Below are positions 1-64,000 of a DNA stretch of 64,000 nucleotides, piece by piece. A program made the position numbers and the translations under genes. Below the pieces are notes generated by a model. It ran no database searches. It saw only the letters and a program-made list of their open reading frames with translations, and had not been told where the DNA came from. Source of the DNA: Gemmatimonadales bacterium (GTDB lineage Bacteria; Gemmatimonadota; Gemmatimonadetes; Gemmatimonadales; GWC2-71-9); contig DATAOI010000064.1 in NCBI GenBank assembly GCA_036265815.1, positions 91,831-155,830 of the forward strand, in the 5' to 3' direction. The first letter of the stretch is position 1. Every line of letters begins with the position of its first letter.

Positions 1-1274
1 ATTCCAAATACCACCCCGAGCTCGCCGACGCAGTGAATCTGCAGGGGCTGCTCGACCAGCTGAGCGACTTCCTGCTCCAGTCGGGGTTCGCCGGGGGCTC
101 GCCGTCGTTCTGGAACGACGAGATGGGCGAGGGCGACCGGTCGCTGGACGCGCTGCGCCAGGCCATCCTCCAGGCGCTGATGGACTCGGGGCAGCTCACC
201 CCCGACATGCTCAAGGTGCTCCGCGGCGAGTCCACCGGCGACCCGGCCCAGGACAAGGACATCGAAGGGCAACTCGGCGAGCTGCTCGACAAGATCGTCC
301 AGCGGCTGATCGACGAAGGCTACCTCAACGTCGGCCAGGCACCCCAGGTGCCCCAGGGCTACCAGTCGATGTTCGGCCCAGGCGGCCAGGCCCGCTCGGC
401 CGCCCAGCAGGTGCAGTTCAATCTCACCGAGAAAGGCATCGACTTTCTCGGCTACAAGACCCTCAAGAACCTGCTGGGCAGCGTCGGCAAGTCGAGCTTC
501 GGCGCGCACGACACGCCCTACCTCGCCACCGGAGTCGAGGCCGAAGGGGTGAGCAAGCAGTACGAATTCGGGGACGTGCTCAACCTCGATGTGCCCGCCA
601 CTCTCACCAACGCCATCGCCCGCGAGGGGCTGGGCGTGCCCATCAACATCGAGTACAGCGACCTGATGGTGAGCCAGTCGGAGTACCGCTCCTCCGCCGC
701 TACCGTGCTGATGCTGGACTGCTCGCACTCGATGATCCTCTACGGCGAGGACCGCTTCACCCCGGCCAAGAAGGTGGCGCTGGCGCTCACCCACCTGATC
801 CGCACCCAGTACCCCGGCGACAGTCTCCGCGTGGTGCTCTTCCACGACTCGGCCGAGGAGATTCCGTTGAGCGCGCTGGCCACGGCGCAGGTGGGACCCT
901 ATCACACCAACACAGCCGAGGGGCTCAAGCTGGCCCGGCGTATCCTGCAGGCGCAGAAGAAGGACATGCGGCAGATCATCATGATCACCGACGGGAAGCC
1001 GTCGGCGCTCACCATGCCGGACGGGCGGATCTACGTGAACTCGATGGGGCTCGACCCGCAGATCCTCCAGGCCACCTACCGCGAAGTGGCCAATTGCCGC
1101 CGCAACGGCATCATGATCAACACCTTCATGCTCGCCCGGGACCGGAGTCTGGTGGAGTTCGTCAAGCAGGTCGCCTCGATCTGCAAAGGCAAGGCTTACT
1201 TCACCAACACGATGACGCTGGGCCAGTTCATCCTGATGGACTTCATGAAGCGGAAGACGCGACGGGTCTCCTAG
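1..1274 (+). CDS. von Willebrand factor A (vWA) domain protein, CoxE/MoxR-associated type; 5' end probably outside the window
   Basis: ORF 33..1274 stays open in frame back to the window edge. It has a MIDAS-like DxSxS motif ([10 protein letters not shown]) and a downstream IMITDGKPS, both typical of vWA folds. Confidence 0.75.
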
Positions 1275-1285
1275 TTCGGACCCGG

Positions 1286-1690
1286 GTGCGTACCTCCTCC
1301 CCCGCTGCCACCCTGCTGCTGGCTGCGTTCGCCTGCGTAGCGTTCGCCTGCGCCAGCCGCCCCCGCCTTGCCGAGCCGAGCCCGCTCCAAGGTGCCATCC
1401 TCCGCCGGGAGCAGGCCCCCATCGTCGGCCTTCGCGAGGTGCTGGACAGCGACACCCTGCTGGGCCACCGGATCCGTGTCGCCGGCTGGTGCGCCAGCGC
1501 GCCGGGCCTGCTCGCCGGCCGTCGCGTGGGCGTTTGGATCCTCGCGGCCCAGGATACCACCGTCGAAGTCCGTGGCCTCGTCCCCCCCGACTGCGCGCCG
1601 GACCTCAAAGACGATGTGCTGCTGATGATCTTCGCCCAGGTGGTGCCGGCGGGGGGCGGGGGGAGGTTGCTGTTGAGGCTGCCGGATTGA
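1286..1690 (+). CDS. hypothetical small lipoprotein-like protein
   Basis: GTG at 1286 is in frame with ORF 1094..1690. The N-terminus TLLLAAFACVAFACAS resembles a signal peptide with a lipobox. GC3-rich codon usage matches neighbouring genes. No recognisable domain. Confidence 0.4.
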   Translation: MRTSSPAATLLLAAFACVAFACASRPRLAEPSPLQGAILRREQAPIVGLREVLDSDTLLGHRIRVAGWCASAPGLLAGRRVGVWILAAQDTTVEVRGLVPPDCAPDLKDDVLLMIFAQVVPAGGGGRLLLRLPD

Positions 1691-1693
1691 GGA

Positions 1694-1787
1694 GGGTGGG
1701 GCAAGGACGGCAAGGTGAGGCAGGGTGAGGCAGGGTTCCCCCAGCATCTTTTCCCCTGCCTCACCCTGCCTCACCTTGCCTCACCTT
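1694..1787. repeat. decamer-array palindrome (GGTGRGGCAR units, short loop)
   Basis: G-rich arm 1694-1735 (gggtggggcaaggacggcaaggtgaggcagggtgaggcaggg), loop, then complementary C-rich arm 1753-1787 (cccctgcctcaccctgcctcaccttgcctcacctt). It lies between convergent gene ends. Confidence 0.85.
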
Positions 1788-1849
1788 ACTGGGACCGCCG
1801 TAGCTGCGGTATGACAGCAGCGCGAGACCGGAAAACCGGGAAGGCATCC

Positions 1850-1903
1850 GAGCCTTTCCCTTCCGAACCTTCCCGTCCTTACCGTCTTACCGACCTTCCC
1901 GCC
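1850..1903. repeat. variant array of CCTTCCCGN/CCTTACCGN units (C-rich arm type)
   Basis: The sequence cctttcccttccgaaccttcccgtccttaccgtcttaccgaccttcccgcc shows 9-10 bp periodicity. It is related to the C-rich arm at 39946-39995. Confidence 0.6.
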
Positions 1904-3390
1904 TACTGCCCCACCGCCTGATTCTCGCCCTTCGGCCCCATCCCTCCCACCACCCGCTTCACCGTCGTCCCCGCGGGGATGCTCGACGCCGGCTCCGCGA
2001 TCTCATTGATGATCGCGAGCTGCTCGATGGGGATCGTGGACGGGTACTGCGCATTGAACTGCTCCAGCGTCATCTGCCGCGGCAGCTTGACCAGCTCGAC
2101 CTTGGCGGGCTTCACGTTGAGCGCGGCCGGGTCGCTCAGCTGCGAGAAGCTGCCGATCGACTGGCGGAATGCCTGGTCATAGGTGCCGAGCTTGCCGCCC
2201 GCAGTGTAGCCCATCAGTCCGTAGGTGGTCCCGTTGTAGGAGACGAAGCTCACCACACCCTGGATCGTCCCGCCCTGCTGGTCCTGCGCCTGGAAGTAGC
2301 TGGTAGCAGCGGGCAGGCCGTTGATGCTGGCGGTCGAGCTTTGGCCGGCCTGGATTCCCTGCTGTGAGAGGAACTGCTGGGCCGCCTCCCGCGGCGAGGC
2401 TTTGCCCGCGAGGCCGAGCTGGAACATCGCGTCCTGGGCCGGGCTCTGGGCCACCACCGCGCTGGCGCCGTTCTGGGTCTGCCAGCCCTCCGGGAAGGTG
2501 AGCTGGAACCGCAGGTCAGGATGATAGAAGCGGTTGCCCACGAAATACCCCTGCCTCGGGTCCTCCCCGAACGTCAGGTTCTGCACGTGCTGGAGATACT
2601 GATCTCGGCCCACGATCGCCTTCGACAGGTCCTTGTGCAGGGTGTCGAGCCGCTGTTCGGTCGCCTTGATCCGGTTCTCCGGGTCGGGGTGCGTCTCCAG
2701 CCACTGCGGCAGCTTGCCGCCCCCGCTTGCCTGGCCCACCCGGTCCAGCGTCTCGAACATGTTGCTCATCTGCCGGACGTCGTAGCCCTGGTTGAGCGCG
2801 TAGCGGAAGCCGGCCAGGTCGGCCTGGTTCTCGTAGTCCCGGCTGTACTTGAGGAAGAGGAGCTGGAGCCCCTGGCTGGCCACTCCGGCGAGTTGTGCCA
2901 CCTGGGGCGAGAGGATGCTCCCCAGGCCGAGGCCGAGCTGGGCCACCTGGGCCTTGCTGATCTGCTGCACCGAGTGGCGGTTGGTCACGTGGCCGATCTC
3001 GTGCCCCACCACCGTGGCCAGCTCGGCCTCGTTGGTCACGTAGCCCAGCAGGCCGCGGGTGACGTAGATGAACCCGCCCGGCAGCGCGAAGGCGTTGACC
3101 GAGGCGTCGTTTACCACGTGGAACTCCCACGGCAAGTTGGGCCGCTCGGAGGCGGCCGCGATCCGCTTTCCGATCCCCGAGACATACGCCTCGAGCTGCG
3201 GATTCTGGTAGATCCCGATGGTCTGGGCCACTTCCTGGGAGGCCTGCTTGCCCATCTCGATCTCCTGCGACTCGGAAACCAGCGACAGCTCGTTCTTCCC
3301 GGTCACCGGGTTCCTGGCGCAGTTCGACACCGAGCCGGCGATGAGGAGCGCCGGGAGGAGGAGCCGGGAGAGGGCACGACGTGGCGTCAT
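1903..3390 (-). CDS. M48 family zinc metalloprotease (BepA/Ste24-like), exported/lipoprotein
   Basis: 495-aa ORF with the HExxH motif in VVGHEIGHVTNRH. The N-terminus has a signal/lipobox-like LLIAGSVSNC. Confidence 0.85.
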   Translation of the reverse strand: MTPRRALSRLLLPALLIAGSVSNCARNPVTGKNELSLVSESQEIEMGKQASQEVAQTIGIYQNPQLEAYVSGIGKRIAAASERPNLPWEFHVVNDASVNAFALPGGFIYVTRGLLGYVTNEAELATVVGHEIGHVTNRHSVQQISKAQVAQLGLGLGSILSPQVAQLAGVASQGLQLLFLKYSRDYENQADLAGFRYALNQGYDVRQMSNMFETLDRVGQASGGGKLPQWLETHPDPENRIKATEQRLDTLHKDLSKAIVGRDQYLQHVQNLTFGEDPRQGYFVGNRFYHPDLRFQLTFPEGWQTQNGASAVVAQSPAQDAMFQLGLAGKASPREAAQQFLSQQGIQAGQSSTASINGLPAATSYFQAQDQQGGTIQGVVSFVSYNGTTYGLMGYTAGGKLGTYDQAFRQSIGSFSQLSDPAALNVKPAKVELVKLPRQMTLEQFNAQYPSTIPIEQLAIINEIAEPASSIPAGTTVKRVVGGMGPKGENQAVGQ

Positions 3391-3584
3391 GGGAGATCCT
3401 CGGTTCGCGTTCGGTCGGCCAACCTGCTGCTCCCCAGGAACATAGACGAGGGGCGGCCGCCGGGGCTGTGATCCCCGTCGCCCGCCCCTGCTGTCATCCC
3501 GATCGGCGCCCTGTCACGCCCCCAGCGCAGCAATTGGGGCTCGGGACTCGGGATGGCAGTTCCGCTCCTGTCAGCGGATCCGGT

Positions 3585-4574
3585 CTAGTCGGTAGTGCTT
3601 TCCGCCCCCCGTGAGCCGACAGCCCTGGTTCCCGCCCCCGTCTCCCTCGGCGGACGTTTCCTGAAGAACTCCACCGTCCGCCCCAGCCCCTCCACCAGGT
3701 GGATCTTGGGCTCCCAGCCGAGCCACTCGCGGGCGCGGGTGATGTCCGGCTGACGCTGGGTCGGGTCGTCCTGGGGCAGCGGCTTGGAGACGATCTTCAC
3801 TTCCTTCCCCACCACCTTGGCCACCTCCTCGGCCAGCTCCCGGATGGTGAACTCCACCGGATTGCCCAGGTTGACCGGCTGATTCCGCTTCTCCGCGGCC
3901 ATCAGCCGCATCAGCCCGTCCACCAGCTCGTCCACATAGCAGAAGGAGCGGGTCTGGGAGCCATCGCCATAAAGCGTGAGCGGCTCGCCCCGGAGCGCCT
4001 GGACGATGAAGTTGGAGACCACCCGCCCATCCGCCTCGGCCATCCGGGGACCGTAGGTGTTGAAGATCCGCGCGATGCGGATGTCCACCCCGTCCTCCCG
4101 ATGATAGTCCATGAACAGCGTCTCGGCCACGCGCTTGCCTTCGTCGTAGCAGGAGCGCGGGCCGATCGGGTTCACGTTGCCCCAGTAGGTCTCCGGCTGC
4201 GGATGGATGGTGGGATCGCCGTAGATCTCCGAGGTGGACGCCTGCAGGATCCGGGCGCCGACCCGCTTGGCCAGCACCAGCATGTTGATGGCGCCCATCA
4301 CGTTCGACTTGACCGTCTTGACCGGGTTGTACTGGTAGTGCACCGGGGAGGCGGGGCAGGCCAGGTTGTAGATCTGGTCGACCGGCACGTAGATCGGCTC
4401 GGTCACGTCCTGCCGCATCAGCTTGAACTCGGACCGCTCCAGCAGGTGGTCGACGTTCTCCCGCCGCCCGGTGAAGAAGTTGTCGAGGCAGAGGACCTCG
4501 TGCCCCTCGTTGAGCAGGCGCTCGCAGAGGTGGGATCCGATGAAGCCGGCACCGCCGGTGACGAGGATACGCAT
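3585..4574 (-). CDS. UDP-glucuronate decarboxylase (UDP-xylose synthase)-like NAD-dependent epimerase/dehydratase
   Basis: It has the Rossmann motif GGAGFIGSH at the N-terminus and the catalytic YxxxK motif (YDEGKR). The 329-aa length and overall pattern match the UXS subgroup of extended SDRs. Confidence 0.8.
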
Positions 4575-4585
4575 GGCGGGCGGTC

Positions 4586-5287
4586 TTACCGCCGCTTGGC
4601 GGGAGCCTTGGGGGCAGGGGCCGCGGGAGCCGTGTCGGGCGGGGCGGAGTCGTCCGGCTCCGATTGCGTCGCCGACGACTGCGCACCCGGCCGGTCCACC
4701 ACGGTGAAGGTACCGGCGCCGCGGGAGTCCACGCCCATTCCCGCGCGCATGGCCCCGGTCCGGTCGGCGAAGACCAGCGTCGCCGAACCCTCGGGGTTCA
4801 AGCCGAGCGAGGTGCGGGTCATCCCGGTGCGGTCGCCGAAGGTGAGGCTCAGGGTTTCGTCCGGCAGGATGCCGAAGACTCCGCGCGAGCGGCCCGAGCT
4901 ATCGCTGAAGGTGAGGCCCGAGGCACCGCTCTTGAGCGCGGTGAGGGTCACCCCGGCCTTGCTGCCGGGGGCCTGGAGCGAGAGTCGCATGGTACCGTCG
5001 GGCAACGTGCCCCAGGCGCCGCGCACCATGCCGTCCGCGTCGCGGAGGAGAAACTGGCGGGACTCGATCACATCTGCCACCGTGCCGGGCAAGCCGTGGC
5101 GGGCGGAGACGATCACCAGGGCGCTGGCCAGGCCGAGCAGCACGGCGATGCTGATGAGCGAGGACACCCAGAGACGCCGGAGCCGGCGGTTTTCCCGCTC
5201 CACGGTCTCGACCCGGTTGAGGATGCCCCGCTCGAACTCGTGCCTGATCCGCTGCTCCGGCGTCATTTCGGACTTCAGGTCGGGCAT
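4586..5287 (-). CDS. hypothetical membrane-anchored protein with internal repeats
   Basis: It has one N-terminal TM helix ([22 protein letters not shown]). It then carries 4-5 degenerate repeats of the form LxFxDxxGxxRxxxG, such as [45 protein letters not shown] and [15 protein letters not shown]. The tail is Ala/Pro-rich. Confidence 0.6.
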
Positions 5288-5291
5288 AGCG

Positions 5292-6638
5292 TCAGTGGTC
5301 CTGCGGGTTGCTGAGGAAGTAGGAGCGGCACGCCATGTCCACCAGATCGCGGGTGAGCCGAGGCGTGGTCTCCCGGTACTTGGCGATGTCGCACACGTGG
5401 GAGAGGATGTCCCGCGGATGGCACGCGCGCGCCGGGATGTTCATCCCCTGGTACCAGTCACGGTCGATCTGGGCCAGCGCGGCCGGGTCGAAATCGATGG
5501 CGTAGCCTTCGCAGCAGCGCCGGAAGATCTCCTCGTAGCCTTCCTTGGAGGGGTCGTTCACCGGGATCTTGTAGTGGATCCGCCGAAGGAACGCCTCCTC
5601 CACCAGGTCGGCCGGGTCGAGGTTGGTGGCGAAGATCAGCAGACAGTCGAACGGAATGGGGAACTTGGCCCCGGTGTGCAGGGTCAGGAAGTCGGTCCGC
5701 TTCTCGAGCGGGACGATCCAGCGGTTGAGCAGGTCGCGCGGGGGCACCCGCTGGCGGCCGAAGTCGTCCACGATGAGCACGCCGCCGTTGGCCTTCACCT
5801 GGAACGGCGCCTGGTAGAGCTTGGTGAACGGATCGTACTGGAGATCGAGCTGCTCCATGGAGAGCTCGCCGCCGGTGACCACCACGGGGCGCTTGATCAA
5901 GGCGTAGCGGCGGTCGAAGCTGGAGCCGGTGCGGAGCCAGATACCCTGGTCGTCGGAGCGGCCGCCCTCCGGTTCGATCTCCTCGTGATGCACGCCGTCG
6001 AAGACGGTCATGATCTGACCGTCGATGTCCACCGCATAAGGAATGTAGAGTGACCCGCCCAGCATCTGGGAGATCGCCTCGGCGATCGCGGTCTTGCCGT
6101 TGCCCGGATGGCCGTACAGGAAGATCGACTTGGACGAGTTGACCGCGGGGCCCAGCATGTCGAACAGCTCCTCGTCCAACACCAGGTGGTCGCAGCCGTC
6201 CCGCATCACCTGCTGGGTCACGTGGGCGTGGCGGATCGATTGGGCCTCGATCCATGCGCGGTACTGGGCGAGCGGCACCGGGATCGGTCCTACGTACTGG
6301 CTCGCTTCCAGGGCGTCCTTGGCGCGGGCCCGTCCGTCGGCGACCAGGTCGAACCGGTAGCTCGCCCGGTTGGGGCCGATGGTGCCGCGTACCTCGACGA
6401 AGCGGCGCTGCTGGAGGGTCAACAGCTCCTCGTCCGCCAGGCCGAACGGAAGGCAGACGTACTCCGCCAGCTCCTGGCCGGTCCGGCTGCCCTGCACATA
6501 GAGCGCCTTGAGCAGGAGGTCGCGCACCGCATCGGGGGCCAGGCCGAGCTCCTCCAGCTTCTCGGGTGTCCTCGGGGCGTCGGGGCGGCCAGGTGCAGGC
6601 TCCTCGTCGAGGTGCGGGATAGCCGGGACGGCGCTCAT
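5292..6638 (-). CDS. AAA+ family ATPase (function unknown), co-oriented with the tad operon
   Basis: It has a Walker A motif (GHPGNGKT), a Walker B-like VLIVDDFG and EEAFLRRIHY. Its start overlaps the DUF192 stop (ATGA at 6635-6638). Confidence 0.75.
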   Translation of the reverse strand: MSAVPAIPHLDEEPAPGRPDAPRTPEKLEELGLAPDAVRDLLLKALYVQGSRTGQELAEYVCLPFGLADEELLTLQQRRFVEVRGTIGPNRASYRFDLVADGRARAKDALEASQYVGPIPVPLAQYRAWIEAQSIRHAHVTQQVMRDGCDHLVLDEELFDMLGPAVNSSKSIFLYGHPGNGKTAIAEAISQMLGGSLYIPYAVDIDGQIMTVFDGVHHEEIEPEGGRSDDQGIWLRTGSSFDRRYALIKRPVVVTGGELSMEQLDLQYDPFTKLYQAPFQVKANGGVLIVDDFGRQRVPPRDLLNRWIVPLEKRTDFLTLHTGAKFPIPFDCLLIFATNLDPADLVEEAFLRRIHYKIPVNDPSKEGYEEIFRRCCEGYAIDFDPAALAQIDRDWYQGMNIPARACHPRDILSHVCDIAKYRETTPRLTRDLVDMACRSYFLSNPQDH

Positions 6639-6997
6639 AGCGTGCTCTCCTGCCAGTTGAGTCGGTTACCGGGAACGGTTCCGGTGGCGTCCAGCGTACC
6701 ACTGGGAAGCTCGAGCGCGTAGCGGGCGCCACGGATTCCGGCGGTGCGCGGCCCGGGACGAAGCCCGCAATGAATCGACAGCACCCGCCGATCTGAATCC
6801 AGGAACGCGACGTCGATCGGATAACGCATGCCCATCATGTGCACCGACCGGCAGGGCACCAGGAGCAGGCCTTCGCCCGGCTGGGGCTCGGGCCGCCCCA
6901 GCAGGCCGCGGAGCCGGGAAAGCCAGTGGTCAGCCAGCGCGATCCGGCGACCCAGCTCGACTCCCCGGTCCGCATTGATGACCTGCACCAGCCTCAT
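6635..6997 (-). CDS. DUF192 (COG1430) domain protein
   Basis: 120-aa ORF with a sequence pattern typical of DUF192 (LLLVPCRSVHMMGMRYPIDVAFLD). ATGA start/stop overlaps occur on both sides. Confidence 0.7.
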   Translation of the reverse strand: MRLVQVINADRGVELGRRIALADHWLSRLRGLLGRPEPQPGEGLLLVPCRSVHMMGMRYPIDVAFLDSDRRVLSIHCGLRPGPRTAGIRGARYALELPSGTLDATGTVPGNRLNWQESTL

Positions 6998-7920
6998 TGA
7001 AGGTTGACGAACATCCTGTACAGAGCGATGACCGACGGCCCCAATACCACAACGAACATTGCCGGGAAGACGAAGAGCACCAGCGGGAAGACCAGCTTGA
7101 TGGTCGTCTTGGCCGCCGCCTCCTCGGCCCGTTGCCGGCGCTTGGTGCGCATGGTTTCGGAGTGGACTCGAAGTGCGTCGGCAACCGACGTGCCGAAGCG
7201 GTCCGTCTGGATCAGCATGCCCACCAGGGACTTGATGTCAGGCAGTCCGGTACGCTCCGCCAGGTTCTTGAGGGCCTCGTCGCGGGGGGTGCCGGCCCGC
7301 ATCTCCAGATTCACCAGGGCGAGCTGCTCGCTCATGACCAGGCTTACATGGTCGATCTCATCGGCCACCCGGACCAGCGCCTGGTTGAGGCCCAGCCCCG
7401 CCTCGACGCAGACCACCAGCATGTCCAGCATGTCCGGCATCGCCTTCTGGATCTCCTTCTGGCGGGACTTGAGGCGGCTTCGGACGTAGAACACGGGGAA
7501 GACCCATCCCATGGCGCCGAGCCACAGCACCCCCAGCATGGTCTGAACCGCAGACACGCCTGCGAGCGGAAGAAGCAGCAGCGCTCCGACCGTGAACGAG
7601 GCGGCCAGCGTAACGCGCGAGGCCCAGTAGATGGCGACCGCATTATGTTCCGGATAGCCAGCCTGAAGCAGGAACAGTCGCACCTGACTGGTGTCCTTGC
7701 GTCCGCTTTCCATCCGCTCGCCGAACGCCTGAAGCACCGCCTTGAGGCGGTCCGACCGTGCCTGCCGGCGGCGGCGGGCCAGGGTCTCCTCGGGGCCGCC
7801 GATCGACTGCAGCTCGTCGAGCTGGGTGGACAGAGTTCCCCGGCCGGGGGCGACCTGCCCCAGCAGCAGCAACAGCGAAACGACCGCAAACGCGGTCAGC
7901 ACCGCGATCAACGCCAGCAT
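6994..7920 (-). CDS. tadC: Flp pilus assembly inner-membrane protein TadC (T2SS-F family)
   Basis: 308-aa multi-TM protein with a GspF-like domain pattern. It sits directly after tadB in a canonical tad gene order. Confidence 0.85.
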   Translation of the reverse strand: MLALIAVLTAFAVVSLLLLLGQVAPGRGTLSTQLDELQSIGGPEETLARRRRQARSDRLKAVLQAFGERMESGRKDTSQVRLFLLQAGYPEHNAVAIYWASRVTLAASFTVGALLLLPLAGVSAVQTMLGVLWLGAMGWVFPVFYVRSRLKSRQKEIQKAMPDMLDMLVVCVEAGLGLNQALVRVADEIDHVSLVMSEQLALVNLEMRAGTPRDEALKNLAERTGLPDIKSLVGMLIQTDRFGTSVADALRVHSETMRTKRRQRAEEAAAKTTIKLVFPLVLFVFPAMFVVVLGPSVIALYRMFVNLQ

Positions 7921-7929
7921 GGGTGCGCC

Positions 7930-8916
7930 TCAGATTTCGATGTTGACGATCTTCCGGATCCAGAAAAATCCGGCGAGCTGCATGCTCAGGGCCGTCGCCA
8001 CGAGCACCTTTCCGATCGGGTCGGTGAACAGGACGATCATGTATTCCGGGGCAATCCAGTACAGAATGCCGAAAAGGAAAAAGGGCAGCAACGAGAGCAG
8101 GTAGCCCGTCATTCGGCCCTGAGCCGTATACACCTTGATCTGGCGACGAATGGTGAAGCGCGCTCGGATCACGGCCGCCAGATTGTCCAGGATCTCGGCC
8201 AGGTTGCCGCCGACCTCGCGCTGGATGAGGATGGCAGTCACCAGGATGCGGACGTCCACGATGTTCACCCGGTCGGCCATGCCCAGCAATGAGTCCTGCA
8301 CCGGCAGCCCGAACCGCTGCTCTTCGAACACTCGGCGGAACTCGCTCGCCACCGGTTCGGCGCCGTCATCCGCGGCCATCTTGAAGCCGGAGGAAAGCGG
8401 GTGCCCCGCCCGTAGAGCCCGGCCCACTAGGTCGATCGACTCCGGCAGCATTTCCTCGAATTGGCTAAGCCGCCGGTCTCGGCGGAAGCGCGCATACAGC
8501 GTCGGCATCAGCGCACCCAGCACGGCGACCGGAATGGCGATCAAGAATGACTGGGTGAGGATCAGGATCGAGAACCCCAGCGCCACCGAGAGTCCGATCG
8601 AGATAATAATCAGCGTCTGCAGGGTCCATGACAGATGGGCCTGCTGGAGCATCAGCTCGGCGTCCTGCAGAGCCGGCATCCGGGCAGCGAGCGGCCGGAG
8701 CCAGGGAGAATCGAGAATTGCCGACCGGAAGATCGGGCGCCCGGAGCCGCTCTCGAAGTTCTCGTTGGCCAGCGAGCGCAGCTCCCCCACCATCTTGGTC
8801 TTCCGCCGCTGCTCCTGAGCCCATTCCCATAAGAGCGCGATGGAAACCGTACCCAGCGCCACCGCGATGAAGGCGACGAAGGCCGGGATCCAGATGTTGT
8901 TGGGAATCCCTACCAT
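7930..8916 (-). CDS. tadB: Flp pilus assembly inner-membrane protein TadB (T2SS-F family)
   Basis: 328-aa multi-TM protein with a GspF-like pattern. It overlaps the cpaF stop by 7 nt. Confidence 0.85.
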
Positions 8917-10355
8917 CGCTGGGCTCCTCCGCGCGCCGCTTCGGGCGAACTGAGATTGGAGAAGAGCAAGCTCGAGAGATCGATGCCGAACGCCTTGAGC
9001 CGCTCAGAGAAGCGCGGCCGAATACCGGTGGCGCGGAAGTGCCCCAACACCTTTTCATCGGGACCGATCCCCTCGCGTTCATATACGAAGATGTCCTGCA
9101 TGGTGATGATGTCACCTTCCATGCCGACGATCTCCGAAAGCTGCATGATCTTCCGGGTGCCGTCCGACATACGGCTCACCTGGATCACCACGTTGATCGC
9201 GCTGGCGATCTGCTGCCGCATGGCCCGCTCCGGCAGGTCGAGGTTTGCCATGGAGATCATGGTCTCCAGGCGGCTCAACGCATCGCGCGGGGTGTTGGCG
9301 TGCAGCGTGGTGATCGATCCGTCATGGCCGGTGTTCATCGCCTGCAGCATGTCGATCGCTTCGGCTCCGCGGCACTCACCCATGATGATCCGGTCGGGCC
9401 GCATACGGAGGGCGTTGACCAGGAGGAGCCGCTGCGGCACCTCTCCCGAGCCCTCGATGTTGGCCGGCCGGGTCTCCAGCCGTACCACATGAGGTTGCTT
9501 GAGCTGGAGCTCGGCCGAGTCCTCGATGGTGAGGACCCGCTCGTTAGGCGGGATGTAGGACGACATGATATTGAGCAGCGTCGTCTTGCCAGCGCCAGTG
9601 CCGCCCGAGATGAGCACATTGAGCCGCGCTTTGACCACGCACTTGAGCAGCTCGAGCATCGGCTCGGTCAGGCTCTCGGTGCGCAACAGGTCCTCGCCGG
9701 AGAGCGCGTCGCGCTTGAACTTACGGATCGAGAGGTGAGGCCCGTCCAGCGCGAGCGGCTTGATAATGGCATTGACACGGGAGCCGTCAGGCAGGCGGGC
9801 GTCCACCATCGGCGAGGAGTCGTCGATCCGGCGGCCCACGGCCGAGACGATGCGGTCGATCACCTGGAGCAGGTGGCGGTCGTCTTGGAAGATGACGTCG
9901 GTCCGTTCCAGCCGGCCGTGCCGCTCGATGAAGACCTGCTTGTAGGTATTCACCAGGATGTCGGAGACCTCGGGATCCTGGATCAGCGGCTCCAGCGGTC
10001 CCAACCCGAAGATCTCATCCAGCACCTGGTTCACCACCAGGTCCCGCTCCTCGAAGTTCAGCGGCAGCGACTCCTGAGTGATCAGGTCGTGCACCACCTT
10101 GCGGATCGCCTCGGCGACCTGCCCGCGGTCCAGCCGGTCGAGGTTGGAGAGGTTGAGTCGTTCCAGCAGCTTCCGGTGGATCCGGCCTTTGACCTGCTGC
10201 AGCGCGTGCAGGTTGGCAGCGTCGCTGAGCATGCCACCGCTCGACCCATTGGAGCCGGCCGCGTCGGCCGCGGCCTTGGCGCGCTCCCAGGGCATCAGCG
10301 CGCGCTGCCCGTTGGCTCCCCCACCCCCCGGTGTCACTGCGCCGTGATTGGCCAT
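8910..10355 (-). CDS. cpaF: CpaF/TadA secretion ATPase
   Basis: It has a Walker A motif (GGTGAGKTT) and Asp box/Walker B contexts ([19 protein letters not shown]). The ATPase pattern is VirB11/PilB-like. A GGAGGAA Shine-Dalgarno lies upstream of the ATG at 10355. Confidence 0.95.
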
Positions 10356-10358
10356 GGC

Positions 10359-11606
10359 CTACTTTCCTCCTTGCCCCTTGTTGCGTCCGAAGACTTTGCC
10401 GACCGACGCTGTGAGTCTGCCGAGAGGGCCACGGGCGACCTTGGCCTCAGCCACCCCGGTCAGTGCGGCCGACAATCCTTTGATGTCCCGGACGTACGAC
10501 GACCCGCCGTTGAGCACGATCGGCTTGCCCGAGTTCACCGACCCCATTACCGCTTCGTAGTCGTTGCTGATCTTCCAGTAAACCTTGAGTCCGAGACTCC
10601 GCTCCACATCCGCGGGCGAGATCGCGTCATCAGGATTGTAGCGGTTGAGCACCAGTCGGACCTGCTCCTCGCCTCGGGGCAGCACCCGCTTGAGCAAGGG
10701 AAAGCCGCGCTGGATGTTCCGCAGCGACGGTAGATCCACCGTGCTCACGATAAAGACCAGATCCGCCTGCTCGAACACCGCCAGGATGGGCGGGGCGAAC
10801 GACCTGGGCGTATCCACGATGATGTAGTCGTAGTGCTGCCGGAGAAACGCCAGGATGCGGCGGATCTGATCGGCCGTAACGGTCTCCGCCTTCTCCGGCT
10901 GAAACGGTGCGGAGAGCAGATGGACGCCGGAATCGTGCCGCTCGATGTACGAGGCCAGCAGGCCGGCGTCCATCCGGCGGAAATTTTCCACGAAGTCCAC
11001 GAAGTTGAACCGTGGCTGCACCCCGAGAACCAGCGCGCTCTCCCCCATCTCCAGGTCCAGATCGACGAGGAGGGTGCGCTTGTGCGTCGTCTTATGGACC
11101 ACGATCGCCAGATTGGTGGCGAGCGTAGTAGAGCCTCCCCCGCCCTTGGGACTAAAAAAGGCGAGGATCCGTCCGGGAGCTCGCTGCTGGTCGGCACCCG
11201 GTTTCCTGAGCTTTCCGGCGACCCGTGTAGCCGCGGCCCGGAGGTCCTCCGGCGCCACGGGCTTCGGCAGATACTCGGAGACTCCAGCCCGCATGGCCGC
11301 GAGCAGGTGCTCGCTCGATAGAACCGGCCCCGTGGCAACGAAAAGCTGAGCCGGGTTCTGGTCGAGCATGAACTGGGCGAACTTGAGCCCGAGGTCGGGC
11401 GCGTCCTCCAAATCCAACAGGATGACCTCGGGCACTACCGACCGCAACGCGTGGAGCTGTTGTTCGCCGAACTCGCTGAACGGTACGGTCAATTCCAGTT
11501 CGATCGCTAGCGGCCGGTCAGGGCCCGTGAGCACGTGCCGCACCAGATCCCCGAACCCGGGATCGGTAGTGATCAGTGCGGCCCGTGGGACAGCCGGAGA
11601 TGTCAC
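10359..11606 (-). CDS. cpaE: CpaE/TadZ-like pilus localisation ATPase (receiver-like N-domain + ParA/MinD fold)
   Basis: It has the deviant Walker A SPKGGGGSTTLATNLA and the D-rich LLVDLDLEMG. It lies between tadG and cpaF. Confidence 0.85.
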   Translation of the reverse strand: MTSPAVPRAALITTDPGFGDLVRHVLTGPDRPLAIELELTVPFSEFGEQQLHALRSVVPEVILLDLEDAPDLGLKFAQFMLDQNPAQLFVATGPVLSSEHLLAAMRAGVSEYLPKPVAPEDLRAAATRVAGKLRKPGADQQRAPGRILAFFSPKGGGGSTTLATNLAIVVHKTTHKRTLLVDLDLEMGESALVLGVQPRFNFVDFVENFRRMDAGLLASYIERHDSGVHLLSAPFQPEKAETVTADQIRRILAFLRQHYDYIIVDTPRSFAPPILAVFEQADLVFIVSTVDLPSLRNIQRGFPLLKRVLPRGEEQVRLVLNRYNPDDAISPADVERSLGLKVYWKISNDYEAVMGSVNSGKPIVLNGGSSYVRDIKGLSAALTGVAEAKVARGPLGRLTASVGKVFGRNKGQGGK

Positions 11607-11621
11607 GATAGCCCAGCTTCC

Positions 11622-12866
11622 TTATTTAATGAGGACGAGGCGTTTGATGAGAGAGCCGGTGGTCGGACCACCAGTGCCACCCTCAACATACCCCAGGAAC
11701 CTGGCAGTGATGGGGTTCTTACAGGTCCCCAGCCCGCCCGAGGTGGCCGAGCAGGGTCGCTGGTCAATCCAAATCTTGGCGAAGTTCGTAAACTGAATCG
11801 GGTTCGAGCTCGGGGAGTTGGCCATAGCGGGAGGATAGAGGCCGACGACGACTACCCGAGGACTCTGAGTCAGCCAGTTAGTCCCAAAGGTTGAGCCGAC
11901 TACCGTAGCGGTCGGGGTATCCTGCCAATGGGCCGAAGCATCTTGATTGATGATGTACTCCCAGGCGAGCTGCAGCGGTTCCTTGGCGCCATTGGCCTGA
12001 GTGTACGGGGTACCGACCGAGGCCTCGATGCAGCGCTCGCCCCTGATGCCTGCCGCGAGGGAATCCACACCCCCCGTGTTGGCGTTGTCCTGCCAGGTTC
12101 GAAAATACGACGAGACGAGTCTGTCGCCGCTTGGACTCTGATCGAAGGTTTGCAGGAGAACCTGCCTGCCGTAATCCTTAACCGGAGCAGTGTACCCATC
12201 ACGAAACGTAGTGCCGTAGCCGGTGGTCGGGGGATCGTAGACGTCCCCAGTGTTGAACGTCCACGGCTCAAATTCGCCCGGGTCGACTATGCCGTTACCG
12301 TTCAGGTCCGGGGCATCCCAGACGTGATTGCCGTTCTTATCTTCAAGCTGCGTCCCTGGTCCTGAGTTCGCCGACGTCACGTTGTTGACGTTGTTCCACA
12401 TGTCGGGCAGCGCGACCGGCTTGAGGCAGTTCGCGTTGCCAGATTCGCTGGCCTGAGCCGTCGCGTGCGCGGTGATTCCCATCGTGCTGGAACCGAAGAT
12501 GTTCGCGAACCAGAGCCTGAGACCGGACCGCGCCCAAACTACACCGACCGTGTCGACCGTCGCGTCGGGATGAACGTCGACCTCTGGGTCCGTGATCAAG
12601 ACATTGTGCACGGTGTGCTTCCGGGCAAATTCCTTCGCCCGCGTGATGGCAAGCGCATTCTTGTCGACGGCCGGGTCCGAGATCTGGAAGGCACTCGCGC
12701 CGGCCAGGGCCGAGGCGTCCACCGCCCGCTGCGCCTCGGTCTGAGACGACTTGATCATTCCGTAGTCGATGGCGAGGGCCGCCATCCCGAGCGTCATGAT
12801 GATCATCACCGCCATGATCACGAGTGCGACGCCGCGCCGGTCTCTGCGTGCAATAGTGCGACTCAT
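11622..12866 (-). CDS. tadG: TadG-like (TadE/G N-terminal motif) pilus-associated protein
   Basis: The N-terminus RRDRRGVALVIMAVMIIMTLGMAALAIDYG matches the TadG-like motif. I chose the ATG at 12866 because a GGAGG Shine-Dalgarno sits 5 nt upstream. The track ORF extends to 12908. Confidence 0.75.
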   Translation of the reverse strand: MSRTIARRDRRGVALVIMAVMIIMTLGMAALAIDYGMIKSSQTEAQRAVDASALAGASAFQISDPAVDKNALAITRAKEFARKHTVHNVLITDPEVDVHPDATVDTVGVVWARSGLRLWFANIFGSSTMGITAHATAQASESGNANCLKPVALPDMWNNVNNVTSANSGPGTQLEDKNGNHVWDAPDLNGNGIVDPGEFEPWTFNTGDVYDPPTTGYGTTFRDGYTAPVKDYGRQVLLQTFDQSPSGDRLVSSYFRTWQDNANTGGVDSLAAGIRGERCIEASVGTPYTQANGAKEPLQLAWEYIINQDASAHWQDTPTATVVGSTFGTNWLTQSPRVVVVGLYPPAMANSPSSNPIQFTNFAKIWIDQRPCSATSGGLGTCKNPITARFLGYVEGGTGGPTTGSLIKRLVLIK

Positions 12867-12926
12867 ACCGCCTCCGAATCGTCGACTACAACATCCCAGT
12901 AGCGTCACTTCGTGATCCCAATAGCG

Positions 12927-14276
12927 TCACTTCGTGGAATTCGTGTCCACCGATGCCCGCATCTTCATAGACCCGCTCCAGCGCCAGGTCTGGGGCTCGC
13001 CGGTCGGCAGCGGCGCCGGAGTGTCGCTCGGCAATACCAGCTTGGGCGAGACCAGCACCAGGAGCTCGGTGCGGTTCTGCCGAGCGTCCTTGGAACGGAA
13101 GAATTGTCCCAGGATCGGGAGATCCCCCAGGATCGGAATCTTAGTAGCGTTATCAGTTAGTGTGTTGTCCATCAGCCCGGCAATGGCCAGATACTGCCCA
13201 TTCTTCATCTCGACCTCGGTCTCGGCCCGGCGAGACAGAATGCTCGGGATGGTGAAGCCCCCGAAGACCAGCGGGTTCGAGAAGTCGAGCGAGGAGACTT
13301 CCGGCATGACCTTGAGCCGGATGCTTCCGTTCCGGGTGATGGTCGGGAGGAACTTGAGCCGGATGCCGAACTCCTTGAAGACGATCGACACCGAGCCGGA
13401 GCCGCCGCCGCCCTGCACGGCTGGATAGGGGAACTCGCCGCCGGCCAGGAAGCTCGCCTCCTTGCCAGGCAAGGTGATGAGGTTCGGCTCGGCGAGGCTC
13501 CGGAAGTCGCCCTTCGACTGTAGCGCCCGAATCAGGAGCTCGATGCTGGCATTGGCATTGAACAGGCCGACATCGACGATGCCATCGGAGAATCCGCCCG
13601 CACCGGTATTACCGGGGGGGACAGTGTTGCTGGCACCCTGCCAGTTACCGTTGTCGTCCAGTTTGTGAGGGTTGAGCGTCGCGATCTGGGAGCGGAACTG
13701 CTTGAGTACGCTCTTGTTCACTTCCGCGAACCGCACGTTCAGCATCACCTGGACGGCTTCGGGAGTGGTCAGGTTGTCCACGATGGTGGCACCCGAGCCC
13801 TTGGCGATCTCCACCGCGCGGTTGGCCACGCTGGCGTCCCGGACCGTGCCGGAGAGGGTCACGACGTTTCCGCTCGCCACAACGTCCACGTGCTCGCCCT
13901 CGAGCACGGAGGCCAGGTAGCGCTCCATACCTGCCGCGTCCGCGGTGACCTCGATGGAGTAGAGCTTGATGGCGCCCGCGTTGTCCCACAGGAAGAGACT
14001 GGTGGTACCCAGCGCCTTCCCGTTGATCAGGACCTCGGTGGGCGAGACGACGACGGCCTCGGCGACCGTTGGATCGCCGATGGAGAACCGCTGGATCGCC
14101 GTGGTGTTGACCAGCAGGGCCGAGGCCCCCTTCGACACCGAGACGACCTGTTCCGGGGCGCGCACCACGCGCTGCGCCGCGGCGGTCTGGACGCTCAGAA
14201 CCCCGAGCAGGGCGGCGCATCCCACGAGGCGCCGGAGAGACAGGACAGGGATCAGGCCGCGCCGATGGGTGCTCAC
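12927..14276 (-). CDS. cpaC: CpaC/RcpA outer-membrane secretin
   Basis: It has a signal peptide, BON-like N-terminal domain pattern and a C-terminal secretin signature (IPILGDLPILGQFFRS). Confidence 0.9.
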   Translation of the reverse strand: MSTHRRGLIPVLSLRRLVGCAALLGVLSVQTAAAQRVVRAPEQVVSVSKGASALLVNTTAIQRFSIGDPTVAEAVVVSPTEVLINGKALGTTSLFLWDNAGAIKLYSIEVTADAAGMERYLASVLEGEHVDVVASGNVVTLSGTVRDASVANRAVEIAKGSGATIVDNLTTPEAVQVMLNVRFAEVNKSVLKQFRSQIATLNPHKLDDNGNWQGASNTVPPGNTGAGGFSDGIVDVGLFNANASIELLIRALQSKGDFRSLAEPNLITLPGKEASFLAGGEFPYPAVQGGGGSGSVSIVFKEFGIRLKFLPTITRNGSIRLKVMPEVSSLDFSNPLVFGGFTIPSILSRRAETEVEMKNGQYLAIAGLMDNTLTDNATKIPILGDLPILGQFFRSKDARQNRTELLVLVSPKLVLPSDTPAPLPTGEPQTWRWSGSMKMRASVDTNSTK

Positions 14277-14295
14277 GAATCTCCCGGAGTAAGGG

Positions 14296-15144
14296 TCAGG
14301 GCTTCTGGAACGTCGTCAGCGTGCGCTCACCGCCACGGTATCCTTCAATGACCGTGTGGTCCACTCTGGGCGCAACCTCGGGCACGACCCGGTTGCGGGA
14401 GGGAGATCGTGGGGCGCGCGGGGGCGCTCCGCCCGGAGTGAGCTGGTCCGCTTTCGCGCCGGCGGTCGCGACCGACAGGGTGTCCAGCGTGTTCCGAAGG
14501 GCAAGCTGGATGCGTCCTTCCTTGCCCGCCAATACCAGAAGCTCGGCGTCCTCGAGCGTCACGAGGAGCGTGACGACGCTGACAGTCTGCGGCTTTCCAT
14601 CCTTGTCGCGCTGAACCTGCTGACCCGCCGCCAGGACCTGCACATTCTGGAGAATGGTGCGGGTACTGGATTGCGAACGAGTGTCGCCCTTATCGAGTGT
14701 GAGCATCACGTCGACGTGGGTTCCAGGACCGACGAAGCCGGCGACGCCGATGACCTCGTCCACCCGGACGCTCATCGCCCGCATTCCATCCTTGATGATG
14801 ATCGGCAACCCACCGCCGGCATCCTTGGTCGAGACCTTTGCGGCCAGCAGGGGCTCGTTTTCGGCCACTGAGGTGATGACCCCGCGGCCAAGGGCGTCGG
14901 CAATCGAACCGATGTAGCCACCGGGGACCGCAGCGCCCGGCCAGCCCACGATCTTGACGTCTTGTTCGGTAATGACCGAGCCGATCGGCAGACTCCGTGC
15001 GGCCAGCACGACGTTGACTTTCTTCGGCTCCGCCGCCATCAGCGGCGTCGCCTGCTCGCGCAGATAACGCAGGGCGAGTACCGCGGCCAGCCCACCGGAC
15101 GAGAGGGCGAGGACCAGCATCAGCCAAGGACGCGCTTTTCGCAT
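14296..15144 (-). CDS. cpaB: CpaB/RcpC Flp pilus assembly protein
   Basis: The start was trimmed to the ATG at 15144 (MRKARPWLMLVLALSSGGLAAV...). The track ORF up to 15351 only reads through the upstream duplication. The pattern is SAF/RcpC-like, and the gene lies between tadE and cpaC. Confidence 0.85.
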   Translation of the reverse strand: MRKARPWLMLVLALSSGGLAAVLALRYLREQATPLMAAEPKKVNVVLAARSLPIGSVITEQDVKIVGWPGAAVPGGYIGSIADALGRGVITSVAENEPLLAAKVSTKDAGGGLPIIIKDGMRAMSVRVDEVIGVAGFVGPGTHVDVMLTLDKGDTRSQSSTRTILQNVQVLAAGQQVQRDKDGKPQTVSVVTLLVTLEDAELLVLAGKEGRIQLALRNTLDTLSVATAGAKADQLTPGGAPPRAPRSPSRNRVVPEVAPRVDHTVIEGYRGGERTLTTFQKP

Positions 15145-15149
15145 AGGAA

Positions 15150-15269
15150 TCAACACTCGTTCCGCATAGTTGACGTGGAGGAGATGGTGATCGTGCTGCT
15201 CCCACCGGTCCATCCCAGCATGGCGCCCACAAAGCCCATGCCGTGCGTGGTGGAGACCAGCACGGTCAT
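15150..15269 (-). other. 39-codon ORF duplicating the TadE C-terminus (product of the tandem duplication)
   Basis: It encodes MTVLVSTTHGMGFVGAMLGWTGGSSTITISSTSTMRNEC, against the TadE tail MTVLVSTTHRMGFVGALLGWAGGSSTITISSTSTMRNECT. Its ATG overlaps the tadE stop (ATGA at 15266-15269). Expression is unknown. Confidence 0.3.
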
Positions 15270-15388
15270 GTACACTCGTTCCGCATAGTTGACGTGGAGG
15301 AGATGGTGATTGTGCTGCTCCCACCGGCCCATCCCAGCAGCGCGCCCACAAAGCCCATTCGGTGCGTGGTCGAGACCAGCACGGTCAT
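15153..15388. repeat. tandem duplication, two 117-bp copies with a 119-bp period, of the tadE 3' end
   Basis: Copy 15153-15269 and copy 15272-15388 differ at 7 positions by my manual alignment. Confidence 0.9.
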
Positions 15389-15727
15389 CGGCTCACCGGC
15401 GCCCCCGGCGCCACACTTAAAGAACCCAGCAGGGGTAATGGAGATCGTCGTGGGTGGATCCGTGGTCGGGATGCTCGCGAGCGCGAGGCGCTCCTTAATC
15501 TTGTCCTCGACATCCGTCATGCTCAGCGCCGCCCCAGCGGGATCCTGTACGACGGTATACCGGGCTCCCTCCCGGGCGGCATCGGTCACCGCCTGCTTGA
15601 TGTTCCACCCGCGGCCAAACTCGATGATGCCTGCGATGAGCAGGAATAGCAGGGGCATGATCAAGGCGAATTCCGCCAGGGCTTGGCCTCGACGACCCCG
15701 GCCACCTTTCCCCCTCCTAGGTCTCAT
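15266..15727 (-). CDS. tadE: TadE-like pseudopilin/minor pilin
   Basis: The N-terminus GQALAEFALIMPLLFLLIAGIIEFGRGW matches the TadE motif. The ATG at 15727 overlaps the cpaA stop (ATGA). The track ORF starts at 15754. Confidence 0.8.
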   Translation of the reverse strand: MRPRRGKGGRGRRGQALAEFALIMPLLFLLIAGIIEFGRGWNIKQAVTDAAREGARYTVVQDPAGAALSMTDVEDKIKERLALASIPTTDPPTTISITPAGFFKCGAGGAGEPMTVLVSTTHRMGFVGALLGWAGGSSTITISSTSTMRNECT

Positions 15728-16248
15728 AACCGGACTCCTTGTCCGAACCACCACATGAGGGTCCCGACAGCGATCGGGACGGCGTACGGGATCGTCAGGG
15801 CGCCGGGAGAATCCAGCGTCCGCACTTCGCCCTCGCGCGCGAGCATGCGCCGGGTCCGGAACAGCTCCAACGTATTGATGAAAAGCAAGACGAGGAGGCG
15901 CTTCCTGGCCATCATGACCACGGCCAAGGCCGCCCCCAATAGCACAATGTACGCCAAAGCGCCGGGGAGCGCATTAACTCCCAAGAACGCTCCCGCCACG
16001 GCCAGGAGCTTGGCGTCGCCCCCCCCGACCGCCCCGAGGGCATAGAAGAGGAGGGCAACTCCGAGTGCCACCCCGAACCCCTCGAGACCCCGTAGGCAGG
16101 CCTCCAAACCAAGCGGGGCTCGCAGCAGCACCGCCGCCGCGAGTCCCGCAAGGGTCAGCTGGTTCGGAACGCGGCGGCTGGTGATATCCCACCACGCTGC
16201 CGCACAGAGGAACATCGTGATCACCACGTCCGCCACGGTCTGAATCAC
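15724..16248 (-). CDS. cpaA: A24-family prepilin peptidase CpaA/TadV
   Basis: 174-aa polytopic protein with two catalytic Asp contexts (AAWWDITSRRVPN and GGGDAKLLAVAG). Confidence 0.9.
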   Translation of the reverse strand: MIQTVADVVITMFLCAAAWWDITSRRVPNQLTLAGLAAAVLLRAPLGLEACLRGLEGFGVALGVALLFYALGAVGGGDAKLLAVAGAFLGVNALPGALAYIVLLGAALAVVMMARKRLLVLLFINTLELFRTRRMLAREGEVRTLDSPGALTIPYAVPIAVGTLMWWFGQGVRL

Positions 16249-16343
16249 GCCTGCCCCCTCCGGGCTGCCTGGACCACACTAGCCAGGGGGCCTGAGCGCG
16301 GAATTCCTCTGGCAACCTCGCCCAACCCGGAACCCCGCGAAGG

Positions 16344-16523
16344 TTAGGGGGTATCCGCGGAATTCAGCGAGTTGTTCGCCTTACCGAAGATGTTCTTGAT
16401 GTGGGCGCCCATTCCCTTGATGATGAGGACCACACCAACCACGATGAGACCGAGCAGCAGGGCATACTCCGCCAGACCCTGCCCCGACTCGTCGTTCCAG
16501 AAAGCCTTCGCGAGGTTCACCAT
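16344..16523 (-). CDS. flp: Flp family type IVb pilin
   Basis: 59-aa product MVNLAKAFWNDESGQGLAEYALLLGLIVVGVVLII... carries the Flp G/xxxEY processing motif. A GGAGGAA Shine-Dalgarno lies upstream of the ATG at 16523. The track ORF up to 16646 is over-extended. Confidence 0.9.
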   Translation of the reverse strand: MVNLAKAFWNDESGQGLAEYALLLGLIVVGVVLIIKGMGAHIKNIFGKANNSLNSADTP

Positions 16524-17136
16524 ACGTTGTTCCTCCAACCACGGATAGGGTGGTACTGACTGTGGGGACCTAGCCCAGAGAGCCAGGATCACCCCGGACG
16601 GGCAGACCTCAGGGGTGAGGATCCGCCGTAAACCCGAGCCGGACACAGGCCGGTAACAGACATTGCGCTAAGGAGTGGTAATGCGCATGACACCGGGCAA
16701 AAGGCATGCCCACACGGGGGGTATAGGCATGGTCCCAAAGCAAGCTCAGGTTCAACTCCACAGCTGGTAAAGTGCCTCCAGCTCCCCTACAAGCTATTGT
16801 CTTTGAAAGCTTTATCAGATAGGCTCGGCCCGCACAACCGTCGGCCAGAATTGGCTTCGGGAGGGACATCGTTCAGGACTCGGGCCAGAGTCTCGCTGCT
16901 GCAGGATTGGTGCAGACGAACGTTGCGCCCGCGCAACTCGAAACCGCCCAAAACGGCCAAACAATCCCTCAGGAATGCCACTTCCCTGTTGCTGTGAGGT
17001 AGTGATGGTACGGGTCTGGCACCCCCGCCGCAAGTGGGCCAGAAAGGCCTATGTTTGCCCAGGTCGGCGGGAAACCGGATAATTGAGTCCACCTGCCAGA
17101 TCTCACCCCGTGTCCGGCCAACAGCGACAGGAATCC

Positions 17137-18735
17137 ATGACGCCCCAGGTCTTCCGACAGGCTTTCCGGCCAGGCCCTCCATCCATCCCGGCCGTGGTTT
17201 TCGTGATTCTGGCGGCCGTGGTGCCGATCGGCCTCCAGCAGCCGCTGCTCAACTCGGACGGGGACCTGGCCCGCCATCTTCGACATGGCCGCTACATGCT
17301 GGATCACGGAGCTCTCATCCGCCACGACCCGTTTTCTTTCACCCGTCCCGGCGCCCCGTTCGTGGGGTTCGAGTACGGCAGCCAGATCTTCTATTCCCTC
17401 GCCGAGCGTGCCGGCGGACTTCCGGGAGTGGCAGTGTTGGCGGGGCTCCTGGTGGGACTCACCTATGCCCTGCTGGCGAGATTCCTCCTCAGGCGCGGGG
17501 TGGATCCACTGCTGGCCTACCTAACCACCCTCATGGCAGCGCTCGTGGGCGCGGGGCACTGGCTGGCACGCCCCCATCTCTTTTCGTTCGTGGCCGTGAT
17601 GCTTCTCCTGGAGCTGCTAGACCGGGAGCCCCACAAGCCCTTCCTGCCATTCGCCGCCCTTTTTGCGGTCTGGGCAAACGTCCACGGTGGCTTCCTTTAC
17701 GGCTGGATCCTAACGGGGCTGTACCTGGCCGGCAGCATTGGCGAGTTCGCCCTCGGATGCGCAAGGGCCAAGTGGGCAGCTCGTGTGCGGTACTACTCCA
17801 CGGCGCTAATGGCAGCGGTCAGCGCCACCCTGCTCAATCCACATGGGATAGGCTTGCATCGGCACTTATTCGAGTTCCTAAGCCAGCAGTACGTGTTCGA
17901 CAATACGGCAGAATTCACTTCGCCCGACTTCCACGAGGTCGGACCGAAGCTATTCCTGGGGGCGCTGCTCATCTGCATCATGGCGCTGAGCGCCAAGGGG
18001 AATCGCCCGTCGCTCCCCCGCCTGCTGGTGATCTGCGCGGGAACGGCCTTATCCCTGATTGCGGTGCGCAACATGTCGCTGTTCGGCCTGACGGCACTCC
18101 CCTTGGTGGCCCTTCACATGGACGAGGCGTGGCGCCGACTGCCCGACCCGAGAGGCGTGCGCGGGCGCTTCGAGATCACCGCCAGGGCGGCCACCACCCT
18201 CATCTGGACAGTTCCGACGACGCTCTTGATGCTGGCCCTCGCGCTCAGCCACGGGCTGTTGGGCTCACTGAAGCTCATCGACGACCGGTTCGATGCCACC
18301 GTCTTTCCGGTCACCGCGGTCCAGCAGGCCAGAGTTGCCCATCTCCAGGGGCACTTATTCACCGAGTTTGCCTGGGGCGGCTACGTCGATTACGCCTGGC
18401 CGGAGCAAAAGATCTTCATCGATGGGGGAACGGACTTCTTCGGTGTGGAGTTGTTTCGGGAGTACTCGAAGATCACCCGGATGAGTCCAGGGTGGCGGGA
18501 GCTCTTGGCCAAGTGGGACATCTCTCTCCTGCTCTTACCGCGAAATGCGCCGTTGCCACACGAGCTTGTGCGAGACGGGCGCTGGCGTACATGGTACTGC
18601 GACTCTCTCGCCGTGGTGATTCGGCGTGCCGATACTCCCTTGGACATGACACCTGCGCTCGCCGACTCGGCCGACCAGGCTATTGACCGTTGTCCGGAGT
18701 CGGGCTCACGCCCGATGCGCCGTACCGACGAGTGA
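17137..18735 (+). CDS. large polytopic membrane protein, putative GT-C-type glycosyltransferase
   Basis: 532 aa from the ATG at 17137, with many TM helices. An N-terminal loop carries acidic/basic residues (NSDGDLARHLRHGRYML). The function is inferred from topology and neighbourhood only. Confidence 0.55.
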   Translation: MTPQVFRQAFRPGPPSIPAVVFVILAAVVPIGLQQPLLNSDGDLARHLRHGRYMLDHGALIRHDPFSFTRPGAPFVGFEYGSQIFYSLAERAGGLPGVAVLAGLLVGLTYALLARFLLRRGVDPLLAYLTTLMAALVGAGHWLARPHLFSFVAVMLLLELLDREPHKPFLPFAALFAVWANVHGGFLYGWILTGLYLAGSIGEFALGCARAKWAARVRYYSTALMAAVSATLLNPHGIGLHRHLFEFLSQQYVFDNTAEFTSPDFHEVGPKLFLGALLICIMALSAKGNRPSLPRLLVICAGTALSLIAVRNMSLFGLTALPLVALHMDEAWRRLPDPRGVRGRFEITARAATTLIWTVPTTLLMLALALSHGLLGSLKLIDDRFDATVFPVTAVQQARVAHLQGHLFTEFAWGGYVDYAWPEQKIFIDGGTDFFGVELFREYSKITRMSPGWRELLAKWDISLLLLPRNAPLPHELVRDGRWRTWYCDSLAVVIRRADTPLDMTPALADSADQAIDRCPESGSRPMRRTDE

Positions 18736-19440
18736 CACGCCCCAGGGCAGCGAAACATGGCGCAGGATCGTGGCCTCAGTAGTCAAGATCGACGCAAGGG
18801 TCTCGTTGACCAGCCATGGGACCGGTCTGACATCCGAATCCGCCTGGGCCCCAGCCCGCCGGCGGGCGAGTAGTCGGCGGAGGCAGACGACGGGGAAAAG
18901 TGCCGTATTCCAGTACGAGAGCCGCTCGATCTGGAGTCCGCTTTCCTCCATCAGACAGCGAAGTGCCGACCGGGTGTAACGGCGGAAGTGGAGAAGAGCG
19001 GCGTCGTGCTCGGAGAAAAGCCAAGGGTGGGCCGGCACGCTGAAGACAAACGCTCCCCCAGGCTTGAGCACCCGCACCACTTCGGCCACGGCCACGCGGT
19101 CGTTCTCGATGTGCTCCAGCACGTCGGACGCCACGACAGCATCGAACACGGCCGCGCGGAAAGGCAGCTGGGTCCCGACTGCACGGCAGAAACGGCCACC
19201 ACCCCGCGCCCCCGTGAGTGATACCGCCTCACGGTCCGGTTCGATCCCGAAGACCTCTCCCAATGATGCGTAGACGCTGGTACTGCCACCCGTGCCGCAC
19301 CCGTAGTCGAGGATCCGCGGAACTGATGAGCGGGTCGTGGTGACGGCGCGGAGGAAATCGAGCAGCACCCTGCGACGTCCCCGAAACCACCAATGTTGGG
19401 TTTCGAGCGCATGCATCGCTTCATATTCGTGGGGGAGCAT
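18706..19440 (-). CDS. class I SAM-dependent methyltransferase
   Basis: It has motif I (ILDYGCGTGGST) and the downstream VVASDVLEHI and LKPGGAFVF, typical of Methyltransf_11/23 proteins. Confidence 0.85.
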   Translation of the reverse strand: MLPHEYEAMHALETQHWWFRGRRRVLLDFLRAVTTTRSSVPRILDYGCGTGGSTSVYASLGEVFGIEPDREAVSLTGARGGGRFCRAVGTQLPFRAAVFDAVVASDVLEHIENDRVAVAEVVRVLKPGGAFVFSVPAHPWLFSEHDAALLHFRRYTRSALRCLMEESGLQIERLSYWNTALFPVVCLRRLLARRRAGAQADSDVRPVPWLVNETLASILTTEATILRHVSLPWGVSLVGTAHRA

Positions 19441-21185
19441 CGGGCCTCAATTCGTCGCGGAGGATTAAAGCGCAGTCGATACAGCACTGCGTCCGCCGTT
19501 TGGTTGGTATAGATCACCTCTCCACCGGCATCGTCAACGGCGGCCATAAGCAATGCGCGCTCATCCAGATTAGGGTGGGCATAGTCCGAGAGCACCATCC
19601 AGGCGTAAGGCCGAGCGGCGTCGCGAATTCTTCTGGCTTCATTCTCTGCCCAGCCCGGATCGGGCTGGGGCGGAGTATACCCCGTGCCCATCCGGCCCTG
19701 AGATCCACTCGGGGTGCCAAAGAGCTCGATTCCGCGTTTCTGCCGGTAGACCAGCGAATCCGCATCGCCGGCGACCCGCCTTCCCCGGCTCGCCCCATTG
19801 ACGAAGCCCGGGCCATCAGGCCCTGCAATCCTGGCTACCCAGGCCAGACGCGCCGTGTCCGGCCGGCTCCAGTCCGTGGTGTGGAAGACCCAGGGCGGGG
19901 TGACCCGGGCAAACACGTAGATCGGCTCTCCTCTGGAACGAACTCGGAAGTCGTCCGCCAAGGGGCGTACCTCCAAACCTCGAATCCCCCAGTCCGGTGG
20001 TGGCACGAACGTAAGCACCGCCGCGACCATCACCGAGGGGTAGAGGAAAGCCATGACCAGCCATCGGGAACGGATTCGGGGCCACATGCTCTCGGCGCGC
20101 TCCGCCAGGCCGACCAGGCCAGTTGCGACCATAATCGCCAGGAGCGGGGCGGCGAACAGCACCAGGCGTGCCGCGATGGGATACTGGCCGACCGCCGAAG
20201 CGCCGAAGGCGGCGGCGAGCGGGCCGGCGACCAGAATGGCATAGTCCGGGCCCCGGCGGCGCCAGATACCGGCCACCCCGATGCAAGTCAGCAGGATAAG
20301 CAGAGGAGTGACGTCGACGAGTCCGCGCCAGCAGGTCAGGGTACAGCCGGTTTCCTCGAGGCCCAACCAGGAACGGGAGATGAGATGGGGGGTGCCAAGC
20401 CGCAGGATGGCTTGGCTCCAGAAGTCGCGCATGTACGGGGCGCGGGCGTTGGGGGCGTACCATGTGGCGTAGGTGACACCGAAGATCGCCAGCCAACAGG
20501 TGAGGATCGCCCCGAGTCCGACCAACGCCCGTGTCCTTCGGGCGCGGAGCGCAGTCACAGCCAACCCTCCGGCCACCGCACCCGAGACCAGGAGGGCCGG
20601 TGTGGACACCAGCACGGCCGCCACTCCGCCGAGCGCGAGCCGGAGCCAATTGCGTCGGTTGCCCAGGTCCTCTGCCACACGGCATCCGGTCCAGACCAGC
20701 ACCGTGGCAACGAACGCGTCCACGATGTATGGCTTGACCTCGACGGAGTACCGGATCAGGGGAAACGCCGTGCCGACCAGCGCCAGCGCCACCAGTGCCT
20801 CGACTCGGCCGGTCACCTCGGCGGCCAAGCGATAAAGAACCCACAGCAGCCCGATGCCGGCGAGCAGCGGCACCACTCTCAGAGAGTAGCCGGAGACGCC
20901 CCCCAGCAGGACGAGGAGGCGCTCGGCCCAGAGAAAGGGGATCGTGGCGACCTGACCATAGTCGAGGGGTTGAAGCAATCGGAGAAAGCCGCGGCGCCCG
21001 ATGTTCAAACCGAGCATCGCCTCATCGCCGCTAAGTGAGGCATTCTGCAGAAAACCGACGATTCGGGTGAGAGCGCCGAACGCGAACACCGCGACGGCAA
21101 GCGGCGGGACACGCGATGCGGTCAACGCTTGACGGCTGCGACCTGCCCGTTCTTCACGACGACCCTCAAGTGACTGTAGATCCAT
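18951..21185 (-). CDS. GT-C fold (ArnT/PMT, family-39-like) membrane glycosyltransferase; ORF has no stop before the methyltransferase gene
   Basis: The N-terminal roughly 580 aa are polytopic (about 12 TM) plus a soluble C-domain ending ...AVLYRLRFNPPRRIEA near 19440. The remaining roughly 163 codons are low-complexity Cys/Ser/Arg-rich sequence read out of frame across 18951-19440. The start at 21185 is uncertain and overlaps the upstream gene by 64 nt. Confidence 0.6.
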   Translation of the reverse strand: MDLQSLEGRREERAGRSRQALTASRVPPLAVAVFAFGALTRIVGFLQNASLSGDEAMLGLNIGRRGFLRLLQPLDYGQVATIPFLWAERLLVLLGGVSGYSLRVVPLLAGIGLLWVLYRLAAEVTGRVEALVALALVGTAFPLIRYSVEVKPYIVDAFVATVLVWTGCRVAEDLGNRRNWLRLALGGVAAVLVSTPALLVSGAVAGGLAVTALRARRTRALVGLGAILTCWLAIFGVTYATWYAPNARAPYMRDFWSQAILRLGTPHLISRSWLGLEETGCTLTCWRGLVDVTPLLILLTCIGVAGIWRRRGPDYAILVAGPLAAAFGASAVGQYPIAARLVLFAAPLLAIMVATGLVGLAERAESMWPRIRSRWLVMAFLYPSVMVAAVLTFVPPPDWGIRGLEVRPLADDFRVRSRGEPIYVFARVTPPWVFHTTDWSRPDTARLAWVARIAGPDGPGFVNGASRGRRVAGDADSLVYRQKRGIELFGTPSGSQGRMGTGYTPPQPDPGWAENEARRIRDAARPYAWMVLSDYAHPNLDERALLMAAVDDAGGEVIYTNQTADAVLYRLRFNPPRRIEARCSPTNMKRCMRSKPNIGGFGDVAGCCSISSAPSPRPAHQFRGSSTTGAARVAVPASTHHWERSSGSNRTVRRYHSRGRGVVAVSAVQSGPSCLSARPCSMLSWRPTCWSTSRTTAWPWPKWCGCSSLGERLSSACRPTLGFSPSTTPLFSTSAVTPGRHFAV

Positions 21186-21685
21186 TCCTCTCCGCCCGAG
21201 TCAGTCCGCACTATCCTCGCCGGCCGGCCCATAGCGGCCCGAAGTTGGTCGACATTGAATCCGGGTCGAACTTGACGACACGAAATGAGGGCGCGCACCT
21301 GCTGGTTCCAATCCTGATGCTCGCGACCCAGGCGACTCAGGCGAGCCGAGTCCGCGACATTGCAGCTGGGCGGCTGGGCTCCTTTCCCTGCCTGGTCGGG
21401 AGCCGGCAGGGCCTCAAATGCCCGGTCGAGCATCGGCTTCCCATCGTCCCTGGCAGCCTGAGGAGCTGTCGGCGGCACCTCAGGCGTCGCCAGCACTCCT
21501 TGAGGAACCACGGAGTGCACCAGCTTAGACAAGTCAATGATCCCGGTGAATGTCGCGACACCCATCAGCAGCACAGCAGCCACACCGAGCTGAACGATGA
21601 CGCCGAGCAGCACGCTTCGCCCACACCAGGGACACACGGAGGTGTGAGGCGCGAATTGACCACCACATCCAGGGCAGCTTCTCAA
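21122..21685 (-). CDS. zinc-ribbon / single-TM protein with SmpA/OmlA (BamE)-like C-terminal domain
   Basis: It has CPGCG...CPWCG at the N-terminus, one TM helix, and the C-terminal pattern GFNVDQLRAAMGRPARIV..GEEWIY. Confidence 0.5.
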   Translation of the reverse strand: MRSCPGCGGQFAPHTSVCPWCGRSVLLGVIVQLGVAAVLLMGVATFTGIIDLSKLVHSVVPQGVLATPEVPPTAPQAARDDGKPMLDRAFEALPAPDQAGKGAQPPSCNVADSARLSRLGREHQDWNQQVRALISCRQVRPGFNVDQLRAAMGRPARIVRTDSGGEEWIYSHLRVVVKNGQVAAVKR

Positions 21686-22003
21686 GGCCGTGCCGAAGTC
21701 TCCGGTGACGCTCTCCTCTTCAGACAGCCGGCTCGGGGATAGGTGAGGAGGCGCTCACGGTCGGCGTGGACCCGCGCCCGGGCCTGCGCCAGGCACGCCG
21801 TCACTTCATGTTGTGACCCAAAGCCGCAGCAGACCATCCCGAGGCGATGGAGTTGTAGGAACGATACCACAGGTCGAGCGGCTACCTGAATTGTTCTCGG
21901 GTCTGAAGTAGGTGGAACTACGCTAAATCTTGCACTCCAGAGCGATGGGCGCCAGTTCCGGTCTAATTGCCACCCGGCGGCACCATCGGTATGCTCCGCC
22001 CCC

Positions 22004-22978
22004 ATGGTGGCTTCGCTTTCACGTCGGCGGCTGCTTGGGGCGCTTCTAGGCGCGGTCGCTACAGGTGTGCTACTGTTGGCGATTCACCGCTCCGAAAGCG
22101 ACTTCGACCTGCTTTGGTACTCCGCACGGCATCTCGTCAACGGGCGTGACCCCTACCCTCTCTGGCGCGAGCATTGGAAATACCCACTCTACTATCCGCT
22201 TCCGGCAGTCCTCATGGCCGTGCCGTTCGCATGGCTGCCGCTCGTCCTAGCGCGCACCGTCTACGGAGTTGCCGTTGGAGCGTTGTTCGGGGCGGCTCTC
22301 CAGGGCCAGCCGTGGTGGCGCTGGTCGGTCCTCTTGAGCGGTGCCTACGTCTACGCCGCGCTTCGGGCCCAGCCGAACCAGGCCCTACTTGCGGCGGCCC
22401 TCATGCCGACGCTTGGGGGCCTGTTCACCATGAAGCCCAACAGCGGCCTCGTGCTCTTTGCGGCGTACCCGTCGCGCAAAGCGGTGGTGGGGAGCATCGC
22501 AATATTGGCGGTGAGTCTGACAATCCTGCCCCGCTGGCCAATTGAATGGCATCAGGCCGTGCACGGCACGCTGGTCATTCAACCTGCCATCCAGCGGCCG
22601 TGGGGGTGGCTCCTCCTCCTTGGCCTCGTCCGGTGGCGCGAGCCGCGCGGACGGCTCCTGGCGGCGCTAGCCGTCGTCCCCCTGAATTCACTGCCACACG
22701 AGACCCTGGCCCTGTGTCTCATCCCAGCCAGCGGGGCGGAGATGGCGATCTACTGTCTAGGCACCTGGATCGCTACCGCCGCGACGATGGAAGCACGCCT
22801 CGTAGCGCCCACGCTCGAAGCCGCCCAAAGGCTGGTCTGGCCATGGTTGCTCGGAGCGGTCTACCTCCCAATGCTGGTTTGCGTGCTCCGACCGTCAGCA
22901 AGGAAACACCCTGTGAAAAGGGAACCGACCGAAGGTGACGACGCCGTTGGCGGCCCTGGTGTCGGACAGGGCGTCTGA
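22004..22978 (+). CDS. DUF2029-like polytopic membrane protein (putative polyprenyl-phosphate-sugar-dependent glycosyltransferase), paralogue 1
   Basis: 324 aa and about 9 TM. It shares DPYP..PLYYPLPAVLMAVPF, KPNSGLVLFAAYPSR and PHETLALCLIP with the ORFs at 23047 and 27781. Confidence 0.65.
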   Translation: MVASLSRRRLLGALLGAVATGVLLLAIHRSESDFDLLWYSARHLVNGRDPYPLWREHWKYPLYYPLPAVLMAVPFAWLPLVLARTVYGVAVGALFGAALQGQPWWRWSVLLSGAYVYAALRAQPNQALLAAALMPTLGGLFTMKPNSGLVLFAAYPSRKAVVGSIAILAVSLTILPRWPIEWHQAVHGTLVIQPAIQRPWGWLLLLGLVRWREPRGRLLAALAVVPLNSLPHETLALCLIPASGAEMAIYCLGTWIATAATMEARLVAPTLEAAQRLVWPWLLGAVYLPMLVCVLRPSARKHPVKREPTEGDDAVGGPGVGQGV

Positions 22979-23046
22979 TCCTGGCCCGGGGATTCTGGAC
23001 GCCTGCTCACGCTCCGCGACGCCTCGGGTGAGCACAGGGCGTGTGC

Positions 23047-24033
23047 TCATTCCTCATTGGGTGCTTGGATCGTCTCAAGCTCATTGTCGCGACGGAGAAC
23101 CAGAACAAGGCAGGGCAGATAGACCAGCAGCAGAAAGACGGGCCAGAGCGTTCCGATTGCCGCGGTCAGATGATGGCTCGGGTCCGCCTGGATAGCGAAT
23201 GCGCCAGCTATGAGCGAGAGACCCACGAGTATCAGCATCTCACGCAAGGTCCTTGGGATCAGCAGTAAGGGAACCATCTCGTACAGCAGAGTCGTCTGGG
23301 GCACCAGGGCAAGCACTCCGAGCATGCGCGCCTCGGGTCGGCGCCAGCGGAGAAAGCTCAGCAGCAGAAGGAATCCTCCTGCTCGGCCGACTGGTGGTGT
23401 CGTGTGGGGCATCGCCAAAGATGCGGCAAGAAATGGTCGAACCCACCCTGGTACCAGCACGAAGGAAAGCAGCGTAAGGACCACCCCACCGATGAGGGCG
23501 GCCCGAGATGGCCAGCCCGCAAAAAGGGCCGCCCCGATGGTGGGTTTCGCTGCCCACACGAAGCCGAGCGCCGGCACTGCGGCCGCAGCCGTCAGCAAGG
23601 GAGACCACTGGACCGAGATCAGGGCATGGAGGTAGAAAGCGGAACCGAGACCGAGCAGCCCCCACCAGCCCCGCGCCAAAAGCGTCCACACCAACGCGGC
23701 CGTTCCGATGCCCGCCCAGAGCCACAGTGCCGATTGCAGAGGCAGCACTGCAAAGGGCGCCGCCACGAGTATGGCCGGCGCCGGATACACCAGCGGGTAG
23801 TTGAATTGACCGAAATGATAGCCCGATGCCAGGGCGGCGTAAGGATCCAATCCCTCCAGGAGGGCTCGCCCTGCCGCCCAGGTTTCGTCCCAATCCGACT
23901 TCGGGACCGGTGGCTGATGACCCGCGTGAACGACCGCGGCGGCAAAGCATCCGATCGCGAGAGCGACGACTGCCCTGCGGCCAGTGGTCAGTCCAGCGAC
24001 CACGTTCTGTTCGATCTGCGCCTTCCTGGGCAT
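23047..24033 (-). CDS. DUF2029-like polytopic membrane protein, paralogue 2
   Basis: It shares LDPYAA..NYPLVYPAPAILVAAPF and AKPTIGAALFAGWPSR with paralogues 1 and 3. I chose the ATG at 24033 by N-terminal alignment to the paralogues. The track ORF starts at GTG 24126. Confidence 0.6.
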   Translation of the reverse strand: MPRKAQIEQNVVAGLTTGRRAVVALAIGCFAAAVVHAGHQPPVPKSDWDETWAAGRALLEGLDPYAALASGYHFGQFNYPLVYPAPAILVAAPFAVLPLQSALWLWAGIGTAALVWTLLARGWWGLLGLGSAFYLHALISVQWSPLLTAAAAVPALGFVWAAKPTIGAALFAGWPSRAALIGGVVLTLLSFVLVPGWVRPFLAASLAMPHTTPPVGRAGGFLLLLSFLRWRRPEARMLGVLALVPQTTLLYEMVPLLLIPRTLREMLILVGLSLIAGAFAIQADPSHHLTAAIGTLWPVFLLLVYLPCLVLVLRRDNELETIQAPNEE

Positions 24034-24245
24034 CAGTTTATGATTTTCGCTGGCGGTGGCCGTCTCAGTGGAATTCTCGCGCCCCGTCTGGCTAGATACT
24101 TGCTGCAGCGTTGCCGGCCCGTACACGGCCGTGTCGTTTTCAGGCGGGCGGCCTCAAGCGAGCAAGCAGCAACCATGTAGCTAACCAGCTTCGGTCGAAC
24201 TGGTTACAATTCTTATCCCGGTTCCCAAGACATCCGGAGGGGGGT

Positions 24246-24485
24246 ATGACCGATGCAGCCCGGCACAGGCACCGGGGCAGAGTTCTGCGACTGCTCTGCT
24301 GGCTTGCGCTGGTTTCAATCTTAGTACCGGGAAGCGCCCACGCCTATGTGGACCCTTCGACCGGAAGCATGTTGCTCCAGGTGCTGGTTGCCGGCGTCCT
24401 TGGCGCGGCCTTCACCGCCCGACAGTGGTGGGGGCGGGTCGCGACAGCCGTGCGGCAACTGCGGGACCGAGCGACACGCCGTTGA
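24246..24485 (+). CDS. small exported/membrane protein (signal peptide, YVDPSTGS motif, TM helix, Arg-rich tail)
   Basis: The ATG at 24246 is preceded by GGAGGGGGG. The product is MTDAARHRHRGRVLRLLCWLALVSILVPGSAHA/YVDPSTGSMLLQVLVAGVLGAAFTARQWWGRV..RR. It lies directly upstream of the LtaS-like pair. Confidence 0.5.
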   Translation: MTDAARHRHRGRVLRLLCWLALVSILVPGSAHAYVDPSTGSMLLQVLVAGVLGAAFTARQWWGRVATAVRQLRDRATRR

Positions 24486-24512
24486 TGCGCGGCGTCCGTC
24501 TCTCTCAGACCA

Positions 24513-26072
24513 ATGGCAGCTGACATCGGTTCAGCTCCGCCCTGGTATCCATTTCTCGCCAGCGCCTATCTCGTGGTGGCCTTGGCTGCGGCAAACGGTG
24601 GGGAACTGGTGGGCCCCGGCGATCTCCTCTGGCCGATCCTCATAAGCCTATTACTCGCCACCACAGCCTGGTTTCTCAACGGTCTGGTCACGAAGGAACC
24701 CGGCAAACGGGCCCTGCTTACGCTCGCCGCAGTGCTGGTCTTCGGGGCATCCGGTCGCGCGATCGTCGTTGTCCGCAGCTGGCCACCGGTCGCGGAGCTC
24801 GCCACGGACATCGTGGCCCTGACGCTGATCGTCATTCTTCTGGTTGCGTTCACCGATCTCGTCCGCCGCTCGTCACACTCCTTTCTCCCGACGCTCCGCT
24901 ATCTCAATCTCGTCGCGGCCATGCTGCTGTTGTGGTCCAGCGGCCAATTTATCTGGAACAACACCACCGCCAGAGACGCGCTGCCCATGAGCAGCCTCCC
25001 TCAGGCTCATGCGGAGGCAGGCCACCCACCGGACGCGAAGCCTGACTTCTTTTTCGTCATTCTGGACAAATACACCGGACCCCGAAGCCTGGCCGCGAAC
25101 TTTCGATTGGACGACACCGAGTTCCTCCAGTTCCTGGCGCACGAAGGATTTTTCGTCCCTCGGAATGCGCGGGCAAACTATAATCACACCTTTCTTGCCC
25201 TCGCGGCCATGCTGAATTGGCAATACCTGGATACGCTGGTTACCGCGTTGGGCCGTGACAACCAGAGCTGGCGAGCAGCCTACCCGGTTATAGAAGACAA
25301 TCGAGTGTCCCGCGCGCTCAAGCAGGAAGGCTACCGGTTCGTTTTCTTCCCTTCCGCTTTCCCGATGACAAAGCGTAACCGCTTCGCGGACCAGCAGCTC
25401 CCTGAGCCCACCAGTGCGTCTCGCGAATTTCAGTCGGTCTGGCTTCGAACGACACTGCTACGCCCGCTCCTCGAAGGCCTCTGCCCCCTCATCGGTTGCT
25501 CAACCGGAAAGTATGTCCCTGAGTCAGCGACGCTCATGGATTGGAAATTCCAGCGGATTGCCGAGCTCGCGGGAAGCAGAGAGCCGATCTTTGTGTTCGC
25601 CCATCTCACCGTGCCTCACGAGCCATATATCTACGATGCCATGTGCGGGCATCGCGATCCGTACATACCGGAAAGGGACGACGGCCCCGAAGCGTCTCGG
25701 GTTGTGGCGGCGTACGTGGACCAGGTCAAGTGCACCAACCAGCGGGTCGAGCGTCTGGTGACGGATATCCTCCATCGGGCACATCGGCAGACGATCATCA
25801 TCCTGCAAGCGGACCACGGGCATGGGCGCATGGGCCACGATCAACCCGCCTTGAAGGACGCTTTGCCCTGGCAAGTAGCCGAGCGAACGGACATCTTCGC
25901 GGCGTACTACCTGCCCGATCATCCTGCAGGGTTGCTCTCAGACTCCATCGGTCCCGTCAATGCGGTCCGGGCCATCATGCGGCATTACTACCGGTTGCCG
26001 CTGCCCCCATTGCCCGAGCGGACCTTCTGGTCCTCCTCCCACCATCCGTACGCCTTTACGAGGATCAGGTGA
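24513..26072 (+). CDS. membrane-anchored sulfatase/alkaline-phosphatase-superfamily enzyme (LtaS/EptA-like transferase), paralogue 1
   Basis: It has 4-5 N-terminal TM helices. The catalytic domain carries metal-ligand contexts DFFFVILDKYTG, NYNHT, FVFAHLTVPHEPY and ILQADHGHG. Confidence 0.75.
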   Translation: MAADIGSAPPWYPFLASAYLVVALAAANGGELVGPGDLLWPILISLLLATTAWFLNGLVTKEPGKRALLTLAAVLVFGASGRAIVVVRSWPPVAELATDIVALTLIVILLVAFTDLVRRSSHSFLPTLRYLNLVAAMLLLWSSGQFIWNNTTARDALPMSSLPQAHAEAGHPPDAKPDFFFVILDKYTGPRSLAANFRLDDTEFLQFLAHEGFFVPRNARANYNHTFLALAAMLNWQYLDTLVTALGRDNQSWRAAYPVIEDNRVSRALKQEGYRFVFFPSAFPMTKRNRFADQQLPEPTSASREFQSVWLRTTLLRPLLEGLCPLIGCSTGKYVPESATLMDWKFQRIAELAGSREPIFVFAHLTVPHEPYIYDAMCGHRDPYIPERDDGPEASRVVAAYVDQVKCTNQRVERLVTDILHRAHRQTIIILQADHGHGRMGHDQPALKDALPWQVAERTDIFAAYYLPDHPAGLLSDSIGPVNAVRAIMRHYYRLPLPPLPERTFWSSSHHPYAFTRIR

Positions 26073-26155
26073 ACGCAAGAGAAACGTCGGCTTGGTTTGC
26101 TTCCTCCGGACGGTGAGAGTCACGTGACCGGGCAGCTCAGCGCAGCAGGTGCGAC

Positions 26156-27712
26156 TTGAGGGTCAAGTCGTGCAGAGCGGTGCCCGCTTACCCGTTCTTG
26201 ATCAGCATGTATTTCGTGCTCGCGCTCGCGGCCGGGAATGGGGGGCAGCTGATCCGGCCGAGCGATCTCACGCGCCCGCTGCTTGCCTCGCTGGCCCTCA
26301 CCATTTCCGTTTGGATCATCGCCGCGGTCATTACCTGGAATGCTCAGAAGGGCGCTCTGATTGCATTCCTTACTGTCTTCGCGTTCGGCACCTTCCGGGT
26401 GGCCTACGATCCATTGGATGGTTTCCTGGCCGCTCGCGGCGAGCAAGTGACTTTCTTGTTTGTCGAAGCATGGCTGCTGGTCATCATTACGTTCGGCTTG
26501 TGGCGATACCAGGGCGATCTCAAGGGGATTTCCCGCTACCTCAACGTCGTCACGACCCTCCTCGCTGCGTTCGCCGCGGCAGGCGCAGTCCGGAGCTTCG
26601 GCCGGCCCTCGGTCGACGAAGTGACCTCGGCCCCTGCCCCGGTCAAGGTAGTCAACGCGATGACGAGCGGGTCTAGGCCCCCCGACGTCTTCCTCATCAT
26701 AGTGGACAAGTATGAGGCCTCACGAGAGCTCGCGCGGAACTACGATTTCGATAATAGCTCCTTTGAGGAGGCGCTCCAGAAGCGGGGCTTCTTCGTGCCT
26801 CAGGCCGCTCGCGCAAACTACGTGCACACGATGCTGGCCCTGGCGGCCATGCTCAACCTGCGATACCTCGAGGATTTCCCCAAACAGTTCGGCGCCGATA
26901 ATCGAGATTGGAGCCTGAGTTACCCGATCATCGAGAACAATCGGTTCGCCCTCACCCTGAAGGGACTCGGCTACCATTACATCTTCTTGCCCACTGGATT
27001 CTGGCCCACGCGGCAAAGCCGGCTCGCCGATGAACAGATCCCATCGCCGTCCATGATCCACCCGGAGTTCGAGGCGGCGTGGGTGAGCACGACACCGGTT
27101 CGAGCCGCGCAGAGAGTGATCACGGCAGCGACCGGGTACGCTTTCGACAGTCTCCCCTATGCGACCGAGTCCGCCACTCTCCTCGACTGGAAGTTTCGGC
27201 GGCTCGCCCGGATGGGTGGCCGCCCGAAGCCGGTGTTTGTGTTCGCTCACCTGGCGCTCCCTCATGAGCCGTACCTGTACCGGCGTGACTGTCGCCATCG
27301 GGATCCCTTCTGGCCGGCGGACGACCGCCCTGACAGCGTCAAGCGAGCGTACGTGGAGCAAATTCAGTGTTTGAATCACAAGCTGCTCGCGCTGATTGAC
27401 TCGATCCAAAGCCGTTCTGCGACACCGCCGATCATCCTCATCCAGGCGGATCACGGACATGGCCGCTTCGGCCGGCGTGGGCCTGGTCCGATGATCAGGG
27501 CAACGCCGACTCAAATTGCGGAACGCACGGCCGTCTTTGCCGCCTACGCGCTTCCGGGCACTCCGAGGTCCGAGCTGTGGGACAGCATTTCACCGGTGAA
27601 TGTGACCCGATTGGTCCTTCGCCATTATTTCGCTGCGGACCTCCCTCCTCTCCACGATGAGACCTATTGGTCAAGCTGGGCCTTTCCGTACCGGTTCTCG
27701 CGAGTCAATTGA
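26156..27712 (+). CDS. membrane-anchored sulfatase/alkaline-phosphatase-superfamily enzyme, paralogue 2
   Basis: It has the same architecture and motifs as 24513..26072 (DVFLIIVDKYEA, NYVHT, VFVFAHLALPHEPY, ILIQADHGHG). The start is TTG 26156 or GTG 26180. Confidence 0.75.
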   Translation: MRVKSCRAVPAYPFLISMYFVLALAAGNGGQLIRPSDLTRPLLASLALTISVWIIAAVITWNAQKGALIAFLTVFAFGTFRVAYDPLDGFLAARGEQVTFLFVEAWLLVIITFGLWRYQGDLKGISRYLNVVTTLLAAFAAAGAVRSFGRPSVDEVTSAPAPVKVVNAMTSGSRPPDVFLIIVDKYEASRELARNYDFDNSSFEEALQKRGFFVPQAARANYVHTMLALAAMLNLRYLEDFPKQFGADNRDWSLSYPIIENNRFALTLKGLGYHYIFLPTGFWPTRQSRLADEQIPSPSMIHPEFEAAWVSTTPVRAAQRVITAATGYAFDSLPYATESATLLDWKFRRLARMGGRPKPVFVFAHLALPHEPYLYRRDCRHRDPFWPADDRPDSVKRAYVEQIQCLNHKLLALIDSIQSRSATPPIILIQADHGHGRFGRRGPGPMIRATPTQIAERTAVFAAYALPGTPRSELWDSISPVNVTRLVLRHYFAADLPPLHDETYWSSWAFPYRFSRVN

Positions 27713-27780
27713 GATGCCGTGTCGCGGGTCGGGCGACGTTGTGGGCCGATCACCCTAAGCACATATTCCGCCTCGACTCC

Positions 27781-28797
27781 ATGTCAGGCCCCATCCCATC
27801 TCACCGTGCGCGAGCGGGCCTGGCCATAGGCGCCGCCCTGGTGTTTGGCGCGCTGACCGCCCTGACCTTCCGGCTCGTTCCTGACCGCAGCAACGACATT
27901 GAGATCCTGTGGTTTGCCTGTGCGGATCTTCGCCGCGGGCTCGATCCCTATCCGTTGGCGCATACCCATTCCATTTGGCCGTTGTATTATCCGCTCCCGG
28001 CGGTGCTGCTCGCGTTCCCGTTCAGTTGGCTTTCGTTCCCGGTGGCGAGCACGCTCTGGGTGGGGCTGATCGCGGGGATCTTCACTTATGCGATGGCCGG
28101 CCGGGGCTGGTGGGCGCTTCTTGCGCTCGGCAGCGGCGCAGTAATCCATGCGCTGGCAAACGGCCAGCTCACCCCCCTGCTGGTCGCGGCGACATTGATC
28201 CCCGCACTCGGCGGACTCCTGATCACAAAGCCGAACTCCGGACTAGCCCTATTCGCCGCGTACCCGTCGCGCGGGGCTGTCCTCGGCGGCGGCGTGATAC
28301 TCCTGGTGAGTCTTATCTTGCTGCCACAGTGGCCGCGCGAGTGGCTTCAAGTCATCCGCGATTCGCCACACATCGCCTCGCCCATCATGCGACCCTACGG
28401 CTGGATTCTCTTGTTGGCAGTGGTTCGGTGGCGAGACCCGCGCGCGAGGCTCTTGCTCGCCCTGTCCCTGATTCCGCAGAATCTCCTGCCCCACGAAACC
28501 GTGGCGCTCGCGCTCATCCCACAGAATGGGCGCCAGACGGCAATCTACGTCGTGGGAACGTGGGTGGCGGTATTTCAGGTGCTCGCCTTTCCGGCGCTCC
28601 TCAAGACGAACGATCTCGCTGCGATGATCGGTACCATCTGGCCGGCCATGCTACTCGCCGTGTATATCCCCATGCTTTGGCTCGTGCTCCGCGGCCACCA
28701 GGGTAACGCCGACGATCTGTCGGGCATCGGCGTGTTCCGAGCGGCGAGAAAACCAGACTCGAAGGAAGCGACCGGTATCGGAGAGCACCCGGATTGA
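27781..28797 (+). CDS. DUF2029-like polytopic membrane protein, paralogue 3
   Basis: I chose the ATG at 27781. It shares LDPYPL..WPLYYPLPAVLLAFPF, TKPNSGLALFAAYPSR and PHETVALALIP with the other paralogues. Confidence 0.65.
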   Translation: MSGPIPSHRARAGLAIGAALVFGALTALTFRLVPDRSNDIEILWFACADLRRGLDPYPLAHTHSIWPLYYPLPAVLLAFPFSWLSFPVASTLWVGLIAGIFTYAMAGRGWWALLALGSGAVIHALANGQLTPLLVAATLIPALGGLLITKPNSGLALFAAYPSRGAVLGGGVILLVSLILLPQWPREWLQVIRDSPHIASPIMRPYGWILLLAVVRWRDPRARLLLALSLIPQNLLPHETVALALIPQNGRQTAIYVVGTWVAVFQVLAFPALLKTNDLAAMIGTIWPAMLLAVYIPMLWLVLRGHQGNADDLSGIGVFRAARKPDSKEATGIGEHPD

Positions 28798-28805
28798 GGT
28801 GCGCA

Positions 28806-31040
28806 TCAAAAGGGTCTCGCTATGGTCAGGACCTGCAGGACATTGGAGAAGTCGTCGGTCCAGGTGTCCACCCCAGGAAGTTGCCTGAGCGGCCTCCACC
28901 TGTGGTCGCTGGAAAGTCCGCCCAACGAGCCCAGGTCGGGCGCGACAACCGCCCAGACGGAGGAGTCTTCACCAGTGGGCCCGTCGACTCGCTTGTGAGT
29001 CGTATTCACCCGGATTCGGGCCGCAGCACCAATGTTTCGGGCCAGTCGAGCCACCACCGGCTCGAGATTCAAGTACCTGTTGCTCAAGTGAAACGCCACT
29101 ACTCCGCCAGGCGCCAGCTTTCGGAAATACAATGTCAGGGCTTCCCTGGTGAGCAGATGCACTGGAATCGCATCGGAGGAAAAGGCGTCAAGCACGATCA
29201 GGCTGAAGGCACCATCCCTTGCTCGCGTCAAGGATAGGCGTCCGTCTCCCAGGACAACCTGCATTCGGGCGGGGCTGTCGGCGAGGTAGGTGAAGTACTC
29301 GGGGTCTCGGGCGATGCGTTCCACGGCCGGATCGATCTCATAGATCGTCCACCGTTCGCCGCTGAGGCCGTACGCGGCCGTGGCTCCGGTTCCCAAGCCC
29401 ACGACCGCTATGGACCGCCCGGGAGTTGCCGCGATCTCGCGGAACACATCTCCCAACGGTCCCGTGCGAGTGTAATAGCTCAGCGGCTCACGGCGACGCC
29501 CCGACGCAAGGGACTGAGCCCCGTGCTTGGTCGTGCCGTTGAGCAAGAGATGGGTCGAATCGGCATCGTTGTTCCTGATTTGATGGATCCCGTAAAAGTC
29601 CCGCTCATTCAAGATCAAATCATTCTGAGTGGCGTCGGCGATTACCCAGGCAGCGACGATGGCCCCCAGGCTGCCCGCAAGGGCGAGAGGTTCATTCCGC
29701 GCTCGATAGCACACCACCGCCGCGAAACATGAAGCCGTGATCTCTGCGACCCACACCAGCACAGGGGCGCGCGCGCCCGATTCGTCGTACCTGATCAACA
29801 CATGTCGCGCGGCCACGAGAATCAGTGCCGCCATCAGGGCGACTAGCAGGTTCCTCACGAGTTTGGTCGAAGGCCGTTCGGCACTGGGCCTGAGCAAACA
29901 CGCGAGCACCAGAAGCAACGGGTATTCCAACACCGAGGTGAAGAGGTTCGGAGCTATGAGGACGTTGAACGCCCCACCGAGCGCGCCCCCCAAGGCCAGC
30001 CAGAGGTAGTACTCGGTCAATCGCGCGGGGCGAGGGCGGCGCGCGGCTAACTCTCCATGGCAGACCATCGCGGTGAGGAAGAATGCCGTGAGATGGAAAG
30101 GCAGAAATGCAGGTGTCGCCACATACGGCCCCCAGAACATGAGGACCACCACCGGCACGACGAACAGTGGCTGGGCCCGGACCATTCGTTCTCGCCGGAA
30201 CAGCGGAGTACGGGCGAAAGCGATCACAAAGGTCAGGAGATACACGGCGAAGGGCACGACCCAGAGCAAGGGAATCGCCGCGATGTCCATGGTCACATAG
30301 GTCGTGAGTCCAAGCAGCAAGCTGGAGGGGACGAAGGCGAGCGCCACCCACATCACGCGCTCCAACCAGGCCGACCGTGTAGTCCCAGCCGGCCCGTCGC
30401 GACTAGCAACTGACTCGGCTCCAACCGAGATCGCGAGCTGTTCCGAAGGGGAGGCCCAGAGCAGGTAGGCACAACCGGCTATGAGTGCGATGAAGAGCGC
30501 GTAGCCGAGAGTCCACACCCGCGCTTGGGCGGTTAAAGGGAGCGCGGCCTCGATGATCGCGGGGTAGGCCAGCAGGCCAAGCAGGCTACCTGCGTTACTG
30601 GCTGAGTACAAGAAATAGGGATCCGGATTCCGCGCGCGATCGGCGGCGCCGAACCACTGCTGCACCAGCGGCCCCGTACTCGAGAGCAGCAGAAAGGGGA
30701 ACCCGAGCGAGACCATCAGAACCTGGATCAGCCACACGACCGGACTGCCCGAGGTCGGAGGGGCTCCCACGCGGTGCAACGTGATCGGCAAGGCCAAGAT
30801 CGACAGCAGGACGGCCGCCAGGTGGAAGGCGGCATGCCGCCGCGCTCCGAGCAGGCGGGGGCCGAGATGAGCGTACAGGTATCCGAGGAGGAGCATGCTC
30901 TGAAAAAAGAGCACGCAGGTGTTCCACACTGCAGGGCTCCCGCCCAACAGCGGGAGCACCATCTTGGCGAACATCGGTTCGACCACGAAAAGCAGGAACG
31001 CTCCCACGAAGAGGGTCCCCCCGTATATCAGCTCCAGCAC
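28806..31040 (-). CDS. fused polytopic membrane / spermidine-synthase-like (class I MTase fold) protein
   Basis: The N-terminus MLELIYGGTLFVGAFLLFVVEPMFAKMVLPLLGGSPAVWNT is followed by about 12 TM helices. The C-terminal domain has VVGLGTGATAAYG, IYEIDPAV and LIVLDAFSSDAIPVHL, typical of the 'fused MFS/spermidine synthase' family. Confidence 0.8.
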   Translation of the reverse strand: MLELIYGGTLFVGAFLLFVVEPMFAKMVLPLLGGSPAVWNTCVLFFQSMLLLGYLYAHLGPRLLGARRHAAFHLAAVLLSILALPITLHRVGAPPTSGSPVVWLIQVLMVSLGFPFLLLSSTGPLVQQWFGAADRARNPDPYFLYSASNAGSLLGLLAYPAIIEAALPLTAQARVWTLGYALFIALIAGCAYLLWASPSEQLAISVGAESVASRDGPAGTTRSAWLERVMWVALAFVPSSLLLGLTTYVTMDIAAIPLLWVVPFAVYLLTFVIAFARTPLFRRERMVRAQPLFVVPVVVLMFWGPYVATPAFLPFHLTAFFLTAMVCHGELAARRPRPARLTEYYLWLALGGALGGAFNVLIAPNLFTSVLEYPLLLVLACLLRPSAERPSTKLVRNLLVALMAALILVAARHVLIRYDESGARAPVLVWVAEITASCFAAVVCYRARNEPLALAGSLGAIVAAWVIADATQNDLILNERDFYGIHQIRNNDADSTHLLLNGTTKHGAQSLASGRRREPLSYYTRTGPLGDVFREIAATPGRSIAVVGLGTGATAAYGLSGERWTIYEIDPAVERIARDPEYFTYLADSPARMQVVLGDGRLSLTRARDGAFSLIVLDAFSSDAIPVHLLTREALTLYFRKLAPGGVVAFHLSNRYLNLEPVVARLARNIGAAARIRVNTTHKRVDGPTGEDSSVWAVVAPDLGSLGGLSSDHRWRPLRQLPGVDTWTDDFSNVLQVLTIARPF

Positions 31041-31052
31041 GGTCTCATCCGA

Positions 31053-32660
31053 TCATTGCCGGCACGCTCCTGCATCCGACCGCTGGTAGACTTCGTGAAC
31101 CCCGATGAGCTCGACATAGCGATAGCAGGTCAGCATCTGTGCAATCTCTGGATCCATCGCAAAGTACGACCGAAGATCGAGCCGCTCGAAGCCGTTCGCG
31201 CCGCTGTCCCGGGAAGGGCTGAGGATGAGCAACATCTCGGGCGGGTGACTCCGCATGTCGGTCACCATCGCCGAATCGAGCAGGCGCTCCGCGGCCGATC
31301 GCTCTGAGAGTGGCCGAAATCTCGCGGGGCCAGGCTTTGGCATCGCGTCCCAGTAGGACGCCGGCACGAGCCACATGCTCGGAAAACGAGAACCCCACCT
31401 GGCCCCGGACAAGGTCACCAGGGGAAATGCGGATCGGATGTTGAACGACCAGATCATGAGCGTTCCGCCTGGCGCCCGTTGCCGCACCAGCGCCAGCAGC
31501 TCATGGAAGCCAGGATACCTGGTCACGTCCTCGGCGAATGGATGAAGCGCCACCGACACCGATCTCACTACAGTTGTGATGCAGAGAAAGGCGAGTGCGG
31601 CGGCCGCGGTGAGGCCGTATACCCCCGAGGCAAACCGGGCTCTTGCAGCTCTGGCACGGATTACCATGATGCCCAACAGAACAACCGAGACCGCCGAACT
31701 GGGATAGAAGTGATACCACCATCCCTTCTGCTGGAGCGCTGCGGCGAGGAGCAGAGAAGCTAAAGCCAACGCGAGGGCCTGAACCAACACCGGGTTGGCT
31801 GCCCGACGGGAGACAGTGGCGTATACGAGCAGCGTGAGCAACGGGATGGTGGAGCCCTCACCGACAACGAGCGTACTCACGACCGGCAGACTCATGTACT
31901 TCCTGTACGCCTCGCCCAGCACTCGGACGACCGTGAAATACTCCGGCGTGAGAAAACAGACCGCAAGGCCATAGGCCAGGACGACGAGTGCCGTGGCGAG
32001 AAGTTCGCTCCTGGCTAGGCGCGTCGCCGGCGCTTTGCGGCGGAGCCAAACCTCCAATACCACCCACAGGATCAGGAAGTAAGGTTTGAGCGAGAAGCCG
32101 ATGCCGGCCAGCAGGCCGATGAGCCACCCACTGCGTACCGGTTCGGGAGAGCTCGCCTGAGCTACGACGCACAAGATGTACGGCAGCGCAAGAGCAAACA
32201 TGAGATGCTCGCGTTGCCCGAACGCCTCACCCGGAAGCGCCAAGAGTGCGAAGACCAGCATGGCGTTGATCGATGCCCGGGAGAGCTCCCCTGAATCCTG
32301 GCAGATTCGCCGCAGACTGTCCTGGGACACTGCCAACACACTGATCAGGACCAACGTCACCGAGAAACGGTAGACCGCTAGGGGGGACAAGTGCAGTGCT
32401 CCTGCCATCAGCGCCGGTGGGATGTTGAGCCAGAAGATGAGTGGGGGATTGAGGTCGATCAGATCCCGGTACAGGCGGCTTCCTTGCAGAACCCGCTGTG
32501 CCCCGAACATGTAGAACGCGACGTCCGGACTGGGGGGGGCGACGGCTTCTGCCACGAGAGCCAATCCTCCCACGCCTACGGCGGTGGCGATCAAGGCACG
32601 GGTCCAGCGCTGAGATACTGCGGGCGACTGAGGTGGTTGGGTCAGGAGAGAAATGCCCAC
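31053..32660 (-). CDS. large polytopic membrane protein, putative GT-C-type glycosyltransferase
   Basis: 535 aa with more than 10 TM helices. The first periplasmic-loop pattern is YMFGAQRVLQGSRLYRDLIDLNPPLIF. It sits immediately downstream of two GT2 genes. The function is inferred. Confidence 0.55.
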   Translation of the reverse strand: MGISLLTQPPQSPAVSQRWTRALIATAVGVGGLALVAEAVAPPSPDVAFYMFGAQRVLQGSRLYRDLIDLNPPLIFWLNIPPALMAGALHLSPLAVYRFSVTLVLISVLAVSQDSLRRICQDSGELSRASINAMLVFALLALPGEAFGQREHLMFALALPYILCVVAQASSPEPVRSGWLIGLLAGIGFSLKPYFLILWVVLEVWLRRKAPATRLARSELLATALVVLAYGLAVCFLTPEYFTVVRVLGEAYRKYMSLPVVSTLVVGEGSTIPLLTLLVYATVSRRAANPVLVQALALALASLLLAAALQQKGWWYHFYPSSAVSVVLLGIMVIRARAARARFASGVYGLTAAAALAFLCITTVVRSVSVALHPFAEDVTRYPGFHELLALVRQRAPGGTLMIWSFNIRSAFPLVTLSGARWGSRFPSMWLVPASYWDAMPKPGPARFRPLSERSAAERLLDSAMVTDMRSHPPEMLLILSPSRDSGANGFERLDLRSYFAMDPEIAQMLTCYRYVELIGVHEVYQRSDAGACRQ

Positions 32661-32663
32661 CGG

Positions 32664-33656
32664 TCAACCAATCGGGGCGGTGTACAGTGCCTCTCGCGAT
32701 TCGACGAACAACTCGAACTCACGCACCGGCAGTGTCGCGGAGAAGCTCCGAGACGAGAGAATATAAAAGACGAAGACGGCCGCCAGGGTGAGAGATTGCA
32801 GAGTAATCACAACAGCGAACGCCAACGCTGTTGTCGCCCAGCCGGGGACGGCCAGTGCGGTACCGAATCGGATGACCAGGATGAGCACGGCGCCAACGAT
32901 CGACACAGCGCACAACGCAAGACAGGCGAGCAACGCGCGGGTTCCAATCTCCTCGCTGAACACGGAGAAGGCCCGAAGCCCATGCGTGGTGAGCGTCACC
33001 AGGTTCATCTGCGAGCTTCCCGCTATTCGCCCCCCCCTCACACACGGCACGGTCGTATGGGGTAGTCGTGCCTTGACCACCGCCGCAGCATAGTGATTCC
33101 ACAGATCAGAGACGAGAACGAGGGAGCGAACCAGGTGTGTGGGGATGAGACTGAAATTGCCGAACCGGACTGGAATGCCCGTGAGCATGCGGTGAGACCA
33201 GCGGAATAGCCAGTACATGGATCTGAACCACCAGCCTTCGGTTCGCTTGGTGCGGGCAGCGAAGACGACCGCGCCGTAATCGGTCTGCCGCATCGCGGAA
33301 TGGAGCTGTCGAATGTCCTCGGGGCGGTCCTCTCCATCGGAGTCCAGCACCAGAGAGGCCTGGTATCCTTCGAGCGTGCTGACCAGCCCCAAGCCAACCG
33401 CGATCGCCCTCTGGTGCCCGAGGTTGCGCCTCAGACGCACGACCCACACACTTCGAATCGCTTCATAGGACGAATCCTGCAGATCTCGCGGGCGCGGCAG
33501 CGGCGAAGCGTCGTCGATCAGATAGACGTCCGCCGTGGCCCGGATCTCACGCAGAGCTTGGTCGAGGCGCCCGAGGAGCACCGGCAAGCAAGCCCAGTCA
33601 TCATAGACCGGTGAAATGATCGCCAGCCTCGGCCGGGCGACGTCGGGGCTGCTCAG
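32664..33656 (-). CDS. GT2 glycosyltransferase with C-terminal TM helices (GtrB/ArnC/DPM1-like polyprenyl-phosphate sugar synthase); non-canonical start
   Basis: It has DxD (LVLDSDGED), YLIDDASP and two C-terminal TM helices. The conserved first strand RLAIISPVYDDW is encoded at 33594-33629, upstream of the first canonical start (TTG 33587). The open frame begins after TGA 33684-33686. The proposed start is CTG 33656, which overlaps the upstream stop. Confidence 0.6.
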   Translation of the reverse strand: MSSPDVARPRLAIISPVYDDWACLPVLLGRLDQALREIRATADVYLIDDASPLPRPRDLQDSSYEAIRSVWVVRLRRNLGHQRAIAVGLGLVSTLEGYQASLVLDSDGEDRPEDIRQLHSAMRQTDYGAVVFAARTKRTEGWWFRSMYWLFRWSHRMLTGIPVRFGNFSLIPTHLVRSLVLVSDLWNHYAAAVVKARLPHTTVPCVRGGRIAGSSQMNLVTLTTHGLRAFSVFSEEIGTRALLACLALCAVSIVGAVLILVIRFGTALAVPGWATTALAFAVVITLQSLTLAAVFVFYILSSRSFSATLPVREFELFVESREALYTAPIG

Positions 33657-34441
33657 GGAGTCTCCAGCACCGACTCGGCCGCGTCATCATATGGGGTGAT
33701 GCGCGGCCGATCGTATTCCCCTTTGAGACAGTTGGTTCGGATCGCGACGAGATCGGCCGCCATCCGGATCGAGTCCCGCACCACCCGAATCTTGGAGCCG
33801 GGCTGGTGCACCCAGTTGATGGGCACCTCGGCGACCCGGTAGCCTCGCCGCTGAGCCATCAAAAGCAGCTCGACATCGAAGCTGAAGCCCTCCATTCGCA
33901 TGCGGGAAAAGAGGTCGTGTGCGATAGACCCTCGAAAGAGCTTGAAACCGCACTGAGTGTCGCGGATGCCTTTCACGGTGAGCAGCTCGACTAGGCCATG
34001 AAATGTGCGGCCCATGACGTGGCGGTACCAGCGGCGCTGGACTCGCACGTCGGCCCCGGGGACGCTGGCCCGCGACCCCACGGCCACATCGCTGCCTTCC
34101 TCCAACGCGCGCTCGAGACGTTCGATCTCGGCAATGGGCGTGGCGCCGTCAGCATCCGCGACCAGCACGCAGGCGCCCCGGGCGTTGACGACGCCGGTCC
34201 GCACCGCGTAGCCCTTGCCGTGATTCTGAGCCAGACGGATCAGACGCAGCTCGGCATACCTGCGCGACAGCGAGTGGACGACCGCGCTGGTACCGTCCCG
34301 GCTGCCATCGTCGACCACGATCATCTCCGCCGATGTTTCCCGGCAGCGGAAGTACTCCACCATCTCCAGGAGCGTGCGACGGAGGCGCAACTCCTCCTCA
34401 TAGGCGGGGATGATGACGGAGACCGCGGCGGAATCTCTCAT
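33653..34441 (-). CDS. GT2 glycosyltransferase (dolichyl/polyprenyl-phosphate beta-glycosyltransferase-like)
   Basis: It has VSVIIPAYEEE, IVVDDGSRDGT and the DxD motif VADADGATP. I chose the ATG at 34441; the track ORF starts at 34465. Confidence 0.85.
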   Translation of the reverse strand: MRDSAAVSVIIPAYEEELRLRRTLLEMVEYFRCRETSAEMIVVDDGSRDGTSAVVHSLSRRYAELRLIRLAQNHGKGYAVRTGVVNARGACVLVADADGATPIAEIERLERALEEGSDVAVGSRASVPGADVRVQRRWYRHVMGRTFHGLVELLTVKGIRDTQCGFKLFRGSIAHDLFSRMRMEGFSFDVELLLMAQRRGYRVAEVPINWVHQPGSKIRVVRDSIRMAADLVAIRTNCLKGEYDRPRITPYDDAAESVLETP

Positions 34442-34553
34442 TGAAGCCACCAGGCAAGTGCACATCTCGTGCCCGGAGGGTAGCCACCCGGGGCCAGACG
34501 GCAGCAGCTGGGTCGATAGTCGTCAGGGACTGGGAGAAAAGGTACCACGATGC

Positions 34554-35801
34554 CTACCTCACCGCCGGCAATGCACCGAGGCGCGGCACCTCCCCATCAC
34601 GGGAGCGTTCGTGGACTGCCGCCGATTGGCAAGTCGACCTGAACTCCGGCGGTGCCAGCAACGCGCACGATGTGACCTCTCCCCCGTCAGCGGCAACGAT
34701 CCCGACTCGCTCCCCGAGTTTCTGGTAGCACGGAAGCTTCGCAGTTTCGGGCACGGACCGGCAAAGCTGGGAGGCAGCCTCGAAGGTCCCCTCCTCGTCA
34801 ATGAGGTTCTCGGCTGCCCCGGCCAAGCATGCGCCCTGAAGTGCCTCACGGCCCATGCCGCAACGCTGAATGATCTGCTCCTCCGTGTCGGGGGTGCGAG
34901 CGACATGGCCGGCTATCCACTTGCCCAGGCCCCAGTAGCAGACTGACCGGTAGGAGTCCGGAGCACGATCGCATCCCTCAAAAGCACGCGAGTAATCCTG
35001 GCCAGCATCCAGCAGCAGAAGACGGCCTTCGTAATGCCAGCATGCATGCCGGTACTGCGAAGCTTCATCCTGACAGACGAACGATGCGGTACCGCCTCCC
35101 TTTGCTTGGGCGGATCCATGCGCGGCGGACTGATCAGTATGATGCTGGTGTTCGGCCGGTGCGCCCCGAAGTGCCATCCGCTCATTGGCACGCTGCATGA
35201 AAACTCCGTCTCTACACTCCTCTTGAGCCGCTGGATTAGTGAGCCCGTCGCAGAAGCCGAGCGCCTGTTCCCCGACCCGGAACCAAAGGCCGTGGCCGAG
35301 TCCGTGAGCGCACTCCCGTCGCGCGACGCGGCGGAAGCTCCCGCCAGAAATACTATCGCAGAGCGCGGCGATCTGCTTTACGCTGAGGTGGGGAAGGTGC
35401 AAGACATAGGATTCGATCACTCCATGGAAGCATCCCGACTCGAAGCCCGGAGTGCATGCCGCAAATACTCGTGGATCCCACTGGCGCTGAACGGCATATC
35501 GTCCAACCGCATGGGCGTACATGTGTCTCGAGGCATGTACCGCGGTGTCTCGCCTCGCGAGCTGACCCAAGTGAGCGAGGGCGAGCGCGGGTCCACCCTC
35601 CTGGACATCCAGATACAGCGCTGCAGTGACCAGATCGGCCCGTGAGACATTCTCCCAGGCGATGCTTGCATGATGATCGGCGCGCGACACGCCAGGGCTG
35701 AGCGCGGAACCCACCAGGTACGCCAACACCCCTGTTCCGAGAACGACGTTCGCGGCGCGGACTAGCCAAGCACGATCACCCACTAGCCAGCTCACCCTCA
35801 C
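34554..35801 (-). CDS. hypothetical membrane-anchored Cys-rich repeat protein
   Basis: GTG 35801 overlaps the Yip1 stop (GTGA). It has an N-terminal TM helix (AWLVRAANVVLGTGVLAYLVGSAL). About 8 repeats of C-x(8-15)-C follow, and the second Cys is usually followed by x-x-G (CFHGV, CAHGLGHG, CRDGV, CWHYEG, CYWGLG, CLAGA, CYQKLG). The upstream part of track ORF 34554..36497 is out-of-frame shadow of the Yip1 gene. Confidence 0.6.
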   Translation of the reverse strand: MRVSWLVGDRAWLVRAANVVLGTGVLAYLVGSALSPGVSRADHHASIAWENVSRADLVTAALYLDVQEGGPALALAHLGQLARRDTAVHASRHMYAHAVGRYAVQRQWDPRVFAACTPGFESGCFHGVIESYVLHLPHLSVKQIAALCDSISGGSFRRVARRECAHGLGHGLWFRVGEQALGFCDGLTNPAAQEECRDGVFMQRANERMALRGAPAEHQHHTDQSAAHGSAQAKGGGTASFVCQDEASQYRHACWHYEGRLLLLDAGQDYSRAFEGCDRAPDSYRSVCYWGLGKWIAGHVARTPDTEEQIIQRCGMGREALQGACLAGAAENLIDEEGTFEAASQLCRSVPETAKLPCYQKLGERVGIVAADGGEVTSCALLAPPEFRSTCQSAAVHERSRDGEVPRLGALPAVR

Positions 35802-36394
35802 CGTCCCATCATCCCCCCCATCGGCATCCCCACGAACCGCCCCGCCACAGCCCCGATGATCATGAACAGCACGATGCCCGCGAGAATCACCACGACCGTG
35901 TACCCCATCGCCTTCTCCTTCGGCGCCTTCATCAGCACCGGCAGCCCCAGGTACAGCAGATAGATGCTGTAGAGCCCCAGGATCCCCAGCACGCTGAGCG
36001 CAGGCAGCACCGCGAAGATTCCCGCCACCCAGCTTGCCGTGCTGGAGTACGCTGCCACCTTGAGCGCCTGCATCTGGCTCTTGGTCCCGTCGAACGTCGG
36101 CGCCAGCGCGTCGATGATGAGTGCCAGAACATACACCGCGATGAGCGTGAGGACGTAGCGCACCACCGCCCCGGCCAGGGCAGTCCCGATCGGCACCCGC
36201 CACACGGTGCCGGTGAACGGCACCCGGAACCCGAACACCGAGAATCCGATCACCCCCGCGATCGGCCCGATCGCCGCCAGCGGGGCGATGTACCCGGCGT
36301 AGAGCTGACCCGGTGTAGTGGCCTCGCCGTCGATCACCTGCCACTCCGTTGCGGGCGTCAGCAGGATCGCCTTGACGCGGTCGATCAGGGCCAT
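35798..36394 (-). CDS. Yip1 domain family membrane protein
   Basis: 198 aa from the ATG at 36394, with GGAG upstream. It has five TM helices and an N-terminus (MALIDRVKAILLTPATEWQVI) typical of bacterial Yip1/DUF1282 proteins. The rest of track ORF 35798..37978 is antisense to the M28 gene. Confidence 0.8.
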   Translation of the reverse strand: MALIDRVKAILLTPATEWQVIDGEATTPGQLYAGYIAPLAAIGPIAGVIGFSVFGFRVPFTGTVWRVPIGTALAGAVVRYVLTLIAVYVLALIIDALAPTFDGTKSQMQALKVAAYSSTASWVAGIFAVLPALSVLGILGLYSIYLLYLGLPVLMKAPKEKAMGYTVVVILAGIVLFMIIGAVAGRFVGMPMGGMMGR

Positions 36395-36562
36395 TGGAGG
36401 CTCCTTGCGTTGGTGAACACTGACAGGTGGGAGCAGGTATAGTGCGGCGGCGGAGCCGCGTCGTAAAGAGGCGCCCACGTCCCTCCAGGAAACCCACCGG
36501 TTGAGCCCGGCGTAGGTTGGAGAGATCTTTCCCAGCTGCTGACCCCCGACTCGGAGACCCTG

Positions 36563-38266
36563 GTGCCCCTGCCCCGTCTGCCGAACGCCGTCGTGCGCGC
36601 TGCCGCCGCGATAGCGCTCCTCCCCCTCCTCGCCTGTGGCCACGCCGCGCCCGGCGCCGAGGTGCCCGCCCCTGCCGCCGCTACCGCCACCGAGATCACC
36701 CCCGCCGACCTCAAGACTCGGCTCTACATCTACGCCGACGACTCGATGGAAGGCCGGTTGAGCGGCACGGTGGGCGACGTGAAGGCGACGGACTACATCG
36801 CCGCCGAGGCCGAGCGACTGGGGCTCACGCCCGCGGGCGACAACGGGAGCTTCTTCCAGACGGTCCCGCTGGTGCGTCGGATGGTGACCTCCGACTCCCG
36901 GCTCTCGGTCGAAGGCGTCCCCCTCGCCATCTGGACCGACGTCCTCCCGCGGGACCAGGGAAAGGGGGCCCGAGCGCTCGACGGCGTCCAGACGGTCTTC
37001 GGCGGCACCGTGGGCGACAGCTCGGCGCCGATCATCTCGCCGGACGAGGCCGCCGGGAAGCTGGTGGTGATTTCCGCGGCGCCCCAGCCTGGTGGCGCGC
37101 CCACCGGCGCCGTCAACCGCGCGGCGGTCACCAGCCAGTTCGCCACCGCGGCGGGAATCGCGGTGACGACACTCGACGCGATCGCCGCCTCGGAGCGGGC
37201 GTCGTTGCGGGAGGCGGGCGCCCAGCTCGCCGTGTCGGACGCCAAGCCGACGCCCACCTTCTTCTACGTGACCTCCAAGGCCGCCAGCACGCTCCTGGGC
37301 GAGCCTGTCGCTGAGGCCAAGCCCGGCGATCCCGGGGCCACGGTGCACGGCAACCTCCACTTCGCCGACATGCCGGCCCCCGCGCCCGCTCGGAACGTCG
37401 TCGCGATTCTGCCGGGCACCGACCCCAAGCTGGGCAACGAGCTGGTGGCCATCGGCGCCCACAACGATCACATCGGCATCCAGCCCTTGGCTGAGGATCA
37501 CGACTCGCTCCGGGCCTGGAACACCGTGATGCGCCCCGAAGGCATCGGCAGCTCGCCGGGCACGCCCACGGTGGCCCAGACCACCCGGATCCGTGCCATG
37601 CTCGACAGCCTGCGCAAGCTCCGCCCGCCTCGCCCGGACTCCATCGCCAACGGCGCCGACGACGACGGCAGCGGCACGGTGACCGTGCTGGAGATCGCCG
37701 AGGCGATGGCCCAGGGCCCGGCCCACCCCAGGCGCTCGGTCCTCTTCGTCTGGCACACCGGCGAAGAGCTCGGCCTGCTCGGCTCCGACTGGTTCACCCG
37801 CCATCCTACGGTCACCCGCGACTCCATCGTGGCCCAGCTCAACATCGACATGGTCGGCCGGGGCGACGCGACTGACATCCAGGGCGGCGGCCCCGGCTAC
37901 CTCCAGCTCATCGGCAGCCGCCGGCTTTCCACCGAGCTGGGCGACATCGTGGAGCGGGTGAATCGGGAGGGGAAGCACGGCTTCCTATTCGACTACACCT
38001 ACGACGCCGACGGCGAGCCCCACAACTACTATTGCCGCAGCGACCACTACATGTACGCCCGATTCGGCATCCCGATCACCTTTTTTACGACGGGCGCGCA
38101 CATGGACTACCACGAGGTGACGGACGAGCCGCAGTACATCGACTACGCCAAGATGGCCCGGGTGGCGGGGCTCATCCAGGACGTGGCGCTGGCCGTGGCG
38201 GATCTCGACCACGCCGTGGTGGTGGACAAGCCGAAGCCGGATCCGAATGGGGGGTGTAGGCAGTAG
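36563..38266 (+). CDS. M28 family aminopeptidase with PA domain, lipoprotein
   Basis: It has a lipobox (LLPLLACG) and zinc-ligand contexts (AIGAHNDHIG, GADDDGSGTVTVLE, HTGEELGLLGS, CRSDHYMY). Confidence 0.85.
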   Translation: MPLPRLPNAVVRAAAAIALLPLLACGHAAPGAEVPAPAAATATEITPADLKTRLYIYADDSMEGRLSGTVGDVKATDYIAAEAERLGLTPAGDNGSFFQTVPLVRRMVTSDSRLSVEGVPLAIWTDVLPRDQGKGARALDGVQTVFGGTVGDSSAPIISPDEAAGKLVVISAAPQPGGAPTGAVNRAAVTSQFATAAGIAVTTLDAIAASERASLREAGAQLAVSDAKPTPTFFYVTSKAASTLLGEPVAEAKPGDPGATVHGNLHFADMPAPAPARNVVAILPGTDPKLGNELVAIGAHNDHIGIQPLAEDHDSLRAWNTVMRPEGIGSSPGTPTVAQTTRIRAMLDSLRKLRPPRPDSIANGADDDGSGTVTVLEIAEAMAQGPAHPRRSVLFVWHTGEELGLLGSDWFTRHPTVTRDSIVAQLNIDMVGRGDATDIQGGGPGYLQLIGSRRLSTELGDIVERVNREGKHGFLFDYTYDADGEPHNYYCRSDHYMYARFGIPITFFTTGAHMDYHEVTDEPQYIDYAKMARVAGLIQDVALAVADLDHAVVVDKPKPDPNGGCRQ

Positions 38267-38267
38267 C

Positions 38268-38293
38268 GGTGGGAAGGGTGGGAAGGCGGGACC
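38268..38293. repeat. short solo array GGTGGGAAGG x2 (variant of the G-rich arm)
   Basis: The sequence agcggtgggaagggtgggaaggcggg lies immediately after the M28 stop codon. Confidence 0.4.
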
Positions 38294-38410
38294 CTCTGTG
38301 ATGATGCGCACGGTGATCGTGGAGTGCCGGAGTTAGGTAGGGGGTTGTGTCTATTGCTGGCGGCCGACGATCGATCGTGTGATCACGAACCACCGACCAG
38401 GAGAGCCGTG

Positions 38411-38632
38411 ATGGCCTGCGTCCGCTGCGGCATCCCGCTTCCGCAATACACCGTCCTCTGCACCGGCTGTGGTACCAACCAGTACCAAGTCCGGGTCACC
38501 GCCCGTGTACTATTCTGGGCAGTGACCGCGGGATTCGGTCTGATCCTGGCGCTGGCCTCGCTGGATCCGCCGGGCCGCGCCGAGCCACCAGATTTGCCCT
38601 CGATCGCCCCTCTGCCGGTCGGTCACCCGTAG
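38411..38632 (+). CDS. small zinc-ribbon membrane protein
   Basis: The product MACVRCGIPLPQYTVLCTGCGTNQ has two CxxC pairs and one TM helix (VLFWAVTAGFGLILALASL). Confidence 0.45.
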   Translation: MACVRCGIPLPQYTVLCTGCGTNQYQVRVTARVLFWAVTAGFGLILALASLDPPGRAEPPDLPSIAPLPVGHP

Positions 38633-38640
38633 CCGCTACG

Positions 38641-38916
38641 TCACTCAGCGGCGTCGGTGCTCCGTGATGGCGGGTCCGGTCGGCTGTCCGGCCGGCCGCG
38701 AAACTCGAAGTGGTCCGGGTTCAGTACCCGATCCCAGAGGAACATGCCGGCCACCCGGTGCATGAGGCGCCATGCGATCACTTTCTCGGTGATCACGGAA
38801 GCGGCTTCCCAGACGCCAGGCGTGAGCCCGGGGTAGCTCTGGGCGAACTCCGGCCGAAGCCGCGCCTCGCGCCGCTCCGCCATCAGTCGGTCAGCCGGGT
38901 CAAAAGTCCCGTCCAC
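38641..38916 (-). CDS. hypothetical protein, tandem paralogue A
   Basis: It shares REARLR.E.A..YP.L.P..W and HFEFRG with the upstream ORF. The start is GTG 38916 or ATG 38883. Confidence 0.5.
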   Translation of the reverse strand: MDGTFDPADRLMAERREARLRPEFAQSYPGLTPGVWEAASVITEKVIAWRLMHRVAGMFLWDRVLNPDHFEFRGRPDSRPDPPSRSTDAAE

Positions 38917-39158
38917 AGCGTTCCACGCGGCTCCGTGCCGCGGAACTCGAAGTGCTCCTCGGGCAGCAAGCGTCCCTCCCCCAGCCAGGGTACTCCATTT
39001 CGCGCCCGCTCGCGCATCACGACCGGCACCAGGGCCGCCGCCCGCACCCAGCGCTCGGGCACGAGCTTCGGGTAGAGCGCTGCCGCCTCCAGGCGCAACC
39101 TGGCCTCGCGTACGGGTAGCCGCGACTCGTCATCGGGCGGTGGTTGGATTCGGCCCAT
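38883..39158 (-). CDS. hypothetical protein, tandem paralogue B
   Basis: I chose the ATG at 39158 (MGRIQPPPDDESRLPVREARLRLEAAALYPKLVPERW...EEHFEFRGTEP), giving 91 aa. Confidence 0.5.
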   Translation of the reverse strand: MGRIQPPPDDESRLPVREARLRLEAAALYPKLVPERWVRAAALVPVVMRERARNGVPWLGEGRLLPEEHFEFRGTEPRGTLWTGLLTRLTD

Positions 39159-39269
39159 ACTCAGGGGTAACCCTCTCACCGGAATCGAAGCTGTGACCCG
39201 GGTGACACTGCCCCCCCGGGGGCCGCGCGGCAGCGTGCGCCGGCCGACCAAATCCGATAGCTTGGGGAC

Positions 39270-39869
39270 ATGGCCGCCAGACAGCTTGCCCCGTTGGTAC
39301 TCCTTCTCGCCGGCTGCCACAGCGGACAGATCACGCCCGCGGGTGGACCCGCCCCCGATGCGCCGGCCGGCGGCAACGGCCCGGTCACCACGTCGCCTGG
39401 CCCCACCTCGGCCCCCGCTCCGACACCGCCGGTCGCTCCGGGCAGCCCCTCACCCGCCTCTGCCGGAATCCCTCCGGGCGACAGCCTCCCCATCCGGGAG
39501 ATCGGCCACTGGCAATACGCCCAGGTGGACGACCAGCCCCGGCGGCTGGTCATCCAGGATCCGGTCACCTGGACCCGTTTCTGGAACCAGCTCGGCGCCG
39601 ACGGCGCCCAGCCGGTGATCGACTTCAAACGCGAGCTGCTGGTGGCCGTGACCCAGGGCCGGCAGCCTCACGGGGGCGTCGAGGTGCAGGTCGAGCGGGC
39701 GGTCCGGTCGGGCGACGCGCTGACGATCGGAGTGCTCGAGCGGTCACCCGGGCCCGACTGCATGACCACCGAAGTGATCACTCACCCCACCCAGGTGGTG
39801 GCACTGCCCGCCGCCGGAGTGAAACGCTGGACCTTCGTGGAGCGCAAGGAGATCCGGAGCTGCGGGTGA
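39270..39869 (+). CDS. lipoprotein with PrcB_C-like C-terminal domain
   Basis: It has a lipobox (LLLAGCHS), a Pro/Ala-rich linker, and a C-terminal pattern (WTRFWNQL...VIDFKRELLVAVTQGRQPHGGVEVQV...) resembling the protease-complex subunit PrcB C-domain. Confidence 0.5.
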   Translation: MAARQLAPLVLLLAGCHSGQITPAGGPAPDAPAGGNGPVTTSPGPTSAPAPTPPVAPGSPSPASAGIPPGDSLPIREIGHWQYAQVDDQPRRLVIQDPVTWTRFWNQLGADGAQPVIDFKRELLVAVTQGRQPHGGVEVQVERAVRSGDALTIGVLERSPGPDCMTTEVITHPTQVVALPAAGVKRWTFVERKEIRSCG

Positions 39870-39995
39870 GGCAAGGGCGGTAAAGACGGTGAGGTCGGTA
39901 AGGGCAGTACGGGCGGCAAGGGAATCCCATGCCTGCACTTACGAACCTTACCGCCCTTCCCGTCCTTACCGCCCTTGCCGTCCGCCCTTCCGTCC
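39865..39995. repeat. palindrome built from variant GGTAAGG/GGCAAGG/GGGAAGG units
   Basis: The G-rich arm is 39865-39922 and the C-rich arm is 39946-39995 (ccttaccgcccttcccgtccttaccgcccttgccgtccgcccttccgtcc). Confidence 0.75.
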
Positions 39996-40115
39996 GACGC
40001 GTAAGATATTGCTACACATGGTCTTAATCCAGCCTTGACTTGCCTCAGTCGGCCCCTGTTATTCCGGCCAGGACCTGCACCGCTGGTCCGCTGAACCGCC
40101 AACCGAAAGCACGGA

Positions 40116-42287
40116 ATGTCGTCCCAGCCAACCCGCAGCAATCCCAGCCGCGCTCTGCCCGCGCTCGCCCATGCGCCCGGCGGACCACTGGAGCTCGAAC
40201 GGCCGAAACCCACACTGGTCCCGTCCGAGCCGGCGCTGCCGCCGGTGGCGCGCGCCGCGGCGCGGGTCGACACGGTGCACGGCGAGGTGCGGATCGACGA
40301 GTACTTCTGGCTCCGCAATCGCGAGGATCCCGAGGTCCTCGCCTACCTCGAGGCGGAGAACCGCTACACCGAAGCGATGATGCGGCACACCGAGCCGCTG
40401 CAGGAACGGCTCTTCCGGGAAATGCGTGGGCGGATCAAGGAGACCGACCTCTCGGTGCCGGAACGGCTCGACGGCTGGCTCTACTACTCTCGCACCATGG
40501 AAGGGGCGCAGTATCCCATGCTATGCCGCCGCCCGGCCGCGGAGGGGGACGCCACGGACGACGGCGCCGAAGAGGTGCTGCTGGACCAGAATCCGTTGGC
40601 GGAGGGGCACGCCTACTTCCGGTTGGGCACTCATGAGGTGAGTCCGGATCACACGCTGCTGGCCTATGCCGTCGACACCAGCGGCGCGGAGGCGTTCACC
40701 CTTTACGTCAAAGACCTGGCGACCGGCGAACTGCTGGCAGAGACCATCGGCAACGTGTCGCCCAGCGTCGCCTGGGCCAACGACAGCCGGACTCTGTTCT
40801 ACGTGGTGCTGGACGAGGCGCGCCGGCCCTGCCGACTCTACCGCCATCGACTGGGGGAGAACCCGGTCGAGGACGTGCTGGTCCACTTCGAGCCGGACGA
40901 GGCCTTCTTTCTCGACATCAGCCGGAGCGGCAGCCGGGAGTACCTGCTGCTCGACCTGGGCAGCCACTCTACCTCCGAGGTCCGCTATGCCAGCGCCGAC
41001 CGTCCGGAGGAGTCGTTCCGGGTGGTCGAGCCGCGCCGCGCCGGCATCGAGTACACCGTGACCCACCACGGCTCCCGCTTCCTGATCACCACGAACGACG
41101 ACGCTCCCAACTTCCGCCTCGTCTCCGCCCCGGTGGAGAACCCCGGCAAGGCGGCGTGGACCGAAGTCCTGCCACACCGGCCGGCGGTCAAGCTGGACTC
41201 GACCGATGCGTTCCGCGATCACTTGGTGGTGTACGAGCGGGAGGCGGGACTGCGCCAGATCCGCGTGCTGCCGCTCGCGGGCGGCGCGTATCTCATCCCC
41301 TTCCCCGAGCCGGTGTACACCATCCGGCAGCACGAGAACCCCGAGTTCGACACCAGTCTGCTCCGCTTCTCCTACACCTCGATGGTCACGCCCAACGCTG
41401 TGGTCGACTGGGACATGGCGGCGCGCACCTGGACCGTCCGGAAGCAGACCGAGGTGTTGGGGGGCTACGACCCGAGCCAGTACCGGACCGAGCGGCTCTT
41501 CGCCACGGCGCCGGACGGCGAGCGAGTGCCGGTGTCCCTGGTCTACCGGCTGCCGCTGGCGCCGGGCGAGCGGCGGCCGCTCCTGCTCAACGGCTACGGC
41601 GCCTACGGGGTGAGTTTCGACCCGGCGTTCTCCTCGAGCAGCCTGTCGCTGCTCGACCGGGGGTTCATCGTGGCAATCGCCCACGTGCGCGGGGGCGAGG
41701 AGATGGGGCGGGCCTGGTACGAGGGGGGGAAGCTGCTCAAGAAGCCCAACAGCTTCACCGACTTCATCGCCGCCGCCGAGCACCTGATTGCCGCCGGCTT
41801 CACTTCGGCCGACCGGCTGGTGGTCACCGGCGGGAGCGCGGGCGGTCTCCTGATGGGTGCCGTGGCCAACCTCCGGCCCGACCTGTTCCGCGCGGTGCTG
41901 GCCGAGGTGCCGTTCGTGGACGTGGTGAACACCATGCTGGACGCCACGCTGCCGCTCACGGTGATCGAGTACGACGAGTGGGGCAATCCCAACCACCCCG
42001 CGGCGTACGCCTGCATCCGCTCCTACTCGCCGTACGACAACGTGGAGTCCAAGGACTATCCCCACATGCTGGTGACGGCGGGCCTCAACGACCCGCGGGT
42101 GGCCTACTGGGAGCCCGCCAAATGGACGGCCCGCCTCCGGGCCCGCAAGACCGACGGCAACCGACTGCTGCTCAAGACCAACATGGGCGCGGGGCACGGC
42201 GGCGCGTCGGGACGGTGGGATTATTTGCGGGAGGTGGCGTTCAAGTACGCGTTTGTGCTGGATGTGGTGGGGATGGGGGCAGGGTGA
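40116..42287 (+). CDS. ptrB: oligopeptidase B / S9A prolyl oligopeptidase family serine protease
   Basis: It has an N-terminal beta-propeller pattern (DEYFWLRNREDPEVLAYLEAEN) and the catalytic Ser context GGSAGGLLMG. The C-terminal GAGHGG carries the His. The exact start is uncertain. Confidence 0.9.
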   Translation: MSSQPTRSNPSRALPALAHAPGGPLELERPKPTLVPSEPALPPVARAAARVDTVHGEVRIDEYFWLRNREDPEVLAYLEAENRYTEAMMRHTEPLQERLFREMRGRIKETDLSVPERLDGWLYYSRTMEGAQYPMLCRRPAAEGDATDDGAEEVLLDQNPLAEGHAYFRLGTHEVSPDHTLLAYAVDTSGAEAFTLYVKDLATGELLAETIGNVSPSVAWANDSRTLFYVVLDEARRPCRLYRHRLGENPVEDVLVHFEPDEAFFLDISRSGSREYLLLDLGSHSTSEVRYASADRPEESFRVVEPRRAGIEYTVTHHGSRFLITTNDDAPNFRLVSAPVENPGKAAWTEVLPHRPAVKLDSTDAFRDHLVVYEREAGLRQIRVLPLAGGAYLIPFPEPVYTIRQHENPEFDTSLLRFSYTSMVTPNAVVDWDMAARTWTVRKQTEVLGGYDPSQYRTERLFATAPDGERVPVSLVYRLPLAPGERRPLLLNGYGAYGVSFDPAFSSSSLSLLDRGFIVAIAHVRGGEEMGRAWYEGGKLLKKPNSFTDFIAAAEHLIAAGFTSADRLVVTGGSAGGLLMGAVANLRPDLFRAVLAEVPFVDVVNTMLDATLPLTVIEYDEWGNPNHPAAYACIRSYSPYDNVESKDYPHMLVTAGLNDPRVAYWEPAKWTARLRARKTDGNRLLLKTNMGAGHGGASGRWDYLREVAFKYAFVLDVVGMGAG

Positions 42288-42321
42288 GGCAAGGTGGGGC
42301 AAGGTGGGGCAGGGTGAAGGG
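42280..42321. repeat. solo G-rich decamer array
   Basis: The sequence is cagggtgaggcaaggtggggcaaggtggggcagggtgaaggg. The ptrB stop (TGA 42285-42287) lies in its first unit. I found no complementary arm downstream. Confidence 0.75.
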
Positions 42322-42403
42322 AACGCCGCTGTTCCGAGCACCGGGTGTCATTCCGAGGCCGTTTTGATGCGCTCAGGGTAGATGCCGCGAAGGAGGCGCG
42401 GCG

Positions 42404-43780
42404 TCACGGACGACCTGCAAACCTCCATGCATTTGGCGCCGCGCTTTCACTTCGAGAGGGCGCCTCTGGATCAGCCCCACCTCTCTCCTCCCCTCCGATC
42501 TCGACCTTCGTGATGTCCGGCCGAAAGAACAGCGCCACCGTCCAGTCGAGGACGATCCGCAGCCGCCGGTCCCACCGCGGCATCTGCAGCAGGTAGTACG
42601 TCCGCCGGAACCACCAGGCCGGGAAGCCCGTGAGCCTCACGCGCAGGACCTGGGCCACCGCCCGCGAGTGGCCCAGCGAGGCCATGATTCCGAGCCCCCC
42701 GAACACGAATGGCGTCGGGCTTCGCCCCTGGACGGCGGCGGCCACGTTTCGCGCCACCTGTCGAGCCTCCCGGACCGCGTGCTGCGCGAGCGCCGGATAG
42801 GGGCGGCCGTCCGGTCCTGGAATCGCGGCGCAATCGCCCAGTGCCCACACCTCGGGATGACTCCGGCTCCGCATGGTCCCGTCGACGTCGATCCGGCCCC
42901 GCCGGTCGTGCGCCACCGGGATGCGGGTGGCGGCCGCGGTCGGCACGGTCCCCGCCGCCAGGACTACGGTCTCCGTCTCGAGCGTCGCGTCCGCCAGGTG
43001 GATCCGCCCCGGCTCGATCGCGCGCACCGGCGTGGAGGCCCGGATGTCGGCACCCCGCCGCTGGAGCACCCGCATGGCCACGGCCGCCAGCTTCGGGTCG
43101 ACTTCCGGCAGGATGCGCTCGGTGGCCTCGAACAGGTGGAACCGCAGCTCCTCGCGCCGGAGCCGCGGATAGTAGCGCAGGACGTCCTCGGCGAACGCGG
43201 TGAGCTCGCCCAACAGCTCGACCCCCACCAGGCCTCCGCCGATCACGACGAAGGTGAGACACCGTCGCCGAAGCTCGGGGTCGGCGGCCGCATCAGCGCG
43301 CTCGAACTGCTCGATCACATGGTTCCGGAGCAGGAGCGCGTCCGCCATCGTCTTGAAGGTGAAGGCGCGCGGCGAGCCCGGGATCAACGTCTCGTTGGTC
43401 TCGGCGCCGAGCGCGACGACGAGCTGGTCGTAGGGGAGCTCGCGGGCGCCGTCGCCCGCCATGGCCCGGACTACCCGCCGCTCGACGTCCACCTGCTCGA
43501 TCATGGCCTCCAGGAAGCGCACCCGGCGCAGGGTGGGACGGACGGGCTGCGCGCAGTGCCGCAACTCCAGCCGCCCGGAGCACGCCTCGAACAGGAGGGG
43601 CGTGAGTACGAAGAAGTTGTCCCGGCTCACCAGGGTGATCTCGACTCCCGGCCGCCCTCGGAACAGCCGGTCCAGGTGGCGTGCGGCCGCCAGCCCGCCG
43701 AATCCGCTGCCCAGCACCACGATCCGGGTCGTCGCCCGGCCGTCACCATTCCCGCTGTTCGTTGCTTTACCTGCGCTCAT
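42404..43780 (-). CDS. ndh: type II NADH dehydrogenase-like FAD/NAD(P)-binding oxidoreductase
   Basis: It has two dinucleotide-binding motifs (IVVLGSGFGGLAAA and VVIGGGLVGVE). I chose the ATG at 43780, which has a GGAGGGA Shine-Dalgarno upstream. The track ORF up to 44041 is over-extended. Confidence 0.8.
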   Translation of the reverse strand: MSAGKATNSGNGDGRATTRIVVLGSGFGGLAAARHLDRLFRGRPGVEITLVSRDNFFVLTPLLFEACSGRLELRHCAQPVRPTLRRVRFLEAMIEQVDVERRVVRAMAGDGARELPYDQLVVALGAETNETLIPGSPRAFTFKTMADALLLRNHVIEQFERADAAADPELRRRCLTFVVIGGGLVGVELLGELTAFAEDVLRYYPRLRREELRFHLFEATERILPEVDPKLAAVAMRVLQRRGADIRASTPVRAIEPGRIHLADATLETETVVLAAGTVPTAAATRIPVAHDRRGRIDVDGTMRSRSHPEVWALGDCAAIPGPDGRPYPALAQHAVREARQVARNVAAAVQGRSPTPFVFGGLGIMASLGHSRAVAQVLRVRLTGFPAWWFRRTYYLLQMPRWDRRLRIVLDWTVALFFRPDITKVEIGGEERGGADPEAPSRSESAAPNAWRFAGRP

Positions 43781-44206
43781 ACATCCCTCCGCTGTCCCGG
43801 TCTCGCTCCCGGCCCGCGGGCCCGGCGGGACTCGCGTGCTGACGTCTCTCGCTAAAAATATCGCCCCGCGCCACGGCAGCGAAGCGGAGCGCCGGGCTGT
43901 CGACGTGGCGAGCTGATTGCCGCGGCTGTCATCCCGAGGAGCGCCGGCGACGAGGGAGCTACAGCCCCGGGAGGGGCTCGAGCGGCAGCAGCGCGCCGAT
44001 GAGCCAGAACGGGAGCGAAAGGGCCACCACCAGGAGGACAAATGCCAGCGGCCGCCTGCGCTCCTCTCCCGGCTCGTCGCTATCCGCCGCGTAGCTCGGC
44101 ATGGCGGTGAGACGCTGGGGGTCGGCGGGCGCGTCGACCAGCGCCGTCCGAGGTAGATTGGGATGAGGTCTCCACCAAGGCGATGCGCTTTCAGGAGGAA
44201 CCGAGG

Positions 44207-44479
44207 ATGGCCAGAAACGAGAAGCCTGCCGCGAAGGCGGCCAAGCGCGTGAAGAGCAAGGCGGCCAAACGCGTGCGGAAGACAGCCGAGCTGGTGCGCG
44301 CCAGAGGGAAAGTGCTGGCGAAACGGGTCTCCAAGAAGCTCACGGGGAAGGCGAAGAAGCGAACCAGGGCGAAGGTCGCCGCTGCCGCCGGCGCCGCCGC
44401 CGTAGCCGCCGTGGCCGGTGTGGCCGTCGCCCGGAAACGGAAGCGGAAGAAGGGGGGGTGGCTGAGGAAACTAGGGTAG
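44207..44479 (+). CDS. small Lys/Ala-rich basic protein with C-terminal hydrophobic segment
   Basis: The ATG at 44207 follows AGGAGGA. The product contains KAAKRVKSKAAKRVRK repeats, an AAAAGAAAVAAVAGVAVA segment and a KRKRKKGG tail. Confidence 0.45.
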   Translation: MARNEKPAAKAAKRVKSKAAKRVRKTAELVRARGKVLAKRVSKKLTGKAKKRTRAKVAAAAGAAAVAAVAGVAVARKRKRKKGGWLRKLG

Positions 44480-44486
44480 CAGAGAC

Positions 44487-44570
44487 AGGGTGAGGCAAGG
44501 TGAGGCAGGGTGAGGCAAGGGCTCCCTGCCCCACCCTGCCTCACCCTGCCCCACCTTGCCACCTTCACCT
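44487..44570. repeat. decamer-array palindrome (short loop)
   Basis: The G-arm is 44487-44521 and the C-arm is 44524-44570, giving an almost loop-less hairpin. Confidence 0.85.
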
Positions 44571-44581
44571 GAGCATGCCCC

Positions 44582-45091
44582 ATGATGACCCTTTCCCCGG
44601 GCACCCGCTTCCCCGAGCTCCAGGCACGGGCGGTCGACGGCAGCACGCTTCGGATTCCCGAGGAGCTGCAGGGGATCACCGCCGTGCTGCTCTTTTACCG
44701 CGGCCACTGGTGAAGCCACTGCCGTCAGCAGTTGGCTGACTTTCAGCAGCACTTTGCCGAGTTCAACGCGCTGGACGTTCAGATCGTGGCGCTCTCGGCG
44801 GACAGCGAGCAGGACGCCTGGGAGATGACCCAGCGGCTGGGGCTCTCGTTCACCGTGCTCCACAGCCTCGATCCAGAGGCGACCTCCCGCGCGATCGGCT
44901 GTTACGCCGGCACTCACGACGGCCGCCCACACATTCAACCCGCCGACTTCATCCTCGCGCCCGACGGGACCATCGTGCACGCGGTCTATTCGAGCGGCAA
45001 GGTGGGCAGGCTGACGGCGAATGACGCGCTCACGGTGGTGGGGGAGGGTGGGGCAAGGTGGGGCAAGGTGAGGCAGGGTGAGGCAGGGTGA
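44582..45091 (+). CDS. peroxiredoxin-like (AhpC/TSA, PRX_like2-type) protein with in-frame TGA at the active-site Cys position; candidate selenoprotein, or else a nonsense pseudogene
   Basis: The frame runs from ATG 44582 (MMTLSPGTRFPELQARAVDGSTLRIPEELQGITAVLLFYRGHW) through TGA 44711-44713. It continues in the same frame as SHCRQQLADFQQHFAEFNALDVQIVALSADSEQDAW...FILAPDGTIVHAVYS. The combined 169-aa length and the motif order match Prx-like W-C-P-x-C proteins. Confidence 0.55.
44719..44746 (+). promoter_or_regulatory. candidate bacterial SECIS-like hairpin
   Basis: The fold is CUG-cc-GUCAGC-AGUUG-GCUGAC-uuu-CAG. The 6-bp stem is 44724-44729/44735-44740, with a 3-bp extension. The apical loop contains GU and starts 19 nt after the U of the UGA. 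Confidence 0.4.
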
Positions 45092-45147
45092 AGGAACGCG
45101 CTCCTCGTCTCACCCTGCCGCACCTTGCCCCACCTTGCCCCACCTTC
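45044..45147. repeat. decamer-array palindrome (short loop)
   Basis: The G-arm is 45044-45094 and the C-arm is 45108-45147. It lies between convergent gene ends and contains both stop codons. Confidence 0.85.
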
Positions 45148-45874
45148 AGTACCCCAATTGCTCATCCCATTCCCCTGGCCGCCCTTCCCGGGTGAAATCG
45201 AACAGGTTCCAGAGCGGTTCCAGCGTGCCGACGTGGCGTGGGTCCTGGCCGGGATCAGTCGGGGCGTAGAAGAGCTCTGAGCTCCAGAAGTGGCGGATCT
45301 CCGCGCCCTGGCGGTGGAACACGGTGAGCATCGGCCGCTGCGATCCCCCCGCGGTCTCGGCGAGGTAGTCGCGGTTGTAGGAGTTGGCGGCCGAGCTCAG
45401 GAGCCGGAGGCGGCGCCAGTCGCGCTCCTGGGCGAAGGTCAGCAGGCGTGTCAGCGGCGCCTTGGCGACGACGGCGAAGTTGAGGTGCTGACTGGCGTGC
45501 TCGACCGCGCCATCCAGCTGGTCGAGCAGCGCCACGCACGAGGGGCACGGGGCCTCCGCCAATGGCAGCCGCGCCGTCCGGCCGGCCGGTGCTCCCGGCC
45601 GCGCATCGCCGGGGTCGCGGGGGAACATGAAGCTGTAGATCACCAGCGAATCCTTGCCCGGCGCAAATAGCTGGGACATCCGCACCGCGACCGGAGCACC
45701 ATCGGCACCCGCGCCCGCAAAGACGTAGTCCTCCGGAACGACCCCGCCGGGCGGCAGCTCGCGCCTTGCGGCCGCCACCGCCTCCATCGCGTGGCGGAGC
45801 TCGATCTCCATCCGCAACAGCCGGTCGCGCGCGGTGCGGTATTGCGGGGACTCGTTGGGGAAGGTGACGGGCAT
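45146..45874 (-). CDS. DUF899 thioredoxin-fold protein
   Basis: I chose the ATG at 45874 (MPVTFPNESPQYRTARDRLLRMEIELR...). The CPSC motif and the ...FWSSELFYAP...PLWNLFDFT pattern are typical of DUF899. Confidence 0.75.
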   Translation of the reverse strand: MPVTFPNESPQYRTARDRLLRMEIELRHAMEAVAAARRELPPGGVVPEDYVFAGAGADGAPVAVRMSQLFAPGKDSLVIYSFMFPRDPGDARPGAPAGRTARLPLAEAPCPSCVALLDQLDGAVEHASQHLNFAVVAKAPLTRLLTFAQERDWRRLRLLSSAANSYNRDYLAETAGGSQRPMLTVFHRQGAEIRHFWSSELFYAPTDPGQDPRHVGTLEPLWNLFDFTREGRPGEWDEQLGY

Positions 45875-45892
45875 GAGTTGAGGCTCCGGGGA

Positions 45893-46010
45893 AAGGTGAG
45901 GCAGGGTGGGGCAGGTGGGGCAGGGTGGGGCAAGGTGGGCACGGCGCTCAACGACTGGGTATGTTGCCTTCACCCTGCCCCACCCTGCCCCATCCTGCCT
46001 CACCTTACCC
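45893..46010. repeat. decamer-array palindrome with conserved long loop
   Basis: The G-arm is 45893-45940, the loop is 45941-45966 (acggcgctcaacgactgggtatgttg) and the C-arm is 45967-46010. Confidence 0.85.
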
Positions 46011-46811
46011 CCCTACCTCCGGCACCCCGTACTGCCGCAAGATCCGTTCGATCTCCGCTCGCCGGCGCACGAGCGCCGCGTCGAGCTGGTTTCGGAGTGT
46101 GGTATCCTCCCGCCGTACCCCCAACGAGATCGCGAAGGTGAATGGGAGCCCCGGCGGGTCGATGGCGGGCTTCACCGGCGTGAGCGTCATCGGCACCTTC
46201 TCCCGGCTACCGAAATAGCCGGCGAACGGACCCCACACGATCGCCACGTCGACGTCGCCCCTGGCCACCGCGTGGATCAGCTCGGCCGGCGGGTTGGGCT
46301 TGGAATAGTCGCCGTACAGGCTGTAGCCGACCACGTTCTCCGCGATGTGGCGCCGGCCCAGCGCGTGGGCCGGGGGCGGGTTGGTGTAGTCGTCGCCGAT
46401 GAAGTGGATCCCGATGCGGACCCGCCGGAGCGCCGGGTCGTCCAGCGATTGGATCCGGAGCCCCCGGTCCCGCCGAGTGAGAAAGACGTAGGTCGATGTG
46501 TAGTACGGCCGAGTGGTGAGGACACGGTCGCTCCCCACGGGCATCCCCATGATCACATCGCAGCGGCCGGCACCGAGCGTCTTCCTGACAAAGCCGCGCC
46601 ACTGCGGAGCCCAGGTGAACGCCAACCGCGCGTGGAGCTCATCCGCCATCAGGGCGGCGATCCGATCCTCGAAGCCCTCACCGCGTCGGTTGGAGAACGG
46701 GAGATTGTTGGGATCCGCGCAGACGCGAAGCGTGCGTATCGCCGGTGGCGGCGCCACATCGGCCCACCCGGCCAGGAGCATCGCGGCGAGCACCGGCATC
46801 GCCAGTTTCAT
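46005..46811 (-). CDS. periplasmic substrate-binding protein (family 3; quinoprotein-dehydrogenase-associated MoxJ-like)
   Basis: It has a signal peptide. The pattern LRVCADPNNLPFSN..GFEDRIAALMA...CDVIMGMP...RPYYTSTYVF is typical of the MoxJ/TIGR03871-like SBP family. Confidence 0.7.
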   Translation of the reverse strand: MKLAMPVLAAMLLAGWADVAPPPAIRTLRVCADPNNLPFSNRRGEGFEDRIAALMADELHARLAFTWAPQWRGFVRKTLGAGRCDVIMGMPVGSDRVLTTRPYYTSTYVFLTRRDRGLRIQSLDDPALRRVRIGIHFIGDDYTNPPPAHALGRRHIAENVVGYSLYGDYSKPNPPAELIHAVARGDVDVAIVWGPFAGYFGSREKVPMTLTPVKPAIDPPGLPFTFAISLGVRREDTTLRNQLDAALVRRRAEIERILRQYGVPEVGG

Positions 46812-46864
46812 CGCTGAAGTAGACGGCAGAGAGCGTTCTCGGAGCGGTGATGCAGGTCACGGGG

Positions 46865-46940
46865 GAGGGTGGGGCAAGGTGGGGCAGGGTGAGGCAGGGT
46901 GAGGCAGGGTGGGGCAGGGTGAGGCAAGGTGAGGCAGGGT
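46865..46940. repeat. long solo G-rich decamer array (about 7.5 units) upstream of the four-helix-bundle gene
   Basis: The sequence is gagggtggggcaaggtggggcagggtgaggcagggtgaggcagggtggggcagggtgaggcaaggtgaggcagggt. Confidence 0.85.
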
Positions 46941-46994
46941 TGGTTGGGCGGTGGATTGCTTACGGGACTGGGGTGGATCCAATGATCTTGGAGT

Positions 46995-47372
46995 ATGTCT
47001 CCGCCCTATGAGAGGCTCGCAGCGTGGCGGTTCTGTCATGAGCTTGCGCTCAGGTCGCGGGAGTTCACCAAAGGATGGAGCAAAGAAGACAGCTGGTTGG
47101 GGAGCCAGATACGCCGGGCTGCCTTCTCCGCCGCGGCGAACATGGTCGAGGGATCCACTAAGCGAGGTCCTCGCGAGTTCCGGCGTTATCTCGACATCTC
47201 CCTCGGCTCGCTTGCGGAGCTCGAATACGCCTTCCGATTTGCCTGCGACGCAAAGATCGAGTCGGACCTACCCTGGGATGACATCAGGACTCTGCGGAAC
47301 CGAGCCCACGGAACCACGCGGCTGCTCTACAACACGATAAGTGACAAGGTGAGGCAGGGTGAGGCAAAGTGA
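46995..47372 (+). CDS. four-helix-bundle protein (23S rRNA intervening-sequence protein family, Avd-like fold)
   Basis: 125 aa. The pattern WRFCHELAL...LGSQIRRAAFSAAANMVEGSTKRGPREFRRYLDISLGSLAELEYAFRFA matches the conserved core of TIGR02436-type proteins. The stop codon lies inside a repeat unit. Confidence 0.85.
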   Translation: MSPPYERLAAWRFCHELALRSREFTKGWSKEDSWLGSQIRRAAFSAAANMVEGSTKRGPREFRRYLDISLGSLAELEYAFRFACDAKIESDLPWDDIRTLRNRAHGTTRLLYNTISDKVRQGEAK

Positions 47373-47449
47373 GGCAAGGGGCTGTGAGCGAGTGGGTGTG
47401 TTGCCGTTACCCTGCCTCACCTTGCCCCACCCTGCCCCACCTTGCCTCC
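47346..47449. repeat. decamer-array palindrome with conserved long loop
   Basis: The G-arm is 47346-47380, the loop is 47381-47409 (gctgtgagcgagtgggtgtgttgccgtta) and the C-arm is 47410-47449. Confidence 0.85.
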
Positions 47450-47452
47450 CTT

Positions 47453-47995
47453 TCACGACGCCAACGCCACGTAGCTCGGAAGCGCCCGGAGGCGCCGTAC
47501 CCGGTTCAGATGGTGCGCGTCGCGCCGCTCGAGGAAGCCGAGTCCTTCGAGTGTGGTGAGCCAGCCGACGACCGGGTGGCGGAAGAAGGGACGGGAGAGG
47601 TCCTCCGGTCCCATGAGCCCGAGCACGGCGCGGAGATTGGCGCGGGCGCGGCTCCAGCGGACCTCGAGCTGCCCCAGGCTGCTGCCGCCCGACGGCAGAG
47701 TGCCCGGCGCCGCGGCGCGGAGGCGGCTGCCCCGCGCGAAGCTCAACGAAAGCAGCGGCAGCACCACGGCGGCGCGGGCGCTGTCGGCCAGGCTGCGGGT
47801 CGGAGGACGGTCAGGAATGCCGCGCAGCACCTCCTCCTCGGCCAGGACGAGATGCTCCACCAGGTCGAGCGCCGACCAGCTCCCGGGCGCCGGATGGAAG
47901 ACCAGGCGTCCCGGCGTCATGGCGTTGAGCTCGCGCAGCATGGCGGCGCGCTGCCGCTCCAGGCGGTTGAACCGGCGCTCGAGTTGGCGAAGCAT
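47453..47995 (-). CDS. DinB-family (DinB_2) four-helix metal-binding protein
   Basis: 180 aa. It has WSALDLVEHLVLAEE and a C-terminal HHLNRV, typical of the DinB superfamily His triad. Confidence 0.65.
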   Translation of the reverse strand: MLRQLERRFNRLERQRAAMLRELNAMTPGRLVFHPAPGSWSALDLVEHLVLAEEEVLRGIPDRPPTRSLADSARAAVVLPLLSLSFARGSRLRAAAPGTLPSGGSSLGQLEVRWSRARANLRAVLGLMGPEDLSRPFFRHPVVGWLTTLEGLGFLERRDAHHLNRVRRLRALPSYVALAS

Positions 47996-48004
47996 GAGCC
48001 AAAC

Positions 48005-48784
48005 TTACTCGGTCGGCTCTCTGGAAGCGCGGCGGAGCCACCGGTCCAGCAACCACTCCCAGCCCAGCGTCGGCCGGATCGCTCCGGGCCGCACCCCGAA
48101 GAGCCTGAGGCTCTGCCGGCTGAGCGAGCTGTGGTCGCTGTAGCCGCCCTCGACGGCCACGGTGAGGAGCGGCACGCTCTGGTCCGCCTGGAGCCGGAGC
48201 GCCGAGCGGACGGCGTGCGCCGCGCCGAGCCACTTGGCCGGCCCCGGCACCCCGGCCCGGAGGAACCAGGTCCGCGTCGTCCGCTCGGCGCGGCCCAGCC
48301 GAACCAGCAGATCACCCAGCTCGTGGTGCAGCGGCGCCAGACGGAAGATCTGCCCGATGAGCTGGGCCACCGCGGGCGAGAGAGCGGGCAGCCGGACCGC
48401 CAGCCACTGCTCCACCTGCTCCGGCAGGTCGGTGGTATCGGTCATCGTGCGCTCCAGCCGGTCCCGCACCGCCTCGCCCTCGAAGAGCACCGCCCGCACC
48501 TGGAGTCCGCCCGCCCGGCGCACCCAGTCGAGGTCCTCGGGCGAGGCGCGCCGCTCGACCCGGAGCACCACTGGCGCCGCGGGGAATCGGGCGCGGAGTC
48601 GGGGGACCAGGGCGGTGATGGCGGACCACTCCTCGCGCGGCGCGGAGAGCCCGACGGCCAGCAGGCTGCCAGCGGCGAGATCGCTGGAACGGAGAGCGGC
48701 GAGCTCCGGCACTGCCGTGAACTCTCGATACGGCGGCGCCAGAGAGGAGACGGCAGGTGGCGCCAGCAGGGACAGGGACGGCAT
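48005..48784 (-). CDS. putative AraC-type helix-turn-helix domain protein
   Basis: The C-terminus LLTVAVEGGYSDHSSLSRQSLRLFGVRPGAIR resembles the second HTH of AraC/XylS regulators. The N-terminal domain is unrecognised. Confidence 0.45.
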   Translation of the reverse strand: MPSLSLLAPPAVSSLAPPYREFTAVPELAALRSSDLAAGSLLAVGLSAPREEWSAITALVPRLRARFPAAPVVLRVERRASPEDLDWVRRAGGLQVRAVLFEGEAVRDRLERTMTDTTDLPEQVEQWLAVRLPALSPAVAQLIGQIFRLAPLHHELGDLLVRLGRAERTTRTWFLRAGVPGPAKWLGAAHAVRSALRLQADQSVPLLTVAVEGGYSDHSSLSRQSLRLFGVRPGAIRPTLGWEWLLDRWLRRASREPTE

Positions 48785-48798
48785 GGCCGGATATTAAC

Positions 48799-49806
<1,008 letters not shown>

Positions 49807-49912
49807 TATCGCACGCTCCCCTCAGGTGATGGTCTCCTGGAATGACAGCTAGGGGCATGGGCGAGTAATTTCAAGTCTCGTGACGTTCCCGCGACCAGTA
49901 TCGAGGCGTCTC

Positions 49913-50512
49913 ATGGCCAATCAGGGATCCATCAAGCGGCTCTGTGTCTTCTGCGGGACCAACACCGGCGCCCGCCCGGAATACGCGGCGGCCGCCCGAC
50001 AGCTCGGCGCGCTGCTGGCGGAGGAGGAGATCGAGCTGGTCTACGGCGGCGCCAGCGTCGGCATCATGGGCGACCTGGCCGATGCGGTACAGGAGGGCGG
50101 CGGACACGTGACGGGCATCATCCCCCAGCAGCTCATCCAGAAGGAGGAGGCCCACCGCGGCATCCCCGATCTCATCGTGGTGGCATCGATGCACCAGCGG
50201 AAGTCGCAGATGGCCGACCTCTCCGACGGTTTCGTGGCACTGCCGGGGGGGATCGGCACGCTGGAAGGGTTCTTCGAGATGCTCACCTGGGGACAGCTCG
50301 GCATCCACGCCAAACCGTGCGCGATTCTCAATGTGGCGGGCTACTTCGAGCTGCTGTCGCGGTTCCTGGACCACGCCGTGAAGGAAGGATTCCTGACCGA
50401 GACCCACCGGGCCACCATCATCGTGGAATCCGATCCACGCCGACTGCTGGAGCGGCTTCGGGCCTACACCGCGCCGACGGGGGCGCCGCTTATGGGACGG
50501 TCGAATAGGTGA
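49913..50512 (+). CDS. LOG family protein (TIGR00730; cytokinin riboside 5'-monophosphate phosphoribohydrolase-like)
   Basis: It has CVFCGTN, YGGASVGIMG and the PGGIGTLEG motif. I chose the ATG at 49913; the track ORF starts at GTG 49880. Confidence 0.85.
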   Translation: MANQGSIKRLCVFCGTNTGARPEYAAAARQLGALLAEEEIELVYGGASVGIMGDLADAVQEGGGHVTGIIPQQLIQKEEAHRGIPDLIVVASMHQRKSQMADLSDGFVALPGGIGTLEGFFEMLTWGQLGIHAKPCAILNVAGYFELLSRFLDHAVKEGFLTETHRATIIVESDPRRLLERLRAYTAPTGAPLMGRSNR

Positions 50513-50621
50513 GGGAGGGTGGGGCAAGCTGGGGCAAGGTGGGGCAGAGTGAGGCAGGGGTGGTGAGCGACAGGGGGTGTTGCCTCACCTTGCCTCACTC
50601 TGCCCCACCCTGCCTCACCTT
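50508..50621. repeat. decamer-array palindrome with conserved long loop
   Basis: The G-arm is 50508-50559, the loop is 50560-50581 (gtggtgagcgacagggggtgtt) and the C-arm is 50582-50621. It contains the stop codons of both convergent genes. Confidence 0.85.
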
Positions 50622-51860
50622 GTATGCTTGTTTTTCCGGCGTCCAGCCCGCCAGCTCCGGATCGGGCGGCAGCAGCAGCGGCGACGGTCCCCGCATCGGG
50701 AAGCGGGCCTTGAGCCGGAGGAACGGCTGCTCCCACGCATGCCAGGAGACCAGAGCTACGACCGCTGAGACAGCGAGCATCATCCCCGTGAAGATCGCCT
50801 GCCCCAGGAGTTGCGAGCCCGCCCGCTGGGCGAACCAGGGCACGTCGAACCCCAGCAGCACCACCAGACCCATCAGCAACGGATGGAGCACGTAGAGTCC
50901 GTAGCTCAACCGGCCGAAGAAGCCGAGCACACGGCTGCGCCATAGCCGGCCGAACAGTGACCCCGCGGGAGCTGTGAGCGCGCCGGCAAGGAGCGCAGCG
51001 CAGGTGAGGGCGAGGAGCGGGTAGCCGATGGTCAGCATCCCCAGGGACCCCACCACCGGTCCCTGGGCAGTGGCGACTATGACCGTGACACCGACGGAGC
51101 CCACCACCAACACCGGACGGATTCCGGCCCTGAGCCACTCGAGTCCCCCCGGCTCGCTTGCCACCAGGGCGAGCCAGGCACCAGCGGCCAGAGGGTCGAG
51201 GTGGGCAGGGGTAAGCACGTAGGAGACCACTCCCGGTTGCCCCAAGCCACGAAGGGTCATGCGGAGCACGAAACTTACCAGAACGGCGCCAAGGCAGACG
51301 GTTTTGAGGCGCTCCCGCGACAACAGCCACACGACCAGCGGCCACACCAGGTAGAACTGCTCCTCGACTGCCAGCGACCAGAAATGTTCCAGCTCGAAGC
51401 TGGTGTTCCAGGAGCCCGCCAGCACGATCCTCACGTTGGCGAGGTAGCTCCAGTACCAGCCCTGGCTGTGCAGGAGATCCCGGGTCCGTTCGGCCCCCAA
51501 AAGATGGAGATGGGGAAGGCCGACAAAGACCAGCAGAAGGCTACCGTAGTACAGCGGAAAGATCCTGAAAGCGCGCCGCAGATAGAAGTTGCGGAAAAAC
51601 CGCTGCCCCCCCTTGGCCTCCAGCAGGATGCCCGTGATGAGAAAGCCCGACAGGACGAAAAAGAGGTCCACCCCGAGCCATCCAGTGGCCGCAACGCGAC
51701 TCAGCTGGCGTTCGAATGGATTGGTCGGCTGGAGGCGCATGAAATGCGCGAACAGGACGGGCAGGATGGCCAGGCCCCGCAGCCCGTCCAGGGCTGGCAG
51801 GTGACCGGACAACCTGGATACGGCTCGGGAGGTGGCCATCGAAGGCGCAAACCGAGGCAA
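50595..51860 (-). CDS. acyltransferase family 3 (OafA/YrhL-like O-acyltransferase) membrane protein
   Basis: About 10 TM helices. The N-terminus LPALDGLRGLAILPVLFAHF and the FFVLSGFLITG motif are characteristic of acyltransferase_3. Confidence 0.85.
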   Translation of the reverse strand: MPRFAPSMATSRAVSRLSGHLPALDGLRGLAILPVLFAHFMRLQPTNPFERQLSRVAATGWLGVDLFFVLSGFLITGILLEAKGGQRFFRNFYLRRAFRIFPLYYGSLLLVFVGLPHLHLLGAERTRDLLHSQGWYWSYLANVRIVLAGSWNTSFELEHFWSLAVEEQFYLVWPLVVWLLSRERLKTVCLGAVLVSFVLRMTLRGLGQPGVVSYVLTPAHLDPLAAGAWLALVASEPGGLEWLRAGIRPVLVVGSVGVTVIVATAQGPVVGSLGMLTIGYPLLALTCAALLAGALTAPAGSLFGRLWRSRVLGFFGRLSYGLYVLHPLLMGLVVLLGFDVPWFAQRAGSQLLGQAIFTGMMLAVSAVVALVSWHAWEQPFLRLKARFPMRGPSPLLLPPDPELAGWTPEKQAYKVRQGGAE

Positions 51861-51884
51861 AATATGCGCCCCGCGGAACTTGCC

Positions 51885-52811
51885 TCACCTTCCCTTCTCC
51901 GGCTTCACCGCAAGCTTGGGCGCCGGATCCTTGGTCGCATGCTCCGCGGGCGGCCTGCCCCCGAATCGTTCCACGTAAAAACGAGTGAACTCCGCCCCAA
52001 GCAGCACGATCTGCGCGGAGTAATAGACCCACAGCAACAGCACGATGACCGATCCCGCCGCGCCGTAGCTCGAGGCCGTGGTGCTCTGTCCCAGATACAG
52101 CCCGATCACCTGCTTGCCGATGCTGAAGAGTCCCGCCGTCACCAGGCCGCCTATCCATACGTCGCGCCAGCGCAGGTCCACATCGGGCAGCACCTTGTAC
52201 ACCATGGCGAAGAGCAGCGTCACAACGCCCAACGACACCAGGACGTTGGCGGCCTGCCAAACGACCGCGAGTGCGGGGAATGCGTGTCCCATGTACTGGT
52301 CGAGTGCGGCGAGCGCGGCGCTCACCAGGAGCGAGACCAGCAACAGGAATCCCACCCCGACCACCAGCGCGAACGAGATCACCCGCGGTAGCAGCAACTG
52401 CCGGATGCCCGCGCTCGGCTTGGGCTTCACCCGCCAGATGGCGTCCAGCGCAGTCTGCAGCTCGAGGAACACGCCGGTCGATCCCAGAAAGAGCGTCACC
52501 ATCCCTATCACCGTCGCCAGCGTGCTGGAGGACCGCTTGGCGGCGCCCTCGAGCATCGCCTGTATGGCCTCCGCGCCGCTCCTCCCCACCAGGCCCTGGA
52601 TCTGTCCTACGATCTCACCCCGCACCGCCTCGGGGCCGAACACCAGTCCGGCCATGGCGATTGCCACCAGCAGGATGGGCGCGAGGGCGAAGAGGGTGTA
52701 GTAGGCGAGTGAGGCGCCCAGCCGGGGGACGTTGTCGTCCCACCAGCCAGCCAGCGCGTGCCTCATCACCCACCAGAGCGCGGCGGGAGTGATGATGACC
52801 CGCCGCTTCAC
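51885..52811 (-). CDS. YihY/BrkB (virulence factor BrkB / former RNase BN) family membrane protein
   Basis: It has WWDDNVPRLGASLAYYTLFALAPILLV and a C-terminal YYSAQIVLLGAEFT. The GTG start overlaps the upstream stop (GTGA). Confidence 0.85.
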   Translation of the reverse strand: MKRRVIITPAALWWVMRHALAGWWDDNVPRLGASLAYYTLFALAPILLVAIAMAGLVFGPEAVRGEIVGQIQGLVGRSGAEAIQAMLEGAAKRSSSTLATVIGMVTLFLGSTGVFLELQTALDAIWRVKPKPSAGIRQLLLPRVISFALVVGVGFLLLVSLLVSAALAALDQYMGHAFPALAVVWQAANVLVSLGVVTLLFAMVYKVLPDVDLRWRDVWIGGLVTAGLFSIGKQVIGLYLGQSTTASSYGAAGSVIVLLLWVYYSAQIVLLGAEFTRFYVERFGGRPPAEHATKDPAPKLAVKPEKGR

Positions 52812-54229
52812 GTCGGTGGACGACCGTCCGGGGCGCAGGCGGTCATGAGATAGAGCTGCCGGCCCGACTCCTCGACCGGACGCACGGTGTCGACGCGGAA
52901 GCGCGTCGCGAAGGCGCGCTCGAACCCTTCGCGGGTGTAGTCCGGGAAGATGTCCGGGCGGTTCTGCAGCAGGCGTTGGACCTGGCTGTCCTCCTTAGGC
53001 ACGAACTCGATCACCAGCGAGCGGCCCAGCCGGGCGAGGAAATCGGCGATCCGGGGCAGCGGCAGATTGCGGCCGATGGCCAGGTGGTGCACCAGCGCGA
53101 GCGCCAGCACCGCGTCCGCCGGGCCGCGCTGCTCCAGCGACAGCCGCTCGCTGTGGGCCCACCCCTGCGCCGGCGAGGGATTGGCGAGATCCAGCACCAG
53201 CGGAAGGACGCCCGTCTCCGACTTTTCCCGCACTCGGCGATAGTTCCGCTCCACCGCCGCGGGATCCAGATCGAAGGAGACGACCTGTGGCGCCACCTCG
53301 CGGGCGGCGCGGGTGTAGTCCCCGGTGTTGGCGCCCAGGTCCCAGACCGTCGCGGGCGAGAGCGGACGGAGATACTCGGTCACGATCTCCCGCTTGGAGC
53401 GCGCCGCCGATGTGGTATAGCTGTTGTCGGTGGCATACTCGGCCCAGACGGTGCCGGCCGGATTCCAGGCGAGACCCTCGACCGCGGAGCGGAGACTCGC
53501 CACCAGCCCGCTCACCGCGTTCCTGCTCATCGTGCGACCCCGCCCCTTGGCGCTCACGGACGCGCCGGCGTAGCGGGACTGCGCCTTGGCGTGCAGATGG
53601 ACGTGGAGCAGCAGGCCCAGCCGGGCCCAACTCGTGGTGGGAAGCAGCCGACTGCCCAGATCCAGCGGCACGCCATCGAGGTGGGTGCGGAGAAGGGTGG
53701 AGCAACGCACGTCGCGCAGGCTCATGAGCGCGAGCGGCACCAGGAAGTGCTCGCAGAACTGCCCGTACGCGATCCACGGCGTCCCCTCCACCCGCGGCTC
53801 GAAGGAGAGGGTGTCGATGAAGATCGGCCGGCCGTCGCGGAACTGCACGTTGTACGCACTGGCGTCGCGCAGCACGAAGTCGCGGGCGAGCGCCCGCTGC
53901 TGCAGGTCGAGGGTCAGCAGCGCCGCGTCCCGCAGCTGGCCGAACGACCACTCGTACGGATAGGAGATGAAGGGAACCCGCTCGGGGCGAAGCACCGTGA
54001 AGGCATCCGCCGTGGCCGCCTGGGACAGACCGGCGTCGGTGTGGGGAATCAGCAGTCCGTCACCGGCGAGCTCGTCGTACAGTCCAGAGGAGAGAAACGC
54101 CTCGAAGGTAGGGCGAAACCCGGCATTGACCTGGCGGTAGAGGGTCCCGTCCCGGGTGAAGACGAAGCCGCTGGGGTCGCGGAAGGAGCCGTCGACCGGC
54201 TGCCAGCTCACCGCCCCGGGTCCGCTCAC
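52808..54229 (-). CDS. class I SAM-dependent methyltransferase with N-terminal uncharacterised domain
   Basis: GTG 54229 overlaps the ALDH stop (GTGA). The N-domain reads SWQPVDGSFRDPSGFVFTRDGTLYRQVN. Motif I is VWDLGANTGDYT, and LALVHHL follows. The rest of track ORF 52808..55147 is out-of-frame shadow of the ALDH gene. Confidence 0.75.
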   Translation of the reverse strand: MSGPGAVSWQPVDGSFRDPSGFVFTRDGTLYRQVNAGFRPTFEAFLSSGLYDELAGDGLLIPHTDAGLSQAATADAFTVLRPERVPFISYPYEWSFGQLRDAALLTLDLQQRALARDFVLRDASAYNVQFRDGRPIFIDTLSFEPRVEGTPWIAYGQFCEHFLVPLALMSLRDVRCSTLLRTHLDGVPLDLGSRLLPTTSWARLGLLLHVHLHAKAQSRYAGASVSAKGRGRTMSRNAVSGLVASLRSAVEGLAWNPAGTVWAEYATDNSYTTSAARSKREIVTEYLRPLSPATVWDLGANTGDYTRAAREVAPQVVSFDLDPAAVERNYRRVREKSETGVLPLVLDLANPSPAQGWAHSERLSLEQRGPADAVLALALVHHLAIGRNLPLPRIADFLARLGRSLVIEFVPKEDSQVQRLLQNRPDIFPDYTREGFERAFATRFRVDTVRPVEESGRQLYLMTACAPDGRPPT

Positions 54230-55629
54230 TCCGACTCGGAGAGCTTGTGGGTGGCGGTGGGGCTCTCCTGGATCCACACGGTCTTGGTGTTGACGAACTC
54301 CCGCATGCCCTGGCTGGAGAGCTCCCGCCCATAGCCCGACTGCTTCACTCCACCGAACGGCACCCGCGGATCCGATGCGACCATGGCGTTGATGAACACC
54401 ATGCCCGCCTCCAGGTCGGCGATGAAGCGGCCGCGCTCCCCCGCATCGTTGGTCCAGGCGCTGGCGCCGAGTCCGAACGGGGTATCGTTGGCCAGCCGGA
54501 TGGCATCGTCGAGATCGCGGGCGCGAAACAGGATCGCGACCGGGCCGAAGACCTCGTCGTGGTACGCCGGCGAGTCGGGTGTCACGCCGGTGAGCACGGT
54601 CGGCGCGTAGTAGAAGCCTGGCCGGTCGAGCCGGCGCCCGCCGGTCAAGAGCCGGGCCCCCGCGGCCACCGAGCGCTGCACCTGCTGGCCGATGGTGCTC
54701 ACCTGGCTCTCGTTGGCGAGCGGACCGACCTCGGTGGACGGATCCATCGGATCGCCCACCTTGAGCGCCTCGAATTCCGCCACGAAGCGCCGCTCGAACT
54801 CCTCCGCGATCGACTCCTGCACGATGAAGCGCTTGGCCGCGATGCACGACTGGCCGTTGTTGATGACCCGCGCCTTGACCGCGGTCCGCACCGCGGTGTC
54901 GAAGTCGGCGCTTGGCATCACGATGAACGGGTCGCTCCCGCCGAGCTCGAGCACCGACTTCTTGACCACCTTGCCGGCGGCCGCGGCCACGTGCCCACCG
55001 GCCCCCGTGCTGCCGGTCAGCGTGACCGCAGCCACCCGGGGGTCCTCGATGACCTGGCGGACGTGATCGGTGTCGATCAGCAGCGTCTGGAAACAGCCCT
55101 CGGGAAATCCCGCCCGGCGGAAGACATCCTCGATGGCCAGGGCGCACTGGGGCACGTTGGAGGCGTGCTTGAGCAGGCCAACATTACCGGCCATCAGCGC
55201 CGGCGCCGCGAAGCGGAAGACCTGCCAGAAGGGAAAGTTCCACGGCATCACGGCGAGCACCGGCCCGATCGGCTGATAACTCACATAGCTCCGCGAGGCG
55301 CTGGTCTCGACGTACTCGTCCGCCAGAAACCGCTCGGCGTACTCGGCGTAGTAGCGGCAGCCGAGGGCGCACTTGGCCGCCTCTTCGACAGCGGCCTTGA
55401 TCGGCTTGCCCATCTCCAGCACCATGAGCTTACCGAGCGCCTCCTTCTCTGTCTCCAGGATCTCGGCGGCGCGGAGCAGCATGCGCTTTCGGTCGGCCAG
55501 CGGGCTCTTGCGGTAGCGCCGATAGGTATCGGCGGCGCATTGCAGGCGCGCGTCCAGCTCGGCGTCCGACAGCGGCTGGAAGGTACGAACGGTCTCGCCG
55601 GTGGCGGGGTTGATCGTGGCGATGGTCAT
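54226..55629 (-). CDS. NAD(P)-dependent aldehyde dehydrogenase (succinate-semialdehyde dehydrogenase-like)
   Basis: 467 aa. It has the catalytic Glu context LELGGSDP and the Cys context NNGQSCIAAKR. The FPFWQ and GLLKHASNVP patterns are also present. Confidence 0.9.
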   Translation of the reverse strand: MTIATINPATGETVRTFQPLSDAELDARLQCAADTYRRYRKSPLADRKRMLLRAAEILETEKEALGKLMVLEMGKPIKAAVEEAAKCALGCRYYAEYAERFLADEYVETSASRSYVSYQPIGPVLAVMPWNFPFWQVFRFAAPALMAGNVGLLKHASNVPQCALAIEDVFRRAGFPEGCFQTLLIDTDHVRQVIEDPRVAAVTLTGSTGAGGHVAAAAGKVVKKSVLELGGSDPFIVMPSADFDTAVRTAVKARVINNGQSCIAAKRFIVQESIAEEFERRFVAEFEALKVGDPMDPSTEVGPLANESQVSTIGQQVQRSVAAGARLLTGGRRLDRPGFYYAPTVLTGVTPDSPAYHDEVFGPVAILFRARDLDDAIRLANDTPFGLGASAWTNDAGERGRFIADLEAGMVFINAMVASDPRVPFGGVKQSGYGRELSSQGMREFVNTKTVWIQESPTATHKLSESE

Positions 55630-55692
55630 GCCCGTATCTTACTGTCGGAATGGGCCAGCGGAAATAGGGCCGGGATCATAGATTGGGCTATC

Positions 55693-56640
55693 ATGACAGC
55701 ACTCAGCCGCCTGCTCGAAGGCAGCATCGACTACGCGGGGCTGTTTCCCCCCGCCGCGCTGGAGCTCGGGGCCGCCGTCCGGCAGTACGCCTCGTACCGG
55801 GACGGCGAGCAATCGTGGGCGCTGGGGCGGTTCGTCATTCCGGTGTCGCGGCTGTCCGAGCTGGAGGCGAGCGCGGCCGGGCTGATGCCACCGCAGCCCT
55901 CGGAGCGGCCGTGGCGGCTCACGGCACTCGTCGGACTGGACACCGCCGCCGACGCGCGTGTCGTAGGTGAGTTCAACTGTCGCCATGCCGCGCACGGCGC
56001 GCCCGGCGCCGTCACCGACGCCATCGAGGCGAAGGCGGACACGGTGGCGGCAGTCGATCGCCTGCTCGGCTCGGTCCCGGACTATCTCCAGACCTACGTC
56101 GAGATCCCCATCACCCAGGATCCGACGCCGCTGGTGGAGGAGATCGCCCGCCACGGTGAGCGGGCCAAGGTCCGGACCGGCGGGATCACGGCCGCTGCCT
56201 TTCCGACCACCGCGGACCTCGCCCGCTTCATCCGGGTCTGCGCCGAGGCGAACGTGCCGTTCAAGGCGACGGCCGGGCTGCACCACGCGCTTCGCGGCGA
56301 CTACCCGCTGACCTACGCGCCGGACAGCTCACGGGGCCGCATGTTCGGCTTCCTCAACGTCTTTCTGGCCGGCGCCTACGCGCTGGTCGGCATGGACGCC
56401 GCCACCCTGAAGCACCTGCTGGAAGAGACCTCCCCTGCCGCCTTCGACGTGACGGACGACGCCATTACCTGGCGGGGACACCGGCTCGACCTCGGGGCGA
56501 TCCGGCGCGCGCGCGAGCTAGTGGTGGCGTTCGGGTCGTGCTCGTTCACCGAACCAACGGAGGAAACGGCAAGGTGGGGCACGGTGGGGCAGAGTGAGGC
56601 AAGGTGGGGCGCGGGGAAGCATGGTGAGGCATCGCTATGA
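55693..56640 (+). CDS. hypothetical protein
   Basis: The ATG at 55693 begins the plausible part (MTALSRLLEGSIDYAGLFPPAAL...AKVRTGGITAAAFPT...FKATAGLHHALRG). I recognised no domain. The last 20 or so codons run into the repeat. The upstream part of track ORF 54247..56640 is antisense to the ALDH gene. Confidence 0.55.
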   Translation: MTALSRLLEGSIDYAGLFPPAALELGAAVRQYASYRDGEQSWALGRFVIPVSRLSELEASAAGLMPPQPSERPWRLTALVGLDTAADARVVGEFNCRHAAHGAPGAVTDAIEAKADTVAAVDRLLGSVPDYLQTYVEIPITQDPTPLVEEIARHGERAKVRTGGITAAAFPTTADLARFIRVCAEANVPFKATAGLHHALRGDYPLTYAPDSSRGRMFGFLNVFLAGAYALVGMDAATLKHLLEETSPAAFDVTDDAITWRGHRLDLGAIRRARELVVAFGSCSFTEPTEETARWGTVGQSEARWGAGKHGEASL

Positions 56641-56703
56641 GCGGTCGGTTGTGTGTCCCTGAGACCCTCACCCCTGCCCCACCCTGCCTCACCCTGTCAC
56701 CTT
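56568..56703. repeat. decamer-array palindrome (degenerate, long loop)
   Basis: The G-arm is 56568-56630, the loop is roughly 56631-56664 (contains atgagcggtcggttgtgtgt) and the C-arm is 56665-56703. Confidence 0.75.
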
Positions 56704-56709
56704 CCTCTA

Positions 56710-58026
56710 ATGGATGAAACCCACGATCCCGCGCGTACCTCCTGGCTCCCGTCTGCCCAGGGCTCGACCGATTTCCCGATTCAGAATCTGCCCTTCGGTG
56801 TCTTTCGCCGGCGGGATGAGGACGAGCCGGCCCGAGTCGGGGTCGCCATTGGGGACTGCATCCTCGACATTACCGCGTGTCATGACGAGGGCCGCTTCAG
56901 GGGCGCGGCGGAGCGCGCGGCCGAGGTATGTGCCGCGGACTCGCTCAACCCCCTGATGGCGCGGGGCCGGGCGCCGCGGGTGGCGCTCCGCCGACAGGTG
57001 AGCGCGCTGCTGAGCGCCGACTCCCCCGCGTACAAGGCCACTCCGCGCCTGGCCGACCGGCTGCTGGTCCCGATGGCGGAGGCGGAGCTGCTGCTCCCGG
57101 CCACCATCGGGGACTATACCGACTTCTACGCCTCGATCCATCATGCCACCAATGTCGGGAGCATGTTCCGCCCCGATAACCCGCTGCTTCCCAACTACAA
57201 GTGGGTGCCCATCGGCTATCACGGGCGATCGTCGTCGATCGTGCCCAGCGGGACCCCGGTGCGCCGGCCGGCCGGGCAGCGGAAGGATCCGGCGAGTGAG
57301 ACGCCGGAGTTCGGGCCGGCGCGGCAGCTGGACTATGAGATGGAGCTCGGCTGCTTCGTGAGCGTGGGGAACCCAATGGGAGAGCCGGTACCGGTCGCGG
57401 AGGCGGAGGAGCACCTCTTCGGCTTCTGCCTGGTCAACGACTGGTCGGCCCGCGACATTCAGAGCTGGGAGTACCAGCCGCTGGGGCCGTTCCTCGGCAA
57501 GAACTTCGCGACCACGATCTCGCCCTGGCTGGTGACGGTGGAGGCGCTGGAGCCGTTCCGGGTGCCTGCGGCGTCGCGGCCGCCGGGGGATCCTACGCCG
57601 TTGGCCTATCTGCTGGACGCTGCGGATCAGGAATGCGGAGGGGTGGATGTGATCGTGGAGGTCTACCTGGCCTCGGCGCGGATGCGGGCCGAGCGGATGG
57701 CACCGGTCCGGCTGAGCCGGTCCCGGGCGGAGGATCTCTATTGGACGCCGGCTCAGATGCTGACGCACCACACCAGCGGCGGGTGCAACCTCCGCTCCGG
57801 GGATCTCTTTGCGAGTGGGACGATCTCGGGGCCGGAGAAGGAGGCGCGGGGGTCGCTGCTGGAGGTCGCGTGGTGTGGGGCGGAGCCCGTCGGGCTGCCG
57901 ACCGGCGAGACGCGGAAGTTCCTCGAGGATGGGGACGAGGTGATCATGCGAGGATACTCGGAACGGGCGGGGGCGGCGCGGATCGGGTTCGGGGAGTGCC
58001 GGGGGGTGGTGACCGGGTGGTCGTAA
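56710..58026 (+). CDS. fahA: fumarylacetoacetase
   Basis: I chose the ATG at 56710. The N-domain reads SWLPSAQGSTDFPIQNLPFGVF, and the C-domain has DYTDFYAS, GYHGRSSSIV, DYEMELG and SGTISG, typical of FAH. Confidence 0.9.
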   Translation: MDETHDPARTSWLPSAQGSTDFPIQNLPFGVFRRRDEDEPARVGVAIGDCILDITACHDEGRFRGAAERAAEVCAADSLNPLMARGRAPRVALRRQVSALLSADSPAYKATPRLADRLLVPMAEAELLLPATIGDYTDFYASIHHATNVGSMFRPDNPLLPNYKWVPIGYHGRSSSIVPSGTPVRRPAGQRKDPASETPEFGPARQLDYEMELGCFVSVGNPMGEPVPVAEAEEHLFGFCLVNDWSARDIQSWEYQPLGPFLGKNFATTISPWLVTVEALEPFRVPAASRPPGDPTPLAYLLDAADQECGGVDVIVEVYLASARMRAERMAPVRLSRSRAEDLYWTPAQMLTHHTSGGCNLRSGDLFASGTISGPEKEARGSLLEVAWCGAEPVGLPTGETRKFLEDGDEVIMRGYSERAGAARIGFGECRGVVTGWS

Positions 58027-58360
58027 TGGGGACCAAACCCCGGCGAGCCGCAGCTTTTCTGGCTGGAGCTTCGGCCAAGGTGTGGTTGGATCTTCGGGCT
58101 CCGGCGGGAGGCGGTGCTCCCGGAGCGCGCCTCAGTGACTGCGGCTCCACCCCGAACGCCGCGAAACGATCGATGCAGGCACTGCTCGCGCGCGGAGGGA
58201 GCATCGCCTCCCGCCGGAGCCGTGGACCCGGAGAATCGCTTCCGGCCCACGCCCGAGGAGCGGGGATGCCACGGGACGAAGCCGACCCGCGGCGTTACGC
58301 GGGGGGCTCAGGCTGCGACCCCGGCCCGCCCTCCAGCGCCGACCTCAAGCCGGTGATCAA

Positions 58361-58753
58361 CTAGTAGTTGGGCCAGAGTCCCGGAGTCGCCAGCTCCAGC
58401 AGGTGCCCATCCGGATCGCGGAAGTAGATGCTCCGGCCCCGGGGCCAGTCGACCCGGCTCTCGATCGCGATCCCCTCGGACGCCAGACGCTCTTCCCACG
58501 GCGCCAGATCCTCCTCGGCGACGGCGAACGCAAAATGGAGCCGCCCCGCCCCATCGTGCGGCGGGATCTGGCCGCCCGGCGTCGGCACCGGACCAGGCGT
58601 GCCTCCCTGGAGAAAGAGCAGGAGCACGTCCCGACCGGCGACGTCGAACGCGCAGAAGCGCTCGTCGGCCGCCATGAGAGGGAAGCCGAAGAGCTGGGAG
58701 TAGAACTCCCGGGAGCGAGCCAGATCGGAGACGTGCAGTCCCGTCTCCAGCAC
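58361..58753 (-). CDS. VOC (glyoxalase/bleomycin-resistance/dioxygenase) family protein
   Basis: It reads LETGLHVSDLARSREFYSQLFGF...HFAFAV...IYFRDPDGHLLEL. The start was set at GTG 58753 to avoid overlap with the upstream gene and is uncertain. Confidence 0.7.
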   Translation of the reverse strand: MLETGLHVSDLARSREFYSQLFGFPLMAADERFCAFDVAGRDVLLLFLQGGTPGPVPTPGGQIPPHDGAGRLHFAFAVAEEDLAPWEERLASEGIAIESRVDWPRGRSIYFRDPDGHLLELATPGLWPNY

Positions 58754-58803
58754 GCCCTGGATCGGCGGGGGCGCCGGCGAGGACCGGTCGCCCCCAGTCG
58801 GGC

Positions 58804-59214
58804 TCAACTCGCCTTCACGATCCGGGTCACGAGGTCCTGCGCAAAGTTCTTGTCCCACTCAGCCAGGTTCTTCCGCGCCGTGGCTTCCACGTGGGTGCTG
58901 CTCGCGCCCCGCGACTCGAGGGTGACGGTGACGTCGAGGTCGCCCTTCTTGCCCTTGAACTCGCGCTTCTCGCCGGCGTTCGAGCTGCTGGACGCATCGG
59001 GGACGATCCCAAAATCCTTCATCACGCTCTGGGTGCGCGCGGCTGTCTGGTCGATCGAGGCGTCGACCAGCGACTGGGCGCCGCGGGTGGTGAGATAGAC
59101 TCCGCCGGCCGCCCCGGCGGCGGCGCCGACAGCCGCGGCCGCGCAGCCCGCCGCCGGCATGGCCAGGGCGAGCAGCAGGACAGATTGTCTCAGAAATGCC
59201 TGGGTCCGCATCAT
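58804..59214 (-). CDS. small lipoprotein (DUF3568-like)
   Basis: I chose the ATG at 59214. It has a lipobox (LALAMPAAGCAA) followed by a Gly/Ala-rich linker and a roughly 100-aa domain. Confidence 0.55.
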   Translation of the reverse strand: MMRTQAFLRQSVLLLALAMPAAGCAAAAVGAAAGAAGGVYLTTRGAQSLVDASIDQTAARTQSVMKDFGIVPDASSSSNAGEKREFKGKKGDLDVTVTLESRGASSTHVEATARKNLAEWDKNFAQDLVTRIVKAS

Positions 59215-59363
59215 GATCCTCTCCGCGTGTGAGTTGCCTGACATCTCCTCTACGGTAGGCGCCATCCGGCCGCGCCGTCGGCGGTCTGGGTCACACATTC
59301 CGACTCTTCCACGCCACCCCGGCAGAGGTCATATTCCGCGCAACCTTCTTCGAGAGCCCCACC

Positions 59364-60485
59364 GTGGCCACCTTCCTCAAGACCACCGAGCTTTCCATCG
59401 ACGGCGCTCATACCCTGCCGAGGGAGTATTACACGGCGCCGGACATCTACGCCGAGGAAATGGAGCGGATCTTCCGGCGGCGATGGCTCTGCGTCGGCCG
59501 GGAGGACCGGATCCCGGGCCCGGGGGACTATGTGCTCCAGCCGTTGGGCCAGGACAGCGTCCTCATTCTGCGGGACAAGACCGGTAGCATCCGGGCGTTC
59601 CACAACGTCTGTCGCCACCGGGGCACCCGCCTCTGTGAGGAGTCGACCGGCCGGCTCTCCGAGACGATCCAGTGCCCCTACCACGCCTGGACCTACGCGC
59701 TCGACGGCCGGCTCCTGGGGGCGCCCTCCACCAGCGATCTCGAGGGATTCAACAAGGCGGACTGGCCGCTCTTTGCGGTGGCGACCGCGGTGTGGGAGGG
59801 CTTCATCTTCATCAACCTGGCGGAGCAGCCGGAGCCGTTCGAGCAGTCGTGGGCGCCGCTGCTGGGCAAGTTCAGCCGGTTCAACCTGCCCAATCTCAAG
59901 GTGGGGCGGACCATCGAGTACGACGTTCAGGCCAACTGGAAGCTGCTGCTGCAGAATTACTCGGAGTGCTACCACTGCGGGCCAGTGCATCCGGCGCTGG
60001 CCAAGATCACCCCGCCTACCAGCGGGGAGAATGATCTCGTGGAGGGACCCTTCACCGGCGGATATATGGTGATCGGACGTGGCGCGGAGAGCCTCACCAT
60101 GAGCGGCCGGGCCTGCGGCGTGCCGGTGGGGGAGTTGCCCGAGGAGGACATGAACCGGGTGTACTACTACGCGCTGTTCCCCAACATGCTGCTGAGCCTG
60201 CACCCGGACTACGTGATGTTCCACACGCTGTGGCCCCAGAGCACCGGGCGAACCCAGATCTTCTGCAGCTGGCTTTTCCATCCCGCGACACTGAGCGATC
60301 CGACGTTCAATCCGGACGACGGGGTGGAGTTCTGGGACATGACCAACCGGCAGGACTGGCACATCTGCGAGCAGAGCCAGCTCGGGGTGCAGTCGCGGGC
60401 GTACCGGCCGGGGCCGTACTCCAAGCGGGAGGCGATCTCGGTGCAGATCGACCGAGAGGTGTTGAGGAGTTTGGGGCGGGGGTGA
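59364..60485 (+). CDS. Rieske [2Fe-2S] aromatic-ring-hydroxylating oxygenase alpha subunit (GbcA/choline-monooxygenase-like)
   Basis: The Rieske motif is CRHRGTRLC..(x)..CPYHAW. The mononuclear-iron context is NYSECYHCGPVHP. Confidence 0.85.
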   Translation: MATFLKTTELSIDGAHTLPREYYTAPDIYAEEMERIFRRRWLCVGREDRIPGPGDYVLQPLGQDSVLILRDKTGSIRAFHNVCRHRGTRLCEESTGRLSETIQCPYHAWTYALDGRLLGAPSTSDLEGFNKADWPLFAVATAVWEGFIFINLAEQPEPFEQSWAPLLGKFSRFNLPNLKVGRTIEYDVQANWKLLLQNYSECYHCGPVHPALAKITPPTSGENDLVEGPFTGGYMVIGRGAESLTMSGRACGVPVGELPEEDMNRVYYYALFPNMLLSLHPDYVMFHTLWPQSTGRTQIFCSWLFHPATLSDPTFNPDDGVEFWDMTNRQDWHICEQSQLGVQSRAYRPGPYSKREAISVQIDREVLRSLGRG

Positions 60486-60736
60486 TGGGGGCGGAGATCG
60501 GGGGGTGGTGGCGGAGATCGGTGGGGTGGGGGCGGTGGGGGCCGCGCTGGTACAGTGGTGGGCGCAACAGCGTTGCGCGGTGGTCGGACCGGACGATGCC
60601 CGCCGGCAACCCGTGCTCGGGCGCAGGCGGCGGGCGGGGATCGCGGAGGGAGTCAGGCCGTGTGATGCCGGTCTAGCTCCGTGCCCTCCGGGGCGGCCTG
60701 TTCTGACCGGAGCGAGCCCCGCCCGCCGCCGGAGCC

Positions 60737-60792
60737 GGCGCCCCGATCCCGGCGCCCCGATCCCGGTGCCCCGATCCCGGCGTCCCGATCCC
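60737..60792. repeat. 4 x 14-bp tandem repeat GGCGCCCCGATCCC
   Basis: The units are 60737-50, 60751-64, 60765-78 and 60779-92, with 1 mismatch in units 3 and 4. Partially complementary GGAGATCGGGG motifs occur at 60492-60525. Confidence 0.85.
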
Positions 60793-60864
60793 GTCCGCAG
60801 CCGGAGGCGACGCCCTGATTGCAAACCTAGAGGCCGGCAAGCCGAGTAGAATGGCCGACGGGTC

Positions 60865-62304
60865 CTACTTCGCCATCTCCTGCAGAATCCCGGTATACAG
60901 CCGCAGTCCGAATTCGATGTTCTTGAGTGACAGCCGTTCGTCGTTGCCGTGTACCTCCAGCCGGTCCTCCTCCAGCTCCACCAGCCACGGGTCCAGCCCG
61001 TAACAGGTGATGCCCGCCGCCGCGTAGTACGGCCGGTCGGACGCGCCCGCGCTGATCGGCGTGGCCACCGGCACCCGGGGCAGCATCCGCCCGGCCACGC
61101 GCTCGATCGCATGAAACAGCGGCGTATCGAGCGGGGCGTCGAACCGCGGGCCCACGTCGCCGATGGTGGTGACCGTGAGCTTGGGGTCCGCCAGGACGCG
61201 CAGGAGCTCGCGCCGGAACGCCGTGGTGTCCTCGTCCGGGAGCAGCCGGATATCGATCTCGGCCGAGGCCTCCTCCGGGATGATGTTGGTCCTGTTGGAG
61301 CCGGCGAGCACCGTGGGCGTGACCGTCGACCGGAGTAGCGCGTTCCGTTCCGGGCTCGAGAGCAGCCAGGCCCGGCCACGCCGCGTGGCCAGCGCGGCGC
61401 CCGCGTCGGCCAGCCAGCGGCGACGCTCGCCCGTCTCGTACCGTGCCTGCGCCTTGAAGAACCGGTCGACCGGGGCCGTGAGCCGCACCGGCGTGCGCCA
61501 CGCGACCAACCGTCCCAGTGCCACCACCAGCCGGTCCACCGGGTTGTCGCCCAGCGGGACGGAGGCGTGGGAGGTGGTGCCGCGCGCGGTCACCCTCTGC
61601 CAGTAGGCCCGCTTCTCGCCGACATCGATCCCGAACCACTTCACTTTGCCGTGCTCCACCCGGGTGTCGGCCCCCTCGGTGAGCAGGTATTCCACGCCCT
61701 TCAGCAGATCGGGGTGGCGCCGGATGAACGTTCGGGTGCCAAGCCCGTCGATCTCCTCGTCCGCGTTGCCGATGAGCACCACGTCGTGGGCCAGCGGCAC
61801 GCCCGCCCGCTTGAGCGCGATCAGGCTCAGCAACTGGAGGATCCCGTGCCCCTTCATGTCGAGCGCTCCCCTGCCCCAGACGGATCCCTTTTTGATCTCG
61901 CCGCCGAACGGATCGGCCGTCCACTGCGCCCGGGTCACCGGCACCACGTCCATGTGGTGCACCAGGGCGATCCCGTGCCCCGGCGTCGCGCCCGGAACCC
62001 GCGCGTAGAAGTTGGCCCTGCCGGGCCCCAACTCCGCCGTGTCGAGGATCTGCCCCTCGATGCCCTCGCGCGCCAGCACGTCCTTGAGCCACCGCGCCGC
62101 CGCGAGCTCGTTGCCCGGGGGGTTGGTGGTGTTGATTCGGAGGTACTCGGAGAGACGCCGTGCAGCCTCGTCGCGCAGCGTGCTGAAATCGATCGCCGGC
62201 GCCTGCCCGGGAGCTTGAGCCGCGAGGGGGAGACCCGGCCAGGCGAGCAGAACGACCGCGAGCAGGCCGCAGCGAGCCAGCAGATGCCCTGGGTGTCTCG
62301 GCAT
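60865..62304 (-). CDS. M20/M25/M40 family metallopeptidase, exported
   Basis: The ATG at 62304 overlaps the upstream stop by 1 nt (TGATG). It has a signal peptide (LLAVVLLAWPGLPLAAQA). Metal-ligand contexts are VHHMDVVP, GALDMKG and GNADEEIDG. Confidence 0.85.
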   Translation of the reverse strand: MPRHPGHLLARCGLLAVVLLAWPGLPLAAQAPGQAPAIDFSTLRDEAARRLSEYLRINTTNPPGNELAAARWLKDVLAREGIEGQILDTAELGPGRANFYARVPGATPGHGIALVHHMDVVPVTRAQWTADPFGGEIKKGSVWGRGALDMKGHGILQLLSLIALKRAGVPLAHDVVLIGNADEEIDGLGTRTFIRRHPDLLKGVEYLLTEGADTRVEHGKVKWFGIDVGEKRAYWQRVTARGTTSHASVPLGDNPVDRLVVALGRLVAWRTPVRLTAPVDRFFKAQARYETGERRRWLADAGAALATRRGRAWLLSSPERNALLRSTVTPTVLAGSNRTNIIPEEASAEIDIRLLPDEDTTAFRRELLRVLADPKLTVTTIGDVGPRFDAPLDTPLFHAIERVAGRMLPRVPVATPISAGASDRPYYAAAGITCYGLDPWLVELEEDRLEVHGNDERLSLKNIEFGLRLYTGILQEMAK

Positions 62305-63101
62305 CAGTCCTCCGAAAGGATCCGCGCGGCCAGCTCCTTGACCAGTTTGGCACACACGCCCGCGGTGAGGCCGGTGGGATCGTTGGCGGGATTGAACTCG
62401 ACCAGGTCGGCGCCGACCAGCGGCGACTCCAGCGACTGGATGATGCCGAGCACCTGCCGGACGGTGAGCCCGCCCGGCTCGCGATGGGACATGCCGGGCG
62501 CCAGGCCAGGCTCGAGCACGTCCAGATCGAGGGAGAGGTAGACCGGGCTGTCGAACGGGAGCACTCGGCCATCACGCCAGTCCTTCATCTCGATCACCTC
62601 GACGCCGAGCCGGACCGCCTGCTGCCGCTGGTGCGCGGTCATGGTGCGGATCCCGACCTGCACCATCCGGTCGGCGAGGCCGGCCTCCATCACCCGAGCG
62701 AAAGGGCAGGCATGGGAGAAGCGGTCGCCCTCGAATTCGTCGTAGAGATCGGGGTGCGCATCCAGGTGCAGCACGGCGAGGCGCGGATGATAGCGGCGCA
62801 CCGCGCGGAGGACCGGGAAGCTGATCGAGTGGTCGCCACCCAGCACCAGTGGACGCCGGCCCGAGGCGAGAATCGTCTCGGTCGCGGCCTCGATCGCAGC
62901 TCGTCCCTCTTCGTCCGCCGAGGGAGTGACGTCGCCCGCGTCCTGCACGACGCCGGTGCCGAGATCGGTGCCGTTCTCGGTCAAGGCGTTGCCGGCCTGG
63001 GACCAGAGCGCCTCTCGGATGAGCGGCGGGGCCTCGGCCGCGCCGCGCTGGAACGAGGAGCTGCCGTCGTAGCGGATGCCGAGCAGGGTGACGCCGGTCA
63101 C
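62304..63101 (-). CDS. arginase/agmatinase/formimidoylglutamase family ureohydrolase
   Basis: The Mn-ligand motifs are GGDHSISFP, HLDAHPDLY and SLDLDVLEPG. The GTG start overlaps the upstream stop (GTGA). Confidence 0.85.
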   Translation of the reverse strand: MTGVTLLGIRYDGSSSFQRGAAEAPPLIREALWSQAGNALTENGTDLGTGVVQDAGDVTPSADEEGRAAIEAATETILASGRRPLVLGGDHSISFPVLRAVRRYHPRLAVLHLDAHPDLYDEFEGDRFSHACPFARVMEAGLADRMVQVGIRTMTAHQRQQAVRLGVEVIEMKDWRDGRVLPFDSPVYLSLDLDVLEPGLAPGMSHREPGGLTVRQVLGIIQSLESPLVGADLVEFNPANDPTGLTAGVCAKLVKELAARILSED

Positions 63102-64000
63102 ACCATGTAGTTCGCCGGCGGATTCTCCAGCTGGAGAATCGGCCGATCGATCCTGAACGGCTGGATGTTCCGCTCAGTCCGGCCGTCCAGCGCCAGCTCG
63201 GCGAGAACGCGGCCGATGATGGAAGCGAACTTGTAGCCGTGCCCGCCGCCGATTCCCACGACGGCCTGGGGGCACCCCGGCACGAAGTCGATCACGAAAT
63301 CCCGGTCCGGCGTGAGCGTGTAGAGGCAGGTCTTGGTGTAGATGATGGGCCCCAGGGCGTGGGGGATGCAGCGCCCGAGAAAGTCGACGGTGCGCTGGCG
63401 CGCCGCCGCATCCGGCTCGAAGGTGCGGGTATCGGGATCGACTTCCAGGCCGCCCGCGTCCTGCCCGGCCTTGGGACCCTGTTCGCCGAAGACCGGAAAG
63501 CCGTAGAAGCACGGATCATCCATCCAGATCCAGATGGGAAACCGGTCCGGCTGGAACTCCTCCAAATAGGGGGACGCGAAATAGTTGACCTGCTCCTTGG
63601 TCACCCGGAGCGGGAGCCGGACGCCGAAATTGGCCAACGCGCGATTGGACCAGGAGCCCGCCGCGATGATCAGCCGGCGGCAGCGGTAGCTGCTGTCGCC
63701 CGCCGCGACCACGATCTCGTCACCCACCGGCGTGAGGCCGTGCACCGGGACTCGGTCGCGCACGGTGGCGCCGTGCGCCTGGGCCATGCGGAGATGCGCC
63801 CCGTTGCCCCGGGCCGCCATCGCGATCCCGCTCTCCGGCTGGAAGAGGCCGTGGATGTCGTCGGTCACGGTGAACTGCGGCCAGCGGCGCCGGATTTCCG
63901 GGGCGTCGAGCCGCTCGAATGGAACGCCCGCGGCCGTCATGCTGTCGCTGTAGCTGCTGAGCGGGATGGCGCTCTCCCGGGGAGCGAAGTCGAGGCCCCC
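63098..64000 (-). CDS. FAD-dependent sarcosine / N-methyltryptophan oxidase-like oxidoreductase; 5' end outside the window
   Basis: The frame stays open from 63940 to the window edge (..GGLDFAPRESAIPLSSYSDSMTAAGVPFERL..). The C-terminal pattern GGGHGYKFASIIG is typical of MSOX/SolA enzymes. Confidence 0.8.
   Translation of the reverse strand, partial: GGLDFAPRESAIPLSSYSDSMTAAGVPFERLDAPEIRRRWPQFTVTDDIHGLFQPESGIAMAARGNGAHLRMAQAHGATVRDRVPVHGLTPVGDEIVVAAGDSSYRCRRLIIAAGSWSNRALANFGVRLPLRVTKEQVNYFASPYLEEFQPDRFPIWIWMDDPCFYGFPVFGEQGPKAGQDAGGLEVDPDTRTFEPDAAARQRTVDFLGRCIPHALGPIIYTKTCLYTLTPDRDFVIDFVPGCPQAVVGIGGGHGYKFASIIGRVLAELALDGRTERNIQPFRIDRPILQLENPPANYMV

Follow-up and report, generated by a model that had tools for sequence, protein, structure and literature searches.

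Dispersed hairpin palindromes built from tandem decamers near gene ends in a Gemmatimonadales genome

RESULTS

Genes and repeat elements of the window

The analyzed stretch, called the window here, comprises 64 kb of a 162-kb contig from an uncultured soil bacterium of the order Gemmatimonadales; the nearest homologues of two of its proteins are likewise from named Gemmatimonadales. It encodes, among others, an M48 peptidase, a prolyl oligopeptidase, and proteins assigned to PrcB_C, DUF899, SBP_bac_3, DinB_2, LOG, and BrkB. Nine copies (E1 to E9) of a repeat with 10-bp units and two elements of a sister family with 9-bp units are located as follows (coordinates from the first nucleotide of the window).

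1695-1785, unstranded: E1, full hairpin (-69.7 kcal/mol, z -6.95); G arm 1695-1734 (one of its units, AAGGACGGC, is of the 9-mer type), loop 1736-1753, C arm 1756-1785; placed between the M48 peptidase gene (- strand) and the stop (1688-1690) of a 134-aa gene on the + strand
1868-1901, unstranded: array of the sister family (9-bp units) with one arm only, reading CCTTACCGY on the + strand and G-rich on the M48 sense strand; ends 1 nt from the M48 stop (1903-1905)
39865-39995, unstranded: sister-family hairpin with 9-bp units GGTAAGGRC / GGGAAGGAC (-83.8 kcal/mol, z -7.64); its first unit is a single 10-mer that supplies the PrcB_C stop as its TGA (39867-39869)
42273-42322, + strand: E2, one-armed G array of about 4-5 units, no fold; one of the units supplies the TGA that ends the prolyl-oligopeptidase gene (42285-42287)
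44489-44555, unstranded: E3, full hairpin with a 4-nt loop (-60.7 kcal/mol, z -7.0); divergent spacer upstream of a Prx-like gene (start 44582)
45037-45144, unstranded: E4, full hairpin of 46 bp (-99.4 kcal/mol, z -12.7); Prx-like ORF stop in the G arm (45089-45091), DUF899 stop (45146-45148) 1 nt past the C arm
45895-46004, unstranded: E5, full hairpin with the long-loop core (-101.8 kcal/mol, z -8.4); fills the - strand tandem spacer from SBP_bac_3 (stop 46005-46007) to DUF899 (start 45874)
46868-46937, + strand: E6, one-armed G array of 7 units, no fold; divergent spacer between SBP_bac_3 and a four-helix-bundle (4HB, 23S_rRNA_IVP) gene
47348-47451, unstranded: E7, full hairpin with a long loop (TGAGCGA..GGGTGTGTTGCC) (-65.3 kcal/mol, z -6.0); 4HB gene stop (47370-47372) in the G arm, DinB_2 stop (47453-47455) 1 nt past the C arm
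50508-50619, unstranded: E8, full hairpin with a long loop (-79.3 kcal/mol, z -6.4); the TGA of its first unit ends the LOG-family gene (50510-50512), and an acyltransferase stop (50595-50597) lies in the C arm
51880-51889, - strand: isolated single unit (AAGGTGAGGCAAG on this strand), provides the BrkB stop codon
56573-56693, unstranded: E9, full hairpin, more degenerate (-78.9 kcal/mol, z -4.0); a 315-aa ORF runs across the G arm to a stop at 56638-56640, within the loop; a fumarylacetoacetase gene starts at 56710

A sequence-only reading of the window had reported nine loci of tandem GGTGRGGCAR units, and the motif counts agree with it. GGTGRGGCAR has 51 exact matches in the 64-kb window, with 1.11 expected and a maximum of 4 in 100 shuffles. 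The two-unit pattern with up to 3 mismatches gave 49 matches (0.15 expected), all within the nine loci and none elsewhere in the window, and TRF found period-10 arrays at every locus. Eight of the 10 unit positions are conserved at 86%-96% (69 units). The decamers are contiguous and head-to-tail without spacers, which rules out a CRISPR array. Half of the units are of the A-type (GGTGAGG) with G2 runs only, and tracts of G3 or longer are confined to G-type units. A-type units place TGA in all three frames of the G arm, so reading frames entering an element end quickly.

Full elements are 85-137 bp in length, with arms of 3-7 tandem decamers. Seven of them form strong hairpins, with folding energies from -60.7 to -101.8 kcal/mol and z from -4.0 to -12.7; none of 200 shuffles folded as well. 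The predicted complementarity of the arms was borne out by formal alignment, in which 233 of 267 positions match. The mismatches (11 G.T and 14 A.C) have no G.U bias on either strand and no compensatory changes were found, so selection on RNA pairing is not demonstrated. The two loci described earlier as G arms only, at 42280 and 46865, indeed have neither a partner arm nor a fold (42276-42322 and 46865-46940, z +1.1 and +0.5).

The purine-rich arm comes first in all 15 paired arrays examined. Three-frame TGA was rejected as a general cause of this order, since T is missing from units found in relatives (GGGAAGGAC, AGAGGACGG). The pattern of A- and G-type units is mirrored between the arms in E4 (over 4 units) and E1; arms with unequal unit numbers and unmirrored patterns also occur. 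The long-loop core that had been proposed for four elements is clear in two, E7 (47381-47409) and E8 (50560-50581), which have about 24 nt in common; E5 (45941-45966) contains part of it, and the likeness is weak in E9 (56631-56664). Loop sequence shared by some copies indicates that whole elements were copied between loci. The repeats are a real, dispersed family of imperfect hairpin palindromes made of tandem decamers in variable copy number.

The 9-bp sister family (39865-39995 and 1868-1901) had not been connected with the decamer family in the sequence-only reading. Isolated decamers likewise sit on stop codons, at 39865 and 51880.

Position of the elements relative to genes

A stop codon is located inside an element or within 4 nt of it at 13 of 14 flanking gene 3' ends, and the TGA of a unit is often the stop itself. 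The midpoints of seven of the nine elements are non-coding, in a window that is 88% coding. The statement that all copies sit between genes was nevertheless too strong: five elements run 5 to 68 nt each into called ORFs, with several stops within units. Nor are the copies restricted to convergent ends and tandem-gene spacers, as had been thought, because E3 (44489-44555) and E6 (46868-46937) are between divergently transcribed genes. Further divergent-gene copies were found in the sequences L001/L010 and L051 (13465-13761). Full hairpins also occupy tandem and divergent spacers that have no second stop codon.

Six of the nine copies are concentrated in a 5.2-kb interval whose gene content varies among relatives (P about 2e-5), with an element at every gene junction from 42.3 to 47.5 kb. 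Elements also adjoin ordinary conserved genes (LOG, the ALDH operon, and FAA hydrolase). The element-associated genes are in mixed orientation and encode 125 to 723 aa, and are not small co-oriented cassettes. Canonical stem-plus-U-tract terminators occur at chance level in the 39-58 kb region (6 found, 5.8 expected). None of the elements was among the matches of the stem-plus-T-run scan of this region; the stem is present and the U tract is absent.

Insertion of the 4HB gene into the loop of an older hairpin (E6 arm paired with the E7 C arm) was considered and rejected as far too weak, the A/G patterns giving just a slightly better fit for that pairing (5/6 versus 3/6).

Database searches

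No match was obtained in Rfam at gathering thresholds. At E ≤ 5, only generic long-hairpin models (e.g., miRNA precursors) appeared, at 27-58 bits against thresholds of 58-150. Exact-sequence and keyword searches of the literature returned nothing on a GGTGRGGCAR family, and no repeat family described for Gemmatimonadota was found in the literature searched. Pfam scans of most longer ORFs of the window, in which regions such as 3.6-6.7 kb and 59-64 kb were covered partly through precomputed lists only, revealed no transposase, Y1 transposase, RAYT, or integrase. Nor did a transposase, Y1 transposase, RAYT, or integrase occur in the precomputed Pfam lists, which cover about 10 kb of flanking sequence. 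For eight elements, no flanking direct repeats beyond chance matches of 3-5 nt were detected, in contrast to the terminal inverted repeats with target-site duplications of a MITE.

Distribution and inheritance

Among 185,579 species, each represented by one genome, the family in hairpin form was found in one Gemmatimonadota MAG only. The hairpin form was also present at five distinct soil metagenome loci (63%-66% G+C) on seven contigs. Five matches in non-Gemmatimonadota genomes and most metagenome matches were plain one-strand tandem arrays and were judged unrelated; a scan of viral contigs gave a single chance match to one arm. The same elements are present in independent assemblies from other samples (L039-L041, L051, and L052), so they are not assembly artefacts. 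A comparison with relatives, which the sequence-only reading had proposed, showed that the 10-mer family is absent from L047 and L044, which are 82%-85% identical. Relatives build this architecture from 9-bp units of different sequence, e.g., AGAGGACGG and CACAGAGGG.

The orthologous coxII/DinB spacers of L001 and L010 (83.7% nucleotide identity) contain an element with common boundaries and a common loop core, with 4 versus 6.5 units in one arm and 2.7 versus 4.5 in the other. The neighbouring spacer is heavily diverged, and the units are still at consensus. Orthologous sites separated by about 16% nucleotide divergence still hold copies whose units match the consensus. L051 and L052 are identical except for a 32-nt arm indel, and E6 has 6 units in a second assembly, which breaks there, versus 7 in the window. 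Arm length varies through gain or loss of units, and the earlier observation that unit number differs among loci is confirmed by the variable-copy tandem arrays.

At the 3' end of the DinB gene, a 10-mer hairpin is located in the window, a GGGAAGGAC hairpin in L047, and a CACAGAGGG hairpin in L048, the latter two made of 9-mers. The pattern may stem from recurrent insertion into a permissive hot spot and not from retention of a functional hairpin. The variable interval contains DoxX and YCII genes in L047 and a GT4 gene in L048. Neighbours of DUF899 genes were tried as a source of empty sites and discarded, as there was no synteny and DUF899 appears to have spread horizontally.

Several gene ends differ between the window and its relatives. 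The PrcB_C gene of L047 ends with CAG TAG followed by a small ordinary hairpin, versus a 130-nt hairpin in the window, where the unit's TGA takes the place of this TAG in the same codon. The LOG gene stops at the TGA of a unit in the window and at TAG in the same codon position in L048. The prolyl oligopeptidase ends in ...GMDA* in L047 versus ...GMGAG* in the window. The isolated unit at the BrkB stop is missing in the 85%-identical L044, which has CGG TAG. In L045, a 9-mer hairpin occupies an inter-tRNA spacer of a five-tRNA cluster, and such elements are thus tolerated inside a transcription unit.

DISCUSSION

Comparison with known repeats and terminators

A REP is a single imperfect palindrome, about 20-40 nt long, that has a conserved GTAG/GTGG head at its 5' end; REPs go together with a RAYT (Y1 transposase) gene, which they usually flank. 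REP/BIME families of enterobacteria and pseudomonads are species-specific and act in mRNA 3' stabilization and transcription attenuation. Judged by these descriptions, the Gemmatimonadales elements are similar in being extragenic, species-specific, high-copy imperfect palindromes, often near stops. The REP/BIME likeness suggested earlier therefore stands for location and probable consequences. It fails for structure: the elements are 85-137 nt long, consist of tandem decamers with GTGR in every unit, and do not alternate in the manner of BIMEs. A RAYT gene was not encountered among the scanned ORFs of the window or in the lists for its flanks. With intrinsic terminators, they share a G+C-rich stem-loop right after the gene, usable from both strands at convergent pairs. 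In contrast to terminators, they have no U tract, their stems are 3-5 times longer than typical, and some copies lie in promoter regions.

The closest precedents are G-rich simple sequence repeats. The GGGAATC arrays of Xanthomonas and GGGGAYT arrays of Nostoc are about 90% intergenic and lie near the stop of the upstream ORF on the sense strand (Rehm et al. 2015, PMC4692102). Their units (GGGNATC and GGGGAYT) show a preference for four G3 tracts, and the mean distance between the Xanthomonas arrays and the upstream ORF is 28 nt (PMC4692102). GGGAATC heptamer arrays form about 70 convergent inverted pairs per Xanthomonas genome, and in 70-75 cases per genome two convergent arrays are able to form stem-loops (PMC4692102). 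Like these repeats, the Gemmatimonadales elements have short G-rich tandem units, variable copy number, and gene-end placement, and the paired arrays of Xanthomonas are convergent with the same arm order. However, the Gemmatimonadales unit is 10 (or 9) nt instead of 7, has no sequence similarity, and comes from another phylum. Most of its loci are paired hairpins, often with the stop in the first unit, its G-quadruplex (G4) potential is just moderate, and it is replaced by another unit at an orthologous site in relatives. Assignment of the elements to this type of array is an architectural analogy, not homology. Cyanobacterial STRR heptamers also form intergenic hairpins, e.g., at hupS-hupL and upstream of hoxW, with proposed effects on transcript stability, translational coupling, or termination (PMC2670836). 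Pairing of STRRs as inverted arrays is an exception in cyanobacteria (PMC4692102). They resemble the Gemmatimonadales elements in being short tandem intergenic units able to form hairpins between genes; unlike the latter, they are unrelated heptamers from filamentous cyanobacteria. The earlier suggestion that the architecture is undescribed can be kept in part: the family itself apparently has not been described, yet Xanthomonas and cyanobacteria already provide repeats of its kind.

Proposed origin and function

We give about an even chance to the explanation that the elements are lineage-specific, non-coding, non-autonomous dispersed palindromic repeats that provide transcript-end hairpins when transcribed. 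The family would be part of a wider Gemmatimonadales class in which the unit (9-10 nt) differs by genome and the architecture, the leading purine-rich arm, and the position hard against gene ends are constant. Arm length would change by slipped-strand mispairing. Recombination or gene conversion between copies, or a trans-acting enzyme, would keep the units uniform and seed loci, probably with a preference for GG-TGA or GG-TAG stops, which are similar to the unit core GGTRAGG. Transcription from either strand would yield a 35-50 bp RNA stem-loop at the stop or a few nucleotides from it. This putative U-tract-less, bidirectional transcript-end structure may make transcription pause or terminate, hold off 3' exonucleases, or be processed by RNase III. 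Against this explanation, a terminator makes no sense between divergent genes (E3, E6, L001/L010, and L051 13465-13761), the arm mismatches lack a G.U bias, the conservation of the unit equally fits protein recognition or recent spread, and no mobilizing gene was found among the scanned ORFs of the window or in the fetched flanks.

A purely selfish mobile element resembling REP/RAYT systems or MITEs, with its enzyme encoded elsewhere in the genome, would explain the gene-end position as tolerated insertions and the hairpin as a recognition structure. The dispersal of the copies, the common loop of E7 and E8, the presence in all three kinds of intergenic regions including divergent promoters, and the clustering of six copies in the variable interval are consistent with such an element. 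So are a unit sequence conserved beyond the needs of pairing, the absence of the family from L047 and L044, and a 225-nt palindrome nested in the loop of a 9-mer element, a feature typical of mobile small repeats. We still consider it rather unlikely, given the missing target-site duplications, the absence of transposase, Y1 transposase, and integrase genes from the scanned ORFs and flank lists, the tandem-unit structure unlike that of REPs, and the vertical inheritance at one site in L001 and L010. It is quite doubtful that the elements are G4-forming simple repeats, the palindromes arising because each convergent gene has its own G array. G4Hunter scores of the arms are 1.2-1.8, and 10 of the 21 canonical G4 motifs of the window fall in elements. 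One-armed arrays exist (E2, E6, and 1868-1901), and in the two located at gene 3' ends (E2 and 1868-1901) the sense strand is G-rich right after the stop. Independent arrays would also explain why the G arm comes first and why unit numbers and A/G patterns vary independently, and Xanthomonas has the same placement and convergent pairing (PMC4692102). However, half of the units have only G2 runs, the same architecture is built in relatives from units (AGAGGACGG, CACAGAGGG) that form G4 poorly, and full hairpins occur in tandem and divergent spacers lacking a second stop. In paired elements, moreover, the duplex or hairpin competes with G4, and the mirrored patterns of E4 and E1 mean that the arms are not independent.

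That the hairpins are attC-like recombination sites of a gene-capture system, bracketing cassettes acquired between the prolyl oligopeptidase and DinB genes, is very improbable. The interval does have an element at every junction, its genes differ in L047 and L048, its DUF899 gene looks horizontally acquired, and the elements start at stops and nearly fill the spacers, as attC sites do. But the core sites RYYYAAC/GTTRRRY are absent from the elements, whose outer ends (AAGGTG...CACCTT, with units GTGAGGC...GCCTCAC) have a polarity opposite to that of attC and are one mismatch off. No integrase was found nearby among the scanned ORFs, genes of mixed orientation include ones of 545 and 723 aa, elements also flank the conserved LOG, ALDH, and FAA hydrolase genes, and Rfam gave generic hairpin matches only; an integron attC or CALIN was rejected on core-site polarity and gene content. 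Hardly credible is a last alternative, in which the elements are scars of break repair, with telomere-like templated G-rich addition to both 3' ends followed by joining. It would account for the constant arm order, the unequal unit numbers with unmirrored patterns, and the one-armed arrays. It is contradicted by the loop sequence common to different loci, the mirrored arms of E1 and E4, the precise placement on stop codons, and the stable inheritance at orthologous sites, and no candidate enzyme is known.

An extension of the transcript-end explanation, which we regard as unlikely, is that Gemmatimonadales possess a class of self-renewing tandem-unit palindromes, seeded at stops by microhomology, always with the purine-rich arm first, and homogenized genome-wide. 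Each lineage may arrive at a 9-10 nt unit of its own and yet retain the hairpin at any particular gene end, amounting to covariation of whole elements. If so, hairpins for transcript ends and RNA processing would come from repeats in concerted evolution and not from individually evolved terminators, and the constant arm order, found also in Xanthomonas, would reflect a mechanism not yet understood.

Implications

Gemmatimonadota are abundant in soil and poorly studied. The DinB site, with its three unit sequences, offers a natural test case for functional retention versus repeated re-insertion of such hairpins, and the constant order of the arms, here and in Xanthomonas, is a testable puzzle concerning the origin of simple-repeat palindromes. 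Short-read assemblies break at the elements: the L039 assembly terminates within E6, and for one window protein the closest relatives (~90% identical) lie on contigs of just 2-5 kb. Knowledge of the family therefore aids assembly and binning. Gene calling is affected as well, since elements have rewritten the last codons and the stop of ordinary genes, with added tails such as KVRQGEA and ARWG.

Decamer repeat family in the window

The nine-locus family of GGTGRGGCAR hairpins proposed by the sequence-only reading was confirmed. The window contains 51 occurrences of the motif, where dinucleotide-preserving shuffles predicted 1.11 and never gave more than 4, and a two-unit pattern with three mismatches allowed gave 49 matches against 0.15 expected, all inside the nine loci already named. 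Tandem Repeats Finder detected period-10 arrays at each locus (E1-E9).

Decamer elements of the window
E1, 1695-1785: G-rich array, loop and complementary array
E2, 42273-42322: G array without partner arm
E3, 44489-44555: G-rich array, loop and complementary array
E4, 45037-45144: G-rich array, loop and complementary array
E5, 45895-46004: G-rich array, loop and complementary array
E6, 46868-46937: G array without partner arm
E7, 47348-47451: G-rich array, loop and complementary array
E8, 50508-50619: G-rich array, loop and complementary array
E9, 56573-56693: G-rich array, loop and complementary array

The arms of the paired elements matched at 233 of 267 aligned positions. Folded as single strands, the seven paired elements gave energies of -60.7 to -101.8 kcal/mol (z-scores -4.0 to -12.7), and no shuffle folded as well; the one-armed E2 and E6 gave no fold. 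G-arm units were of the GGTGGGGCAG and GGTGAGGCAA types, and among 69 in-phase units eight positions were conserved at 86-96%, with A in about half and G in about half of the units at positions 5 and 10. A common core had also been claimed for the long loops; it was convincing in E7 and E8, partial in E5 and weak in E9. The same elements were recovered in independent metagenome assemblies from the same population and are therefore not artefacts. The decamer family is real, and its definition is now sharper than the sequence alone could give.

Position relative to genes

Gene order around the elements was obtained from Pfam and precomputed gene calls.

Gene order (strand in brackets)
134-aa gene (+), E1, M48 peptidase (-)
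PrcB_C (+), 9-mer hairpin, prolyl oligopeptidase (+), E2, NDH-2-like (-), E3, Prx-like (+), E4, DUF899 (-), E5, SBP_bac_3 (-), E6, four-helix-bundle/23S_rRNA_IVP (+), E7, DinB_2 (-)
LOG (+), E8, acyltransferase (-), single unit, BrkB (-)
315-aa gene (+), E9, fumarylacetoacetase (+)

The elements are placed with respect to stop codons: of 14 flanking gene 3' ends, 13 had their stop within the element or at most 4 nt away, in contrast to gene starts, which were 16-57 nt from elements. Comparison with syntenic relatives shows replacement of the native stop by the TGA of a unit. LOG stops at the same codon in the window (...GRSNR-TGA) and in the relative L048 (...GRTNR-TAG); PrcB_C ends in GGG TGA in the window and CAG TAG in L047, and the oligopeptidase in ...GMGAG* and ...GMDA*, respectively. 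Relative to L044, BrkB has two extra codons and one single unit in the window. In several proteins a short tail is encoded by the repeat, for example KVRQGEA(K) or ARWG. Since five elements have 5-68 nt in called ORFs, the family is not strictly intergenic, as had been thought, nor is it confined to convergent ends and tandem spacers: E3 and E6 separate divergently transcribed genes, as do the elements of an orthologous pair on other contigs (L001/L010).

The 5.2-kb oligopeptidase-DinB interval holds six of the nine elements (P ~2e-5, a value that holds for a pre-specified interval). Between the oligopeptidase and DinB_2 genes (42.3-47.5 kb) the window carries NDH-2, Prx-like, DUF899, SBP and four-helix-bundle genes, L047 has DoxX and YCII, and L048 has a GT4 glycosyltransferase. 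The DUF899 protein shares ~80% identity with homologues bearing Gaiellaceae and Gemmataceae names, a pattern suggestive of horizontal acquisition. The gene for the four-helix-bundle "23S rRNA-intervening sequence protein" (46995-47372, +) lies between the one-armed E6 and the full hairpin E7 and is missing from the corresponding position in L047; the same layout of one-armed G array, gene and full hairpin recurs at E2, NDH-2 and E3.

Sister 9-mer family and arm order

The same genome contains a family of 9-bp units, GGTAAGGRC / GGGAAGGAC.

9-mer elements
39865-39995: hairpin, 130 nt, -83.8 kcal/mol, z -7.6
1868-1901: one-armed array
13465-13761 and 14411-14517 of contig L051: elements just beyond the window

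Units of both lengths are mixed within single arrays (AAGGACGGC inside E1; a 10-mer unit opening the 39865 hairpin), and the two families are therefore related. One 9-mer copy holds a 225-nt nested palindrome between its arms, the whole structure reaching -239 kcal/mol, and two assemblies that are otherwise identical differ by a 32-nt indel in its G arm. The 15 distinct paired arrays examined, representing five unit sequences, all had the purine-rich array on the 5' side and its complement on the 3' side, with no case of reversed order. Since this order is identical on both strands, it is a genuine structural constant.

Comparison with relatives and distribution

The window has a G+C content of 62-71%. 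Its proteins were found on metagenome contigs from JGI, which reach 162 kb, and two of the proteins had their closest named homologues in Gemmatimonadales. The source samples are JGI 3300037803, 3300038400 and 3300038976. A search for three exact units in one genome per species (185,579 species) returned a single relative with a true hairpin, L001, which is a Gemmatimonadota MAG; the remaining five matches were plain one-strand arrays. Metagenomes yielded another five separate hairpin loci, spread over seven contigs of 63-66% G+C: one common to L008, L023 and L025, one each in L010 and L020, and two in L027. The single match in a viral scan was judged to be chance. These locus counts are lower bounds, because assemblies tend to break at repeats; for example, L039, an independent assembly with the window's elements, terminates within E6.

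The family proved to be dispersed, with hairpin potential and with arms whose length is labile and whose sequence is conserved. The coxII/DinB spacers of L001 and L010 are orthologous (83.7% nucleotide identity), and both carry a 10-mer element with identical outer boundaries and the loop core GCTAAGGCAA in common. Their arms have 4 versus 6.5 and 2.7 versus 4.5 units; the adjoining spacer is heavily diverged, with the units still at consensus. Likewise, E6 has 6 or 7 units depending on the assembly. Together with the 32-nt 9-mer indel, these differences indicate that unit number is labile and unit sequence held constant.

The family is kept at some orthologous sites and gives way to other units at others. 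The 10-mer family is missing in the syntenic relatives L044, L047 and L048 (75-92% nucleotide identity). At the DinB 3' end, E7 in the window corresponds to a GGGAAGGAC hairpin in L047 and a CACAGAGGG hairpin in L048. Downstream of PrcB_C, a small ordinary hairpin in L047 takes the place of the window's 130-nt 9-mer hairpin. In L045, a more distant Gemmatimonadales contig, a AGAGGACGG hairpin (19825-19942) occupies the entire tRNA-Val/tRNA-Met spacer of a five-tRNA cluster and must therefore belong to the tRNA precursor transcript; the window contains no tRNA genes. L047 also has a G-rich 22-mer (5466-5511, 2.1 copies) directly after the oligopeptidase stop, the position of E2 in the window, and a G-rich 18-mer (670-717, 2.7 copies) in the LOG/AKR divergent spacer.

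Possible origin and function

Some copies have a common loop sequence, so whole elements have been copied. New copies may tend to arise at gene ends reading GG-TGA or GG-TAG, which resemble the unit core GGTRAGG. Arm length could shift by slipped-strand mispairing, and either exchange between copies or a putative trans-acting enzyme could homogenise the units. The most likely consequence is a predicted RNA stem-loop of 35-50 bp with its start at the stop codon; it could act on RNA polymerase as a pause site or terminator, hold off 3' exonucleases or serve as an RNase III substrate. A role at transcript ends fits the finding that canonical stem-plus-U terminators are no commoner than chance here, the small hairpin of a relative at the site of a large one, and the persistence of DinB-end hairpins with three different unit sequences. 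It is opposed by the copies in divergent promoter regions and by arm mismatches without strand bias (11 G.T versus 14 A.C). We give the composite explanation, a dispersed repeat shaped by slippage and homogenisation and forming a putative transcript-end stem-loop, an even chance of being correct.

Its main rival, a purely selfish REP- or MITE-like element, is rather unlikely: it would account for the way copies cluster in a variable region, for the insertion nested inside a loop and for the conservation of the unit beyond what pairing requires, but no target-site duplications were found and the sequence examined contained no candidate enzyme; transposase and integrase domains were likewise not detected in Pfam scans of most of the longer window ORFs. 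A G-quadruplex role would accommodate the one-armed arrays and the arm order; G4Hunter scores were 1.2-1.8, and the elements contain 10 of the 21 canonical G4 motifs present in the window. This role is at odds with the G-poor units of the relatives and is distinctly improbable. Specific evidence speaks against an attC-like reading, which is very improbable, and against break repair, to which we give the least credence.

The nearest precedent, by analogy, is the Xanthomonas GGGAATC heptamer, which forms variable tandem arrays, ~90% intergenic and at a mean distance of 28 nt from the upstream ORF, with 70-75 convergent pairs per genome that have stem-loop potential (PMC4692102). The architecture is the same, but sequence, unit length and phylum all differ, and the decamer family is mostly paired rather than in single arrays. 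Cyanobacterial STRR heptamers likewise form intergenic hairpins (PMC2670836). REP/BIME elements, to which the family had been likened, MITEs, attC sites, canonical terminators, CRISPR and every Rfam family each failed at least one defining feature tested. The family is best filed with G-rich simple-repeat palindromes / REP-like extragenic repeats, and the literature searched held no description of such a family for Gemmatimonadota. The constant arm order, the stop-codon replacement and the change of unit at an orthologous site are worth following.

Other features of the window

An AhpC/TSA-Redoxin ORF (44582-45091, +), the final ~16-18 residues of which are encoded by E4, contains an in-frame TGA (44711-44713) at the first position of a W-x-S-H-C motif; reading through it gives UxxC instead of CxxC. 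With TGA taken as Cys, the Pfam E value was 5e-19 (residues 7-133), and the C-terminal half alone gave 2e-7. A small hairpin, GUCAGC-AGUUG-GCUGAC, begins 14 nt past the TGA with a z-score of only -1.6, and Rfam gave no SECIS match there. The ORF is a candidate selenoprotein gene or else a pseudogene.

The region at 17-35 kb (G+C 61-66%, below the rest of the window) holds many large ORFs without a Pfam match, two GT2 glycosyltransferases and a sulfatase-like protein, and no repeat elements. In the Tad/Flp pilus operon (~3.5-16 kb, - strand), a 119-bp tandem duplication (15153-15388, two copies with 94% identity) overlaps the RcpC/CpaB-like gene at its start, and a 22-bp unit is present in two copies (12893-12936) between two Tad-locus genes. 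Further arrays were a 20-bp unit at 60486-60535 (2.4 copies) and the 14-bp unit CCGGCGCCCCGATC at 60735-60793 (4.2 copies), with two canonical G4 motifs on the - strand.

Follow-up and report, generated by a model that had tools for sequence, protein, structure and literature searches.

A candidate IVS-type hairpin cassette outside rRNA: an S23p/Avd-like gene enclosed by complementary decamer arrays in a Gemmatimonadales genome

Intervening sequences (IVSs) of 23S rRNA are located in helices 25 and 45 of that molecule. A mobile origin has been proposed for them, but to our knowledge never demonstrated. In Leptospira, Coxiella, Xanthomonas and Brucella, they enclose an S23p ORF within a stem formed by their own ends. 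Crystal structures are available for the S23p/IVS protein family, and a homopentamer is established for 2GSC, 2RLD and Avd, the family member found in diversity-generating retroelements (DGRs). Avd is also the only member for which we know of a function, a question that has stood since the early 1990s. Classical IVSs replace rRNA hairpin loops, and the Coxiella IVS, which is excised by RNase III, carries GACAGAT tandem heptamers of variable copy number upstream of its S23p ORF (PMC4990558). In the Avd pentamer, all five protomers bind an 11-bp RNA stem-loop via the same residues, and this stem-loop lies downstream of avd, in the spacer after the template repeat (10.1101/2023.10.23.563531).

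The second group of sequences relevant here is that of the short tandem repeat families. We take the cyanobacterial STRR (Mazel 1990) to be in the same class, also in view of our loci L098-L100. In X. campestris, GGGAATC is present at 186 sites, with 70 convergent pairs; these repeats form quadruplexes in vitro, and their function was left unexplained (PMC4692102). The supplement of that study puts repeat #15 between bccP and XCC0516, uncommented (PMC4692102).

The locus described here lies in a 64-kb stretch of Gemmatimonadales DNA (the window; G+C of 66%). It is flanked by an SBP_bac_3 gene on one side and a DinB gene on the other. TRF and ORF calling delimit the following parts:

46866-46940, no strand assigned: G-arm 1, the outer 5′ arm of the gene-enclosing hairpin (TRF: period 10, 7.5 copies of GGTGRGGCAR)
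46941-46994, plus strand: 54-bp spacer between G-arm 1 and the start codon, containing CCAATGATC
46995-47372, plus strand: PF05635/TIGR02436 gene, an ORF of 125 codons plus stop
47345-47379, no strand assigned: G-arm 2 (TRF: 3.5 decamers)
47380-47408, no strand assigned: 29-nt loop of the gene-bearing element
47409-47448 (TRF end 47446/8), no strand assigned: C-arm, 3.8 copies (about 4 decamers) of YTGCCYCACC

This is the order of parts that a first-pass annotation, made from the letters alone, had proposed, and every one of them was recovered. The annotation was also right that the gene runs into the second G-arm, since its final 8 codons (KVRQGEAK) and stop are read from within 47345-47379. 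The C-arm ends 4 nt short of the stop of the DinB gene, which is on the other strand. The C-arm can pair with the inner part of G-arm 1 at 95% complementarity over 40 nt (47409-47448), and with G-arm 2, with which it forms a local hairpin, at 89% over 35 nt (47410-47444). When the whole element is folded as RNA, G-arm 1 and the C-arm close around the gene (-305.6 kcal/mol, z = -5.5), and an outer stem likewise closes the gene in the element of a related locus, L005 (z = -6.4). Given the length and complementarity of the arms and the closure seen in the fold, the ends of the element are predicted to pair as a stem around the S23p ORF, as the ends of a 23S IVS do. Unlike a 23S IVS, for which a site in rRNA is the defining property, the element lies outside rRNA: an Rfam scan of the window returned no match, hence no rRNA. 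It differs as well in having arms that are long arrays of short tandem units (7-10 nt across loci) and in having probable gene-less derivatives dispersed in intergenic DNA.

The assignment of the gene to the S23p / 23S rRNA IVS protein family of four-helix bundles, for which the annotation had asked for a profile search, is secure. In an HMM search, the 125-aa product exceeds the curated cut-offs of both PF05635 (E 2.2e-18, 66.9 bits; cut-off 33.8) and TIGR02436 (E 3.9e-18, 65.7 bits; cut-off 24). An AlphaFold2 monomer model (pLDDT 89) has helices at residues 5-25, 30-55, 59-85 and 94-124. By Foldseek, the closest structures are, in order, XCC0516 (2GSC; TM 0.82-0.90), BT_0352 (2RLD; 0.63-0.81) and the homologous four-helix bundle of DGR Avd (0.57-0.79), and sequence similarity is highest to the non-DGR members 2GSC and 2RLD. 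The R-x3-S-x3-N-x2-E motif previously reported for the family (PMC3936711) is present, with R41, S45, N49 and E52 invariant in the alignment. Pairwise comparison of the three genes with decamer-type arms (window, L005 and L007) gives dN/dS values of 0.08-0.12 at dS 0.7-1.3; judged by these ratios, the protein is under strong purifying selection, unlike Coxiella S23p, which is reported to be decaying. No second PF05635 gene was found in the 64-kb window. PHROGs searches gave no match for the gene and neither did PADLOC, so it is not a recognised defence gene. Given that no reverse transcriptase (RVT domain) is present among the called neighbours within 10 kb, the element does not appear to be a DGR; repeat scans run for other purposes showed no pair of long, nearly identical direct repeats in the gene's vicinity.

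The decamer recurs well beyond the element. Its two-unit pattern, GGTGRGGCARGGTGRGGCAR, occurs 41 times in the window as opposed to 0.02 times expected from shuffles, and the arrays make up eight loci in the 64 kb, seven of which are convergent pairs. The loci other than the gene-bearing element are as follows, none with an assigned strand:

1709-1785: gene-less decamer hairpin with a short unrelated loop (TRF; 27-nt arms, 100% complementary)
42278-42317: orphan G-arm of 4 decamers with no C-arm nearby, overlapping the stop codon of a peptidase S9 gene (TRF)
44482-44560: gene-less decamer hairpin with a 3-4-nt loop (TRF)
45037-45146: gene-less decamer hairpin with a short unrelated loop (TRF; 39-nt arms, 95% complementary)
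45888-46011: gene-less decamer hairpin with a homologous loop at 45940 (TRF, loop alignment)
50509-50622: gene-less decamer hairpin with a homologous loop at 50558, between convergent genes (TRF, loop alignment)
56568-56696: gene-less decamer hairpin with a homologous loop at 56632 (TRF, loop alignment)

The first-pass annotation lacked the first four of these (1709-1785, 42278-42317, 44482-44560 and 45037-45146). As short intergenic tandem arrays, mostly in convergent pairs, the decamers can be placed with the short tandem repeat families, albeit with a period of 10 instead of 7. They share with Xanthomonas GGGAATC and Nostoc/Anabaena GGGGAYT the short tandem unit, the mostly intergenic position and the frequent occurrence as hairpin-capable convergent pairs (PMC4692102). 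Apart from the period, the difference from those heptamers is that arrays in the window bracket a gene. The four loops at 45940, 47380, 50558 and 56632 align as homologues, with a sum-of-pairs score of 110 versus 67.8 +/- 6.0 for shuffles, none of 2000 of which reached 110; the loop similarity noted in the annotation thus withstands the statistical alignment test set for it beforehand. Around the gene, a stretch of 8.2 kb holds six of the eight decamer loci (p about 0.004 in a post hoc test).

The closest homologues of the window protein are P0004 (80% identity; L005/L006, between amylase genes) and P0003 (77%; L007). Both loci have the same decamer as the window, with the G-array upstream and the C-array downstream of the gene, and the three genes lie in unrelated genomic contexts. 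More distant loci, at 31-60% identity, were taken from a genome scan (14) and a metagenome scan (73). For each, the 260 nt upstream of the gene were compared with the reverse complement of the downstream region, and a score of at least 14 was counted as a hit; control positions of identical geometry, placed elsewhere in these loci (n = 1333), had a mean of 9.8 and a 99th percentile of 14. Inverted tandem arrays surround the gene in 66 of the 83 testable loci, compared with 1% of control positions. Because the same decamer brackets homologues in other contexts, and because of this excess over controls, the placement of the gene within a hairpin is not due to chance. Most of the non-hits are truncated genes (L020, L075, L078, L080, L089), near-threshold loci with visible arms (L011, L064, L014, L050) or members of a divergent subfamily, comprising at least L087, L088 and L093, in which long CGGCCC hexamer arrays flank the gene; in L087, two convergent genes lie between direct hexamer arrays.

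The repeat period in the arms is 6-12 nt, in most cases 7-10, with 4 units per arm as the median, and the units are specific to lineages: they include AAGGGCGGTC, GGAGGTTGGT, GGCGGTAA, GGGCGGCGSA and GGCTAGCT, and further GGACGGCA, CTAGKCGT, GGACAGAR, GCAGACGC, GCAGAGTT and CGGCAGTC. When 15 representative loci are compared in a cross-pairing matrix, own arms score 32.8 on average (minimum 22.5), while arms of other lineages average 9.5, which is background; pairing between loci is confined to the same unit family. By this comparison, the arms covary at the level of the whole array, the unit turning over between lineages while the arms of each locus stay complementary. The upstream arm is richer in G than in C in all 58 distinct loci.

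Across the loci compared, PF05635 genes conserve this layout in at least four phyla: Gemmatimonadota, Cyanobacteriota, Pseudomonadota (Xanthomonadales, Azospirillum) and Bacteroidota. The annotation's claim of a family gene inside a non-rRNA hairpin holds well beyond this copy, as independent homologues in other contexts and phyla have the same gene between inverted arrays. Plasmid examples, in which the genes are annotated as 'S23 ribosomal protein' or 'four helix bundle protein', are:

Nostoc edaphicum plasmid: (AGTRGGG)x8 and (CCCTACT)x5, antisense, between two ribonucleotide reductase (RNR) genes
Calothrix plasmids: AGGGTGT units in one strain, TTAGCTG in another
Pseudanabaena plasmid: bracketed gene between cas6 and cas4
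Gemmatirosa kalamazoonensis plasmid: arms GAGGGCAG
Azospirillum lipoferum plasmid: arms GAGGACG/GACAGAG
Riemerella anatipestifer plasmid: arms GGTTYAA

The copy on the gamma plasmid of Nostoc PCC 7120 has heptamer arrays on both sides, which are not complementary. In Xanthomonas and Rhodanobacter, the gene found between accB and accC is an orthologue of XCC0516, and its arms are of the GGGAATC/GGGATTC type, either (CGGGAAT)x4.4 with (CCCATTC)x4.3 or (CGGGATT)x4.3 with (AATCCCG)x3.9. The Xanthomonas and Nostoc heptamers have been described as quadruplex formers, without a link to a protein, yet XCC0516 orthologues are flanked by exactly the GGGAATC-type unit. The Xanthomonas genome thus has the same pattern as the window, a single hairpin with the gene alongside many arrays of that unit without it. 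A literature search covering other than subscription sources found no description of PF05635 genes linked to flanking tandem arrays. What is new here, as far as this comparison goes, is an IVS-type cassette that lies outside rRNA, has short-tandem-repeat arms and seems general across phyla.

The window copy is itself not typical. The second G-arm is missing from L005 and L007, whose proteins keep an ancestral RRIESQKSRRHT-like tail. Given that these relatives retain the ancestral C-terminus, the second G-arm is derived in the window copy, and the annotation's proposal that the layout with two G-arms is the full-length form does not stand; the canonical form is G-array, spacer, gene, C-array. 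The segment comprising G-arm 2 and loop (47345-47402) is a secondary replacement, in which the left half of a local-type, gene-less hairpin has taken the place of the last ~12 codons of the gene. Within the loop (47380-47408), the left 25 nt are similar to the sequence with which the L005 spacer begins, and the right end, CCGTTA, equals the post-stop junction of L007; the junction CCGTTACCCTGCC is common to the window copy and L007. In Gemmatirosa the order is mirrored (G-arm, loop, C-arm 1, gene, C-arm 2), and the arrangement in Pseudanabaena is similar. Such split-arm composites are the expected product if a segment of gene plus array integrates into an arm of an existing hairpin, and they would be poised for deletion between the duplicated arms, as the annotation had proposed.

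Two related loci bear on the origin of the gene-less hairpins. In L016, an orthologue of the intact L012, the gene is gone from about residue 79 up to the C-arm; in L089, codon 10 has changed from TGG to the stop TGA, and a deletion fuses codon ~60 to the C-array. As these are truncated intermediates in place, internal deletion can yield gene-less hairpins, and the elements decay towards them by this route. Of the first 25 nt of the L005 spacer, 19 are matched by the loop at 47380 (E6; p = 0.008), and since this is the only one of 12 comparisons to reach nominal significance, the homology of gene-less loops to the spacers of full-length elements is suggestive. The annotation had derived the gene-less hairpins from recombination between the two direct G-arms. 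Its notion of deletion derivatives is supported by L016, L089, the loop homology and the composites, while the specific route through G-arms 1 and 2 is a plausible future deletion of this copy and not the demonstrated origin of the others. Given that four dispersed hairpins have a common loop, movement or repeated insertion is still needed.

We also considered a rule by which gene-less hairpins at a locus always have the same unit as the gene-bearing arms. It holds in the window, Xanthomonas and Nostoc L100, and fails in L012/L016, L005 and the Gemmatirosa region, where nearby gene-less hairpins have the units GGAACGC, CACGAAG and CGCAGAGGA, respectively.

On balance, we lean towards reading the element as an IVS-type hairpin cassette outside rRNA, in which an S23p/Avd-like gene is enclosed by complementary short-tandem arrays, here of GGTGRGGCAR. 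Counting against this reading are the differing units of nearby gene-less hairpins in several genomes, the unpaired arrays of the Nostoc PCC 7120 gamma plasmid copy, the direct hexamer arrays of L087-type loci, and the failure to find an empty site or a target duplication. A transcript across both arms would form a stem of ~40-50 bp around the ORF, and by analogy with the 23S IVSs this stem could be a substrate of RNase III. The protein would be a pentamer like XCC0516, BT_0352 and Avd. By its homology to Avd, that pentamer probably binds the periodic repeat stem, and a stem of ~4-5 units would be a natural ligand for a ring. Such binding would tie the protein to the arms around its own gene as well as to gene-less hairpins built of the same unit, which may be non-autonomous derivatives persisting at the 3′ ends of genes. 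The arrays could also act as portable homology during spread, with recombination into and out of them producing the split-arm composites of the window and Gemmatirosa.

A broader proposal, which we put forward tentatively, is that PF05635 pentamers may be sequence-specific partners of tandem-repeat hairpins, with the gene and its arms forming an autonomous selfish unit that seeds and maintains genome-wide repeat families (GGGAATC in Xanthomonas, STRR-like heptamers in cyanobacteria, decamers in Gemmatimonadales); 23S IVSs would then be the subset that landed in rRNA hairpins. The association as such links two unexplained things, the PF05635 protein family and the short tandem repeat families. 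If the protein binds or propagates the repeats around its own gene, the function of S23p and that of the short repeats (STRR, GGGAATC) would merge into one testable question, with a direct biochemical assay for a protein of the S23p family. It would also explain how IVSs reached rRNA helices, and would define a new class of small hairpin cassettes inserting within operons (accB-accC, RNR, cas loci). In practical terms, such arrays break metagenome assemblies and give neighbouring ORFs repeat-encoded tails.

Among the competing explanations, the one that fares best limits the mobile unit to spacer and gene, which would insert into the loops or arms of tandem-repeat hairpins already present in the host (23S helices 25 and 45 being one such target), so that the arms are host sequence. 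It is compatible with the split-arm composites in the window (G1, gene, G2, loop, C), Gemmatirosa (G, loop, C1, gene, C2) and Pseudanabaena, with an arm unit that is the genome's own gene-less hairpin unit in the window, Xanthomonas and Nostoc L100, and with the substitution of rRNA hairpin loops by classical IVSs (PMC4990558). We nevertheless consider it rather unlikely. In Xanthomonadales, the accB-accC insertion carries both arms into a site that leaves only about 17 nt before and about 45 nt after the called ORF; the loop of E6 is similar to the internal ends of full elements of the L005/L007 type, as that of a deletion derivative would be; truncated intermediates exist in place; and in several genomes nearby gene-less hairpins carry other units.

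It is unlikely, too, that the element is purely cis-acting and non-mobile, its arms forming a stem, for processing or termination, by which a small gene between other genes is insulated, and the gene-less hairpins being independent 3′-end terminators arisen from a slippage-prone repeat. Such a role is hard to reconcile with homologues of 77-80% identity in three unrelated contexts, with a homologous loop common to four dispersed hairpins, with the clustering of copies around the gene, or with the insertion of family genes inside operons, at cas loci and antisense between RNR genes, as reported earlier (PMC3936711) and seen at the loci here. It does have in its favour that the gene-less hairpins begin a few bases from stop codons, between convergent genes, and that the element has been kept at one site over long divergence in the tRNA-Thr, accB-accC and L012/L016 orthologous groups.

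A further explanation takes the G-rich arrays as formers of a G-quadruplex or another DNA-level structure, to which the link with the gene is secondary. In the decamer array, GGGG/GGG tracts are separated by 1-2 nt, GGGAATC repeats do fold into quadruplexes in vitro (PMC4692102), and in every case the coding strand carries the G-rich arm upstream of the gene. However, what is conserved is the complementarity of the arms and not the presence of G-tracts, and several unit families (TTAGCTG, GGTTTAA, GCTTTTA, GGCTAGCT, CTAGKCGT) are unable to form quadruplexes, which renders this account highly improbable. Lastly, hairpins are dense in the gene's part of the window, but that an ordinary gene came to lie among abundant REP-like hairpins by chance is scarcely credible when the same bracket is found in 66 of 83 related loci and in four phyla, as against 1% of control positions.

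The repeats resemble REP/BIME sequences and MITEs in being short, palindromic and intergenic, in lying at gene ends, and in that the gene-less hairpins are possible non-autonomous derivatives of a coding element. The element has no further likeness to REP elements and MITEs than that of a palindromic intergenic repeat. It is distinct in that its arms are tandem micro-repeats rather than a unique inverted repeat, and in that its protein is not a known recombinase. No RAYT or other transposase is present among the called genes in ~10 kb to the right of the element, and no target-site duplication is evident at the element junctions. Orthologues of the DinB neighbour (L095-L097, 79-85% identity) yielded no clean filled/empty pair of sites; they have no decamer arrays, and a different gene adjoins DinB. 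By this comparison, the segment 42278-47448 is lineage-specific. Contigs L001-L004 are essentially identical in sequence, and no variation in repeat number was seen between them; three contigs carrying the window gene stop in or just beyond G-arm 1.

Concerning the forces that keep the arms matched, mismatches in the arms show no wobble bias (80 G.U in sense RNA versus 72 in antisense, with 174 transversions). Selection for pairing at the RNA level is therefore unsupported, and a DNA-level process could keep the arms matched. Between the window, L005 and L007, the spacers have diverged to noise at dS 0.7-1.3 while the decamer unit is unchanged. Hence, the sequence of the unit, and not pairing alone, is constrained or homogenised.

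With regard to expression, a scan of 46600-47700, including the 54-bp spacer, gave no consensus for a sigma-70 promoter or a terminator. An AAATGGT-like motif recurs in the spacers, and the CCAATGATC of the window spacer resembles the AAATGGT/AATGAT motif in those of its relatives. This motif could be a promoter inside the hairpin and, if so, the 5′ arm would lie outside the mRNA. Like the lack of wobble bias, it argues against an account at the RNA level alone. For the tRNA-Thr group, the G-arm begins about 20 nt past the tRNA, which suggests that the element there is co-transcribed with a stable RNA.

When the window is compared with L095, a relative whose DinB neighbour is orthologous to that in the window, homology breaks off precisely at two stop codons, that of the peptidase S9 gene (42287) and that of DinB (47453). 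By this comparison, the 5.2 kb between the two stops (42278-47448) is lineage-specific; L095 carries two YCII genes at the same position. The segment contains an NDH-like gene, a Lys-rich ORF, an AhpC fragment, a DUF899 gene, an SBP_bac_3 gene and the four-helix-bundle gene. It is bordered by the orphan G-arm at one end and by the C-arm at the other, and most of its gene junctions carry a decamer hairpin or arm.

The repeat arms also encode the ends of neighbouring ORFs. In the window, arms supply the final codons of three ORFs, those for peptidase S9 (42285-42287), the AhpC-like fragment (45037-45091) and the four-helix-bundle protein (47345-47372), and in the related loci L009-L011, P/S/T-rich tails are contributed by the C-arm.

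In three metagenome contigs with the identical gene (L001, L003 and one further contig), the sequence stops within G-arm 1 or shortly beyond it, so the arrays disrupt short-read assembly. Elements that combine a four-helix-bundle gene with such arrays are likely to be under-represented in MAGs.

An AAATGGT-like motif recurs in the spacers of 15 relatives (L007, L009, L010, L012, L013, L024, L031, L033, L041, L043, L045, L060, L065, L066 and L076), and its counterpart in the window lies at 46980-46988, only ~12 nt from the ATG. Its role may be that of a promoter element or of an RNA motif. As for tRNA neighbours, one orthologous group (L010 2804-2876, L011, L024, L028 and L031) has a tRNA-Thr(CGT) gene followed from ~20 nt on by the G-arm. 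L018 (2746-2819) has a tRNA-Ile(GAT) gene with a terminator-like hairpin, and then the four-helix-bundle gene.

The locus L087 differs from the usual inverted bracket in that its arrays are direct: 30-44 hexamers CGGCCC, with CGGCAAA interspersed (1913-2139 and 3437-3705), flank two convergent four-helix-bundle genes that are divergent in sequence. Similar hexamer arrays lie upstream of the four-helix-bundle gene in L088 and L093.

Tandem-unit hairpins also occur without an attached four-helix-bundle gene. A second family in the window (39870-39979 and 1868-1901), with arms of 45 nt that are 80% complementary, is built of units GGGCGGTAA / CCTTACCGC, similar to those that other Gemmatimonadales (L013, L022 and L060) carry around their four-helix-bundle genes. 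The Gemmatirosa kalamazoonensis plasmid (L105) has several gene-less hairpins (24319-24410, 25894-25962, 33674-33750 and 34261-34336), whose nonamer units, CGCAGAGGA / CCTCTGCGG and ACAGGATGA / CATCCTGTC, differ from the octamer around the four-helix-bundle gene of the same plasmid.

Finally, the window holds further repeats, the first of which is unrelated to the decamer elements:
15153-15388, tandem duplication of 119 bp, 2.0 copies, 94% identical
58097-58221, inverted repeat with arms of 34 nt
60486-60535, tandem repeat of 20 nt, 2.4 copies
60735-60793, tandem repeat of 14 nt (CCGGCGCCCCGATC), 4.2 copies
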